NCBI GenBank assembly: GCA_013115145.1
Contig: JAAPAO010000042.1
Location: 1-64,000 of the forward strand
DNA length: 64,000 nt
From: Perkinsus chesapeaki ATCC PRA-425
Lineage: Eukaryota > Protista > Perkinsozoa
Direction: 5' to 3'
The translations under genes were made by a program, and so were the position numbers. How positions within the stretch are numbered: position 1 is the stretch's first letter; every line of letters starts with the position of its first letter. The notes beneath the pieces were generated by a model. That model did not search any database. It was not told where the DNA came from and saw only the letters and a program-made list of their open reading frames with translations. This document shows, piece after piece, positions 1 to 64,000 of this stretch.

Positions 1-539
1 GAGAGGAATGTAAATGTCATTATTTTTCTCTCCCTTCTCCATTCGGTTGAATGGTTTACGGACCGTAAAAAAAGTACTCTAAATTGCTAGCTACGGCCGG
101 TTGGACGTCAAAGCGAGGAACAGTCCACTATTAGCAACCCACGACCAATAATATGGCGTAGACTTATGAGGAGTACGCGAGCCGCAGGCGCGCGAAATTC
201 TGTTGGCCGCAGCGAAAAACGTCTCGTGAATGCCACATGAAGCACCGTTGGTGAACCCTGGTGGATAATGGTAAGCCCCCGGCCCGGGGGCCCCGGGGGT
301 GGCTTCAAAATAAGCCGCGGGAAACCAACCTCCCTGCCACGCGCGTCGCCCGTTCGTACTGGCAGGAGCATGGCGCGCACAGTGTGCGCCGCACACCAAC
401 GTCTTTGTCTGCAACAGTACCCTACAGTTTTATCATTGCGTATTGTTGTACAACTGAGAACAATCCTACATAGAGCAGGCATTCGGGAATGCAATGTTTG
501 GTAGGACTGGAGCAAGTGGCCAATCTAGCCTTCTCACCG

Positions 540-604
540 ACTATCACTTTCCACAGTTTTATCACACTCACCGTGAGTGTGATAAAACTGTGGAAAGTGA
601 TAGT
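540..604. repeat. Perfect palindrome, 32-bp arms, 1-nt spacer
   Basis: 540-571 ACTATCACTTTCCACAGTTTTATCACACTCAC is the exact reverse complement of 573-604; the spacer is C572. Confidence 0.97.
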
Positions 605-765
605 GAGTGACTCACGTGACGTGGCTCACGTCCGTTTTCATACTCATCGTGCACCTGGCGCGCTGCGCCGCCTGTAGAACTCCACATGTGTGCACTGCTA
701 TTTACCCTTTCGAGTATAATTCTAAGCATCAAGTGAGCCTCATATTCCACAGATTTACATTTAAA

Positions 766-1011
766 ATGTTTATTTCTACGTTACGCTTTATCATCTACTT
801 GGAGGTATTTAATATTATTGCTCTCGGTACGAGCCCCCTCCCATTATTCGATCATGAGAGCACTCCTGCTACCCGTGTACTCAACAAGCAGTCTAACTGC
901 GACATGTGCGAATTCTGCACCAGTGGAGGTGCGATTGTCGTAGCGGCGGTTTGTCTTGCACATATGGCTAGATGTAGCACAAAAGGTAAAGTATGTGGGA
1001 AGTGCTGCTAG
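766..1011 (+). CDS. Small secreted cysteine-rich prepropeptide (81 aa, family member 1)
   Basis: ATG at 766 within the 607..1011 ORF. Hydrophobic N-terminus MFISTLRFIIYLEVFNIIALG, then RVLNKQ-SNCDMCEFC...C...C...CGKCC-stop (8 Cys). The same layout occurs at 30968-31204 and 41680-41916. Confidence 0.7.
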   Translation: MFISTLRFIIYLEVFNIIALGTSPLPLFDHESTPATRVLNKQSNCDMCEFCTSGGAIVVAAVCLAHMARCSTKGKVCGKCC

Positions 1012-1358
1012 TACCCGGTATAATGCCTAGCATAGTCGGTAAGATATTACCAGCTTATCCAGCCAAGGTTGCTTTGTCCTCTTAGCATCGCCCAGTGCAC
1101 AAGACTTCACTGACAGCCAGGTCTGCCGGTTCTCCTTAGCGATGAGGAACCTCATGTACGGAATCTCTTCATTCTCATGCTCGGAGTTACAATAGATTAT
1201 TGCAAATAGTCATTGGAAATCCAACTTTTTTATCGGATTATTCTCGAGACTTCAAGGGTATTGCGTTGACAGGGTGTTTGAAAGCGGTATCGGATTTTGC
1301 GGAAACTTTCCGCAGATAGAAATTTCCGTGTTTGAAGCCATTATCGAACTTACCTGTT

Positions 1359-1863
1359 ACGGTGTATCAGATATTGGGGTTCTGACGTTAGATCAATTTT
1401 CTGCTAAAATTAAAGAGGGAAGGTAGCTTGCTCTACGGAGTGGGCCTGGAGTCTCTTTTCGATAAAATAATTCCCACCTCGGCGCTCCCCAAGAGTCCCG
1501 GGTCTCCAAAATTTGAGCTCCAAGCTGATAGAGTCCGTTTCGTACGGAGCGAGTCGTAGCGACGGAGCGTTATGATACACCATCGGCTCGATGGCATCTC
1601 TGGCCATAATCCCTGAGTGCACTTATCTGTGATGAATGTTCTCCCTGACTGCTGATTGAAGACTTTAATGTCGTAATAGCGCGGAGACCAGTCTCCTCTT
1701 TCCATGTCCACGTGACTGATAGGCGACTGTCTACGCCAAACTTTCGCTTTTAAACATAGTAGTGTAACACAACTTGTGTTGGAAGAGTGTTCACCCTCGC
1801 TGTGCAATACCTGTCCCTTCGCAGTACTCCTATTTAGGTTGTTACATTCTCTGGAGATCTACC
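1359..1863 (+). pseudogene. 5' fragment of a second methylisocitrate lyase copy (part of exon 2, intron 2, start of exon 3)
   Basis: Inverted paralogue of about 6178-6665. It encodes GVSDIGVLTLDQFSAKIKE, then an intron homologue with a lost GT donor, then VVTFSGDL, and ends at a palindromic junction. Confidence 0.85.
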
Positions 1864-2153
1864 TGGACCAGGTAACCTGGTAGACCTCCAGGGAATGGTA
1901 GACTTTACTATTTTCATGTGACGTGGATACGGGATTTAGATCAGGGGCTTATTTCAAAAGTCTCTTAAAAGAAGCATTCGTAAGCTTCTTAATGGTGAAA
2001 CGGTCAGATTTAGTTCCAGTATGTGCATAATGCATGCCAGGCTGGCAGTCCACGGATGAACGAGACTAGTTTTGGGGGACAGTTTCCTAGCTGGAGCATG
2101 AAGGCTGAATAGCCAAGACCACTTTCTTCTGGCTGGTGACTACTGCTACCAGT

Positions 2154-2573
2154 TCATGGTCGATCAGCAAAAATGAAAAACCTCCTAGGGCGTCCGAAGC
2201 CACGAAGCTTACGTACAATATCAGAGCTGCTGTCGGTCAAAAGTGACAGCCGGGACGGGCTGGAATCCAGCGAAGTCTTCAAAGGCGTTTCGCTGAGCCT
2301 TTTCTGGAGCGTCATGTCAACCTTCTTAATCAGAGCTCTGTGATTTGCCTTCTCTCGTCGGGATAGAAATCGGAGCGTAATAGTTATGATAATTGCTAAC
2401 GTCGCAACCAACAGCCAGATGCTTTCTTGGTCATTCGCGCATTCCGGAGATGTTTCTGTTCGAAGGCGCCAAACTTCATTCTGTGTTGCTTCAAACCTGC
2501 CCTTCCAGTATTCAACTTCGTCGTGTGCTGCTCTGCACAATCCCAGTATGTCTGCTATCGATGATGAATACAT
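2154..2573 (-). CDS. Hypothetical protein: short coiled coil plus one transmembrane helix
   Basis: 139-aa ATG-initiated ORF with AHDEVEYWKGRFEATQNEVWRLR followed by the hydrophobic IWLLVATLAIIITITLRFL. No family recognised. Confidence 0.4.
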   Translation of the reverse strand: MYSSSIADILGLCRAAHDEVEYWKGRFEATQNEVWRLRTETSPECANDQESIWLLVATLAIIITITLRFLSRREKANHRALIKKVDMTLQKRLSETPLKTSLDSSPSRLSLLTDSSSDIVRKLRGFGRPRRFFIFADRP

Positions 2574-3120
2574 GGCGAGGTTATTCGTAACAGTTCAACT
2601 GAAAGCTTACAAGTCGAGTCGGAGCTGTGTGCAGCAAGTTCAATTGCAGTCGAATGATGAAACCTCTCCATCGTGGAGACTCCACGGGGCTCATTTGCGA
2701 AAGTGTATTCAGCTTGCATTTAATTTGACTTCGAAGTTAAACATGACCATTCATGCCCAGGGTGGAATAGGGACCGTTACAAGCAGACTGAAACCGGCGT
2801 ACAAAACGGTGAGTAATGGCCTAGTTTGTCGAATGCTCACAAATTCTACATGTAAATTTAAAACCTACATTTATATTATAAGGCCTCTGACTCAGGTGAC
2901 CTGAGGCATAGGAGGATAAGAGAGGCTTAAAGGCAACTAACACCTTGAGATTTAGTCCCTGGAAATGAGCAGGGGCACCATCGGGCATTTGACTTTGCAA
3001 AGATTTCCCTAGCAGTCCGCTAGCCTCGTATATTTGGTCTCATTAACACTGGAACGCTTAATCTTGCTTAGGCCCATCGTGAAAATATATTAGAAGATCC
3101 TTCCATATAAAATCGCTACA

Positions 3121-3478
3121 TCATGCGCTCGGATGAACCCATTCCGTGCCAGGCTTGTATCTGTTCATAGCACATCTCAAACGACGACACAAAGCATCAC
3201 GTGCGCAGATTATGAAGTGACCGCGTTCGCCGCTTTAGGCAGCAGCATCGGCTGCCGCCCTGGCTCGATGAACTTTAGCAACCATCTCTTCTGTGGTGAC
3301 CAGAGTCTTCCCGTCCTACACAACTGAAGGGTTCGAATACTCTGGGTCTGCTGTTGTTCACCAAATGCCCGCATCTTTTGGGAAACTCCTGATCTTCAAT
3401 ATGAAGACCAGCAGCACCGGCAGCGATGTATTCTCTAACTGTTTTAGAGACCATCTCTTCTGAGCCAAAGCCCGTATT
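3121..3478 (-). pseudogene. Middle and 3' fragment of a methylisocitrate lyase copy with an internal deletion
   Basis: About 3175-3478 is a direct paralogue of about 5865-6160 (NTGFG...KRCGHL, intron, DGKTLVTTEEMV...ICA). It then jumps to the last exon (3121-3163, matching 5164-5206); exons 5-8 are missing. Confidence 0.85.
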
Positions 3479-5163
3479 CGCTGCTCTATCGTGTGCTTGG
3501 TATACACTGTGCTCACAACTGTCGTGAGCCTAAAGAAATAACGATGGTCTTCATTGTACTACAGTAGTGAAGACCATTCATTATAGATACATCTCGGTTG
3601 TGTCCTATATTGCTCCATCGGCGCAATCCTTGCTCTTGTGGCTTCGGTCACCGCCCAGACTGAAGGCTCGGTGATGGTGGTTGAGGAGTTGCAAGTCACT
3701 GTGATGTTTATTACAGTTATTTTCGGCTAACGTGCTAAAATTCAGAGTCTTCAGCCAAGGTCAGGATAGATCCCGTTCAAGTGCCACGGAAGCTGTGGGG
3801 GGGCATTACCAAAAACCCATCGGTAATTGCACCTTAGTCGGCAAGATTATTTACGATTGTCTTTGTTACGATGGGGATTACCCATTCTCAGCGGTTGTAA
3901 TGTCGCCCAGGGCGACTCGCCCTTCCGAAAGCGTTGTTACAGTAGTCATATTGAGATGGTGACAAGTTGGTCGGTGTTATGTGCGTGCCGTCATGCAGCA
4001 AGGGGCCCTGCCCCCCGTACGAATCAAGGAACACGAGCTGTTTCAGAAGAACTTGCTGCCTGCCGTGTCTCCGAGTGAGTGGGAAGATTAGAACATATTC
4101 GCGGTATGGCACTTCCCGCTCTTTAATGAACACCAATGAGAGGTTCATCAGTATTTAGGATGCAGCGTTATGTATATTGTAACAGCAGTATACTGCTTAA
4201 GGTCAGTGCAAGCTACCACAGACAGTACTCCTGTAAGCTGTAATATCTTGCACTATGCCTCAGTGTTTACATTGCTATACTTGACATAATTTCTTTCACA
4301 ATCCTAAATTATTATGTATCCAATAACCTATGGCCGACGGCTATATTTGTGTGATGAGCATGTCTCGCATTATTGCCTCATTGTGGTATTATGAACCGCA
4401 GCCCGGCTGCGGCAGCCGTGTTATATAAGATTGCACTCCAGTGCTTCCACTGAATGATTGCCTCTCAGGCTCTGATTGTATGGAGTGTTTCCGTACAAGT
4501 TTCGACGATATTTGCCTCTATCCGACACACGAAAGAGTTCCTAACAGGCGCAAGCAGCTTGCGGCTCGAAACGGCCAAGCATTACGCCGACTTATTTCAA
4601 TGTTCGCCTATATAAGTCTTTGTTGTCATACCGATCATTGAGAACCTCAAGAAGTAGTCTCAATCATCGTGCTTTCGTTAGTTTATTAATATTATACAAG
4701 TAACATAGAAATGTTTGGGATGAGTAGAGTGAGGTACTCATGTCTCAACGTCTACTGTCATAGGAGCTCTGCAGTGCGCGATAACGCGCAATGAGTCAAG
4801 TGCTTTGCGCCGCCCAATAACAAATTACACCTCGCGTAGTTTCTGCTTTTCATTGCGTGCATTGCTGCAGTGCACGCGATGTGGGTGCATCTCTACAGCT
4901 AACCAACGACGTACTGTAAGGACCTCCCTATAGAGGGTTCCGATGAAAAATCTGCAACGAGGACACAAAGTGGAATCGAGAAGAAAAAGCTCCAAGTATC
5001 CGAGTTCGATGATCTTTTTCTTCCGATGATCGCCCGCTGAATGGTGTTACCTCATTAACTGTTAATGATTAACATTAGAACACTGCGCTCGATCATGGTT
5101 TGAACCGCCGTGGAATTTAAAACAAACAATTTAAAAATTCAAGATAATATCGGTACGATCCAA

Positions 5164-6881
5164 TCATGCGTTCGGATAAACCCATTCCGTGCCAGGCTTG
5201 TATCTGCTGGACGGTTGAACCACAAAGCCCTCGAACACAGCCTCACCTCAGCAAGTCGTAGAGTTCCTTTCGAGACTGCATGTTCTCCTCATGGGACTTC
5301 AATCCTTGTTCTGCTTTCAGATGACTGAGGCAATCGTCAGCAGCCTTCATTGCGCATCTTAGGGTCGAGACAGGATAAATAACACAGTCGTAACTACAAC
5401 AATACTAGCCCGGACAACTAGTGAGCATAACCTACCCGGCAGCAGCGAAATCGTCCAGTTTAATTGGGTCCGTCTTGCCGAACTCGGTCATGTTTGCCAA
5501 CATGAAGGGACCCCCTCGTGAAGACAAGTTCACTGGTCCGATTTTCTGCATGTGTTCGGCAAACCTGGTCAGCTGACATGTGTGAGAGCAAACAATGAAG
5601 AAAATTCTTAGAAGCATTTTCATTTCCAATGATTTCGACGCGGAGTTCAACAATTGAGCTAGGTATCCTCTTACATTTTGAACTCTTCTATTGTCTTAAG
5701 TCCTTCCGGGAATATCATATCTGCACCAGCTTCGACGTACTGCTCACAAAGATTGTGGTGGACAAGTCTTAAAATCCTCGTACCTTCTTGGCCCGATCGA
5801 TGGCTTCTTCGATACCGTGCGTGCTATAGGCATCTGTACCTGCAAGATGGTGAGATATTTATCCAAACGATGATACAAAGCATCACGTGCGCAGATTATG
5901 AAGTGACCGCTTTCGCCGTTGTAGGCAGCATCGGCTGCCGCCCTGGCTCGATGAACTTTAGCAACCATCTCTTCTGTGGTGACCAGAGTCTTCCCGTCCT
6001 ACACAACTGAAGGGTTCGAATACTCTGGGTCTGCTGTTGTTCACCAAATGCCCGCATCTTTTGGGAAACTCCTGATCTTCAATGTGAAGACCAGCAGCAC
6101 CGGCAGCGATGTATTCTCTAACTGTTTTAGAGACCATCTCTTCTGAGCCAAAGCCCGTATCCGCATCACATAGGAATGGTAGACCTCCAGAGAATGTAAC
6201 AACCTAAATACAAGTACTGCGAAGGGACAGGTATTGCACAGCGAAGGTGAATACTCGACCAACACAAGTTGTGTTGCACAACTGTGCTAAGGAGCGCAGC
6301 TTGGCTTAGATTGTCGCCTATCAGCAGTCACGTGGACATGGGAAGACGAGACTGGCCTCCGCGCTATTATGATAGTGAAGTCTTCAATCAGCAATCAGGG
6401 GAAGCCCTTATCGCAATATAAGTAGACTCAGTTTAATAGGTAGTGCAACAAGTGCAGTAATAATGCTCCGTCGCTCGGACTCGCTCCGTGGACTCTATCA
6501 GCTTGAACCTCAAGTTCCGGAGACACGGGACTCTTGGCGAACGCCAAGGTGCAAATCATTTTATCGAAGAGAGACTTCAGGCACACTCCGTAGACCTTGT
6601 CATCTTACCTCTTTAATCTTAGCAGTGAATTGATCCAACGTCAGAAGCCCAATATCAGGTACGCCGCTAGCTGCCGACAGTGCTCCACCAGAGACATACC
6701 CACCAAGGAATCCATGAACGGGAAGCATTCTGAGAATATATGGCCATCGGAGCTATGTCTCAATTACTCACCTCGCCACAAGACCATTGAATGCACCAGG
6801 TAGCTGCACACATTGTGACCTCATCAGCGTACGGAGCCTCCTACCAGCGCTGTTCAATGCCGAGGTGGGTGTTAGACACAT
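5164..6881 (-). CDS. prpB: 2-methylisocitrate lyase (PrpB-like, ICL/PEP mutase superfamily), 9 exons
   Basis: Manual splicing at GT-AG sites keeps frame from ATG 6881 to TGA 5164. Motifs: SAGRRLR..LPGAFNG, GVPDIG, LPFLCDADTGFG, HIEDQEFPKRCGHL, ARTDA, AGADMIFPEG, LANMTEFGKT, MQSRKELYDLL. Confidence 0.92.
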
Positions 6882-9544
6882 TAAAAAACAAATGCTGCCA
6901 AGCTGATGACGGTTTTAACTACAACTCGAAATTCTTGAAGTTAATTCAAGACGCCTGGGCAGACCCTTACCCACAGCTCTTTTTCCCGATGACTCGTCGA
7001 GACTCGAGAGAGTTTGGCAGAGGTCCATGGAGTAACTTGTCCAGTCCACAGTCGACGATCCACTTTCACTTCTCAATGTCATGAGTGTTCTCAGTGTTAT
7101 ATTCTGTTTGGTGCTCACTCTGAACTTCGCTGTTCTCTATAGCTATATAACACAATATCCAACGAGCCTTTTGATAATCATAGAATCATAACCAAAAATG
7201 TTAATTTCACTCGTTGATGGGTACATCTTAGTTGTTCTTAAACCCTTGGAAAACATAAGGTGATAAGAATTTGCCGCGCGGTGTAGAGATAAACGCACTG
7301 CGGTTACCACAGACTCATACCAAGTAACCAATACAACAGATACGCATCCAACATAACTTATCAACTGGTGTTATACAACATAATTACGCTCAGCCTTACA
7401 GACTAACTGTAGCTACGCAGCTCATACAAACAGGGACCTGTTACTTCTGGGGATAGTGTTACAGAGCAAATTTCTGGGTCACATTTACTGGGACGGTGAA
7501 TAAGGCACAGAAAGATACCTTGTCGTCCTGCGATCAGACACCCAGGTGTTAACATATTTAGCACTGGTCCAATGATAATACAGAGTAAAAGTATCGCAAC
7601 ATTACCTTCGCACTGGCAAGAATGGAATGCGTGCTACTGCCTGCGTACTGCAGGGGATAGAGGCTACTTGGACTGTTATGTGAACTAGTTGAGAAATAAC
7701 TATCATTATAGATATCCCCGACAAGAGCGTGATATGTGTATAGTGAAGAACTGGCAAGTCTGTAACAAGAAACCGTGTAAATGAGGAGCAACTGATCATC
7801 AGCTGTATGGCCAAATTGAGACGCGATTTCGCTGGATGCTGTATGAATCAGTTCGAAACGAGTACAGCGGTTAGGAAAATATAGGCCGTGGACTCCGAAT
7901 CATTCTGGAGGAAAACGCGCGTGCCAAATTGGCACTGTCATTGACAAACATCGTACCACTTTAACATACATGTAAAAACTGATAGAATTGGTAGGCGAGG
8001 AACTGCCCGGGTGATGCGTGGATCGATTGGTCGCTGATGAAGGGAAGAGCATGAAGCCTCCAAAAGAACTTCGTAGTCATGAGCGATCGGGAGTGTTAAG
8101 GGACCAAGCTGGGAGGAAAGCACCATCCGGCTACACAGAAAGTACGGGGCTCGCTACATACTGGAAGGGTGCTCCTCCCGGACCCTCCGGGCGGAGATTG
8201 CTGCGTACAGCTCGAGCTAGGCTATAAAGCACGCTTATGTTGTCAGATATCCTCACTGAGGATTCCTCAGTCATCGAACCACTCACGCTCCCCTTCAGTC
8301 ATAACCTATGACTCACAGGGTCTTCACTTGACAGCAAGGTGTAAGTGTCGAAGCTACTCCGCGTCTGCTTGACTGATAGTATCAATTCCCACTGCCAGCT
8401 TTCCAGCATTCCAACGTTAATGTTGCTGTCTACCGTCCACCTTGCCCTGGTGATCCCAATCTGCAGCCTGACTCAGTCTCCCCCTGTGATCGAACTGATG
8501 TAAGCATGGTCAGAGCAACTCATCCTGATACACAGTTCAGACCTTCCTGGACGTTCCCGCTTAATGGAAGCCTCTCAATCCGTCCTGCTATGCAGCACTA
8601 CGATAAACCCTCCGGCAGCTGCACTTACGATGGAAAGGAACTGACCAACTGTTACTGTCAGAACGGTGACACCCCATTCATCGGGCTAGTAGGATCGTTA
8701 CGTCGAGCACTGGTTCCTAATGCCCAGCTCAGATCCATGGTAAGGTCGGCGCTGCTATATGTATCCCTTCCTGTGGCAAGGGTGAATGTCCTCAATATGA
8801 CCCGTACTATTGGCAACGGAAGTGCGTAGAGGGGCAATGCTTTCTGGAATGTGTCCTGGTAAGTTGTACACCAATTACTGATGTCCCTCTATTATCAACT
8901 CTTTGTCAGACCCTTGCACCATGCGTCGTTAACACAGAGTGTTATAATGCAGGGAGTCCATATGGAAACATTTGCCTCTATCCGTTGTAGGAAGAGTTGC
9001 AGAATACATTTAGTAAACGGTCGTGGTTCGACGAGGATCTCATTCCTTTTGCCTGCTTTGGGTTCTCCGTCACCTGTCGGGTTCTCGAGTAAATGCCAAT
9101 TGGGCTCACTGAATGAGCCCAGATCCGAAAGCAACAGTCGAGGCTTAATTCAGTTGCTTAGTCAATCGATCTAGGCTTGATAATTCGCCATCTGCTGCTC
9201 CCAACAGTTCCAGAGATTATTACTAAACTCAATAAACCGAGGAACTGAGATGGCATCGTCAAAGATGATCGATGGTATTGAAATGGAACAAGGGACGATA
9301 TCTCGTCAGCAATAGTACTATACAAGGAAGTGAGTCATCTATGACAGGTTATTCGTTTAAAATCATCTGTCGGAGGTGTCTTGAACGATTGGCCACAAAA
9401 GAGAAGAAGTAACAAACAGCATCAGCAACCAGCAGTTGCTAAGCGAAAACTGCCTTAACAGGACAACGGGGATATTCTCAGGAATTTAACGACATGCTTG
9501 CCGCCGTCCACTACAAAAATCGACTGTTATTTATCCCTCGCGAT

Positions 9545-12500
9545 TTAAGTCATCGCTGGTAGCTCCCCGCGACAAGTCGGACACTCCATTTTAACCTGTT
9601 GCAAAGATTCCAACTCCATCACCACTTCCCCCACTTACGTCCATCCATTGCTCCAAACATCCAGCATGAAAGATATGGTCGCATGGTGTGATGACAGGCC
9701 GTAACTCTGGATCCTGTGTTTCCGATAGATCAATATCGTTCATGCAGATAACCTGACAACAACAGACCACCATTCAAAAATCTCCGGAAAGAATTTTCGT
9801 AAAATTTCTGGACATTCTCTACCTTCAACGTACAGACTGAACCGAGAAAGATACGCCCGTAGCGGCTAATAGGGGATATCTAGCGTCACGTTAGTGCGCT
9901 CCCCAAGGAAGGTGTTCTTCGAGGAAACCAGCAACTACTCGGCATCTAGGAATCCTAGACGTTCCACTATGGTATCCATCGAACGCTTATCGTTGATGAC
10001 ATTCTTACACATTCAGGTGCGCCGAGTTCCTCATCCTGAACAGGCGGTATGGCTCGATAATAGTTATAAACATGTGGAAGGCATATCCAAGGAACCTAAT
10101 CGATTACCAACAGTCACTGCGCCACAAAACTCATAATCCTTACGAAGGACCTCGGACCGAATTTCGCCTGAGCCCACATGATCGCAACTTGTGCCACTTG
10201 AAGGCATACAATGAGTGTTGCCTCGGCTGAGTTCGGTGCTGTCGGTAAAGCTGGATATACCTGAATCACACCACACACTGTCAAGGAGGTCTCACAGAAA
10301 CTTCTAGAATCGGACAGACCAATTATTATAATATATTGCGAACAGCTATCCGAACCTCGAAGGAAGGCTTCATCTCGGAGAACCCTTTCCTCATGACGAG
10401 CAAACGAGCGAGCAAAACTAATATCTAGCACCCTAGTAAAGCGAGCTTTATGTATTCGCTGTAGTACGTGGCACACATATGACCCGATCTGCCGCCAAAC
10501 CGAAAATCAACAACTCCAAGCCATATATCGTAAAAACTAAACTGCCCGAAGCTGCTGCCAGGCTACCACCTCCCCCCCTTATAACCTCGTTATTAAATAT
10601 AGTATAAGGGCATGCTAGTGCATATAGCGGCACTATCATCCTGGTGATCGATATCCCTATTATAAAACGCCATGATAATGGTCTTTTATGTCCCCTTATT
10701 ATATCATACACAATTTGGGGTACCTTAGAGTAGAATAAGCAGCAAAGATAAGATTCGTCTCTACTTACCCAATAACACTGCATGATAATAATAAGGACGT
10801 TGAGATACTGGTAGAAATTATACAGTATAATCATACCGATCAGCAAGGTTCCTGAACACGATAACGTCGCCCTTTCCATCATTATCATTCGACGAAATTA
10901 GCAATCCAACGCGGACTACTCTCAGACGTCCCAAAGGTCAATAAACAAGTGGTGCTGAATCGAAAACTTTAACGTCACTAAAAGTCTTTAGAGTTACATC
11001 CCAAGTCAGTTCAATTCTTAGTAATTCGTTTCGGTGTAGTTTTCGCCGAAAATGACCCCCCGGCCGGACATTTAGGCACCATTCGCTCACACCGTCTGAA
11101 AGTTTGATTCTCGATGGCCAAGAAAGTACTCCCAGCACCACGGTACCATAGACTTGTAAAAGGCGAAAATCATATTGGAAATGGAATCAGAAATCCTTTT
11201 GCACCTCTTTCTCTTGCTACCCTATCCGCACTACCGTAAAACCGAGAGTAGAGCCAACTGAGCTCTCGACGTATCGAATCCATTCCACCATCGTTAAATT
11301 GATTTTGTCGTCGACTTCGCCATACCAGCAACAGATACCGAACCTACTCGTACCGTCTGACATATCCCCCAAAAGGCACATCTCTCACCTCAAGCATGCT
11401 GAAGAGTATGAACTTGAACAACGCCACAACTGAGAATGTGTTAAACATGAACCTGGAATGAGCCAGGAAGCTGGGATGGATCAACACCAGGACGGCGATC
11501 CAATTCAAACCGAGACTTGTAATATGCTCTCAATTTCGCCAGGCGGTGGAGGACAGCATACAGGCCTCCTATTAATATCATAAATTACACCATTTCTTTA
11601 AAAAGATACTTTATTCTCAGTGTAACCAAACTGTGTCAAATGCTTTACATTTGTCTCCCTAATTTACTAAGCTCACGAAAACCGGTCTATATTTACAGCA
11701 GTACTCTCGAACCAGACTTACTGTGCGGAAAGTCCCAAAAATAAATGGATCAAAGAGTCATAAGCATCCATCAGTGCTTGTATGCCTATGCATAATAGAG
11801 ACACCTGACAGACACCACAAGGTAGAGTGGTGGGAATCCCACAAGCCACAAAGCATCTACTCCAGCAGCAAACCATCTCATCAAATAATGAATTGGAATG
11901 AACATCTTAACAACCCCTGCTAAGAGAAACATGTAAGGTGGTCAGATTTTCCTAGTGAAAGATCTCTTCGACGACTCCAAGGGAGTGGCAGGGCAACACC
12001 AGGTCTTCCCGGAATGGAGATGCTTGATATCCCTCAAACTATTAACAATCTCCTATCGGTGATATTTCCGCCCATTTCTAAGAAAACTATATATCCCCTC
12101 ACGAGACTAACCGTTTTTCGCAGCCCTAAAAATTCACAGGATTCACCAAATTTCTTTACTGCATTCAATCCTTCCCCCATATCCCACCAAACCTATTACC
12201 TTCGCATGCCCATTGTTGCTCTCGCCATGCTGCATTTGCAGTAGGAAAAAGCGTATTTGCAATATAGTAATAATCTGACAAAACCGTCACACCACCGATA
12301 TCACTATACAAAACTACATTGTTCAAGATAGAGTAGTTGATCACTTTCCGGCCCAGTTTCTTAACATCGATCTCCCGCAGGTTCATACTGACACAAAAAA
12401 CATTCTTAACATTTTTCCTTCCTTGCTCCACGGACGACATTAACGCTGCCCCCGCTGACCGCTGTTCTAGAGTCTTGATGACAATACCATGGACAGGATA

Positions 12501-13764
12501 GCGCCGGAACCGCTCCAGAAACATTCTCCTCAAAGCTTTCTGACACTGGTAACAGTTCCGATTTCACGGAACATTTAGCGGCATCACTCCGGGATGTATC
12601 GTATCAAAATTGCTCCACTCGTCACCCGTAAATCAACTACCTTATTTTAAAGCCGCAGTTATCACTAACAACCGTTCCAGTAGCAACCTTTTTGCCATCC
12701 AATACCATCACCTCACCCGCACTCATATCATCCTTCGCAGGCGTCCGAATCTACACGATTTGCAATCACCAAACTTACTCGAGAAGCGCAACTCACCGTG
12801 ATTCTTGCAGGGCCGATATCACATACCGGTTTGTTGACTCCAGCCAGTCGAAAGCGAGAAAGATCCGATCGCCCCGAAAATATCAATTCTTCCTGCGGAC
12901 CTGTTCGACCATAATGATGATGCTACGGTGAGCCATACCTATATAACCTGCACCAGGGATTCCCATCGCGAACATGTTATTCTGAAGACCGATAGCCGGT
13001 GAGAGCTGCAATTCGTGCCACTCGTTGTCGTGCTCAAAACGCAGCAGAATCTCCGACAGAGACATCTGACAGAAATAACAGTCGTCTGGAATATCTTTCA
13101 TCCGTTCTAAATTTTCGCGGTACCACAAGGAAAAGTCCTTCAGCGCACTAGACAGATTTCTTGGTGAAATTTCACGGCATCTTCGTTCCGTTAAAAATAG
13201 AAAATCAGTAACTGCATATAGTAACGAGTAGGTATTGAACTTTATAACATATTTCAAAAATCATCCATTGAAGCGATAATGTCAGTGCATTCTCGGAGTA
13301 ACAGTATCCTTACCATTTTCATTCCAGCTCCCTTGGATATCATATGAAGCTTAACTTCACCTTCAATCGTAGGTACACCCTCAGCAGCAGGAGACTGAGG
13401 CGGTCATCGAATCAACCTATAAAGTATCTTTGACTTACGTTTTCCAGAGGCGTCATTGTGTAAACTCCACGATATATAGAACTGGGTTTACCGACGTTAC
13501 TGCTGTCCAAAGCAGCTGAAAAAAACTATATACAAAATTCGAGATTTTCTAACCTGCGAAGTTGGGACCAGTGTAGTCAGCACTGTTGCTGCCTGAGGCC
13601 TCAGAATCGATCATGAGCCAGAAGCCTAGCATTAGTATGAAGCCAAGGAACACATTACTCCTGAAAGCGAAAAAGTGGTGGAATGTTTATAGGGATTATT
13701 ACCATCGCCAATGGTGTGCTGGACGATTTAGTATACCCGGTGAACCGAGTACTACTAGGGGCAT
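9545..13764 (-). CDS. Multi-pass membrane RING-H2 E3 ubiquitin ligase, TUL1/FLY1-like, multi-exon
   Basis: C-terminal CVICM...PCDHIFHAGCLEQWMDV|KMECPTCR. TM exons VSLLCIGIQALMDAY, FNTFSVVALFKFILFSMLE, CYWV|PQIVYDIIRGH. Luminal VSDNCGF. The 5' end (ATG 13764 with an N-terminal hydrophobic exon) is less certain than the 3' half. Confidence 0.8.
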
Positions 13765-14989
13765 TATTAAGACAACAAATTGATAACAAACACCTAAACT
13801 GTGATGATCATTATTACCACGTTAAGACTCATGATCCGTCGCACGGCGTGCGCGTAGGCATCTCCTCGTTAGCGCGCGCCGATCTGATCGACTAATCGAG
13901 GAGGCTCGAACTCGAACTGTGACAGCTCGCGGCTGCTATGCTACATCAGAGTGCCAAAAGATGATCACGGTTTGATGCTACCGAACCCGCTGTACGAACT
14001 TGGCCAAAGAATGCTGTACGTTGGAGCAATCAGCGACATAAAATCGATCATCTTGGTTCAGGAAATTGTGGACAACGAGGAATACTAATACTTTGGACAA
14101 GTTGAACTTGCCTGGCAGTGCCAGGCTGGCACGAGATATTTTTGTGCAAGACTACGAGTCCCGTTTGGTGTTGCTGACTTGCTCCAGTATTTATCCTCTT
14201 CTCATCGACGAAATCTGCTGAGTACACCGTGTGCCATTCTACTGACAGTTTCACTGACATGATGAGTAACACAATTTGTTAAACACATTACTGTCTCCGA
14301 CATTAAGTACCGCTGGTCCGATAGTCTTTGCATTGTTACGCAGCATGAAAGGTTCCGATGCAGCATAATTACGGCTTTAATTGCGTGATTGCGGTGCAGT
14401 GCCGATCCGTAATCTCATTGAAGTCATCCAGTATCAAGTATGTCACAGTAGTGCTGCTCACACCATGCTCAGACGGCGCGCGGTGCTCCACCTTCGGACA
14501 ATGCAGAAGTCTGCAGTGCACGAATCAGTTAGAGTTTCAAAACCATTATTATCAAGTCCGATGAGTCTGATATCAGAATAACTAATCGAGTATTTAGCAA
14601 GCAGCTAAGATGGGATCATCCCAACGAGTGAAGTATTCATCAGTTAACACTTGTAGAGTCATATACGACTCGGTAAGTTCAATCCCAAAACATGGTAGTC
14701 CAGTATCACGCTCAGAACAGAACTTCCCTAACGAAAAACCAAGTGTCGGCGGATGCCCTAAAGAGTGCACTTTCCTCGTCAATCTTCAGTCAAGATCCCA
14801 TTCAAGTTCAGCTTGGTCAACTCGCTATCTCTCCTGGTGGATCTTTGACAAATTATTAATTGACGCGATTGAGATTAACTCAACACTAAACTTCTATTTG
14901 ATGTCAAATATACACCATTCTCATGTACATCAGTACTACTCTGGTAGAGTAATTCTACGAAGTAATATGAACAAGTCAGAAAATCAATG

Positions 14990-16100
14990 TCACGCCTGTT
15001 CAACATATTCAATTTCACTCTCCTTCACTTCAGCCCTAGCGGTTGCCTTCTCCTCGGCGAGTCTGTTCCATCGCTTGGCTATCTTGCCACTGATCCTCCG
15101 ACGAAGTTTGCGACAGCACCAGTAGCAGTATATTGTGACGAGCAAAGATATCGAGGTACCGATGATACTGGCAACGATTCTGAACAAAAGCAACTGTTGA
15201 AGAGGCCGTGCAGCATAAAGCACTATGCCCTCCAAAGGGAAGAGCTTCGTAATCAAACGACACTCTATGAAGGCGAGGCGCTCGGCAAACGAATCGTTCT
15301 AAACGATGTAGGCTCAATAATCGATAAATGAAGGGGCAGACAATCTGTATGTATGATGCTTACCCTCCAGTGCTCCATGTTCCATTGAAACGCTCTATCG
15401 CTTCCGCCAGATTCGCTCTGGCTGGACTCAATGTGGCGTGTACATGGCGAGTAGGTGCTGGAGTAGTTACTGAAGGGGTGGTCGTTGGTGTAACGGAATG
15501 ATCGCTGTTCCACGACCTATCGTGAAGGAAGGACCATCTGAAACAGAATATAAGGGGCACTAGAGACCGCTTTGTGCCTCACCCCTCAGCAAGGTTGTCC
15601 ATATTTCAAACACCAAAACACGGTCGCAAATTGTTGATACCAGCCTTGAACCTTGAACCAAATCGATCGATATGGCGAGCGCTCTTGCGCTAAACGCAGA
15701 GGCAATGGAAAGTTTTTGAAACACCCTGCCGACAAATGAGAGATCTGCATCGATTCGATATAGAATGTTACAGCCTCTTAAAGTGTCAATGAGATCCTGT
15801 GTTGGGTTGGTAGTGCTAGTAGTGGTCATTCTTCTTGGTATTGGTTCATTCTAATGTCTGATGTCGGCGTACCCTTGAAGTTGTTCGTCGGTGAGCTTCC
15901 TCCAGATCGGTCTGAGGACGATGCTCGTAACACCTTCGCATCGTAAAAGTGGAAGGCCCTTCCCGGAAGGGCAGTGTTATACCGAGGTGCTTGCCTGGTA
16001 TCTTTACCGAGTGCCATATCCGGTGCGTGAGCTGTTTTTTATAACAGGTATACCGAGAGCAAGATTGAAGAACAAGTTCCTGTGATGAAATTATCCTCAT
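14990..16100 (-). CDS. Hypothetical spliced membrane protein with Thr-rich segments and a C-terminal TM helix
   Basis: Minus-strand pieces TTTSTTNPT..., VTPTTTPSVTTPAPT..., and IVASIIGTSISLLVTIYCYWCCRKLRRR...EQA-stop, flanked by GT/AG sites. Boundaries are approximate. Confidence 0.35.
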
Positions 16101-17552
16101 ATACTCATCATTACCTCCTTCGGCTATTAGCGAATCACTAATAACCAATTATCGTGAGGTGAGTAATGCGAGTGGTATTTCGAAAAGAAAGTGTGGCGGG
16201 TTTCTCCACCCCTACCGAAAAGTGGATCATCTTAATAAGGGAATTGTGAAGACTCACCTGAAGACAAAGGCAACCAGGAATCCTATTATAGGATCTATTT
16301 GTTGGATTTCTTGAAGTATCTGTATGGGGAATTTTGATCGCGATGAATGAGTATTTTGTGAATGAACTTGAAATAATTCAGCTAGCTAACGTTTTAAAAC
16401 TTTCCTATTCTTAAATGGGCGAAAAAATTCGGGAAGTGACGAATTTTTCAGGCTGCAGTAGCCCTATAAGACGATGAGCGCAACAGTTATTAAAACCGAA
16501 TATGATCCATCAATTACAACGAAGAACCCCGCCTTCGTCAAGTACTTAGATCGAGTGAAGGTGTCGCGGTCGATATGATAACCTTGTTCATACGTATAAT
16601 GGTGGACTTAATAGCGCAAGGTACACCTTCATAGAGTATCACAACGTCATACTCATCGAGGATTGTCATGACAGACATAACTCTATCAGTATAGTCACGT
16701 CCATTAAGGCGAATTTATGGCTACCATATTATGCGAATCATTCGCAGAGAATGGCTTACTGGCCTTAAGGTGAAAACACTGAAGTCACTACAGCTCTGAA
16801 ACTGACTACGGTATGATCGTAGCCTATCACTAGTCCATGTGTGCTCGCTTCAAGATGGAATTTCGTTATAATTTCTAAACTACAAGTCCTTAGCGAGGTA
16901 GTGTTCATGTGATGAGAATTTTGGAGACTCCAAGTCAGAAACGATTTCGCGTCAATGAAACGCCTATGCTGATGCTCTAGTGGACTCAGTATGCTTTGTG
17001 CCCCACTCCAATGGCCCGTGCAAAAAACACGCTTATCTGGGCTGACCAAGGCCTGTACGCTAAACCGTCGAACCTTGCACACTGCGGCTTGGGTTTATTT
17101 ACATCGGTAGATCGGACGGACGGAGAAGAGATTTGTCCTTACACTGGTGAGAACACACGATAAAAGGCGTCACTGAGCTTCAGACGCTCAGCTAAGTAGA
17201 GGGTGAATTAGGTTGATTGGTGACCGTCCCCAGTATTTTCAAGTTAAATATAACTTCGGTTGCCAGGCTTCCACCTAGAAACATCGCTAAGCGAAGGGCG
17301 AGCCTTGCCCGACTAATTTTCGAATTCCTAGCCGAACTCGCTGAATAGATCAGTAAGCCTCAATCTCTAAGAATGCTATTCCCGAGGAAGGGCAAGTTCT
17401 ATCGGCTCAGCTCCCAATACCGAGTCCCTACATAGTATCGAGTCAATACTCCGGCGCACTGCATCCATTGACGATCCAATCATAGGATCGACTTGGTCTC
17501 CTATGTCAGGCAGGATCTGGCAAAGCAACCCGCCAAAAGGTTTAGACAGAAC

Positions 17553-17792
17553 CTATCTACTGAAATTGAGCAATTCACTGTAACCCTCATCACGGTTCGG
17601 ATACAGAAATGATACGGCAGTTACATCGATGCCAGCGAACACGAAGACGCCCCCGGTAGATATATAAACGATTGCCGAGACAAGCGTTTCCATAACGTTG
17701 CCTTCGATAAGAGGCCCGATGAGAAGCGCGCCGTGGTGATTGCTATACGCGATATCAAAAAAGGTGAGAATAATCCTCGGAAGAAGGGACAT
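17553..17792 (-). CDS. Possible first exon or remnant of a secreted or membrane hypothetical protein
   Basis: ATG-initiated hydrophobic ORF MSLLPRIILTFFDIAYS...; no family recognised. Confidence 0.22.
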   Translation of the reverse strand: MSLLPRIILTFFDIAYSNHHGALLIGPLIEGNVMETLVSAIVYISTGGVFVFAGIDVTAVSFLYPNRDEGYSELLNFSR

Positions 17793-18427
17793 TAATTGCT
17801 GCTAGATGACGAGCTATTTGCGGATTACGGCGTCATGTATTGGCTCGGATGGAGAATGACCAATCCTGATGTGACGCCGGTCAGGATATCTACATGGATT
17901 TGACTTTCACTTCTCAATTCAGCTTCTTTGTCGAGTTGAAAAGTGTTAATTCACATTCTCGTGGTGAGGGCCTCCCTCAGCTAATGAAAAGAAGTACGAT
18001 ACATCGCGCTTTGAGCCTTGGAACGTTTGTGGCACACTTCGGCTGCTCGTACCACACCCTGATCGAAAGCACGTTCTACGCACATCTCGACTGCGCGTTA
18101 AACTGAGTTGACTGAGTTATTATAACCCCAGACGAGAAGTTCATTGATCGTGCGCCGCATGACAAACAATTTCCTGTTTTTAATTAAAGCTTCTAAGTTG
18201 GAAGTTAACGATAGCTCGGGTATCGGACATTGTACAACTGCGCTAAGAGAAACGGGAGACTAAAACGTCGGGTTGAACCCACCAGGTTAGGCACGGCGAG
18301 GAATCCAAAAACTCTTCGCTGAGACGGGGTACTCTTAGAAGGTCATGTTACATGACTAAATGGGTCATGTACATGAGCCAGACTCATCACGAGTCGCACA
18401 TGTAAATCAAAGATACAACACGCTGGA

Positions 18428-18999
18428 GATGCACTTCTGTTATAGCGAGCGCGGCGATGCACTTCTGTTATACCGAGCGCGGCGATGCACTTCTGTTATA
18501 CCGAGCGCGGCGATGCACTTCTGTTATAGCGAGCGCGGCGATGCACTTCTGTTATAGCGAGCGCGGCGATGCACNNNNNNNNNNNNNNNNNNNNNNNNNN
18601 NNNNNNNNNNNNNNNNNNNNNNNNNNNNNNNNNNNNNNNNNNNNNNNNNNNNNNNNNNNNNNNNNNNNNNNNNNCGAGCGCGGCGATGCACTTCTGTTAT
18701 AGCGAGCGCGGCGATGCACTTCTGTTATAGCGAGCGCGGCGATGCACTTCTGTTATAGCGAGCGCGGCGATGCACTTCTGTTATAGCGAGCGCGGCGATG
18801 CACTTCTGTTATAGCGAGCGCGGCGATGCACTTCTGTTATAGCGAGCGCGGCGATGCACTTCTGTTATAGCGAGCGCGGCGATGCACTTCTGTTATAGCG
18901 AGCGCGGCGATGCACTTCTGTTATAGCGAGCGCGGCGATGCACTTCTGTTATAGCGAGCGCGGCGATGCACTTCTGTTATAGCGAGCGCGGCGATGCAC
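18428..18999. repeat. Tandem satellite, 28-bp unit CGAGCGCGGCGATGCACTTCTGTTATAG
   Basis: Head-to-tail, almost identical copies on both sides of the N gap; two left-hand copies carry TATAC instead of TATAG. There are no spacers. Confidence 0.97.
18575..18674. other. Assembly gap (100 N) inside the satellite
   Basis: A run of exactly 100 N, typical of a gap of unknown size. Confidence 0.97.
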
Positions 19000-19039
19000 G
19001 GATTGCAGACTATGCATTTCTCACCTGCCATACGCAAAT

Positions 19040-19810
19040 CGTCATACAGTAATACTGTAACAGTATGACGTTTGGTTAATATCATATTATTAGTATGACT
19101 AATACTAATACTATGATATTAACCAATGGATTCTCAGTTCTCTAACACTCTCCGTTCAGTTATAAACGATTGGCTCCGAGGATTATCCAATATCAGATGA
19201 AGTTCATCTCTACTTGGACAAGCAACAGTCGGAATAGACGGTTGATTAGTGCAACTACCAAGTTATCACTGATCAGATAACATCGTTATCATAACAAATC
19301 AATAGTTGATTATTATCTAGTTGAACTGATAATGAAAAGTCAAGGATTTCTTCGGGGTATAATACCCCGGGTATTGCCCAGGGATGCGGATAGCCGCAGT
19401 CTCGGTGCCCAGAGTCTGGGCCCCAGACTAAACAGTCCACCGCGCGCCGTGCCATGGCAGCCATGGTGGCACCATGTCCCGTACGGGTGTTACACCCGGG
19501 GTGTATCTCACTTCGAGTGATAAAAAACGAGTAGTTACTACCCAGTAGTGTGGCAATGTGGCAGCCACATACAGTATATAACATCTTTCTGTTGTGTACG
19601 TGTAGATTCGCCTCCTTGTGTGAGGTTGCGTGTAGACTCTACACTGAAGAGCCAAAATGCATCATCACTATGAGTAAGTGCATGAAAGTTTCATCATGAA
19701 ACGATTTGGAATTCATGACATGCCGTTATTAGTCGTTTTTTTCTGGCATTAACTTAATGCCATTAAGATAGCAAGCTACAGGACACTAGCACATCGGATG
19801 CGCCGCATCC
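19040..19810. repeat. Cluster of chained short palindromes
   Basis: 1-nt-spacer palindromes at 19353-19369, 19361-19375, 19413-19429, 19462-19476, 19484-19498, 19491-19505, 19556-19570, 19688-19702, 19744-19762, 19753-19767 and 19796-19810. An imperfect 25-bp-arm hairpin lies at 19072-19126. Confidence 0.85.
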
Positions 19811-20213
19811 TTGTCGCTGTACCAATCCTCTGTAGCACACAATGAGTCTGTCCAGATGGTATAAGATAGAAGCTAAGCTAAGCTTATGGAGATGATGCAG
19901 CTCTATCGAGTGATTATTGCCAATAATTTATTGGCTTATTACTAGACCTTCCTGATCTATTTCAACCAGTGTAGTGTTATCTCAATTAGCAGAGCGGTGA
20001 TTCGTGAAGTGCCCCCCCTCCGGTGCACAGAACTCAGAATTATCCGAACTCTTGTCTTTGGTAACGCAATAACGTGAATTACGCGAAAATAATGGGGACG
20101 CTTTACTGCTGACTAATAGCTGGATGACAGATTAATATTGGGGATGCACCACTCTAGGACAAGACGTACGAACCTTATTGGCGAAGCAGCATGATAACGG
20201 TAGATGGTGGGGG

Positions 20214-21341
20214 CTAGATTTTCTTCTTGGCGAATGCAATAGATCCAATCTCATAACTGAATTGGACGAAATGGCCTCTGAATAGCGGAGCACCAATGAC
20301 CCAAGTGAAAGGGAGTGCTGTGTCGAAATCACCCCCTCTGATAAGGAGTCTACATACGTCTGGGCGATCCAAATGGGCTCGGATATAGTCCTTCCCTTCA
20401 ATGAATAGCCTTGTGATAAGTTCTTCTTCATCATCGGCTTTAATGTCGAACCAGATCTCTGGTAGCTTGCTAATGTCTGAGCACTTCACCATTCTCTGGT
20501 CAGCAATATGAACAAACTTGCTTATATACTCCAACAACTTGTTGACTTCCTTGACGGGACCCCAAATGCCGCTAGCACCTGAATCAAAAACGACGCGGGC
20601 CTTTTTGATGTGCAGGGCTTCTGACTCCGTTCCAGACCGATAACCAGCTTCATCAAGATTCAGAATCCAGCCTTGATCATCCCTTTGATGGAGTGTTATA
20701 AATGGTGAATGCCAACTAGGATCAGGATTTCCACCAACCGTCAAATGCCCGATATCAGTGGACGTCCTTGGATAGGTTATCGAGAATGTCAATCTGCGTA
20801 TGGCTCCATGCAAGCCTCGAACCAGCTGATGAATGAAGGAGTAGAGCTCACGAGAAAATCCCGGTGCTTTTTGTAGTGATAGAACTGGGAAAGGAACCCT
20901 GTTACTCGGAGTATATTGCTTCACTACACTAAGACGATAGTCCGAAGCAGTAACCGTAGTTCCGTTCGGGAGCTTCACAGCAAGAGATGCAGTATGAGGG
21001 AAGAACGTAAAAGTAGACCCATCTACGAAGTGAGTAGTGTCGTTCTCTTTACTGCTCTCCGCACACGAATCACCAGGACAAGAATAACAACCAGAGGTGA
21101 AGAACTTGCATCTCTGTGGACCAAATGCATCTTCATAGAGAACATACGTATATCTTCCACCGGTATCGGGTATAACTTGGACAGTCTGACCATCGAACAC
21201 AAGCTCGACCCAGCCATTATATCCAATCAAATTGATGGGAAAGTCAATAGTCCATGGCGGGAGTGCAGCTGAGCAAAAGTTCATAGGCAGAATGGTATGT
21301 TGTAGGTAAAATAATATGGGAGCTGCTAGATGACGGATCAT
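20214..21341 (-). CDS. Secreted pepsin-like (A1) aspartic protease, intronless, 375 aa
   Basis: Catalytic motifs IPDTGG and VFDSGAS, late WVIGAPLF motif, hydrophobic N-terminus. ATG at 21341; the track start uses TTG. Confidence 0.9.
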   Translation of the reverse strand: MIRHLAAPILFYLQHTILPMNFCSAALPPWTIDFPINLIGYNGWVELVFDGQTVQVIPDTGGRYTYVLYEDAFGPQRCKFFTSGCYSCPGDSCAESSKENDTTHFVDGSTFTFFPHTASLAVKLPNGTTVTASDYRLSVVKQYTPSNRVPFPVLSLQKAPGFSRELYSFIHQLVRGLHGAIRRLTFSITYPRTSTDIGHLTVGGNPDPSWHSPFITLHQRDDQGWILNLDEAGYRSGTESEALHIKKARVVFDSGASGIWGPVKEVNKLLEYISKFVHIADQRMVKCSDISKLPEIWFDIKADDEEELITRLFIEGKDYIRAHLDRPDVCRLLIRGGDFDTALPFTWVIGAPLFRGHFVQFSYEIGSIAFAKKKI

Positions 21342-23061
21342 TGTGCTCAAAATGAGTAAGCCTTACAGTGCGTATCATCGATTAAACAGATGCGAAAAGA
21401 GTTTAAGACCTGCAGAATATGCCGGGTGCAAACAAGTTCGTATGGTTTCAACAAGGCAGATACTAGAAATCACATGCGAAATCTTCACCCTGCATGCCGG
21501 AGTTCGGAGATAGTCATACACAGTCGGGCATCTGAAACTCTCGACAGTGGAATCCAATGAGTGGATATAAAATTTACAGTACTTTCTGACAGAAAGTTTC
21601 TGTATCCACTGCTTGTGCCTTAGGTACAGACTGTACCGTACATTATCTTATGTTACCTAAGTTAAGTACCCGCTGCTCTCGCTCTCAGGCTGCATAATGT
21701 TGCAGCTTCGCTCAACTTAAGCGGCTAAGCTAGGGTCGCTCAATCGACGCTGGACTGGCGTACCGTACGCTGCGCATGGGAAGAGATTGCTGGAGGCTAC
21801 TTCACACCACTGGCCTGTCAGGAGTCAGTGGTAGGCTACCACTGGTAGATACACCTTGAGTTCTTTCGTGCTGCAGTGCTTCATACACGGCTAATTCCCT
21901 GGCGAAACCCGAGTCTCCTACGGCCATTTTGCCTACCCCTCCCTATAAATCTCACCGCGGGAGGGGTGTATGGGAGGGGGACTTTCGATATACTTTTCTG
22001 TAAAAGTGCGAACTTAGTACTGCGATGCATAATGATATAATTGATTGTGACGATTACCGTAACGGCAATACCGTTGGCCTTCAACGATGTGATGTGAAAT
22101 GATAATCAAGTGGAAAATATGCCCCAGGGCGTATAGCTGTTTCGCTGTACGCCAGGGAGAGCACGTATTCCTCCGAGGCACGCGCGCTAGTTTTTCGCGG
22201 CACCATAGAATCCCATCGAATACGGGGTTTGCAGGAGTAACCTGAAGCCCGAAAACCGAGTATTATCCTACCGGATAATCTTGATGTAGATTAAATCATG
22301 TAATCGGGTCGGGCTTCGGTTACCATGCGCTTGATAGTTACTTGGTACAGAGATAATGCCACTATCTGGCAAGTCTGAGAGGCAGGCGGGCATTACTCGA
22401 TTCGCGACTTGCGAATCGGCCTGCACTATGGTATGGTACTCAGCTACTATCAAGAGCATCGCCGTACTCAGGAATAATTATAAAAAAACGGTATCTACAG
22501 TATGTCGAAAACCTACGACACATTCACGGTTTGGTTCGTTCAGCTCGGTGTGAGCCGTGCGAAATTCGCACTGAGAATAAGCCGCTTTGGCAAGCAATTG
22601 CTCTGGTTTATCGTAGAGTGTGTCATAACCTAATTCTTTAGCTGACACAATCTAAGCGTGTCCCTTGTTGTGTTGGCTACGTTCATGTCAATTGTCTCCC
22701 CGCCTGTTTTCTCGGGATTTCACAAGCACTACACTCGCGTACTCATTCCGTCAGCCAAGAAAGCATAATAGCTGTGAAAGCAGTTCGATATAGCCCTACT
22801 GGACGAACACCACAAGACGGGTGGCGCAGAAAGAATACCTTAATACAGATGGCTACAGCGCGCTACATTTAGCTATGCAAGTAATGCAGTAACAAAGCAA
22901 CTACAACTACTTCATATATCAGGTACCAGCTGCTCTATAACAATAGCCAACTAGGTAATTCTCTAGATGATGATTGACTAGCTATGATGTGATAATTGCG
23001 TCAGTCATAATATCTTCAGATGAAATCCATCGTTCGTTCGCATCCTTAAAAGCAATTCGAT

Positions 23062-23117
23062 CGGCCTAATGATAGCTCGAGTATAGGGCGGCCTAATGAT
23101 AGCTCGAGAATAGGGCG
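23062..23117. repeat. 27-bp tandem duplication
   Basis: CGGCCTAATGATAGCTCGAGTATAGGG occurs twice with one mismatch. Confidence 0.9.
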
Positions 23118-23961
23118 TTGTAAAGCTCTTAGTTGGAGAGTAGTGTAGAGCCTTTGCGAGTTAGTGGTGCGCTAGCAGTTTGCATTTTTGGACGGTCATT
23201 TAAATCACTGCTTCAACACGTTTGAAGCATGCGCGACGATTAATGAATTTCCGACCGTGCATTCAACGTTCCTCGCAAATGCGTCCGTAATCTCGATCAG
23301 GCCTTGATCATCCTGGAGATGGAAAATGTTTTTCTGTACGAGTGGCGATACGAGTCGCGATTCGAAGTTCGGATTCCGAACATGCGTTTGGCGGACCGCA
23401 GCCTGAGATTCTACCGACGCAACCATGGTATCGTGACGCCATGTGTTGTCGATGTTGCCATATTATCCTATTGGTTTTAAATTAAGTGTTGCTGCTACAT
23501 TGACGAGTCGTGGTTTATGTTAACTCTTATTTCCCTCACAGAAAATCTGTTCGATCAGACCGAGTCGGTTTCGACTCGACTCGAGTCACTCGAGACTCTC
23601 GAGCACGCGCATGAAAGCACAGACTGTCCAGCCTTCACCAGATGAAGCTAATCCCTACTTGAGCTGTACTCGACACAACCGCAATAGCTCGTGGAATGAA
23701 AACTCTTGATTGATGACGTTTATTAAATGTTATGATAACCTGTTTACCTTGATAACACGTTCGTCAAGAATAGTAGTTTATTAACAATTGGGGCCTAAAA
23801 TGTCCGACATGTGCCGGCTTCCCTCTCCTGGGCCAAAGAATTCCCTCACCACCTGGCTGGATACAATTATCTTATTAAAATACATCTCGCAGCGCGAAGA
23901 TCGAGCGAATAGATTCTCTAAGGGTGGTCTACTTGGCCAGCAGTATATTCCGGCACAGAGA

Positions 23962-25792
23962 TCACTCCATCGGCCTACGGCATTCCATGGAAATTGCCAG
24001 ATTTCCAGGGACTGAAGTCACAGGAGATGTCAGCTTAGATACGATCTCCGCTCCTTCCACAAGGCGAAGATTGATGAAGTTCCTCAATATAACAGCGGTA
24101 GTTATCCTCGTTCAGAGCTAAGTGTTCCCCGGGGCATTTACGAGGGCCATAACCGAATCCGATGAACTCAGCACATTTATTGTGGTCCAGTGCAGTAGCG
24201 CTTTCATCCAGCCAGCGATCAGGGCTACATGTAGTGTAATAATACCGGCAACAGAAACACTTTGCTCCTACCGGAACCGATGGCCCTCCACGTAGCCTTT
24301 CCACATCATGCGCCCAAGCGCTAGTAGAATATGGGATCCCGTTCTGATGGTCCCTTTGGGAAGAATGAAGTCTTGCGACGCGCGTGTCATGGTAACGGGA
24401 ATGACCGCGTTGAACTGATTGAGCCTGGAAGTTCCACCTAACTCCATCACCTACCCTCATTGTTTCCAATACACAAGCTCGAATGTACGGCAAGCACTGT
24501 AGATCCTCGATGGAGTCAGGATCCTTGCTCAAAGATTCGGCTTCAATGCGAGCCCGATCCTGGACATCCTTATACAAGCATAGGTTGTAAAAAATCCAAT
24601 CTATTGCCGCTGCAGTTGATTCTCCTCCGGCCAGACAGTATCTACCATCCAAGGACTACGTGCAGCCCGGCAATATACTAGGAGCTAAAGACAGGAAGCG
24701 GATGCTTTTACATCAGAAGCGTGTCGATTTCTTCGTCTTGGTCTAGGTCTTCACCGGTCACCGATGCTGGCTGACGGACCCTATTCCTCTCAATAGCCTC
24801 TTTGAGGGTCGTTCGCATTCCCCTCCACCGTTGATAGAACTACAATTGAACTTTGAAGTCACCGCATTATGTGATACATCACCTTCCTAACTGGCGGGAA
24901 GAATAGTCGGCAGACGAACCGATCACGATAGAACACATGCGCTGGGTTAACAGCGATGCTAATGGCGTCTCTGCAGACATTGATTATGTCCTCTTGTACG
25001 TTGGAGGAGTAAATTGGGTCTAAGGGGAGCACAAATAGGCCCCTTTACTAGGTGATAGTTTCACCTCCGCAACCTAGAGGGTCTGCTTCCTTCATAAAGG
25101 CCGCGGTCGATACAGTGGATGTTGCAATGTGAAGATCATCAACAGGATCCCAGTAGCCGATTCTACCGCTCCCATCAGCAGTATAGTTCACATGACGAAC
25201 CTGAACCATGTTAGTTAAACTATCACAGATAGATTCTCTTCAAGCTCAGCTTAGTAAGCTCCCTTACGAGCTCTTGAGCGATGCTGCAAATCATCTTCAA
25301 CGACTTATTCGTGGGCGCCTCAGCTAAACGGCGAGATGAGAACCGCTTGTGTCTTTTCCAAACATCTCCCTCCACGGTGGCGATATTCATCATATCCAGG
25401 AAGTTATCGTAGATCTGGCAACTGAAATGAGAGAGCCGCTTTGAAGATATTTCTCTGTATGCTGTCATATCTGCAACAACAACTGTAGGCCCAGTTGGCG
25501 ACCTGGAGGGTAACGTTGTCAAGGAGCAAGCAAGAGTTTCTTACCAAAACGAAAAAATATCTCCGAAGTCATCAGCCAGATTTACTAAAGACTTGAGGCC
25601 TTCTTGAGGGTTCAAACGCGCGATAGGCAGTAGTCGAAGGAGCTGGTAACAATAGATTCCCACACTTGACATTATTTTAAATGACATTACGTTGGGTCCG
25701 GGTAAGAGTGATGGTATACAACGACGTCGAAGGGATTTGTAGACTTTGAAAATGAGCATAACAGCCACACTTGAGGCAGTAAGCCACATCAT
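23962..25792 (-). pseudogene. Cytochrome P450, multi-exon, probably frameshifted
   Basis: N-terminal anchor MMWLTASSVAVMLIF, C-helix-like WKRHKR, I-helix AGGEST, ETMR, PDRW, heme motif FGYGPRKCPG. The frame breaks after EHLALNE (the P450-like tail ITTAVILRNF is in another frame), and the phase at the ETMR donor is also inconsistent. Confidence 0.8.
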
Positions 25793-27205
25793 TCCCTGCC
25801 TCGTCCCTAGGCTCGTACGCCAACCATCCGCTGAGGCAATCAACAGCATTAAATTCTCCGGCTTGGGGAATAGTCAACTGAAAAGAGTAAAGTCTGCCCT
25901 CTTGACTCACGTTATTTTTAATACGACTCGCGCAGTACGTCAAGGAGGAATCTGGTAGCATCCGTGCGGGCCCTTGTGAGCCACACGAGAGACACGTACG
26001 CTGTGGTGCGCTGGGGAGCCATACTTAAAGCATGATAGGTGGTATAAGTCTCCCTCACTGGGGTGCCACAGGTTAACCGCGCCACCGACTTTCTGCCCCC
26101 CCCCCGCCAGTGTAGGGGTTTGCGGAAAAACTCTCTGATCCCACCTACATCAGCGATTCGTCGATTCTCGGTGCGAGAATCTCGCACCTCACCAATTATT
26201 GCTAACCCTTCTGGCGGATGCGTTGACTCCTCAATGAGGAGATTCTACACGTAGTGCCAGTGATATCCCACTCGTTCCCCGCAGGAGAGTCTCCTGTCGA
26301 ACTGGTCTCGAATAGACTCTGTTTCGCTCCACTAATGACGTCAGTCTGACGGTCAGACTCTGACCTGATGGCCCAGCAGCGGCGAGTGCAATTTATAGGT
26401 GACAGACTACCACTGCTGGTTAACGGGGCCCGGTAACCAGTCAGTGCCCGCCGGGGCCCGGCTGCCGGGCACGTTCGTTTTTCCGGCAGATTTTTGTGCC
26501 CGTTGCGCATGCGTGCTTGGTGCTCCACGAAAGCCACCACGTGTTTGCACGAAGCTTATGTGGCCACCACCGCCTCGTATCGGATGGTTCAGTTGGTCAT
26601 AACACCATGTACAAACTCAGTAAGGCAAGGGCTCAGCTCTGCACTACAACCACAAATGATCTAGCAAGCGTGTGTGGCGCACGCCGTGCGCCGCAGGGAC
26701 ATGCGTTCAACACTTTGCCGGCTCGGCTTCGGCTGTATTATGGACGGGGCCCGCACCCAGGCTTCGATTTCTTCTAACTCAGCACTAGTTCTGCCTGATG
26801 AATGATCGCTCATCTAGCACTTGTAGTGATAATGTTTGACCGAGCAACAAGAACGATTATAAAGAACCCCTAACTCTGAAGGATTCCTAAAGCCTCATAC
26901 GAAGTATTATAACCATCAGCAATAAATCGGTTACATCACATACAGTTAATGTCGTAACCTCGGGTTCCTACAAGTTCCGTGACGGAACGACTACTACTAA
27001 CATACTGCGGTATGTTCGCAGTGAACAACAATAAAATTGATGAGATTGATCAGAGTGAGGTGGCGATTCTCACGCAGTTTATTCCCGATAGTGTGGTCAG
27101 GATAGCCAGTATGCGACTTGACGACCCTCAATTTCGGCTAACCCGGCAGCCCTTGGATTGGGTCCATTGGACGCCATGATGGCGTCGCCATCCAACTTTT
27201 CTCCA

Positions 27206-27570
27206 AGCCGACTGGTTATCTATCGCCAACCTATAGACTCACATGACACTATCATCTCATGAAGGCTATTTGATCCACAGATTTCCTCGAGCTTTTTGTG
27301 CATAGGGCGAGATGGGGCGATACCACCAGTAAGGCATGTCACGGTGACACACACTCTTTCGTTGTCAGTGACAACTTATCACGCGTAAATATTGAGATTT
27401 GCGATAGTCCCGTAGCAAAACTGTATGTCCCGAGTGTTCGAGGTGCAGCTCGTTATGTCTTAACTTAAGACATAACTGAGTCCGACTCTTAAGTCAGAGG
27501 CATAGAACACTAGCATGTACTCGTACAGAAATCGTGCATTGCAAGCTCTAACTGTCAAGGTCTTCAGTTG
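27206..27570. repeat. Dispersed repeat X, copy 1 (direct copy at about 31584-31900)
   Basis: Shared blocks such as GGTTATCTATCGCCAACC and TAGGGCGAGATGGGGCGATACCACCAGTAAG. Confidence 0.9.
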
Positions 27571-27770
27571 ACCTATATCGAGGCGAATCGGCAGGCGTGT
27601 TTAGGGCTGGTTATTTTCCAGATTTTCCTCGATTTTTACTATGCTACACATGTAGCCTACACGTGTGGCTTCCTCTTAGATGAGACTGTTACGTGTGTTT
27701 GCCCACGGTGCGATGAGTGAATCTCGTCTGATCCAGTAAAATTGCGTCCAGTGGCCAACACACTCCAAAG

Positions 27771-27887
27771 GTTGAGCGGGAAGAGGTTTCGGTTTGGGTA
27801 TCCATTGCTGTCAAAGCAGCAAGTGACCCAAGCCAAATCTAGGGGCCATTTGTGGCCCAAGTCCCTATATCGGGCACAATTGATGTG
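27771..27887. repeat. ~115-bp dispersed repeat, inverted copy at 45056-45167
   Basis: Its reverse complement matches 45056-45167 closely (CCCCTAGATTTGGCTTGGGTCACT...GGATACCCAAACCGAAACCTCTTCCCGCTCAAC). Confidence 0.9.
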
Positions 27888-28923
27888 CCTGGAATTATTG
27901 GAAAGTCATTCTACTGAGTGATGTCATCATCAAGTATAACGCTTCACAACTCCCACAGTTATTGCTATAACTGGGCCTGAATAGCAAATCCCATATCTTT
28001 GTTTTCTGCATTGTGTCTGGAAATATTTGGGTTGTGCGTGCGGCGCTCCCTCAATCTCAGGAGATTTCGCAGCCGCTACATTCGCAAGGTCATTCCACTT
28101 ATCATTACTAAAAGCCAAGTCTAAATACCGTGACCACTGTGCCACACCGAGAGTTTGCTGGCGGAGCCCGTGAATTTACGTGAAGTCCTTTCCCTCCGAG
28201 GAATTCTCACATCAATAGGGTGCCGGCTTGTTTTAATGGAATTTCCTGTTATATCCCGCGTATAGAGAACGAACTGATAGTCATGAGAGATATACATGTA
28301 CAACCGTACATGAGTAGTAAAAAAAGATTCATTTCACCACCAATGCTGATCCGTTACTTCAATTCCACGTCAGCCATCCTGCACTCATTGTCAGTTGCAA
28401 CGGCGGTGTTGCTGTCCCGACGGATATGTTGCTTTAAGCATGATTCGACATGAATACGGATAACTCAAAACCTCCTGACCACCCCTGCTGGTATTTGTCA
28501 TGAGTCTGATATCCATCCTGGGTGACCGAACCTCGGTCTACTTCTTGTCGGTTCTTCAGGAGTCTTGTATTGTGCCGCGGACAGTATCTTATCCATGGCT
28601 CCCAGTACTGCGAGTAGGATGGAGATACTGTTTCCTTTGATCAGGTCCGGATTACGTTCCGGACTGGTGTAGATAGAGTGGCTAGTTGCAGTAGTTTATA
28701 AGTTCACAATCCCTCCTGGCGTGTTGATACTTGGCCGTGGAAGTTAGAGGTCTTATTGGTGACCCTCTTCGAACTCATTGTATCCTACTGGCCAAAGATT
28801 GAAGTCTCCAGTGGAGCTGCTTCAACGCAGAATATGCGCCCTCTTCGATAGGGCTCGTGACGCGATTTCCGTGCAAGGCATGGAGTAATCGCATTGTTGA
28901 AAGTTGTAGGTTCTTATCGAAAC

Positions 28924-29100
28924 ATGCGTATCTCCCTCGCTATCTTGGTATCGTACTGCTTCATGCCCGGTAGTGCACTAACTAGCTCTGCCAAAGCCGA
29001 ACTCTCCTGGCCTGTTCCCCATCCCTTCTCGTGCGATACATGCCCAGATGGCCCCAACTGCTGCATGGTGGGACTAGATAAGATAGATTGCATATGCTAA
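28924..29100 (+). CDS. Small secreted cysteine-rich peptide, C-C-CC-C-C framework (58 aa)
   Basis: ATG at 28924: MRISLAILVSYCFMPGSALT-SSAKAELSWPVPHPFSCDTCPDGPNCCMVGLDKIDCIC-stop. Confidence 0.6.
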   Translation: MRISLAILVSYCFMPGSALTSSAKAELSWPVPHPFSCDTCPDGPNCCMVGLDKIDCIC

Positions 29101-29972
29101 TAATAAGCAGCTAATTGCTTGGTGAGTCAAAAGCCAAGTGATATTCCCTTTGTTGAATCATTCAACTTGAATGATGCCCCCATTGATGTCCTGGTCCAAG
29201 GCTGGAATGTGCCGAAAGCTCTTGATAAGCTTATATTCTGCACGTTCCATCTTGCCTCTGGCAGTTTTAGTTTTTAGGTTTTGAGGAATAGATAAGCCTA
29301 TCGTGGTACATGCACCATGTAGCACGGTCTCTGTACTACTTGGTCGGTTCTATCTTGGTGCATCTACCTCAGTCTGGCGATGGCGAGTGTGTTCCTGCGG
29401 CAGGAATCCTGCCTCCACTTAGTCTGTCTAAGAGCAGGGAAGAGTTCTAAGTTGCTTAGACAGGTCTCACCAGGTCGTAACCGCTAACCTATCTCTTTCA
29501 ATTCTGTTCTGCTGGTTTGACGTAATTGCGTATTGTCGTAAAGCCGAGAAAGCTCGACGGCGTTCCTCACTGGAGCCGTAATCAGTCTGTTACAGATTAT
29601 TCTATCATGCGCACGTCTTCCCTGATAGGCTGTCAGTGACTGCGCCGAGGAACATTATATCCTTCTAGTAGGGTCACATTTATCGTCGTCTCAGTAGATA
29701 TTCGTAAAAGTTTTTCCTGATGTTACCCGTTATGATTTGGATCTGGTGGTGCAAGTCCTAGAGGACCGACAATCCTCGAAGGATTTAGATCATCTGTTAT
29801 CTAGGGTAGGTTCCGTCCTTTAGTTGCGTTTGTTAATTCGGTGATTCTCCTAGCTCGTGGTCCACGAATCGGGGATGACACCGGTGAGAATCGTCATGGG
29901 AATAGAGGAAGATTGCTGAGTGAACTACTCAGCCCGCCGCTCAAGCTTTCATATACTTTTTTTCCACTCTAA

Positions 29973-30043
29973 TAATGGTGATCAATCATTGATCACCATT
30001 AAAAACCACGATCATTCATTATGAATGATCGTGGTTTTTAATG
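29973..30043. repeat. Two overlapping perfect palindromes (14-bp and 23-bp arms), each with a 1-nt spacer
   Basis: 29973-29986/29988-30001 and 29997-30019/30021-30043. Confidence 0.97.
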
Positions 30044-30967
30044 CATAGCGTTAGGTGTGGCTGCCAGTGAGGCACAGCTGATGTGCTCATAGTAAGCAGG
30101 GCTGGGCCAGGCCGCCTGGCGTAGTATAGCAGACTTCGCGGAGACCGATTTATGAATACGCTTTTCACCGAATAGCTGTTCCGCTGTAGGGCGTGCAGTG
30201 CACGTATTCCTCCGAGGCTCATGCTCTCGTTTTCCGTGGCACCTAGGTTTTTGTTTCCATTTTCGTTTCACGCCTAGAGGTGCTGAGTGTAATCACTTGA
30301 CTATCATTCCCAAGAGCCTGCAATTCGTGGGCCAAGGGCGACTATCGATGCAGTTCCTTGTGAAGCCGGGGGTTCGTTTGTTTGCTTGTTTGGTGATCTG
30401 TGTCTTATTGCCGATAACTCAGGCTTAGAACATCCAGCGATGCAACTGTTGGATTGCCAATGTTTCGGCTCGGTTGTCGGGGCATGATTCAGAATTACCA
30501 CGTGCGCTTGCACACGGTGTTTGCCCTCAGTAGATATCCATCAAAGGCGCTAGAAATCCTTACCTTCGATTAGCCAGCTAGCCACGCTTGTTCACGGACC
30601 GAGGCATGGTGGTTGAAACGGCTCAACTTGACCAATTGCAGACGATACCAATATTGCTGTTTTTAGACTACAACAATTGTAGAATGGTAGCGTAAGTTTA
30701 CTGTGGCTAAACCCAACACTTTTATTCGAAAAGGCCGTTTTCACGACGACTGCTCTCAAGGCTACTAAAGACAACATTAAATGCCATTCTTAAGTCTACA
30801 TACGAATTATCTATTCGCATGAGGTAGACGGTCCAGAAATATATTTCTGAGGGCTCTGGATCCCATCCGAGGGGTTTCATTAAAACCGTTTCAAGAGCTT
30901 AATGATTATGGAAGATAGAATTCCTCCTAGCGAGGATCGTATGCCGTTTCCAAATAGTCAGCAACAT

Positions 30968-31204
30968 TCAGTGACAACAAACACTACAATCTAAGTCGCA
31001 TGTGTTTCGAACTCCTCCACAAGGAATTGCCAATAGGTTCGCTTCTGGGCTGCCCCCATTGCACCAAGTACAAAAATTACAGTTACTTCTTTTGTTCAAG
31101 GCTCGTTGAGGAAGATGGGATGGACGGGCCTCAACTTGGACCATTGAATAAATGACCAATAACACAGGTAAGTAAGCCGCAAGGCGGAAGAGGAGGCTGG
31201 ACAT
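30968..31204 (-). CDS. Small secreted cysteine-rich prepropeptide (78 aa, family member 2)
   Basis: Signal MSSLLFRLAAYLPVLLVIYSMVQVEA, pro-segment RPSHLPQRALNKR, mature SNCNFCTWC...CC H with 8 Cys. A close paralogue at 41680 conserves all cysteines. Confidence 0.8.
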   Translation of the reverse strand: MSSLLFRLAAYLPVLLVIYSMVQVEARPSHLPQRALNKRSNCNFCTWCNGGSPEANLLAIPCGGVRNTCDLDCSVCCH

Positions 31205-31583
31205 TGGCTATATTCAATGCTAACCTGAGGCAATTTGCCTCTATCAATGCTAATGATTGTGGAGTGCTACAATCCAATCTGTCGGATTGTAATACAAATT
31301 GTTCTGCACAAAATCATTTCTGAATAAACTGTCACCATGATGGCGTCATGGTCACTGTCGCCGAGGAGCCCATTCCCATTTGTGGATGATTCACAACGAA
31401 CCACAATCAAATTCATCAGGCCGATCGCAATAATATGGTGATTCTCATCTAGCTTCCTCTCCGGTGGGATGGTTGTGGTAGCCAGTGTGCGAGTTGACGA
31501 CTCAGAGTCGTCGACTTCGAAGTTCGCCTCGTTCAACAACCCTTGGGTGGCGTTTATGATAAAGCCTTTTTCATGTCCGAAAC

Positions 31584-31900
31584 GAAGCCGGCTGGTTATC
31601 TATCGCCAACCCATGGGCTCACACCATCTCACTATCATCTCATGAAGGCTATTTGATCCTCAGACCCGATCGAGCTTCTTGTGTATAGGGCGAGATGGGG
31701 CGATACCACCAGTAAGCCATGTCACGGTGACACTCTCTTTCGTTGTCACGCGTTACTCCTGAGAGTTGCGGTAGTTCACGGCAAGACTGAAGGCTTCGAG
31801 TCTTCGAAGTGGAGCTTGTTAGGTCATACGTCCGAGGCATAGACCACCAGTATGCAATCGTTCAGACATCGTGCCTCGAAAGCTCTAACTATGTTTCCTT
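31584..31900. repeat. Dispersed repeat X, copy 2
   Basis: Direct paralogue of about 27206-27570. Confidence 0.9.
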
Positions 31901-33289
31901 CAGAGAAACACATTTCTCTGAGGCTGGATGACTCCAGGTTCACAACCGTTTTTTGTTCGGTCAAGTGTGTGCGGCATACCTTTTCGTTGTAGTGTAACAC
32001 AACTTGTGTTCATATGAAAGCAGATATGTGAATGTTAACTGAAATCCTTAAAGGAGTGTGGGTAGGACGCACTGTACAGACATAGCCTGTGCAGCGTGTT
32101 AGTGCCTCACCGACCACTTGGAGGGTCTCGACCTGATGCCTACAGGCCGGTGACTCAAGTGATTGGTAGGGCACCTTCGTACCTAGGGTATTTTTTTGGA
32201 AAAAAGGTTACTGTTCTCCTTTGTTAACGATCGATTTGTCCCTCATTGAGTGAAAAACCGAGCACAATTTGAGCATTACAGCTTAGCGGAGACAGCGTCC
32301 TGCGTTATGTTGTGTAATTGGGACACAGGGATGGCTGGGTGCACTCCTGTTGCTTCCGTTATTCCACCTACGCTCGCAGAGGGCTGATACGTTGACACAG
32401 AATGAATATATCAAATTTGATAAAGTATCATACAGTCTGTATGATACAGAGGGGAGTGCTAGGTAATCGAGACTTGATTATCAAGTTTCGCGTGGAGGAC
32501 AAAATACTGATTATGCTACTCTTGGCCACATTACTCGCTCCTCGGTGATGACTCGCGAAGGTTACAGAGACAGGCTTTGAGTTCGTTACGTTTTGTGGCG
32601 GGTCGCTCAACAGAAAGCTTATTAGCTGATTCTCACATAACTAACCGTCATGGTTCATCCGGCATCCACCAGCTCACCAGTGAGCGGCAATCCAGCATGC
32701 TCACTCCCAGCAAACCGTGACAATACACTCGACGAGTCACTTCGCAGACTTCCCTCTACGGAACGATCGCGCAGGAGTACTGTTGACTACCGATGATAGC
32801 GTGATGAAGATTTCTCGGTAAGACTGAGCTCAGGATATCAACGATCTTGCAGCGTCAACGAGATCCGCAATTGTCGATGCTGTCAGAGAAGCTCATCTCA
32901 GCGGGCCGCAGTTTAATGAGCGAACCATTCCGATAACAAGATTATTGCCAAGCTCGCTCAAGCAGTAGCTGGCTCAGCAAAGCAGTGTGAGCACCAAACG
33001 AGACAGGTGAATTAACTACATTAGCTTCCCCTGGGAATTCTTTTTGTCTCGCAATGTGCTTTTCGATAAGAAAAGTAGACACGCTCCTCAGTGCGCGACA
33101 TAATAGCTTAATTTGGAGCAAATAGCTCCTCTACCTAATTTACGCATCGCCATAAAATGCATGGCATACATTATCCTGATTTTGCACTGACTAAGAAATG
33201 AGATTCGATACAGAGTCCTCCTGGCCCTCACATCCACGTACTCCAGGCATGGCAACTTGCCATTGGCAGAACACATGCATGTAACGTAC

Positions 33290-33350
33290 GTCTATCCTTC
33301 TACTGTAGAAGGATAGACATGCCATACAATGTAGAAGTTCTACATTGTAT
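33290..33350. repeat. Two adjacent perfect palindromes (14-bp and 13-bp arms), 1-nt spacers
   Basis: GTCTATCCTTCTAC-T-GTAGAAGGATAGAC (33290-33318) and ATACAATGTAGAA-G-TTCTACATTGTAT (33324-33350). Confidence 0.97.
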
Positions 33351-33581
33351 ATCCTACCTTGTAATTTAAATAGTCATACTGCGGCTCTATCTTCGCTCGC
33401 TGGTAGTGACTTCCTTCTGCAAAGGGGCTCTGTACTACAAACGGGTAGGTCGGAAAATCCCTATTAGAATAGAGTGGAATACTAGCTATTTTATGTCCTA
33501 TAATGAAGGTCATTAACGCTGCGTGCACAGAAGACTTCAGTGTCTACAATTGTGTTCTAGCTAAGCGCTGATATGGCTATT

Positions 33582-33614
33582 CTCTGATTCTCTGTGTAAC
33601 ACAGAGAATCAGAG
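33582..33614. repeat. Perfect palindrome, 16-bp arms, 1-nt spacer
   Basis: CTCTGATTCTCTGTGT-A-ACACAGAGAATCAGAG. Confidence 0.97.
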
Positions 33615-34709
33615 TAACAGTTACTTCGTTCTCATTCCCAGTCTATCTCTACCCTCCTTCTGGTGTGTTACATACGTTAAGAACCAATTTGGGGAATCCT
33701 TTCGTCTCTCAATTAGCATGCCGCGTTGGACTTCCAGTATCAGCCCAGGGACCATACCTTCCGATGAACCAACTGCTTCGCGATTATACAGCCAAACAAC
33801 AACAGTTTTCCACATGCCGACCACCTCATTGAACGTTGAGTTCTACAACGGAAATCTGATATCTTTGTCACGTCGATTGGTGGGCGATTACATGAAGCAG
33901 GAATAATTCAGACTCAAATTCATGACAACTCATGAATAATTAGATATTCATATAATTGGAAATTTAGATGATTCATGTCGCATTCATATAAACTCTTTCA
34001 CGGTTGCGGCCATTTACTGAGTAGTTGAGAACTTTTGCCTGGTTCGCAGTTTTTTAAATGGAAAAATGCAATGTTAAGGATCATCACTGCTACGTAACTT
34101 CCCTAACTCCACGCACTAACACAAAGGTCCGAAGATTCCAGTACCATCAAGCTCTAGGATTATGACTAAGCACATACAAAGAATGCCTAAACGCCTCATA
34201 TACAATTGTCCTTGGTGTGATAGACAGGTGCCACGCTTTGCTAGAGGAGGGATGATTGGAATTTCCAACCTAGAGAAGCCATAGTATGGCTGCCATACAT
34301 CCACCAGTAACTGCCAGTAAGAATCCAGTAAGACCATTGTAACCACAGAAGATCAAAATGTGGGCTGCTTGATTTCTAGAGACGTCAATCATAGCAAACC
34401 CTTGGGTTGGCCAAAGCAAAATCAGATACGGATTGTGGTTGTGCGCATCTGCTCATAATGATCAGTTTGATAAGTAAACTAGCAATTCATTTCCAAGTTG
34501 GAATGCCGACAGCAATGAAGGCAACAGTGACATATATTGTAGTCTCCAATACAATCTAATAGATTGAATCTATAATTCTGAGTGGAATAGTTCAGACAAA
34601 AGGCAAGACTTAGAAGCTATAAAGCTGGACCAGCTCAGCGGGTCGAGCACCCTAATGTATGGTCAAGACATAGGCATCTGACCAAGTTGACTCCACTTAG
34701 TGGGGTTGA

Positions 34710-35946
34710 CTATGTATACAACTTTGCACCATTCGGAGAGCCGGCGAATACCGACCCGTTGAAGTGACGGAGAGAAGTGCTTTGAGCGGCAGTTTTAGCA
34801 ATTCCCACTCGTCCATTATCTATTTGAAACTCGAAGTAATGCCCGATCAAAGCCGAACCGGGAAGGATCCGGTGAGGTATATCTAGCTTTACGATCCTAA
34901 TGGTGCATTTCTCGGCGTCTGGCCGCACATAATTAATATTACTCATAGTGATAGGAACTTCCCCTTTAGGTCCCAAGTTGAACATCAATTTTGGCATTGA
35001 GGTGTAGTTACTACACTGTAGTAGCTACAGGAAATTGACCATAGCTTATTTGCTGGGTTCCATACCAGGGGCTGTCGCACCGCTTGAGAGATATCTCTCA
35101 TTATGGCATCAAAATAAAGCGGTGGTACTGCAAGCGCGTCGCTTCCACTGTCGAGCAGTAGTTTCTGGTTAATACCAAGATGTAGGTGACCATCATCAAC
35201 CTGCATACTACTCAATGGTACCATATAATGTTTGGCATCGGTGAACGTCAGGTACAGTAATGGGTGCTTATAGAGGTTTGGGTCACAACCACCTAGTAGG
35301 ACTTTTCCATGATACCTGTCCTTGTTTCGCTCTCTCTTATTAAAGTAAATAGCGAAGGTTCTACTGTTTATTATTCCAGGCTTCTTATTCATCAATTAGT
35401 ACAGCAGCGGGGGGAACCCACGTTCACTTTGAGGTCCCAAACAGATTAGATTGAATACTGGGGATACATTAGGTGGAGGGTCTTGGCCAATCACAAGCTC
35501 GAACTTTACTTCACCGACGTCCACAGACCCTATCTTCGAATCATCTACATGTTCGAAGGCCGTTTCGCGTGTGCCATCGAAGAAAGTGTTAACATAAATT
35601 TCGGCATGCTGAGGATCACATTCTGTCTTGCATATATAGCAACCAGCGTACAACTTAGCACACGAAGAATCAGGGCTCATGACAGAGTCATACCATTCCT
35701 TCCAGATTAACTGGAATTGACTTGCGCCAGTATCCACCAGGGCCCATAGCCCCAGGTCCTTGAGATGACAATACGGGCTGAAGTCGGATTCATAACCAGA
35801 TATCCTTCCAAGAACCACATCAACTGACCATCTCCAACTGGCAGTCTACCCGAAATTCCAAATGTAAATGAAACAGCCCGAATGAAGTATAGCAGAGAGC
35901 GATAAATACACTTGGTTCTTTGATAGACGTTCCGATTGATAGACAT
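34710..35946 (-). pseudogene. Aspartic protease pseudogene (a different subfamily from the two intact copies)
   Basis: LVDTGAS and LLDSGSD motifs. In-frame TAA at 35396-35398; frameshifts near 35780 and 35000. Confidence 0.88.
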
Positions 35947-36062
35947 TCTCTGCTAGAGACTCAAGGCTGGAGAGCGGCGTATAATTGTTGATGAACCTCT
36001 TAATACCTGAAGTCGCTTCCAGGAAGTGATCACGAATCGTGATTCACGATGACAATGGTACC

Positions 36063-36120
36063 GTGTCACGGTGACCACGTCAGGGTGTCACAGTGACCTC
36101 GTCAAGGTGTCGCAGTGACC
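36063..36120. repeat. Degenerate 22-bp tandem repeat (~2.6 copies)
   Basis: GTGTCACGGTGACCACGTCAGG / GTGTCACAGTGACCTCGTCAAG / GTGTCGCAGTGACC. Confidence 0.8.
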
Positions 36121-37187
36121 GACAGTCGCTGACCAGGCCGATGGCATCGATCTTCTTTGAGCTCGGAAGTTTGAGGGGACCCCTTCCTTTCCCGCCATTT
36201 ACGAGGCCTAAGGCCTCAGGTCTTAGACCTGACATCCAGTGCCATAACATACGCAAGCGATGTATGATATATTGCTTGCGTATGTTGTGACACTGGTATA
36301 TATTTTGTATCTACACTGCAAGTATTTGAGCAATGAGGTAAGTTACGGTATGTACTACCGCGTAAGTGGGTTGCTTGTTCAAGGTTGACAACCGCTCGCT
36401 TGTTAAACAAGTCGCACAAGCTACAGTATCTAACATTTCGTCCGACTCGAAATGCAATAATACCACCGTATACGATTTAGTAAATCGGATTTACACAACT
36501 AGACTCCATCTTGGCATGAACAAAACGGGTAAACGTTGGGTTTGAATAGTCGATCTTAGCCCGGCCTGACAATGTAAAAAGCACAACTGAACCATGGTAG
36601 TGTATAGACTTTTGTAGACCGCGACGCCAATTGCTGCTGTTTAAAGGGTGCCTGCAAGGGTTGCTTGCATTTACATAACGTTAGGATTACTCTATTCAGA
36701 GGTCAGTCTCTTAAAATATTAATAGCAAACTGTGATGTGCTGAAGTCGCTCACTTCCCACCAAAAATGCCCTCCGATGTTGTTTCGAACGAGAACTGTCT
36801 TTGAATATTCCGAGATACTCCACATTCTCAACCAACGCGGATGAAGCCATAGCTGCTATCAGACATATTGTAGCGGGAATCATCTGCCAATAGTCGACAG
36901 CAAGGCTGCGGGGAGTCGCGTGCTAAATGGCCGTTTGACGATTACTCGTAGTAATAAACTCCATGCTGTTAAGCACTGTAGGGTAAGCCGCGCGCAAACG
37001 GTCACGATAGGTGTCACCTATCAGCCTGATAGTATCAGGTGACCTGAGTAGGACAGTTACCGACTATAAAAAGACAGCTGCAAATGAAGGCAGTACAAAG
37101 TCGTTTATTTTCTCAATCACGGACGTCAGTACTATGAAATATCAACATGCGATTGCCACAAAAAATTGCAAGGATAGTGATATTCAT

Positions 37188-38612
37188 TGTGCGCCGCCCG
37201 TTCATTGTACACGCGTACACAGTTCATTCCTCTTGCGAGAGTGAGTTAAGTGAAAGGAAGAAGATCACTGCATCTACTGTGAAAAGTAAATGGCAGTCGA
37301 CCCGTGTGCAGACACACTTTTCAAACTGGCTGGAAGGTCTCTGCATCCTCACAGTTTACTTTTGCAAGGGAAATGAACCCCATGCAGAATGGAGGAGATG
37401 CCGCACAATAAAGAGAGAGACCAAATTTGACCCTTCGATCACTGTATAAGGGGACCAATCGTTTCGATCGCTCCGGCTCGAATAGTCACATTGTGACCAA
37501 ATGTATATGCGTGATTCACGCAGCGTGAAGCCTCTGATCTCCATGTTCGAGTGATTCATCTGAGGCTGAACAGTTAAGCTGAGCTCCACGCTCATATATT
37601 CAGAGACTCACTTAGTGGGCGGCGGCCACTTAGTGGCCGTGAGTCGTCACATGATTAGTGGCTAGTGGAGCGAGAAGGGGTTGCCAGGAGAGACTTGACT
37701 CAGTGCCTCTTCTGTGGCAGAAGTTCTGCCAATTCCAGACCCATTACAATACTTCAAACATCATATATATTTACATAGCCTAACAGACAGAAGCTCATGG
37801 AGGTAGACTAGTCCACTAGTCATGCTAGACTAGCATTGCTAGTGGACTGCCGATCAGTCACTGAGCAGACCTTGCGACAGGCGTGTACTATAAGCGTTGA
37901 AGAAAGGCCAGGAAAGGTCAAGAAAGGTGATTGTAAGGCCTCTCATCTTCAAAAAGAGCAGGTATGAGTCGGACTCATTGAGTCCTGAGCTCACCGAGTA
38001 TGTCATTGATGACAACAATATAAGAAGGCGCCTCTTCCGAGGCGTTCACTTCATCAGTTAAATGACATTAGATAAGGGAACGCACGATTTCTTTCATGCA
38101 CTCACTGTCGCTATTTAATCACTATGGTAAGAGTCTTAGGTTAATAGCCAAACCTTGCATAGTTTTAAACTCTCGAAGTTGATATATGTTCGTACACGGT
38201 ACGTCACTTCGCGGGAAATCGAGCAATGTGATATATCAGAAAGGCAGCCTTTTGAAGGCTCGAGCTTTCGTTTTGTCTTTGGTTTCGCCAACGTACCAGT
38301 CATGTCCGTAAGCCGAGGAGTCATGGTTATGAAGACTCACCGAGTCCGACTCGCTTTGAACGGCTGTATAGTTCAGTCACTGAACTTCAGTGTGAACGAT
38401 GCCGAGCCGGGATTATCGACACTGCTCGTTGCCGCAAGCAAGCCGCTTGATGTAAGCGTACTGAGGCTCAACCCAACACCTCCATTCAAGAATACTGATT
38501 TGAAAGCGACTGCTTACACTCTGATAATATTGGGTGAGCAGTCCAAATACTACTTAAGGCTGCAGATAACAGCCGACAGACAACACGGGGCCCAGCTATG
38601 AGAAACTGCTCA
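37188..38612. repeat. Long direct repeat Y, copy 1 (~1.4 kb)
   Basis: Colinear with 40414-41666 from TGTGCGCCGCCC to GCTATG(A/G)GAA..GCTC, with copy-specific indels. Confidence 0.9.
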
Positions 38613-38684
38613 TGAATGCATTCCTCTAGGACACAAGAAAAAATCTCGTTGGCGAAGCAACATTATAACGGTAGCTGGTGGATG

Positions 38685-39812
38685 CTAGATTTTCTTCTTG
38701 GCGAAACCAATAGACCCAATATCATAGGTGTATTGGACGAAATGGCCTTTGAAAAGTGGATCACCGATGATCCAACGGTAAGGGGAACTTTGGTTGAAAT
38801 CAATCCCTTTGATACGAAGTCTACAGATCCCTGGACGCTTTAAAGCTCTTGTGTTGTCCTTCCCTTCAATGAATAGCCTTGTAGTAAGTCCTTCTTCATC
38901 ATCGGCTTTAATGTCGAACCAGATCTCTGGCAGCTTGCTGATGTCCGTGCAGTTCATTCTTCTCGCTCCATCAATATGAACGAGCTTGCTTATATACTCC
39001 AACAACCTGTTGACTTCTTTGACGGGTCCCCAAATGCCGCTAGACCCCGAATCGAAAAGAACGCGGGCCTTCTCGATGTGCAGGGCTTCTGACTCCGTTC
39101 CAGAGCGATAACCAGCCTCATCAATATTCAGAATCCAGCCTTGATCATCCCTTTGATGGAGTGTGACAAATGGTGAATGCCAACTAGGATCAGGATCTCC
39201 ACCTACCGTCAAATGCCCGATATCAGCGGATGTCCTTGGATAGGTTATCGAGAAGGCCAATCTGCGTATGGCTCCATCCAAGCCTCGAACCAGCTGATGG
39301 ATGAAGGAGTAGAGCTCACGAGAAAATCCCGGTGTCTTTTTCAATGATAAAACCGGAACTGGCGGGATGTAATCCGGAGTATATTGCTTCACTACACCAA
39401 GACGATAGTCCGAAACATTAACCGTCGTTCCGTTCGGGAGCTTCACAGCAAGAGATGCAGTATGAGGGAAGAACGTAAGAGTAGACCCGTCTACGTAACG
39501 AGTAGTGTCGTTCTCTTTACTGCTCTCCGCACACGAATCACCAGGACAAGAATAACAACCAGCGGTGAAGGTTTTGCATTTCTGTGGACCAAATGCATTT
39601 TCATAGAGAACATACGTCCTTCTTCCGCCGGTATCGGGTAAAACTCGGACAGTCTGACCATCGAACACCAGCTCGACCCAGAAACTGTTTCCAATCAACT
39701 TGATGGGAAAGTCAACAGTCCATGGCGGCAGAGCAGCTGAGCAAAAGTTCATAGGCAGAACAGTATGTTGTAGGTAAAATAATATAGGAGCAGCTAGATG
39801 ACGGGTGATCAT
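38685..39812 (-). CDS. Secreted pepsin-like (A1) aspartic protease, intronless, 375 aa; paralogue of 20214-21341
   Basis: LPDTGG and LFDSGSS motifs. ATG at 39812 aligns with ATG 21341 of the paralogue. Confidence 0.9.
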   Translation of the reverse strand: MITRHLAAPILFYLQHTVLPMNFCSAALPPWTVDFPIKLIGNSFWVELVFDGQTVRVLPDTGGRRTYVLYENAFGPQKCKTFTAGCYSCPGDSCAESSKENDTTRYVDGSTLTFFPHTASLAVKLPNGTTVNVSDYRLGVVKQYTPDYIPPVPVLSLKKTPGFSRELYSFIHQLVRGLDGAIRRLAFSITYPRTSADIGHLTVGGDPDPSWHSPFVTLHQRDDQGWILNIDEAGYRSGTESEALHIEKARVLFDSGSSGIWGPVKEVNRLLEYISKLVHIDGARRMNCTDISKLPEIWFDIKADDEEGLTTRLFIEGKDNTRALKRPGICRLRIKGIDFNQSSPYRWIIGDPLFKGHFVQYTYDIGSIGFAKKKI

Positions 39813-40182
39813 GGTGCTTAAAACAGGGTGGCTGAAGGAAGGAAAGATAGGAATTATTTCTTTCTTTCTTTTCTTTCCTGAAAAGAAAGATAGAGGAAAG
39901 AAATTTATACCAGCGGCCTTCGGCCGCAAGATGGAAAGGTGTCGCTTCGCCTTTGCCAGCGACAATAATTGTCGGTGACGCCGGCAGATTGACGGGGGCA
40001 ATATCATTCTACTGTATAGTAGCGCTACCGATGCTGCACCGGTCTTGTGTACTGACTCTAATGGTAGAGCCTCTACCTCCGGAAGGATGTAGAGATAGAG
40101 GTAGAGTCCACTCTCTCTTTAGCATTTATTTTTTGTTTAATGATTTATTCTCTCTCAGCCTGAGAGTCTCAGGTTCTTCCCG

Positions 40183-40385
40183 AATGAACCCCATGCAGAA
40201 TGGAGCAGATGCCGCACAATAAAGAGAGAGGCCGAATTTGACCTCTCTATTACTGTATGAGGAGACCAATCGCTTCGATCACTTCGGCTCAAATAGTCAC
40301 ATTGTCACCAAGTATATATGCGTGAAGCCTCTGATCTCCATGTTCGAGCGATTCATCTGAGGCTGAACCGTTAAGCTGAGCTAAT
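40183..40385. repeat. Extra partial copy of the Y sub-segment (also at about 37372-37587 and 40601-40797)
   Basis: GAACCCCATGCAGAATGGAGCAGATGCCGCACAATAAAGAGAGA...AAGCTGAGCT occurs three times (one base differs in the 37372 copy). Confidence 0.9.
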
Positions 40386-40413
40386 TATACTGGATCGGAT
40401 GGGTTACCCCGAT

Positions 40414-41666
40414 TGTGCGCCGCCCAACCCTTGTACACGCGTCAGCAGTTCATTCCTCTTGCGAGAGTGAGTTGAGTGAAAGCAAGAAGATCACTGCGTC
40501 TACTGTGAAAAGTAAATGGTAGTTGACCCGTGTGCAGACACAGTTTTCAAACTGGCTGGAAAGTCTCTGCATCCTCACAGCTTACTTTTGCAAGGGGAGT
40601 GAACCCCATGCAGAATGGAGCAGATGCCGCACAATAAAGAGAGAGACCAAATTTGACCCTTCGATCACTGTATAAGGGGACCAATCGTTTCGATCGCTCC
40701 GGCTCAACTAGTCACATTGTGACCAAGTATATATGCGCGAAGCCTCTGATCTCCATGTTCGAGCGATTCATCTGAGGCTGAACCGTTAAGCTGAGCTCCA
40801 CGCTCACCTTATGTGAGCCACATGATTCTGAGTCACATGCTCAGAAACTCTCTTAGTGGGTCACCCACTGTGGGTGGTGGGCACTTAGCGGCCGTGAGTC
40901 GCATGATTCACATGATTAGCAAATTAAGCAAGAAGGGATTGCCAGGAGAGACTTGCCCTAGTGCCCCTTCTGTGGCAGAAGTTCTGCCAATTCCAGACCC
41001 GTTACAATATTTCAAATATCATATATTTACATAAACAGTCTAATAGACAGAAGCTCATGAAGATGGACTAGTCCACTAGTCATGCTAGTGGACTGCCGAT
41101 CAGTCACTGAGCAGACCTTGCGACACGCGTGTACTATAAACGTTGAAGAAAGATATTGTAATGCCTTTAATTAAGGGCAGGTATGGTTCCTGAGTTCATC
41201 GAGGATGTCATTCGTTTTCGAGTTGAGGACAATACAAGAAGGCGCCTACTCCGAGGCGTTCACTTCATCAGTTAGATGATGAATGGTTGAAATGATGAAT
41301 GTCACCTGGTCACGTACCAGTCATGTCCGTAGGCTGAGGAGTCCTTATTATGAAGACTCACCGAGTCCGACTCGTTTCGAATGGCTGTATAGTTCAGTCA
41401 CTGGAATTCAGTGTGAACGATGCCGAGCCGGTATTACCGACACTGCTTGTTGCCGCAAGCAAGCCGCAAGCAAGCCGCTCGCTGCAACTTGCAGCCTGCA
41501 AGCGTACTGAGGCTCAACCCAACACCTCCATTCAAGAATACTCATTTGACAGCGACTGCTTACATTCTGATAATATTGGGTGAGCAGTCCAACAAAGTTA
41601 GTACTACTAAAGGCTGCAGATAACAGCCGACGGACTACAAAGGACCCGGCTATGGGAACCCGCTCC
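40414..41666. repeat. Long direct repeat Y, copy 2
   Basis: Colinear with 37188-38612; lacks about 38100-38290 of copy 1. Confidence 0.9.
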
Positions 41667-41679
41667 TAGTGGGGGGCAT

Positions 41680-41916
41680 TCATTTACAACAAGCACTACA
41701 ATCTACGTCGCATGTATTCCGAACTGCTCCACAAGGAATAGCAAATAGATCCGCTCCAGCACTGCCCCCATTGCACCAAGTGCAGAAACCACAGTTACTC
41801 TTGCGGCTCAAGGCTCGTTGAGGAAGATGGGAAGGACGGGCCTTAACTTGGACCATTGAATAAATGACCAATAATACAGGTAAGTAAGCCATAAGGCGGG
41901 CGAGGAGGCTGGACAT
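41680..41916 (-). CDS. Small secreted cysteine-rich prepropeptide (family member 3)
   Basis: MSSLLARLMAYLPVLLVIYSMVQVKA-RPSHLPQRALSRK-SNCGFCTWC...CSACCK. An alternative upstream ATG lies at 41925. Confidence 0.8.
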   Translation of the reverse strand: MSSLLARLMAYLPVLLVIYSMVQVKARPSHLPQRALSRKSNCGFCTWCNGGSAGADLFAIPCGAVRNTCDVDCSACCK

Positions 41917-43145
41917 TATATTCATTATCTAAGGCAATCCATGCTAATGCTGGTAGACCTTAAAACCAATTATGCTGCATTGGGTATCCTTGGCCGTCAC
42001 TGGGAGACAACTCTTAATCCCGTCACCTCGGGAGTCCGCTATGCAGATTAGTCACCCGCGTTGTTCATTTTAATTGCTCCAGTATGCAATAATCAGTTGG
42101 GGAAGTCCACGGATTCACGTGGATTCTTTTCTCTATGCCTTTTGTGGGAGAAGTAAGGCGTTAAACCTAGGACGCTGGAAAGGCGTCCAGAAGCCTGTCT
42201 GGAAACGGCCTGTCTATATCGGAGCGAGGTTATGTCACATGTTACTGTGACACAGTATGGCGAATCTGCCAACGCGGTATACAAGTTTACAGGTAACAAC
42301 GAACCATACGATCAACTAATGATGTCACTAGTGGCCAAATCCTCGCGAACCGATATGTTTGCGCATGCACGACGAGGAACCAGTACGGACGCCGCACACC
42401 ACGCGAGCCAACACCATAGAACAGCAAATAGTCCATATTACAGTGATGTGTAGGTTTGCGTTTCAAGAAGCTGAAAATTCTGACGGGAACTTTCCGTCAG
42501 CATCTGTAGTTTCCTTCGGATTTCCCGTCGGGAAGGGGCACATTTACACTTCAAGGGAAATGTGTATGTTTTGCTTCACACCAAGATCCTCCATTTGAGT
42601 TAATAATATCTTGAGTCTTCCAATCAACAGAGCTAGCAGTTCCATAAGTGCGGAGCCCATGAGCGCCTCCAAAAGGCAAGAAAATTGGACTCTTTGGAAT
42701 GATCAGAGTCGGAAAGCACCGCCTGTGCTATGGCAACACGCTCGCGAGTCCAGAAAGTCTAGATGACTCGCCTAGCCGGACGAGAAGCTCTTAATTTTCA
42801 TCGTCTTCTTCTTGTACATAACAAGTGATGGTGGCATGGTGTTCACTCGTACAACTTGGTTGAACCAAGTCGGGATCTTGCTATGCAAGATTTGGGATGT
42901 ATCAGTTGAGTTTGCTAGGGCTTAGGCTTAATCTATGGCTTATCTAGGCTTAGGGGAGTTGGAGCTTTGCCTTAGTGTGCCAATAAGACCGTCTTAGTAA
43001 GAGGGCGTAGGCTTCGGTATGAGAGTGCATCGGGAGGGTTTCTGAGTCGATTGAGTACACTCGTGTCGTTCAAAACTATCAACAACTCAATCGCAACATT
43101 CACAGCAGGAACGAAGAAACGACAACACACAACACCGATAGTAAT

Positions 43146-46001
43146 TTATTCGACAGTTTCCGGCAGTGGCTCTTCTGTTTGCATCCCAAGCTTACCCAGA
43201 ACCATCTCAGCCAAGGCTAATGAAGCTGTGAGTCCAGGAGACTCTATACCGTACCTGATAACATCAACACGTGCTGGAAGCCCTTCTCACACTAGCATGC
43301 GTATTACAGTGACACATATCTTCCGGCGTAGCCATGATCATCAACTATAAAATCACCTCCATCAACTTTTGGCCGAATACCTGAGTAGTCAGCCTCCAAG
43401 GAGTCATCCGGTAAGGCAGGCCAGTAATATCGAATGTTGCCATAGAACTCAGCGGCCCTCGCAGGATCCACTTGGTAGATCTTAGGGTCATCTGAAACAC
43501 TAAAGTGTCGCAACAATGATTGTGTGTGATGGCACACCTAAGTCAACATCATCTGGCAGCCATTCTCCATTGGGCCCGAATTTCAGGCTCTTACCGTCAA
43601 GACTTAGTGTGCAATGCGTACCTGTTACGCGATGTAAGGGTCATGAAATTCCAGAAAAAGTAGAAGCGTCATTAAGGACATCCGAGGAGACGGCGTTTCC
43701 GAAAAGCTGACTGGTATGAAATCCCATCAACAGAGTACTCTGCGGAGGCAGTTTATGATTCGAGAAAGAAAGGAGTATAGATTACCTAGGCCAGTGGCAG
43801 TCGGCTGCGGGTAGACTAAACTTTTAAAAGGGAATTCTATGCCGCTCTTAAGTTTGAAATAATTACCCTTCACGAACCTGGAGAGAAAGACAGTTTTATC
43901 GGTAGAACCCCGTCATCCACTGCACGAAAGAGGTTGATTATGGAGCCTTCAATATTTCCCGCCGAACGTGGAACTCCGGCCATTTGTGCGTTAGCGATGC
44001 GCGCTGGCTGAGAGCGCAAGATGCTGTACCTCCTCCATCAATAGGGAGTGGATAAATTTCCTACCAAGAAAATAGACACAAGCCAACTGAGTTGTTCCAG
44101 GCAAGACCGAGCCATTCATTTATTAGCTGTTACCGTGCCGCCAAATCCTGCCTCAAACTCATCAGATGATGGGCTCTCGTTTACCCGCCATCAGACACTT
44201 AAGCGATATAAGTGTGTAACAGCAAAACCTCAACAGTGCCATCGATTTTGCACACACTACCGAATTCCTCCGTCACCGCCGCCTCCTATGCCCCAAATAT
44301 AGCTCACCCAGGTGTGCGAAGCAGCAGCCTTACCGCGAAAAACCAGCAATGAATCTTTACAATGCCAAGCTTGCCAAGCCGGTAATTACTTAGGACACAT
44401 TGCTCTGCGCAAATTAGAGCCCACGAATCGGCATTGAGATCATGTGCCCCGGCCACACACCGCCAAGCTAAGACATTTTAGCATTATTACAGTGTACCCT
44501 GTGCTACACTGCACGCATCAATAAGTGTGAGGTTTCCACAATAGATTGATGAGACTAACATTCCAATCTTTATCGGGGATCGAATGGTTAATGGAGGCTA
44601 GGGTGGCGAGCACCCGACAAACAAATATCCCTCAGAGGTATCCAACTCTACATTGGGAAAACGTTCGATTTGGGCCAACTCGGGGGGCCGGTGCAGCAAT
44701 GATGTAATTCCTGCGTAGCTCCCCTTGCTTACCGAGTTAGAGGAATGGTAACCGAGGAGTTCTGAGATAACCATAAGTTGGAAAAGTGTGTTGCATGAAG
44801 GCCAGCTGCATTTATAAGAACATCACATGACATGGTGTCCTCTCCATCATTTAGTGTTAATGTAAATGGAGGCTCACCGGATGAGGCAGCTTCCTCAGAA
44901 TACGATACACCTGAGCAAATGCGACATAAAAAGTGAAAAGACAAAACATAACTCTGTAATTGTCTATCCTGCCTCCAGCTTACGGATAAATTCCAGCGTA
45001 GGCCCCCCCACAGTGTCAACGAAAGCGACTGCTAAGAGAGTCCCAAACCACCAAAACATCAATTGTGCCCGATATAGCGACTTGGGGCACGAACGGCCCC
45101 TAGATTTGGCTTGGGTCACTCGCTGCTTTGACATGGATACCCAAACCGAAACCTCTTCCCGCTCAACTTTCGGAGGAAAAGAATACCTCGTCCAAGATTA
45201 ACAATTCGGGCAATGAAAGCCACAAAGATATCTCAGTCAAACATATGTATCATTTAATTCTTACCAGTAACTTTATTGTCAGTTGCAATAATTGCTCCAT
45301 GCTCCTCAGCATCATCCCTCAACGCTTCCATCACAGCATGGGAATCAAACACGGCTGTATGTGGGCTCCATAATGCTGAGAAATCCGAGGGTACCTAGTT
45401 GATCATTTCAAACGAACGAGCGGTATGAGACTGTACTCCATCGGGAAGGTCCTTCGACCAGTTCACATCCTTGGCGCCGTTCTCCTGTGCTTTATGAAGG
45501 AGTTCTTCAAGCTGAGTTTTGTCACGCGCCACGATATATTTGCCGCACTTGAGTGAAGTAATGCCGTGCTGTTCGATGAATCTTTCCATGAGTTGAGCTC
45601 CTCTCACACATGTCTTGGCTTTGACGGAATCTTTCTTATAATAAATACCTAGGTTGACCTGTAAAATGCACGCTTGACATAAAGATACGACTACCTTGGT
45701 GAAGCACTTCGCTATTTCTGCTACTTGTTTCCTCGCCTATTCGTGAGTTTTTCTCAATGCATATAACCTAGAGAAAATCGACGTGAGCGCGCAGGACAAT
45801 ACCATGTCCAATTGTCCGACAACGTCTTGATCGTTTTTTTAATTCTGGAAAATTTTCTCGGGAAAAATACATTCACTGAAATTCGACTTGATGATGGCGG
45901 CTGAATAACACCCGAGATGTGGTCAACACCACGGTGTTGATTCTGCTCGTTCTTATTCCTGAAACTTCGTACGAAACATTACTGAAAACCAGTTTCTTCA
46001 T
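43146..46001 (-). pseudogene. L-2-hydroxyglutarate dehydrogenase-like FAD oxidoreductase, multi-exon; 5' FAD-binding exon appears disrupted
   Basis: Exons VICIEKNSRIGEETSSRNSEVLHQG, GIYYKKDSVKAKTCVRG, VLINAAGLHA, FVKGNYF...[40 protein letters not shown]. No intact GxGxxG was found at 45850-45960. Confidence 0.8.
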
Positions 46002-47187
46002 AAACGGAGTAACACTATCACAGATAACCTTCATATAGCAACTCTACTCGGAAAAAGTTTTCGTTGGAAAATCGATGAGACATGACCGACGGTCATGTCT
46101 CATTTCCACTCGGTGTACGGGGCGAGACGTTGCGCGTTCGGCCCCCACCCCCACAGTTCGCGCCGTGCGGGTAGGGGCCCGCCGGGCGCGCCACAATTGA
46201 GCAGGGTGCTGGCACCGATAGACCTTAACTACCAAAATGCGTTATCTGGCCTATTTTCGCAACTAACCGTTACATTTTCTTCAAACTTGGCACATCTATA
46301 CATCTCCGAAAACGACCCGGATTCGCGCAAACGTGGTCCCCAGGAATACCCTACTTCACAAGTTATTCAAGCATTTACCACCGGTGACGGCGTCACACCG
46401 CTCCGCCGGGAGACAGCTTCAGATTTCCACTTTTGGGCCCTGCGTCGCTCCGTCTCTCGCGCAGTTCAGGTTTCACGGCTTTTCCCCCGCGTCGCTCCGC
46501 CGACTGCGCATATCACATCTGCCATTTCCCGTCACCGACACGCCCGCGGCTCGGAGAGGGGCCCCCATTGTGGGGTCTCTGCGAGCCGCGGCACTGGACG
46601 ACCGTCCGCAGTAGTTTATGTGGTAGTTCTTGTGGTTGTTGATGAGTTTTGCCGTCTGTCTCCTGCAGTGGGCGCATATGCCCAACAAACCCTCCGATTT
46701 TGCCTCTAGCGGCCTCAGGACGATCGGCTGCTAGGTCATTGACCGAGAGGAGTCGGCGAATTGCCACAGTACGAAAGCACTTGTTAGAAGGAAGGTCACA
46801 AACCTAGGCGTCGAAAATTTTGACAGTACTTTCCTGTAGAATTTCGTCACCAAAAAAGTCGACAGGAATTCCACGAAAATTTCCCACATTTTTCGGGGAT
46901 ATGTGGAGTTCCAAGGTTAGCCGAACACACCTCAGTAGCACTGCAACGAGCAAGAGCTCTGGTGATGGCCAATCCAACCACTCCGGCACCAACAACAACA
47001 CAGGTCTTATCGGCCATGATAAATCTGATAGAAAAATAGGAAAAAACTTATCTGCCATTCGATGATGTTGAGCAAATGAGAGGAATAGAGATTACTATTT
47101 CAGAGAAAGTATGCGGGCAAACAATTCAACGCTAGAAACGTATTCCGAAGTGAAAGTGCCAAAAAATGTATTTTCCAGCAGAAAAAA

Positions 47188-47215
47188 GCCGCAGGCAGGG
47201 ATCGAACCTGCGGCC
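47188..47215 (-). pseudogene. tRNA-like relic (T-arm/B-box plus oligo-T)
   Basis: The minus strand reads GCAGGTTCGATCCCTGC CTGCGGC TTTTTT. No recognisable 5' half. Confidence 0.4.
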
Positions 47216-48379
47216 GATTTGGACGCAGTTTTAAAACATTTGGGAGACTTGGAAAATTTTGACATGAGTGAGCGAATGCCTCTCCCGTCTAATGCATTCA
47301 AGGTACCGGCTTTATTTTCGCAGTGTTTTCTGTAAAACGGTGCAGGAATGCCTATAAAGGAGGATCTGATGGAATATACAGATTGAATGAGACTTAGGAA
47401 TTATTAGTTTTACTATTTTTCAATCAGAAATGTCTCATCCATTTGGCTGGTCAACTAATGATGATAGTACTTCGGATGGAGAGGATAATGAAGAGGTCAT
47501 AAAGAGGTGGATAGGTTGAATTATTATGATATTATTGAAATTCTCAAGATTATTAGTGATCGAGTATAGGGTACCAAATCGATATTATTTTGTTTAATAT
47601 GAGTTACGATACGATAATTATAAGGTAGTATTTACTATCAATAATATTGTTAATCCTAGCGGTTCTATGGGAGCATATAACGATCTTCTCCCTTCAGCAT
47701 TTCCAGCAATCACTTTCCCTGCAGTAGATGGAGGAAAATCTTGTGAGCTCACGAATGCCGTACGGGTCACTACGATACTGTCATCGGGGAAAACGGTTAT
47801 TTTTATGGAATCACGCGATTGGATAATTCATAAGATATCTTTGGGTACAACTTTCGAGCTTATGTTTAGATTGACTGTTGTGACGACGCTATTATTGTTG
47901 GTAGAAAGACAGTTAATGGCGCTACGAAAAAGATGGGAGATCTAGCATGGAAGGTGAGAAGAATCTTCAGGTTAAACGCGCAAGAGGTAAAATAGGTTGG
48001 CTGCGTGTTTTCAGTTGGAGATTCTTGCTCGTAAGTGTGAACCAAAGCCGTGGTATCGTATATTAGCGGATGACCCAGGTGAGACCTATCTCCTCATTTA
48101 TTAAATCAATACTGAATAAGTAAATGGTCTAATATGTGTATGCATTTCCTGGCACGTCACAAATGAATTATTAAAATATTTCGGGACGTTTCCCAAATTT
48201 TTGGACTCAATCTCGGAGGCTGTTGATGCCAGATTGTCATACTGATTAGTTTTATCGATAGTGGATACCACTCACTGATTAATGTATATAAGAGGAGAAG
48301 TGCATATTGCTATACGTATGTCGTAATAGTGTAAAGTATACGTTTGCCTTTTTACACTTGTTACGATGTTACTGCTGTA

Positions 48380-50165
48380 TTTTTACTTTTCCTTCAGATA
48401 GGCCTAAGACGCTGTATTGGTTGGAAAAAAGAGTTGTTATATTAGAAAAGGAATTGAGAGAAGTAAAACGATTGGGGGCCGGGGAGGTTGGAAACTTTAA
48501 TATTGTTTATTCCGAGCAATCCTTATATAAAGAGGAATAAATATGAGCACGTAAAGACATTAGTGCGCAGCATGCTCAGGCGATGGTGGATGATTCTTTC
48601 AGGCATTGCTGACTCTTGAACGTACTTCACTTGAGAGTGGCGATTATCATGCGGAGTGTCTTCGTTATATAGCAAGGCTTGAAGATATGACTAACAAATA
48701 CGAAGCTGCAATGAGAAAGGTGAGGTGGGCAAAATCTCTCGCGTTCATTTCCTATCGGCCTGTTTCGGCTGTTCTATGGCTGGTGAATTGTGCCCTATCT
48801 CGCTGGTGAGTCATACATAGCAACGGAACTAGCATTGATTGGGCTCATAGTTAAGAAGGATGAGTAATGGGTGAAATGTGACAAGTTAAGGAGCCTTGGA
48901 GTACGTCGGTGAAGGCTGGTGATAGTAGACTACTCGATACCGTAAGGTCGATAAGTGCACTCCTATCTCCACATAATAGATCATCTGTAAAAGATCTCAT
49001 CTGGTATATTATCAAGATAGTAATAGTAACTTTCGCTGCCTAATTCTAGTAGCATATATGACTATTGTGCAATTTAATAATATATTTTATTACTTATATA
49101 TTTCCATGGTATTTATAATATAGAGTTCTTTATATATATTAATTATGGGTATTTTACCTATTATAAATAAATAGTGATATCTAAATGCATATAAATAAGG
49201 ATAAGGTCACGTGGCAGCTGTTCACTGGCTGAGGGATCGGTCAAGATGACGAAGGTGTGAACTATTTAGTCACTGTTCATACAGTGGGTTTTGTTGCAAG
49301 TTATGAAAGAGATTTTTGAGCAAATAATAATGTGTGAATTAAAACGGATCTCCCTATATTCGAACCAGCGACCTTTCGGTTACCTCAGGTGGCCTTCCTA
49401 GAAAATGCGTTGAAAGAATCCGAAGAACGTGGTCATCTGACTGAGGCGGAGCTGGCGTCACGGCGTCACGAAACTCGCGTTGCTGTCGAGACCCTCCAAT
49501 TGGAAGTGCAACATCTCAGGTGATTAGTTGAGGAATTTTTGTCGGAAAATTTAGGAATTTTCAGGATTCATCGGGACAAATTGGAAAAGTCACTTTACGA
49601 GTGTCGACAAATGATAAAGGAAATGAAGGAGGAAGCAGAAAGGATGATGGAGGTGGGAATTTTGTGGCGCGTGACGGTTTGTTAGGGCTGAATGGGACGT
49701 GGTGTTGATGTGGTACCGAGGCACAGAATTTTATGACTGTTCTTGAAATCTTCCCGGAATTTCGGAAATTTTGTAGATCTCTAGCGGCTCGTTTCTGAAA
49801 CTATCTGATGAGTTTCCAGGAGCTTCGAGCGCCCCTTGAGTTCTGCTTTTCACAATCTGGCCGAATTGTGAAGGATGTGTCGGTATGGCTAGGTGATGGA
49901 AAATGATAGACTTGAAGGTGAAGCGCGAGAAGATCAATTAAAGCGTCATCTGAAGGCTACCACGGAGAGGCTGGCTCAGGTGAATGGGGAACTAGGACGC
50001 AGTTGGTGGGGCTTGAAGATGAGACATCTATCTTGAGGAGAATACATTAGGAATTCGGAGGTCTGGAGAAGGACGAAACGGTTGATCGATTTTGACTGTC
50101 ATACGACAGTTATTATCATTTCACTCATGGCCATCTGTGTTATATTACTTGGTCGCCATCCATGA
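48380..50165 (+). pseudogene. Spliced coiled-coil protein with a C-terminal hydrophobic tail, probably degenerate
   Basis: GT/AG-bounded exons LEKRVVILEKELREVKRL, VAFLENALKESEERG..., RIHRDKLEKSL..., VMENDRLEGEAREDQLKRHL..., and tail EVWRRTKR...VIIISLMAICVILL. Frame breaks near the 3' end. Confidence 0.45.
49345..49382 (-). pseudogene. tRNA-like relic (3' half)
   Basis: The minus strand reads TAACCGAAAGGTCGCTGGTTCGAAT...GGGAGATCCG TTTT. Confidence 0.4.
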
Positions 50166-50769
50166 GTGTACATAGGATCGGCAAGCTAGTAGTGAAGAAT
50201 TATGGATTGTCGGGAAGACGGTTGTGGTACAGCTGTTGGATACAAGTGGATAAAATATAGTGATTACTTAATTGTTGCTATATGTGGTAAATTGATCGAT
50301 TTATCGCTGGCTGGCGGCCGCTGTTTGCAAAGATTCCGAGCTTTGCCGTGTGTGTACGACTTGATAATGCTACTAGTTGTGCGTGCATTAGGCATATTAA
50401 AGGGAGAAGATGATATCTGATGGTGGAGACCCGTATCTAAAGACGGCGCTTGCTGAACTTGGCATAGTTAAACGTGCCTCGTGATTTCAATTTTTACAGT
50501 TTTCGCGTGAAACTTCTGATGTATAGGATTTTACGTGATGACAATGCTTTAGTGGCATTAATAAAACCGTTTCTCGGAAAAACGGACGAGCGAGATTTTT
50601 GTACCATATATGGCAACACTAGGGATATGTATATCTATTCATAATATTACTAGTATATCTAATATAATAAAGGATATCCGTACTAATTATATATTTAATA
50701 ATCAATAGACTATAAATAATATAAATCTATATTATAAATATAATTAAGGATATAGTAATTATGGTACAG

Positions 50770-52454
50770 GAATTAGAATTAATAATCTCATAGAGACGAA
50801 GCTGCCGAGCATTCAAGAATTGTCGTATCAGGTTCGGGTTGAGAATAGGAAGTTGTTGGAATATATCAAGACCACTACAGAACAGTAAAGCTGCTTGAGC
50901 GAGGAAGCTGAGAGAATCGGGGAAGTGTCGTCTTTTAGGTATATTAAAGATGGAAAGGAATGGAAGAAGATGCTGGGAAAGTTAAATCTGCAAGCGAAAG
51001 ATTTCAAGTGCGTTGAGGAAATGCAAGTGAGGATAAGATTGCAAGTTTTTGCTATGGTAGTTCTGGTCGAGCAAAGACGGCGGAGTTAGTTAGGGAGTTG
51101 GAGATTGGCATTGAGAGACGGATGGAGGAATGGGTAAGAATGGCTAGAGGTGTCAGAATAATTATTATTACAGCGTGTGTATTGGGGACATCTTCAAATG
51201 ATCAAAACAACGTGTATGTATTTTTCCTGTCGGGAATTCCCCCATTTTTCCACCTCGTGGAGGTCGGTAAATTTGGCAGCACTAGGGGAATCGACTGGGA
51301 CATCCTACGTGATCGGAGAAATGTTAATTACACAGCGTAAAATCAAGTACTTACCTTTGATTACCGCGTATCTTAGGAGTAACTGCGATTGGCTTTAGTT
51401 CCGTATTTAACCGTCTTACCTTTTTTGAGATGGCTACGATTACCATACGATATTGCTTCTCATTAGACTTGATTCAAGTCTAATAATTAATGCAATTTAA
51501 AAATCTATTTATTCAAGCAAATATCAAGTCACTTGATATCGGCAGTGTTATGGGCAATCAAAGATTTTCTAATAATGTTACAGCACCCGCCATCTAAAGA
51601 CCGTTGAACATTACACGAGCCTCATGCGTTCCATCTTCACAGTTTTCAATTGGCGTTTTAAATACATGGTTTTGCGTATGGTGAACGCATTAGCGGGGTG
51701 CATGGAACCGTTTCTGGAATAAACGGGCGAGCGAAAATTTTTTACTGCGAGGAAAATTTCATGAAAATTTCGCGAAATTTTTGACCTTGTATTTAGAGGG
51801 GAACTGAAGAAAGATTCCAAAGAGAGATCGAAGCGTCATATAGTGCACGTGATGAGATGATTGCCGAGGCAGCTGGGTGCAGAGTTAAGATGGAGGAAGT
51901 TGAGAAGGAAAGGAGAGATACTGGTGAGAAGTTGACCGACGATGGGCAAAGTGTTCGAGGAATTCTGGTATGAAAATCTAGCATCTCTGAGCGGTCTTTT
52001 TGAAGCATTTGTTAGCGGAGCTCGATTACATATCGTGAAAGGAAAATACTGTGTTAAATTGCTTCACTTCAAGCCTAGCAGACACTCTATTATTCGATGA
52101 GAAGATGGAGTTCTTACCAGAACTTATTATCAAATTTCTGAATGCCGAAAATCTCCTCTTAAAATTCAAGTATATGCGGTTTTCGGTAGTAGAATTGACG
52201 TAGCTTCACTGCCGTACCAGTTGCGTTGGGAGTAGAGATAAACGGGCAGGAGCAACTCCGAATTATTTTGCGGATTTTTTCCGCGTTGCCGAAATTTCTC
52301 ATTTCGCTGACAGAAATGGAGTCATATTCTCATAGAAATGGATTTGGCATCTATCAAGCTCGAGTTCGGTCGGCGAGAGCGGGAACTACTCGATGAACTT
52401 TCGACAGTCACCACTCAACTTGCTGACACTAAAGAGGAGCTGGCCCAAGCGTAA
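50770..52454 (+). pseudogene. Second spliced coiled-coil gene, degenerate
   Basis: Exon-like pieces KDGKEWKKMLGKLNLQAKDF, ELEIGIERRMEEW, RFQREIEAS...KMEEVEKERR, EMDLASIKLEFGRRERELLDEL...EELAQA-stop. Internal stops are present. Confidence 0.4.
51744..51786. repeat. 43-bp inverted repeat arm pairing with about 53297-53338
   Basis: ACTGCGAGGAAAATTTCATGAAAATTTCGCGAAATTTTTGACC versus the reverse complement of 53297-53338, with about four mismatches. Confidence 0.8.
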
Positions 52455-53216
52455 TCTTGAAATCTTGCCAAATCTTGCATTTCCTCAACGTTCAGTTTGG
52501 ATACACTCAATTGTGTTGATGATAATGTTGAAGATGATTGTAACTATAATCTCGAATTTGGTGTGCCTGTGATTGGTCCACGGAAGTTGCGAGGAGAAGT
52601 TCTGTGTGTCGGATGCAGGTGAGGAAAAATGTGAAAGAAGTGGAATTTGGAGGAGTATCTTTTGAATTTTCAACTCCTATTAGGATTTCTGGTCCGGCCA
52701 TTTTTTATTTCATCACCTTTGTTTCTACAGTGCTCCAAATTAATCTGGCATAGCTGGCACGGGCGAATAACTCGCTTGCCTATGTTGTCAATAGCTGCCA
52801 TGAAACGGTCGAGAAATTCTGTGACAGAGGATGTAATATAGCTAAGCATGACATTATCCGATTTCATGGTTAAACTCGCTCTAGTCATTTCAAGGTTATA
52901 CTCCGAATTAATTTGGAGCGATATATTCCCCTTGCATCCATCCCGTCTTATTGATGAGCTCAACGGCTTGCATCGCAATTCATATTTTTGGGACCAAGTT
53001 GTTTTGAAATTCTGCAATCGCTCAAGACGTCCTTAGGTAGTATTGGCCTATCGCCGGGCGATAATCGCCCTGAGCCTGTGAAGCTCGCTTGCTGGTCACA
53101 AATGAGCCACTATCCCGTGTCGTCATTGCTCCGGTGTTGCCGTACTCGTTCAATCCTTACCCCCGACTGCGGCCCGTTGAGGTTCACTCCAATCGATGCC
53201 GAACGAAGAGTAAAAA

Positions 53217-53245
53217 TGCAGCTCCCTAGAATCGAACCGGCGTGG
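53217..53245 (-). pseudogene. tRNA-like relic (B-box plus oligo-T)
   Basis: The minus strand reads CGCCGGTTCGATTCTAGGGAGCTGCA TTTTT. Confidence 0.35.
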
Positions 53246-53379
53246 TCTTATCTTGAGCCTCGGATTGCACTCGGCAAAGACAACTGATGCTTCAGGGGTG
53301 AAAAATTTCGCAAACTTTTCATGAAATTTTACTCGCAGTGGGAAAAAGTAGTAGAAGTTTCGAAATAACATTTCTTCTT

Positions 53380-55663
53380 GACAGGCTTTCTACGTGTTCC
53401 AATTTTCAGGAACCGTGTTGTGTTTGCTGGTTATGGTCCAAAGACGGGCGCGTTAAAAGTATCGTCTGCATTACCGCCACCGAAGCTCGATGAAGTTGTG
53501 GATGATTTTATGGCCGATTATACCGATGCAAAGAGAAGGGTTAAATTGAGGAGGAATATCGAAAGGGTTGGTTGTTATCGATCAATCGGGCGCGCGCTTT
53601 TTACACCAAATCCGAATAGGCACACCGGGAAGCGGAGGGGAAGATAGGATCTCGAGGTGGCTCTGATGGGGAAAGAACGAGACCGTCTACGAGGTGAGAG
53701 GGAAGGATTCGATAAGGCTTGGGTGATTGTATTTGTGTTAGGGAGACAGGTACCCCACAGAATTGCAGACGATTACAGAAGAGAGCGGTATGGGAATTAA
53801 TGCATGCTGGAAGACCTTCGTCGAATTCTTCACGGTGTGAATTGCCCGTCTTATGGCGGAAATAATTTGCCTTATGTATCGAGTTGAGTAATTTCAATTG
53901 AAGATTTCCGTAGCGCGTGACTTTTGATGCCGCCTACGCCTTCGGGAGGGGAAGTTGGCAGCGGCGGGGGGCAACAGAAGGGTCAGCGATCGGGTCAGGT
54001 CTCTGGCGATCAGGTGCGAATGGGACACGACACAAAAAATCTGCACGCATACACAGGTACTTTCTTTCGACGTCATTGTATCGAAATCAGTGACGGAAGC
54101 CGCGGAGTTCCTACGAACGGCCCAGATGGGAATAGACCGTCAGAAGGTTAGCGGAGCGAATCGATTCATGTTTACCGTTTTTGTTTTCTAGGAATATTTG
54201 GCGCAGCGCGAGGCTGAGCTTAAAAGGGGTGAGACTAGATTGTTGAGAGGACAGAGAAGATTGAAAATGCAAAAGAAAAAACTACGGCGAATAATAAGAG
54301 GAATTGTAAGTGGATAGGAAAATCTACATAGTGCGAAAGATACGCGGATTTGTTCAAGTGCCGGATTTCGTACGGCATTTCGAGAAAATGAGAAAGACCT
54401 CTGAATGCGCGTGAGTGTTATTTTCTCACTCGTCACGAAATTGCATACAGTACGCGACATCTAGAGATGCGTGGTCTTTCAGCAATCGATTGGCATATCT
54501 CTCGATTCAAGTGGCTCTGAAAGGAGCGATTCATCAACAAGCAGCTCAGAGTCCACCGACGAGTTTGCTCGTAAACAGCAGAAGAAGCGCCCAGCTGGTC
54601 GGTCACGAACACCTGTGATGAACCGACGACCAACTAAGAAACGGAAAACGACAAACGAAACGACGGGAACAACAACTGACTCTAGGAAAACTGATAGCTC
54701 AGTTACAGCACCGGTGAGATGAATATATTGGTAATTCCGTGGCGCAGTGACGGTTTTAGGGACCATGCGAAGGTGAGGGGTCTCCGGGTGTGGTGGATCC
54801 GGCAGTGCAACAGGAAGAAAAAGAAGCGAAAGCGGCTGGCTCGTTCAACAGTGAAAATGGGAAGGTTTTTTGGAATAGGAGAAGTCGAGCCTGGATTGCA
54901 AGGTGAGGCAGTTAAGTGCACGCATGCACAAGAAGAGCATTACCAAGTCTACTCAGAAGGGTCTGATTCAATGTTGTCGAGGGTTTGTTGCCTCCTTCCG
55001 GTCCAGGAAAATATCTTCCTAGATCGGTTTGTGTTTTATAGTGGTATTTTTTGGTCCGGATATGTGAGGCTGAAAGAGTCCCATGGCCAGCGAGTCGTAG
55101 GGCAACACCAATGCTCCGAGAGGGAAGGCTTCCAATTCTTTATGGGAAAACAAATTCATGCAGAAAAATTAAGTACATCTTCGCATTGGGAACCTCTCGA
55201 CGCTTGAAGAGCTGTTGATCAGTTGGAAGGATGAGGAAAGTGGCGGTTGGAGGACGAAGTCGTTTAATCCCCGAACAAAGTATGACGGAAATGTCCAGTC
55301 GGCTCGAGACGATGCGATAGGTAGGTCCTTCTGAGATGGCGAGTTGCTGATTTAAGCGAGTAGTGTTCCTTACCGCGCGACCGAAAGTGAAATCGCCGGC
55401 GTCGAGCGATCCGACAAAGAAGGAGGCATCCTCTGGTGGAGAGGACGACGAAGAACACGAGGGGGAAATTCAAACCGAGGTATAATTATGTGGCGCAGTG
55501 ACTATTGGCATGGTATCTTGCTCAGATGCTTAATGGCGAAGATGCCGAGGAAGGAGGTAAGATTACACTTGGTGGCATTTTTAGAATAATCGCTAGTGGT
55601 GGAATGAAGATTGCATCCGGGGAGGCGTTTTCTGGGTTCACAGATGAAGAATGGGCACATTAA
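53380..55663 (+). CDS. Hypothetical multi-exon protein with Ser-rich, basic (NLS-like) and acidic segments
   Basis: GT/AG-bounded pieces SVTEAAEFLRTAQMGIDRQK|EYLAQREAELKR, SSTSSSESTDEFARKQQKKRP...PTKKRKTT, SSGGEDDEEHEGEIQTE, MLNGEDAEEG, FTDEEWAH-stop. Boundaries are uncertain. Confidence 0.35.
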
Positions 55664-58600
55664 ACAAATACATAGGAAAGGCCCATTTAAACGGGACTTG
55701 AAGGGAAACTAACATTTCAAAGTATTTCCGATTTTACGATAGGAAATCAGAACTCGGTTGGCATTAAGCATGTACTCCAATACTGAAAAAAATTATTGTT
55801 GAGGGCCCACTCGAGCGTGCTTTGCAAGTTCTCGAAAATTTCTAATATTTCGTTCTGCATGCCGTTGCAGCGATCGGCTGCATGCTCGCAGAAATGGCCG
55901 AGAATTCCCCTTGAATGTTCGAGACGTGGATTTTTACACCTTGTTGAGCTTCATGGCAGGTTCTCGTAAACATGATAATGAAGCGGAAGTGATTGATGCG
56001 ACATGGGTTGATCCCAGCAAACCATTGGTGAGCTTTTAATGGCAATTCATAATGGAGAGATGTCGAACCCGTAGAATCTTTATTGCGTTTTCTGCGTGAT
56101 CGGCGTTATCTCGACTTCTGTGGGTGATCGTGTAACACTTAACAATTCTTAACAAGGTCTTAACCGTCAATTCGAATACCTCTCTGAGAGATCGTCCGAA
56201 CGGTATTATATAAAATTATTGTCTTTGGAAATCTTTTGTAGCAACTCCAATTAACGGCTCAAGACTGCCGCATCACTTCTGCCGCATTCAGGCGGAATTG
56301 GGCCTCGCTCGGGCCTTGGGGGGTTTGCTCACGCGATGTATGCCCTTTGTTCGAAAGCTGGCAAATGTGTTATGACCGCGCGCCGCGAAATGCCTGCTTC
56401 AAAAATTATTGACAAATGTACAGATAGTAATTATCATAGGCGTAATAATGTACGCATTTATATTCCTATCCTGCAAATACTCCATGGTGTTAGGCAGCCA
56501 CGAACGATGGACGAGTTGAAGTTGTCGAGTGCAGCCTCGTGTCGTCCTCATCTTCATCTGATGAATCACCGAATCGTCGCCGAGCCTGATTACTGTTTAT
56601 AACATTGATAGTGTATCATTATTCTTGTCAAGTGCAGAGTTGGTCAATGAGCTACCGAATTGAAAGAGTTCACCGCGCGCAACGCCTTTATCCGTGAAGA
56701 ATGATCATTATCCTCACCAAGACATATTCAGACTGCACTTGTTGTATTTTCCAAATCATGTACGTTGGTGAGCAACCTGACACGCTTGATTCATCTTGTT
56801 ATATTTCGGATCATTCTTTATGCCGATATTTTTCCTCGCATTATTCTCAACACTTGTTGGTTCGATTTGGTCCGCCGACATCTTGGTCGATGAATACGCA
56901 AGATACGCGGTGAGCTTCCCACGGACAATCATTCCCCAGGAAGGGGTATTTCGTAACCTTCGTGACCTTGAGAAATACGAACGCAACTTGTCGATTTGCA
57001 AAGGAGTCCAAAGGAAGTGAACTTACAAGTGCAATCCTTGCGATTTGCCATCTCAATCCAACCCGTTTTATTCGTTCCCCAGGAGGCTTAATGGGGCCAA
57101 TTAAGGTTATGGCTAAATAACGCTTACTTGAATAACCTCAGATCATTCTTGAAACATAACCACGAGCTTTATCAAAATTAGAGCGGCGGCTTGCACCACA
57201 ATGAGTAACAACTACTCCTTTACGCAAAGCTTCGACAAATTATCTGCCGAATGCGAACTTTTATTAGAGTAGTTTTCCCATCTGTTCCGTCGAGTTGGTT
57301 GAACAGCTACCCGGTGGCGGTATAATAGATAGGGTAAAAGACGTGAACTTGTTAGTATCCAAACCAATTCAGAGGTATGAGAGTTGACTTAAGGCGAGCT
57401 AAATAGCTCTGCAGAGGATCGCCTTTGGCCATCTGAAATTCAACGATTGAATTGGTTCGTATTGGCCTGTGATTACCGTTCTTGCTACAGCAGCGGAGAG
57501 CTGCCACGCATTCCGACTCCCAGTACTCTTACTGAGCACGAATCGTAGGCAAGGTAGGGATCGACTTAGGTAGGGCTTTAGGAGCAACCAGATATCGATG
57601 CAATATCGGACTCCTGACGAAATAGATCCGTATGTCTCATCGAACTGTATGAAATATAGTCGCTCTCGGATTGGGGTTCTGATCAGGAGCCGGACTCCTT
57701 CATCAACATTACACCCTCCCATCGTGCTTGGTGGTACAATGATCTTGATAGTCTCATCACCTCTCGATCTGGCTCACATACGATTATCGTTATGTGGCTG
57801 ACAGAAGCCGAGGAGCTGGAAGCTGCCAAGTTGGGCATAACCAAGATGATAGTCTCAACGAGTTTCGTAGGTATATTACCGACCGGCATAAGGTGCAGAT
57901 CTTTGCACTGCTACCTCCGTTGGCTCGGCCGGAACAGACTTATCTTATTAGCTCTCCCTTGGGCTCTATGAAAAGGTTGTTTATCGCAGAGTATCCTACA
58001 GCGGAAGGTCCGAAAGCGACCTCGTTTGGAATCTTTAGCAGGCTGCTGTTCAGCCGACCTTCTCCGTTTTTTACGTCGAATTCGCTCGGCATGTGGCGCC
58101 CAGATTCTTCCCAGTGTACTTGAAGAATTCTCTCAGTTCATCACCGACGCATGTAAGCGGCCAGTGCCGCCGTCACGCGCCACAAAATGTTATCAGGTTA
58201 CGAGACTATCATAGAGAAACCCAAAGGAATCTCCCGAGCCAGAAATCGAAGTATCCCTTCACTCGTGCCCGTCGCGTGAAGGTCACTACAGATGTGGAAG
58301 CACCGCCCGCACCGTATGGCATGCCTCTCGCCGCGCTGTTGGCACTGCCGTCGGGGATATGGCCAACATCTGCGGCTATGGGGCTTGCTCAGGTTCGGCA
58401 AGGATTGCTGGGCGGAATGAGCGGGTTGGTCAGGTTTATGCTGTTTTATTTGATAGTCCTTTGGGAAGGGAATGCAGTAAAAGTGAAGATGTGTGGCGAT
58501 GTACGAGGGACGTAACAGAAGCTACTTAATATTTTAAAATTATCGAATTGAATTATAATTGCATTGTAAATCTTCAGGTTTGGCCCCGATAGTCGATCAA

Positions 58601-59446
58601 GCTGGAATAGAAATCCTAGATGATATTGCACTCATAGGGCATCAGTGTGAGATGCACGCTGCGACCTCAGATACCAACAGTTGTTAGGTACGCTCTCGGA
58701 GGACTGGTGTAGCTTTCAGGGCTACACTTTGCCCGGCGCAATCCAAGAATTCGAGCCCGAGTAGGTTCATTTTGGGTGTGCCGAAATGACGCGTCTGTTA
58801 GGTCGACATCCTCCCGATCGTCGAGGCAAGCTGATAAGATCGTCTGTGCTGTGGAGGAGTCGCTGGGCCTCGGTAGGCCATGTGATTCGCTTTCAACGAG
58901 ATCACGTGAGTAGGTCCTCAGACAGCTCGACGAAGGCTCCGGCAGGAATTTGGCGTCGATGAGGAATTGGATGGTCTCATGGAACTGCTCAAGGACGGCG
59001 CGTCATTAGACAATGACGGTTACGGTATTGTGTAGTTGAAGAACCCACTTAGTTAACATTATCGCAGATGAACCCTCCGGTGCCATTGACTGGGGTTCCG
59101 AGTTCGGGATTAATGTCGAGCCTCGTGGTGACGATGATATTTATGATGATTTAGCGATCGATGATGGCAACGAACATGAAGAAAGTCCGTTGAGGAGTTT
59201 GTGGATAGTATTATGCGCTCATTGATTGGGTGTGTGTCAGGTAGAGAAGAGAGCACGCCAAAGTTCGGCGCCAAAGAGCTGGAGCAGTTTAAATCAGACT
59301 TTGAGAGCGCCACTCAGAAGTTCTTGAAAAGTCCGTTTAACTAGTTCCGCTGTGGGAATAACTAGGCAGTCGTCTGATAAATCAACATTATCGGGGTATG
59401 GTATTATTAAATACTGAAAACCAACAAGCATTGAGATTGAAATATT

Positions 59447-59519
59447 TTCCGATACCGGGACTCGAACCCGGGTCGCCTGGGTGAAAGCCAGGTATCCTAA
59501 CCAGCTAGACTATATCGGA
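59447..59519 (-). tRNA. tRNA-Glu (TTC)
   Basis: TCCGATATAGTCTAGCTGGTTAGGATACCTGGCTTTCACCCAGGCGACCCGGGTTCGAGTCCCGGTATCGGAA. Acceptor TCCGATA/TATCGGA, anticodon stem CCTGG/CCAGG around CTTTCAC, T-arm CCGGG/CCCGG. Confidence 0.95.
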
Positions 59520-60879
59520 AGATGCTGAAAAATTCGACAGGTCAGGGTGCCTCACTACCCATGCTTCAGGACGAAGCGATACCCGGCTTGTCGCTCTTGT
59601 ATCGCCGGATACCAGTGCAGCTACGTCGGCAATTGCCGATAAGCTCTCTGAATCAGCAAATAAGGTAGACACTTCTTCACTCCAATTAATGTAAGGAGGT
59701 GTATTTCCCAGAGCACTATTCAGGCCACCATCCTACTGTCATCAGCTGAGCCCACTGAAGTCCCCCGAGGCAACGATAACATCTCAATTCTGCGTGTTAA
59801 ACAAACTGCAAATTGGTTGGGTGAGACTCACTACTGGATGACTTGGTTTGGTCCTACTTCAGACTTGCTCACTATGCCTTGGAAAAAGGCAAGGTTCAAC
59901 AGCATCTTCGTCGGTTTCAAAGATGTGTTCAGTATTTGGTCGAATGCGGTGATTCAATTGCCCTCTAGTCTTTCTCCCTCTGACACCTGTAATTGTCCGA
60001 TTCGTGAAAGTGAGTGAGTAAACCAGTCAGGCGTGGAAGCCTCAAAAGTCCTCGGAAGGATATCAGTCTCCATCTCGAAGTCCACAGACGAGCTAGTCAT
60101 TGAAGCACCTACATCGCCAGCACTGGTGATGCGATACTAACAGAACCTGCTGGAGTCACCCTATCAGATCAGCCTGCTAGAGCGCACTTTCCGTTCAAGT
60201 CATCTGCCTTGTATCCGCAACGTTTGGCTCAATGCAACACGAACGCTCACTGTTCAAGGAAGGTCATCGGAAGCGTGCGATCAAAGGTGCCTAATTCTCT
60301 CTACGTTCATCTATGAATTCTTGTCTGTTAGGGGAGACCTTACAACACTCATCCGTTTCACACAAAAGCCGGCCGACCGTATGGAAGGGTTTCTACCGAT
60401 CAGGTTTCTCCCTCACTTAGTAGGTTCCACCATTTCCTATCGTCCACACTAGTTGTCCTGAATCAGGACGTTTTTTCCTCTGAACGCATTGTTAACGCTT
60501 TGAAGGCCTTGGCGGGGAGCATCGGGGAATCCGAGGTTCTCGATAATGGGTCAATATCATCGGCCCATGCAGTACGTCATGCGCGTGCGTGCAGATACAT
60601 TGTGTGGGTGACAGAATCAGAATCCAAGTCTTTCATAGAAGAAATCGGTATGAGACTCGAGGACAAGGATTACGATTTCTCCAAACCAGCTCGGAAGAAG
60701 TAGACACTCTCCTTACCACCACATGTGAAGCCTCTCGTATAGGGCGACTAGTTGGTGGGCAAAAGGCTCTTCCCAAGATGACGGGAAGGCGGCTTCGGTT
60801 GCAACACGTCAACACGGCTTGGGTCTGATTGTTATTATCGGCAAGGGTGTGTGAGCTCTCATTGTGTCTCGAACAGTAT

Positions 60880-62313
60880 GCAGTTGCTGTCAAAGCGAGA
60901 GGAATAGTCGGTCACACGATAGCAGAATACCGAGTGAATCAAATAACGAAAACGAACGAAGCTGCTGCGGTGCTACGGCACTTCCAAGCTCTGACGGCCG
61001 GCGTAACTGACAATGGCAGATTCTCCTTTGTCGAGTGGGGCTCAGGAGAAGGTGAGCTGGCTGCTACTTCTGTAACGGTTAGATGACGTTGTGGTCAGGG
61101 CACTTGTCGATGGCCATGTCACAAGCCTTTCCCGAGGCGACGATCATCTCTGTGGAATCTGATAAACGATCTTCGGTAACTTGAATCAAAGGAGGTGCTT
61201 CTTAATGAGTTACCAGGAGAGACATAGGGCAGCTGGAGCCTCCTTCGTCAAGTCGACGGGCCTGACCAACAATATAGTGTGTAACGGCGACACCACCGAG
61301 GACACAGCTCAGGACCTAGCTGACTGGTCACTAAAACGCCACGTTCTCTTTCCATCTTCGCCCGTTCAGCCCTGAACTGTTCCGATTCCAATGGATTGGC
61401 CAGAAGGTTAGTAGTCCTCGATTAGCGGGGGCATTTGCGAGCAGTGCCTTGACGACGCTCATACCGTTGAGAGCAGGGTCAGCGGTGAGGCCTTCTGTCC
61501 AGTGCAGAACACTCTCTACCAATCCTCAGACATCGTTCCTTCTGACTCTCGTCACTGGGCGTAACATAGGACCGGCTGAGCTCGTGACATCTCGGTTCAT
61601 CGATCGCTACACTACTAGGTTCATAGGTAGCAGAGGTATAGGAGCTACTTGTCATCGCTTACCAGAACCGCACATAACTTCCGATACTGTTCTAAACTGC
61701 AGTTGGTTTGGTGGTGGCCCGCAGTTGGGTATCATTCAATGCGACCTGATAAGATCGTCCCGACAAGTAGGATGCTATTGGAAGTGACAATAGATGCCAA
61801 AACCTGTCAAGGTGCATCACCATTTTAAGTGGTATAAAGATGGCCACAAGCGAACATACACGATGAAGATAATACCGGTGCGGCAAAGTCTTACTAAGCA
61901 ACTTGGCGCCACGTCCGCGGTTGGAGGAGTAAGAGTATGCAATTGTTGAAGGCATATTACGATTTGTTTTGAAGGACTGGCGCCAATCGCTGACTCGCCG
62001 GTCTAAAGTCGATGTCGATAACTTGTATGTGGTTGGAGACAACGTACTCAATGTCACCCTGTATCGGGACAAGGACAAATCGCCAATTCCCTACAGTGGG
62101 AGAGAATATCTGTTGTCCATGCGAAATGCTTCTGCTAGTTGCCCCTCTTCGCGCGGTGACGTTGATACTAATAATGCGGCTTGGTCTGTCGTCCGTTGCC
62201 AAGGAAATGCTGTACAAGGAGTTCCTCAGTTTACCACTGTAACCACCGAAGGATTGACAGCAATCGTTAGTCTTCTTAAAGATATGAAGATATGGCACCC
62301 TGGAATATCGTAG
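60880..62313 (+). pseudogene. Class I SAM-dependent methyltransferase-like gene, spliced, partly degenerate
   Basis: Splicing gives FSFVEWGSGEG|HLSMAMSQAFPEATIISVESDK (motif I plus an acidic end of strand 2). A downstream ORF piece lies at 61969-62313. Overall extent is uncertain. Confidence 0.45.
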
Positions 62314-63198
62314 CGGTCGGCAATAGATTGGATTATATCGATTATGATAGTCGAGGGAAGACATTCACAAAGGCAGTCCAGCAAGCGTATATGGCATTGA
62401 CTATTCTTGCCAACTATAAAGTACGTTCTCATTCTGCTGAGCAAAGATAGGCTCCCTTTAGCGTACTATCGAGGACTTTGGCCACTGCGATCGAAGCAAG
62501 GCTAAGGTGACTGCCGGCTATGACTTCTTCCCCTATATTCACGAATGTGTTGGAAACTCAAAGTTTAAGGGACCATGCAAGTCTCCAGAACTACCAGTGC
62601 CATGTGCCGACGGCAAGTGAGTTGACTGTCTTTCCATTATTGTCTGAAGTGCGTTGCCGCCAATGCCATTAGCGACCCGCCATTCCTGTCTGTAATTGGC
62701 TCGTTGGATGTTCGGAAAGGCGAAGTGAATTGTTTTTCAGGTGCCACCCCGATATGATTAGCTGTCTTCGGGCGCGAGCTGGAGTGACCGAAAAGCTTCC
62801 TGCAGACTAACCTCGCGCGCCCCACAAATGCTGCCTTTCGCTCACTTTCCAGACTAACATGTCTTTTGCGTTACCTGGTAACAGAGAATCGAAAATTCTG
62901 CATGGGAGAGATTCTGCGTGCAAAACGGAGACTTCCATCCGAATGAAAGGGGGCATAAAAGCGAGACGTATAATATCTTATCTCTGAAGAGTGCTAGCGA
63001 ACCCAAGAGGCATCCGCTCTCAATCACCTGTGAGTCTTGACCTATCGAAAACAGAACCAAGAGCCCAGATGCTGTAGTGAGCATCTGGCCCGAGCGCAGT
63101 AAACACCGAAGTCCTCGCTTGGAGGAGACGGCACGCCATCTGCCGTTTCATCTGGCGTCTCCTTCAACAAATTAGCTTGTTCATTAACGTCTCCAAAA

Positions 63199-64000
63199 AT
63201 GCCAAATACAAACTCTATTTATTTTTTAATAATAGTATCCCTCTCGACTATCACCCTATCATCTGGTCTTCCTGTAATGATAACTTGCACCGGTGGGCCA
63301 GAGAGCATTTTGGAAGTACTCAGCGGACAGACCACAAGCATAGAGATGCTGTTCGACTGTGGGCAACCTGTTCAAGGCATCAGCCGATCATCTTACATTG
63401 TTGACTCTACCAGAAGATGGCTACCAATAAGATGGGAACTACAGTCCAACATTTCGGACGTGAAAATCAATGGTTCGCAAATCCGGCTAGGTGTTCAATT
63501 GAAAGCCAAAATGGGCAGCTTTGGCTACTACGAGATGCTGGCCATGTTATTTAGCGAGGAGGACGATAACACCGACTACTACGCTCGGTTCAATGTCAGT
63601 GTAGTTCCAGAAAAAGGAGTGGGAGAAGCCAAGTTTGACGATGGGCTGTGGTCGCAATGGTTTTATAACCCTGTCTCTGGTGATCGTACTTTCAACTTTA
63701 ACGCCTCTGCAGCCAGCGCGCCTGACAGACTGCTGTCTAAGCCGATGAATTTGAAATTAGCTTGCCAGGATATTTTGCTGACTGACCGATTCGGTGCTAC
63801 CATACCAGACACACATTGCCGATGGTTGCAGTCAAGGTTCACTCAAAAGAGCTTTTATAATGGCACTCACCATGTCACCACGGGAACGATAACTTTGAAG
63901 CCCGAAGACGTGGCACCGGGGTCACCATTAGACCAGATCAATCCTTGCTTTGCCCTAACAGACGACTTTCACGAGTACGAGTATAGTCCACAGTGGAATA
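63199..64000 (+). CDS. Putative secreted glycoprotein, 5' part (open to the window end)
   Basis: ATG at 63199, then 267 codons without a stop. Signal-like MPNTNSIYFLIIVSLSTITLSSG and several N-x-S/T sequons. It is absent from the ORF track because it has no stop in the window. Confidence 0.6.
   Translation, partial: MPNTNSIYFLIIVSLSTITLSSGLPVMITCTGGPESILEVLSGQTTSIEMLFDCGQPVQGISRSSYIVDSTRRWLPIRWELQSNISDVKINGSQIRLGVQLKAKMGSFGYYEMLAMLFSEEDDNTDYYARFNVSVVPEKGVGEAKFDDGLWSQWFYNPVSGDRTFNFNASAASAPDRLLSKPMNLKLACQDILLTDRFGATIPDTHCRWLQSRFTQKSFYNGTHHVTTGTITLKPEDVAPGSPLDQINPCFALTDDFHEYEYSPQWN

What the first reader, a model, noticed from the sequence alone, without database searches (positions are those of the whole stretch)
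766..41916. Family of secreted 8-Cys prepropeptides with a conserved RxL processing-like motif
Seen: three intronless genes (766-1011, 30968-31204, 41680-41916) share signal peptide + short pro-segment + [R-x-L-(N/S)-(K/R)-x-S-N-C-x2-C-x2-C-x11/13-C-x6-C-x3/6-C-x2-CC]. The divergent member 1 keeps RVLNKQSNC while members 2 and 3 have RALNKRSNC and RALSRKSNC. RxL is therefore conserved even where the dibasic pair is lost. Established: RxL motifs just after a signal peptide are export/processing signals in Plasmodium (PEXEL RxLxE/Q/D, cut by plasmepsin V), Toxoplasma (RRL, ASP5) and oomycete RxLR effectors. Inference: this may be an undescribed family of disulfide-rich effector, toxin or pheromone-like peptides. 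Euplotes pheromones are a loose alveolate analogy for small Cys-rich prepropeptides. I do not recognise the cysteine framework.
Basis: partly seen in the sequence, partly recalled or inferred. Interest (0 to 1): 0.85.

Follow-up and report, generated by a model that had tools for sequence, protein, structure and literature searches.

The report
Orphan secreted eight-cysteine peptide gene family
Three small, unannotated genes in the clam parasite Perkinsus chesapeaki encode related precursors (signal peptide, short pro-piece, 39-residue eight-cysteine peptide) with no detectable relatives in any searched database. The family looks real and new, but its function and the meaning of its conserved RxL block are unproven.

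Summary
Three intact ORFs share a hydrophobic N-terminus, a short pro-segment, the block R-x-L-[NS]-[KR]-x-S-N-C and a 39-residue tail with eight invariant cysteines: 766-1011 (+), 30968-31204 (-) and 41680-41916 (-). The genes are absent from the deposited gene table where it was seen (members 2 and 3). Members 2 and 3 are 87% identical in the ORF, while their flanks are no more alike than shuffled sequence. Member 1 is a true but distant paralogue (z = 10 against shuffles). A probable fourth, decayed copy lies beyond the window. No search found a relative: Pfam, NCBIfam, PDB sequences, Foldseek, an exhaustive HMM search of 1.84 billion representatives, or a metagenome scan. My best reading is a lineage-restricted family of secreted, four-disulfide, probably helical peptides released at the conserved block by a secretory-pathway endoprotease. 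The PEXEL/TEXEL/RxLR reading fails each motif definition. The block fits the subtilase (S1P) RxLx consensus, and a dibasic site fits two of three members. The assembly gap lies in a 28-nt minisatellite far from all three genes. Expression, the cleavage site and the function remain untested.

The parts
766..1011 (+). Member 1 gene (81 codons plus stop). Predicted signal peptide 766-828, pro-segment 829-891, 39-residue eight-cysteine peptide 892-1008.
   Evidence: The signal-peptide cut was inferred by eye from hydrophobicity and the -3/-1 rule. No dedicated predictor was run.
874..900 (+). Member 1 conserved junction block R-V-L-N-K-Q-S-N-C.
30968..31204 (-). Member 2 gene (78 codons plus stop). 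Predicted signal peptide 31127-31204, pro-segment 31088-31126, mature peptide 30971-31087.
31079..31105 (-). Member 2 junction block R-A-L-N-K-R-S-N-C.
41680..41916 (-). Member 3 gene (78 codons plus stop). Predicted signal peptide 41839-41916, pro-segment 41800-41838, mature peptide 41683-41799. A further in-frame ATG lies three codons upstream.
41791..41817 (-). Member 3 junction block R-A-L-S-R-K-S-N-C.
743..752 (+). Pyrimidine-rich tract ending in CAG, 13 nt before the member 1 ATG. Candidate spliced-leader (or cis) 3' acceptor. This is inference.
   Evidence: SL trans-splicing in P. marinus and P. chesapeaki: PMC3101222.
31225..31233 (-). Acceptor-like TTGCCTCAG, 20 nt before the member 2 ATG. 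It lies within the only short upstream block shared with member 3.
41929..41937 (-). Acceptor-like TTGCCTTAG, 12 nt before the member 3 ATG.
20217..21284 (-). Neighbour: divergent pepsin-like (A1) aspartyl protease, copy 1, 81% identical to copy 2. Context only; no link to the peptides is shown.
38688..39752 (-). Neighbour: the same aspartyl protease type, copy 2 (P0001). DTG and DSG motifs are present. It lies 1.9 kb from member 3.
18362..19055 (.). 28-nt minisatellite containing the assembly gap 18575-18674. Not part of any family member.

Best explanation
These are three functional, stand-alone, intronless genes of a lineage-restricted Perkinsus family. Each encodes a small secreted prepropeptide.

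Proposed route:
1. An N-terminal signal peptide takes the precursor into the ER (inferred).
2. The eight invariant cysteines form four disulfides around a helix-loop-helix core (inferred from two low-to-moderate confidence models).
3. The short pro-segment is removed at the conserved junction block R-x-L-[NS]-[KR]-x / S-N-C by a secretory-pathway endoprotease. This releases a peptide of about 39-42 residues to the outside.

I think a subtilisin-type convertase is the likeliest enzyme (S1P-like RxLx specificity, or kexin-like at the dibasic pair). The motif fits those consensuses, and Perkinsus makes many secreted subtilases.

The peptide's target is unknown. Members 2 and 3 are neutral to acidic, so a classical cationic antimicrobial action is unlikely. 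A ligand or host- or parasite-directed binding role is my guess.

Shown: the ORFs, their homology, conservation confined to the ORF, and the absence of known relatives. Inferred: secretion, cleavage, fold and function.
For: - Three intact ORFs have identical architecture and a 39-residue C-terminal part in every member.
- All eight cysteines are invariant, and each stop codon falls zero or one codon after the terminal CC.
- Members 2 and 3 are 87% identical in the ORF, while 300 nt on either side is no more alike than shuffled sequence.
- dN/dS is 0.48 overall and 0.30 in the mature part, with Fisher p about 0.04 and 0.03.
- Synonymous divergence is lower in the pre-pro part (0.13) than in the mature part (0.44). 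From my own knowledge, not checked here, this pattern recalls conotoxin and pheromone precursors.
- Member 1 is a significant but distant paralogue that stayed open over 81 codons. A probable fourth copy outside the window has decayed, which shows what neutrality looks like here.
- Hydrophobic N-termini: the 11-residue Kyte-Doolittle maximum is 2.6 in members 2 and 3 and 2.1 in member 1, followed by small residues at -3/-1.
- The block is fixed relative to the first cysteine, not to the signal peptide.
- The RxLx/RxxL consensus of S1P-type subtilases is documented in PMC13082318. Abundant subtilisin-like proteases with signal peptides in Perkinsus are documented in PMC2868825.
- AlphaFold2 models of members 2 and 1 both give helices at residues 3-10 and about 18-32, with pLDDT 54 and 72.
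Against: - There is no expression or peptide evidence of any kind. The exact sequences are not among about 15 billion predicted proteins, which include assemblies of public sequencing runs.
- Members 2 and 3 are not in the GenBank gene table of the contig.
- There are only three members, amounting to two independent lineages, and all lie on one contig.
- The dN/dS evidence rests on 32 differences.
- Member 1 has a weaker signal-like region, with E and N inside the hydrophobic core, and no dibasic pair.
- No signal-peptide predictor was available.
- The structure models have low to moderate confidence and come from a three-sequence alignment.
- Gene conversion limited to the ORF could mimic part of the ORF-only conservation.
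Confidence: 0.6

Rival explanations
1. The RxL is a PEXEL/TEXEL-like signal. An ER or Golgi aspartyl protease of the plasmepsin V/ASP5 type cuts after the leucine and licenses export of the peptide into or onto the host cell. The aspartyl proteases interleaved with the peptide genes on this contig might be the processing enzymes.
For: - R and L are invariant in all three members and lie shortly after a signal-like sequence.
- Perkinsus is a myzozoan parasite related to Apicomplexa.
- Three copies of one divergent A1 protease, plus one further A1 fragment, lie among the peptide genes within about 71 kb.
Against: - The fifth position is K or R, not E/Q/D (definition in PMC8401336).
- There is no RRL.
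- The neighbouring proteases match plasmepsin II, cathepsin D, renin and pepsin in the PDB. No plasmepsin V chain appears among the 50 hits at E <= 0.01.
- Paralogues of the same protease on other contigs and in P. olseni have no peptide gene within up to 10 kb, as far as each contig reached.
- The motif position is tied to the mature domain, not to the signal peptide.
- No paper in the library links Perkinsus to such a pathway.
Confidence: 0.1
2. The ORFs are not genes. They would be chance or decaying open frames, relics of a dead family, kept alike by recent duplication or gene conversion.
For: - They are not annotated where the gene table was seen (members 2 and 3) and are not in any protein collection.
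- No homologue exists elsewhere.
- One further copy is clearly decayed.
Against: - Member 1 is too diverged for recent duplication, yet it is open and keeps 8 of 8 cysteines, the junction block and the stop position.
- Similarity between members 2 and 3 ends at the ORF borders.
- dN is lower than dS.
- Short ORFs are routinely missed by eukaryotic gene callers, so a missing annotation carries little weight.
Confidence: 0.12
3. They are self-signalling peptides analogous to Euplotes pheromones: diffusible, helical, disulfide-locked molecules used for parasite-to-parasite communication (growth, mating type or stage switching) rather than against the host.
For: - The pre / pro / mature layout and sizes are the same: 19-residue pre and 16-22-residue pro segments in Euplotes (PMC9229436), against 21-26 and 13-21 here.
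- The predicted secondary structure is all-helical.
- The mature part varies more at synonymous sites than the pre-pro part.
Against: - There is no sequence or fold match to the Euplotes pheromone structures, which are in the PDB.
- These are paralogues at different loci, not alleles at one mating-type locus.
- To my knowledge (not searched for here), mating has not been described for Perkinsus.
Confidence: 0.1
4. They are metal-binding (metallothionein-like) peptides. The CxxCxxC and CxxCC clusters would chelate Cu, Zn or Fe rather than form disulfides.
For: - Cysteines make up 20% of the mature part.
- CxxC-type spacing is typical of metal sites (sequence).
Against: - A signal-like N-terminus and pro-segment point to the oxidising secretory pathway.
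- Aromatic and long hydrophobic stretches are atypical of metallothioneins.
- No Pfam metallothionein or ferredoxin hit was found.
Confidence: 0.03

Closest known systems
Euplotes pheromone precursors (pre-pro-Er/En/Ef)
   Same: An alveolate small secreted protein made as signal peptide, then a short pro-segment, then a disulfide-rich mature part. The secondary structure is helical. The mature region is more variable than the leader (PMC9229436).
   Different: No detectable sequence or fold similarity. The cysteine framework differs. Here the copies are dispersed paralogues, not alleles. [quoted passage not shown]
PEXEL (Plasmodium, plasmepsin V) and TEXEL (Toxoplasma, ASP5) export motifs
   Same: R-x-L shortly downstream of an ER signal sequence in a myzozoan parasite.
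   Different: The fifth residue is K or R, not E/Q/D, and there is no RRL. The motif is locked to the start of a small cysteine-rich domain. No plasmepsin V-type protease was identified. The neighbouring A1 proteases are of the plasmepsin II/cathepsin D kind.
Oomycete RxLR(-dEER) effectors
   Same: A signal peptide followed by R-x-L.
   Different: The fourth residue is N or S, not R. There is no dEER. The cargo is a 39-residue eight-cysteine peptide rather than a WY-type or other effector domain (the RxLR definition is from my own knowledge).
Subtilase (S1P/SBT6.1, SBT3.5)-processed plant peptide precursors (RALF23, GOLVEN, PROSCOOP)
   Same: Secreted peptide precursors cut at an RxLx/RxxL site immediately before the mature peptide. 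RALF is also cysteine-containing (PMC13082318). All three members here match RxLx.
   Different: A different kingdom, with no sequence relation. The mature peptide here has eight cysteines. Whether Perkinsus has an S1P-type enzyme was not tested.
Kexin/furin-processed small cysteine-rich secreted peptides (conotoxin precursors, fungal Kex2-processed effectors)
   Same: The pre-pro-mature layout, a dibasic pair directly before the mature cysteine-rich part in members 2 and 3, and a leader more conserved than the mature part.
   Different: Member 1 has K-Q, not a dibasic pair. I know of no named conotoxin framework with the C-C-C-C-C-C-CC pattern (from memory, not tested). No Pfam toxin family hit was found.

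Membership tests
PEXEL (Plasmodium export element) | Pentamer R-x-L-x-[E/Q/D] | tested here: not met
   The fifth residue is K, K and R in members 1, 2 and 3. Definition from PMC8401336.
PEXEL (Plasmodium export element) | Located downstream of an ER signal sequence | tested here: met
   R lies 16, 8 and 8 residues after the signal-peptide cut I predict. The cut itself is inferred.
PEXEL (Plasmodium export element) | Cleavage after L by plasmepsin V, with an N-acetylated new N-terminus | not testable with these tools
   Needs the native peptide N-terminus. The neighbouring A1 proteases resemble plasmepsin II/cathepsin D, not plasmepsin V.
TEXEL (Toxoplasma ASP5 substrate motif) | R-R-L | tested here: not met
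   The sequences are T-R-V-L and Q-R-A-L. The motif definition is from my own knowledge.
Oomycete RxLR effectors | R-x-L-R, usually followed by dEER | tested here: not met
   The fourth residue is N, N and S. No EER follows.
S1P/subtilase-processed propeptides | RxLx or RxxL immediately upstream of the mature peptide | tested here: met
   R-V-L-N, R-A-L-N and R-A-L-S end two residues before S-N-C. Consensus from PMC13082318. A motif match alone does not show cleavage.
S1P/subtilase-processed propeptides | Actual cleavage by an S8 subtilase | not testable with these tools
   Perkinsus has many subtilisin-like proteases (PMC2868825), but no substrate data exist.
Kexin/furin-type proprotein convertase substrates | Dibasic K/R-K/R at P2-P1 of the pro/mature junction | tested here: inconclusive
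   K-R in member 2 and R-K in member 3, but K-Q in member 1.
Euplotes pheromones | Pre-pro-mature precursor of a small secreted disulfide-rich protein | tested here: met
   Compare PMC9229436.
Euplotes pheromones | Sequence or fold homology to the solved three-helix pheromone structures | tested here: not met
   The PDB profile search found no relevant hit. Foldseek on both models gave zero matches. The models are short and of low to moderate confidence, so this is a weak test.
Any curated protein family (Pfam-A, NCBIfam) | Score above the family threshold | tested here: not met
   No Pfam family at E <= 0.1. No meaningful NCBIfam hit at E <= 1.

The most novel reading that the evidence does not exclude
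The conserved R-x-L block is the recognition site of an aspartyl-protease-dependent maturation or export step that Perkinsus shares with Apicomplexa, and the co-clustered divergent A1 proteases are its dedicated enzymes. That would place RxL-licensed effector secretion at the base of Myzozoa, and would make these eight-cysteine helical peptides the first defined exported effectors of a perkinsozoan.
Probability: 0.06. Interest if true: 0.85.

Novelty: new variant of a known kind. Interest (0 to 1): 0.42.

Why it matters
Perkinsus species kill commercially important oysters and clams. To my knowledge almost nothing is known of their secreted effectors, and a literature search for Perkinsus secretome work found nothing on small cysteine-rich peptides.

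This family shows that short secreted-peptide genes are missing from the deposited annotation of P. chesapeaki, and probably from those of its relatives. Secretome inventories built on those proteomes would therefore be incomplete.

The peptides have a cysteine framework and a predicted helical hairpin with no match in the sequence or structure libraries searched here. If they are expressed, they are candidates for host-interaction or cell-to-cell signalling molecules.

They would also give a natural substrate with which to learn, by observing the native N-terminus, which propeptide-processing rule operates in a lineage that sits between dinoflagellates and apicomplexans.

Tried and rejected
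**Searches that found no relative**
- The word-index search of 5.8 billion proteins with member 2 found no candidate.
- The exhaustive HMM search of 1.84 billion representatives with the three-member profile gave three hits, all artefacts. They are repeat proteins matching 14-29-residue stretches several times: an LRR protein with a repeated "LSNCNMC", and a protein with a repeated "RALNLKS".
- Exact-sequence look-ups found the peptides in neither the collection nor any called gene.
- The JGI metagenome scan matched 347 patterns, none confirmed.
- Pfam, NCBIfam and PDB sequence searches found nothing.
- Foldseek against the PDB with both models gave zero matches. The models are short and of low confidence, so this is weak evidence.

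**Linkage test**
- I fetched up to 10 kb on each side of paralogues of the neighbouring aspartyl protease: three other P. chesapeaki contigs and five P. olseni loci (L001, L003-L005, L007-L010).
- Scans by tblastn, regular expression and HMM found no family member.
- I therefore rejected the idea that protease and peptide genes are obligate neighbours.

**Weak hits set aside**
- The tblastn hit at window 6766-6819 (E about 1) was examined and judged chance.
- Inverted repeats place a possible mirror of the member 1 locus near 7.0-7.3 kb, but no peptide-like ORF is there.

**Rejected readings**
- A transposon or dispersed-repeat origin is unlikely. The 1.4-kb segment 3' of member 3 is duplicated only locally.
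- The fungal-genome and hydrophobin idea I started with is ruled out by the Perkinsus identity and by the cysteine spacing.

**Not done**
No orthologue-anchored synteny search in P. olseni or P. marinus was therefore made.
- The third homologous-protein search was left unused, because the exhaustive search has no length filter and already covered it.

Full report
**1. What is there**

Translation confirms an intact ORF at each stated place:
- 766-1011 on the + strand, 81 codons.
- 30968-31204 on the - strand, 78 codons.
- 41680-41916 on the - strand, 78 codons.

On the + strand the latter two are full of stops, so the finding omitted their strand. Each product has four parts:
- A hydrophobic N-terminus.
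- A short polar segment.
- The block R-x-L-[NS]-[KR]-x-S-N-C.
- A 39-residue tail, counted from the S of S-N-C, with eight cysteines. The spacing is C-x2-C-x2-C-x13-C-x6-C-x3-C-x2-CC in members 2 and 3, and x11/x6/x6/x2 in member 1.

The stop codon follows the terminal CC directly in member 1 and after one residue in members 2 and 3.

**2. More than chance**

- Members 2 and 3 are 82% identical in protein and 87% in DNA.
- Member 1 is only about 33-36% identical to them, but the match is significant. tblastn gives E = 3e-5 in the six-frame window. The local alignment score is 74, against 25.8 +/- 4.8 for 2000 shuffles that keep the cysteine content, and none reached it.
- The stretch before the first cysteine is itself non-random: z = 4.6, reached by 2 of 2000 shuffles.
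- A loose regular expression for the framework finds only these three ORFs in the window and in the other Perkinsus loci held at that point.

**3. The assembly gap**

The only N run is 18575-18674. It lies inside a 28-nt minisatellite, with arrays at 18428-18574 and 18675-18999 and the repeat family spanning 18362-19055. The repeat phase is not kept across the 100 Ns, because the 145-nt spacing leaves a remainder of 5 on division by 28. The gap length is therefore arbitrary, as warned. The gap is more than 12 kb from the nearest family member, and no reading frame of this finding crosses it. It affects only the stated distance between members 1 and 2.

**4. Whose DNA**

- The 440-codon ORF at 38688-40007 is a pepsin-like aspartyl protease.
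- Its best relatives are all Perkinsus proteins, and two hits are the window's own.
- Look-ups place them on GCA_013115145.1 (Perkinsus chesapeaki), contig JAAPAO010000042.1 of 108,081 bp, with record coordinates equal to window coordinates.
- The window is therefore bases 1-64000 of that contig.
- The gene table returned for 28685-49752 lists no gene at member 2 or member 3. The table for the member 1 region was not seen.
- The three exact sequences are absent from the 15-billion-protein collection.

**5. Are they genes?**

Several points favour function:
- *(a) Conservation ends at the ORF borders.* For members 2 and 3 the ORF is 87% identical. The 300 nt upstream and downstream align no better than shuffled sequence, about 0.6 under the same scoring.
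- *(b) dN is lower than dS.* The ratio is 0.48 overall and 0.30 in the mature part. This rests on only 32 differences, with Fisher p = 0.04 and 0.03.
- *(c) Member 1 has stayed intact.* It diverged long ago yet keeps the start, all eight cysteines, the junction block, the 39-residue length and the stop position.
- *(d) A decayed copy shows the contrast.* A probable fourth copy lies beyond the window (L006:17640-17909, about contig 70.92-71.19 kb, + strand). tblastn (E = 0.003) and a DNA profile (nhmmer E = 0.009) both find it at the same place and strand. It retains the S-N-C-x2-C start and the C-x2-CC end, but it has three premature in-frame stops, lacks two of the eight cysteine columns and has lost the R-x-L block. 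I left it as it stands and did not read it through.
- *(e) Acceptor-like sites precede each ATG.* A pyrimidine tract ending in YAG lies 12-20 nt before each ATG. In members 2 and 3 it is the only short upstream block they share. Perkinsus mRNAs, including those of P. chesapeaki, receive a spliced leader (PMC3101222). These may be SL acceptor sites, but that is inference.

Points against function:
- There is no expression or peptide evidence.
- The family is tiny.
- ORF-limited gene conversion could account for part of (a).

**6. Secretion and processing (inferred)**

- Members 2 and 3 have a classical signal-peptide outline: an n-region with R7, a 15-residue h-region with an 11-residue Kyte-Doolittle maximum of 2.6, and a c-region ending V-E-A or V-K-A.
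- Member 1 is weaker, with a maximum of 2.1 and E and N inside the core.
- No dedicated signal-peptide predictor was available.
- With those cuts the pro-segments are 13, 13 and 21 residues.
- The block is fixed relative to the first cysteine but not relative to the signal-peptide cut, where R is 8, 8 and 16 residues downstream. That is what one expects of a pro/mature junction.

Three cleavage rules fit to different degrees:
- Kexin/furin-type at K-R or R-K fits members 2 and 3 but not K-Q in member 1.
- S1P/subtilase-type RxLx fits all three (consensus in PMC13082318).
- Aspartyl-protease type after the L of RxL fits all three, but see section 7.

Perkinsus expresses many subtilisin-like proteases with signal peptides (PMC2868825). 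I rank a subtilase first, without direct evidence.

**7. The PEXEL-like reading**

- PEXEL is R-x-L-x-[E/Q/D] (PMC8401336). Here the fifth residue is K, K and R.
- TEXEL needs RRL. Here the sequences are T-R-V-L and Q-R-A-L.
- RxLR needs R at the fourth position. Here it is N, N and S, and no dEER follows.
- All three membership tests on the motif therefore fail.

One curiosity bears on this reading. The contig carries three copies of one divergent A1 protease:
- 20217-21284 (-), 38688-39752 (-), and 66908-67966 (+) beyond the window.
- They have DTG and DSG motifs.
- A different A1 fragment lies at 34985-35395.
- These genes are interleaved with the four peptide loci.

However, several results argue against a link:
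- The protease's PDB relatives are plasmepsin II, cathepsin D, renin and pepsin, at E about 1e-9 and over the C-lobe only. No plasmepsin V chain is among the 50 hits.
- Its paralogues on three other P. chesapeaki contigs and in P. olseni have no peptide gene within up to 10 kb, as far as each contig reached.
- The two gene families do not share duplication units.

I treat the interleaving as two local tandem expansions, with a small residual chance of a functional link.

**8. Relatives and fold**

No search found a relative:
- Pfam and NCBIfam.
- The PDB sequence profile, whose only hit was a signal-peptide-like match to an ion channel at E = 1.6.
- The word-index search.
- The exhaustive HMM search of 1.84 billion representatives, which gave three hits, all repeat-protein artefacts.
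- The JGI metagenome scan.

A caveat applies. These libraries hold predicted proteins, and short eukaryotic ORFs are often not predicted, as this very contig shows. Absence from the P. olseni and P. marinus proteomes therefore says little. Whole Perkinsus genomes could not be scanned with the tools at hand.

AlphaFold2 on the mature parts gave these results:
- Member 2: pLDDT 54, with helices at 3-10, 20-32 and 34-37.
- Member 1: pLDDT 72, with helices at 3-10 and 18-30.
- This is a consistent helix-loop-helix, with the CxxCxxC on helix 1, but confidence is only low to moderate.
- Foldseek against the PDB returned nothing for either model.

**9. Function**

- The mature parts of members 2 and 3 are neutral to acidic (K+R of 1-2, D+E of 3). 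Member 1 is mildly basic (4 versus 2). All three have a hydrophobic centre.
- That argues against a classical cationic antimicrobial peptide.
- The layout and the predicted helical, disulfide-locked core most resemble Euplotes pheromone precursors (PMC9229436) and small secreted effector or toxin precursors in general.
- Nothing here discriminates between host-directed and parasite-directed roles.
- Literature searches for Perkinsus cysteine-rich secreted peptides, for a Perkinsus secretome, and for Perkinsus with plasmepsin V or PEXEL found nothing relevant.

**10. Verdict**

- This is a real, unannotated, orphan family of small cysteine-rich prepropeptide genes in P. chesapeaki.
- The kind is familiar: small secreted cysteine-rich peptides with a processed pro-segment.
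- The family, its cysteine framework and its junction block are new.
- The export-motif interpretation is not supported by the motif definitions and remains a low-probability possibility.
- No exon-joined models were built for neighbouring multi-exon genes, so orthologue-anchored synteny in other Perkinsus species was left out.

Noticed in passing
L006:17640-17909 (+), about contig JAAPAO010000042.1 70916-71185, beyond the window: Probable fourth, degenerate family copy. The same strand and place were found by tblastn (E = 0.003) and nhmmer (E = 0.009). It has three premature in-frame stops, has lost two of the eight cysteine columns and has not kept the R-x-L block. It lies about 3 kb downstream of the third aspartyl protease copy. 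Left as it stands.
   Followed up: partly
window 20217-21284 (-), 38688-39752 (-); L006:13632-14690 (+), contig 66908-67966: Three copies (81-92% identical) of a very divergent pepsin-like aspartyl protease with DTG and DSG motifs. Only the C-lobe matches PDB pepsins and plasmepsin II (E about 1e-9). The deposited model of copy 2 starts at a Met without a signal peptide, but an in-frame upstream Met precedes a hydrophobic stretch.
   Followed up: partly
window 34985-35395 (-), with the adjacent ORF 35396-35818: A further A1 aspartyl protease fragment (Pfam Asp, E = 1.5e-11) of a different subtype, not found by tblastn with the P0001 type. The deposited 195-residue model next to it has no Pfam hit. 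It is possibly a mis-modelled or broken gene.
   Followed up: no
window 37186-38611 and 40412-41665: A segment of about 1.4 kb immediately 3' of member 3 is duplicated (78-96% identical) immediately 3' of aspartyl protease copy 2. There is an internal 201-nt triplication (37371, 40182, 40597). It occurs only here in the roughly 190 kb of Perkinsus DNA held. Two unrelated genes thus share a 3' flank.
   Followed up: partly
window 543-601: A near-perfect palindrome with exact 21-nt arms at 547-567 and 577-597, which appears by eye to extend to about 25 nt. It lies about 170 nt upstream of the member 1 ATG and is unique in the window. Meaning unknown.
   Followed up: partly
window 1360-1863 and 6178-6666: An inverted repeat in three blocks (83-88% complementary) enclosing about 4.3-5 kb. 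That interval itself contains a 99%-identical direct repeat (3242-3481 and 5925-6164). Possibly a transposon-like or rearranged segment next to member 1.
   Followed up: no
window 18362-19055: A 28-nt minisatellite (98-100% identical units) interrupted by the 100-N assembly gap. The repeat phase is not preserved across the gap.
   Followed up: yes
window 59446-59520 (-): tRNA-Glu (TTC), found by both ARAGORN and Rfam. It lies inside the span of a deposited 1449-residue gene model (53927-62810, +), presumably in an intron or marking a mis-modelled gene.
   Followed up: no
window 24035-24652 (-) and 10117-10888 (-): A cytochrome P450 exon (Pfam E = 5e-20) lies between protease copy 1 and member 2. 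DUF2921 transmembrane E3-ligase-like exons lie in a region of strong negative GC skew (10-14 kb).
   Followed up: no
window 30971-31204 compared with 41683-41916: Synonymous divergence is about three times lower in the signal and pro part (0.13) than in the mature part (0.44). From my own knowledge this leader-conserved, cargo-variable pattern is known from conotoxin and pheromone precursors. The counts are too small for a firm statement.
   Followed up: partly
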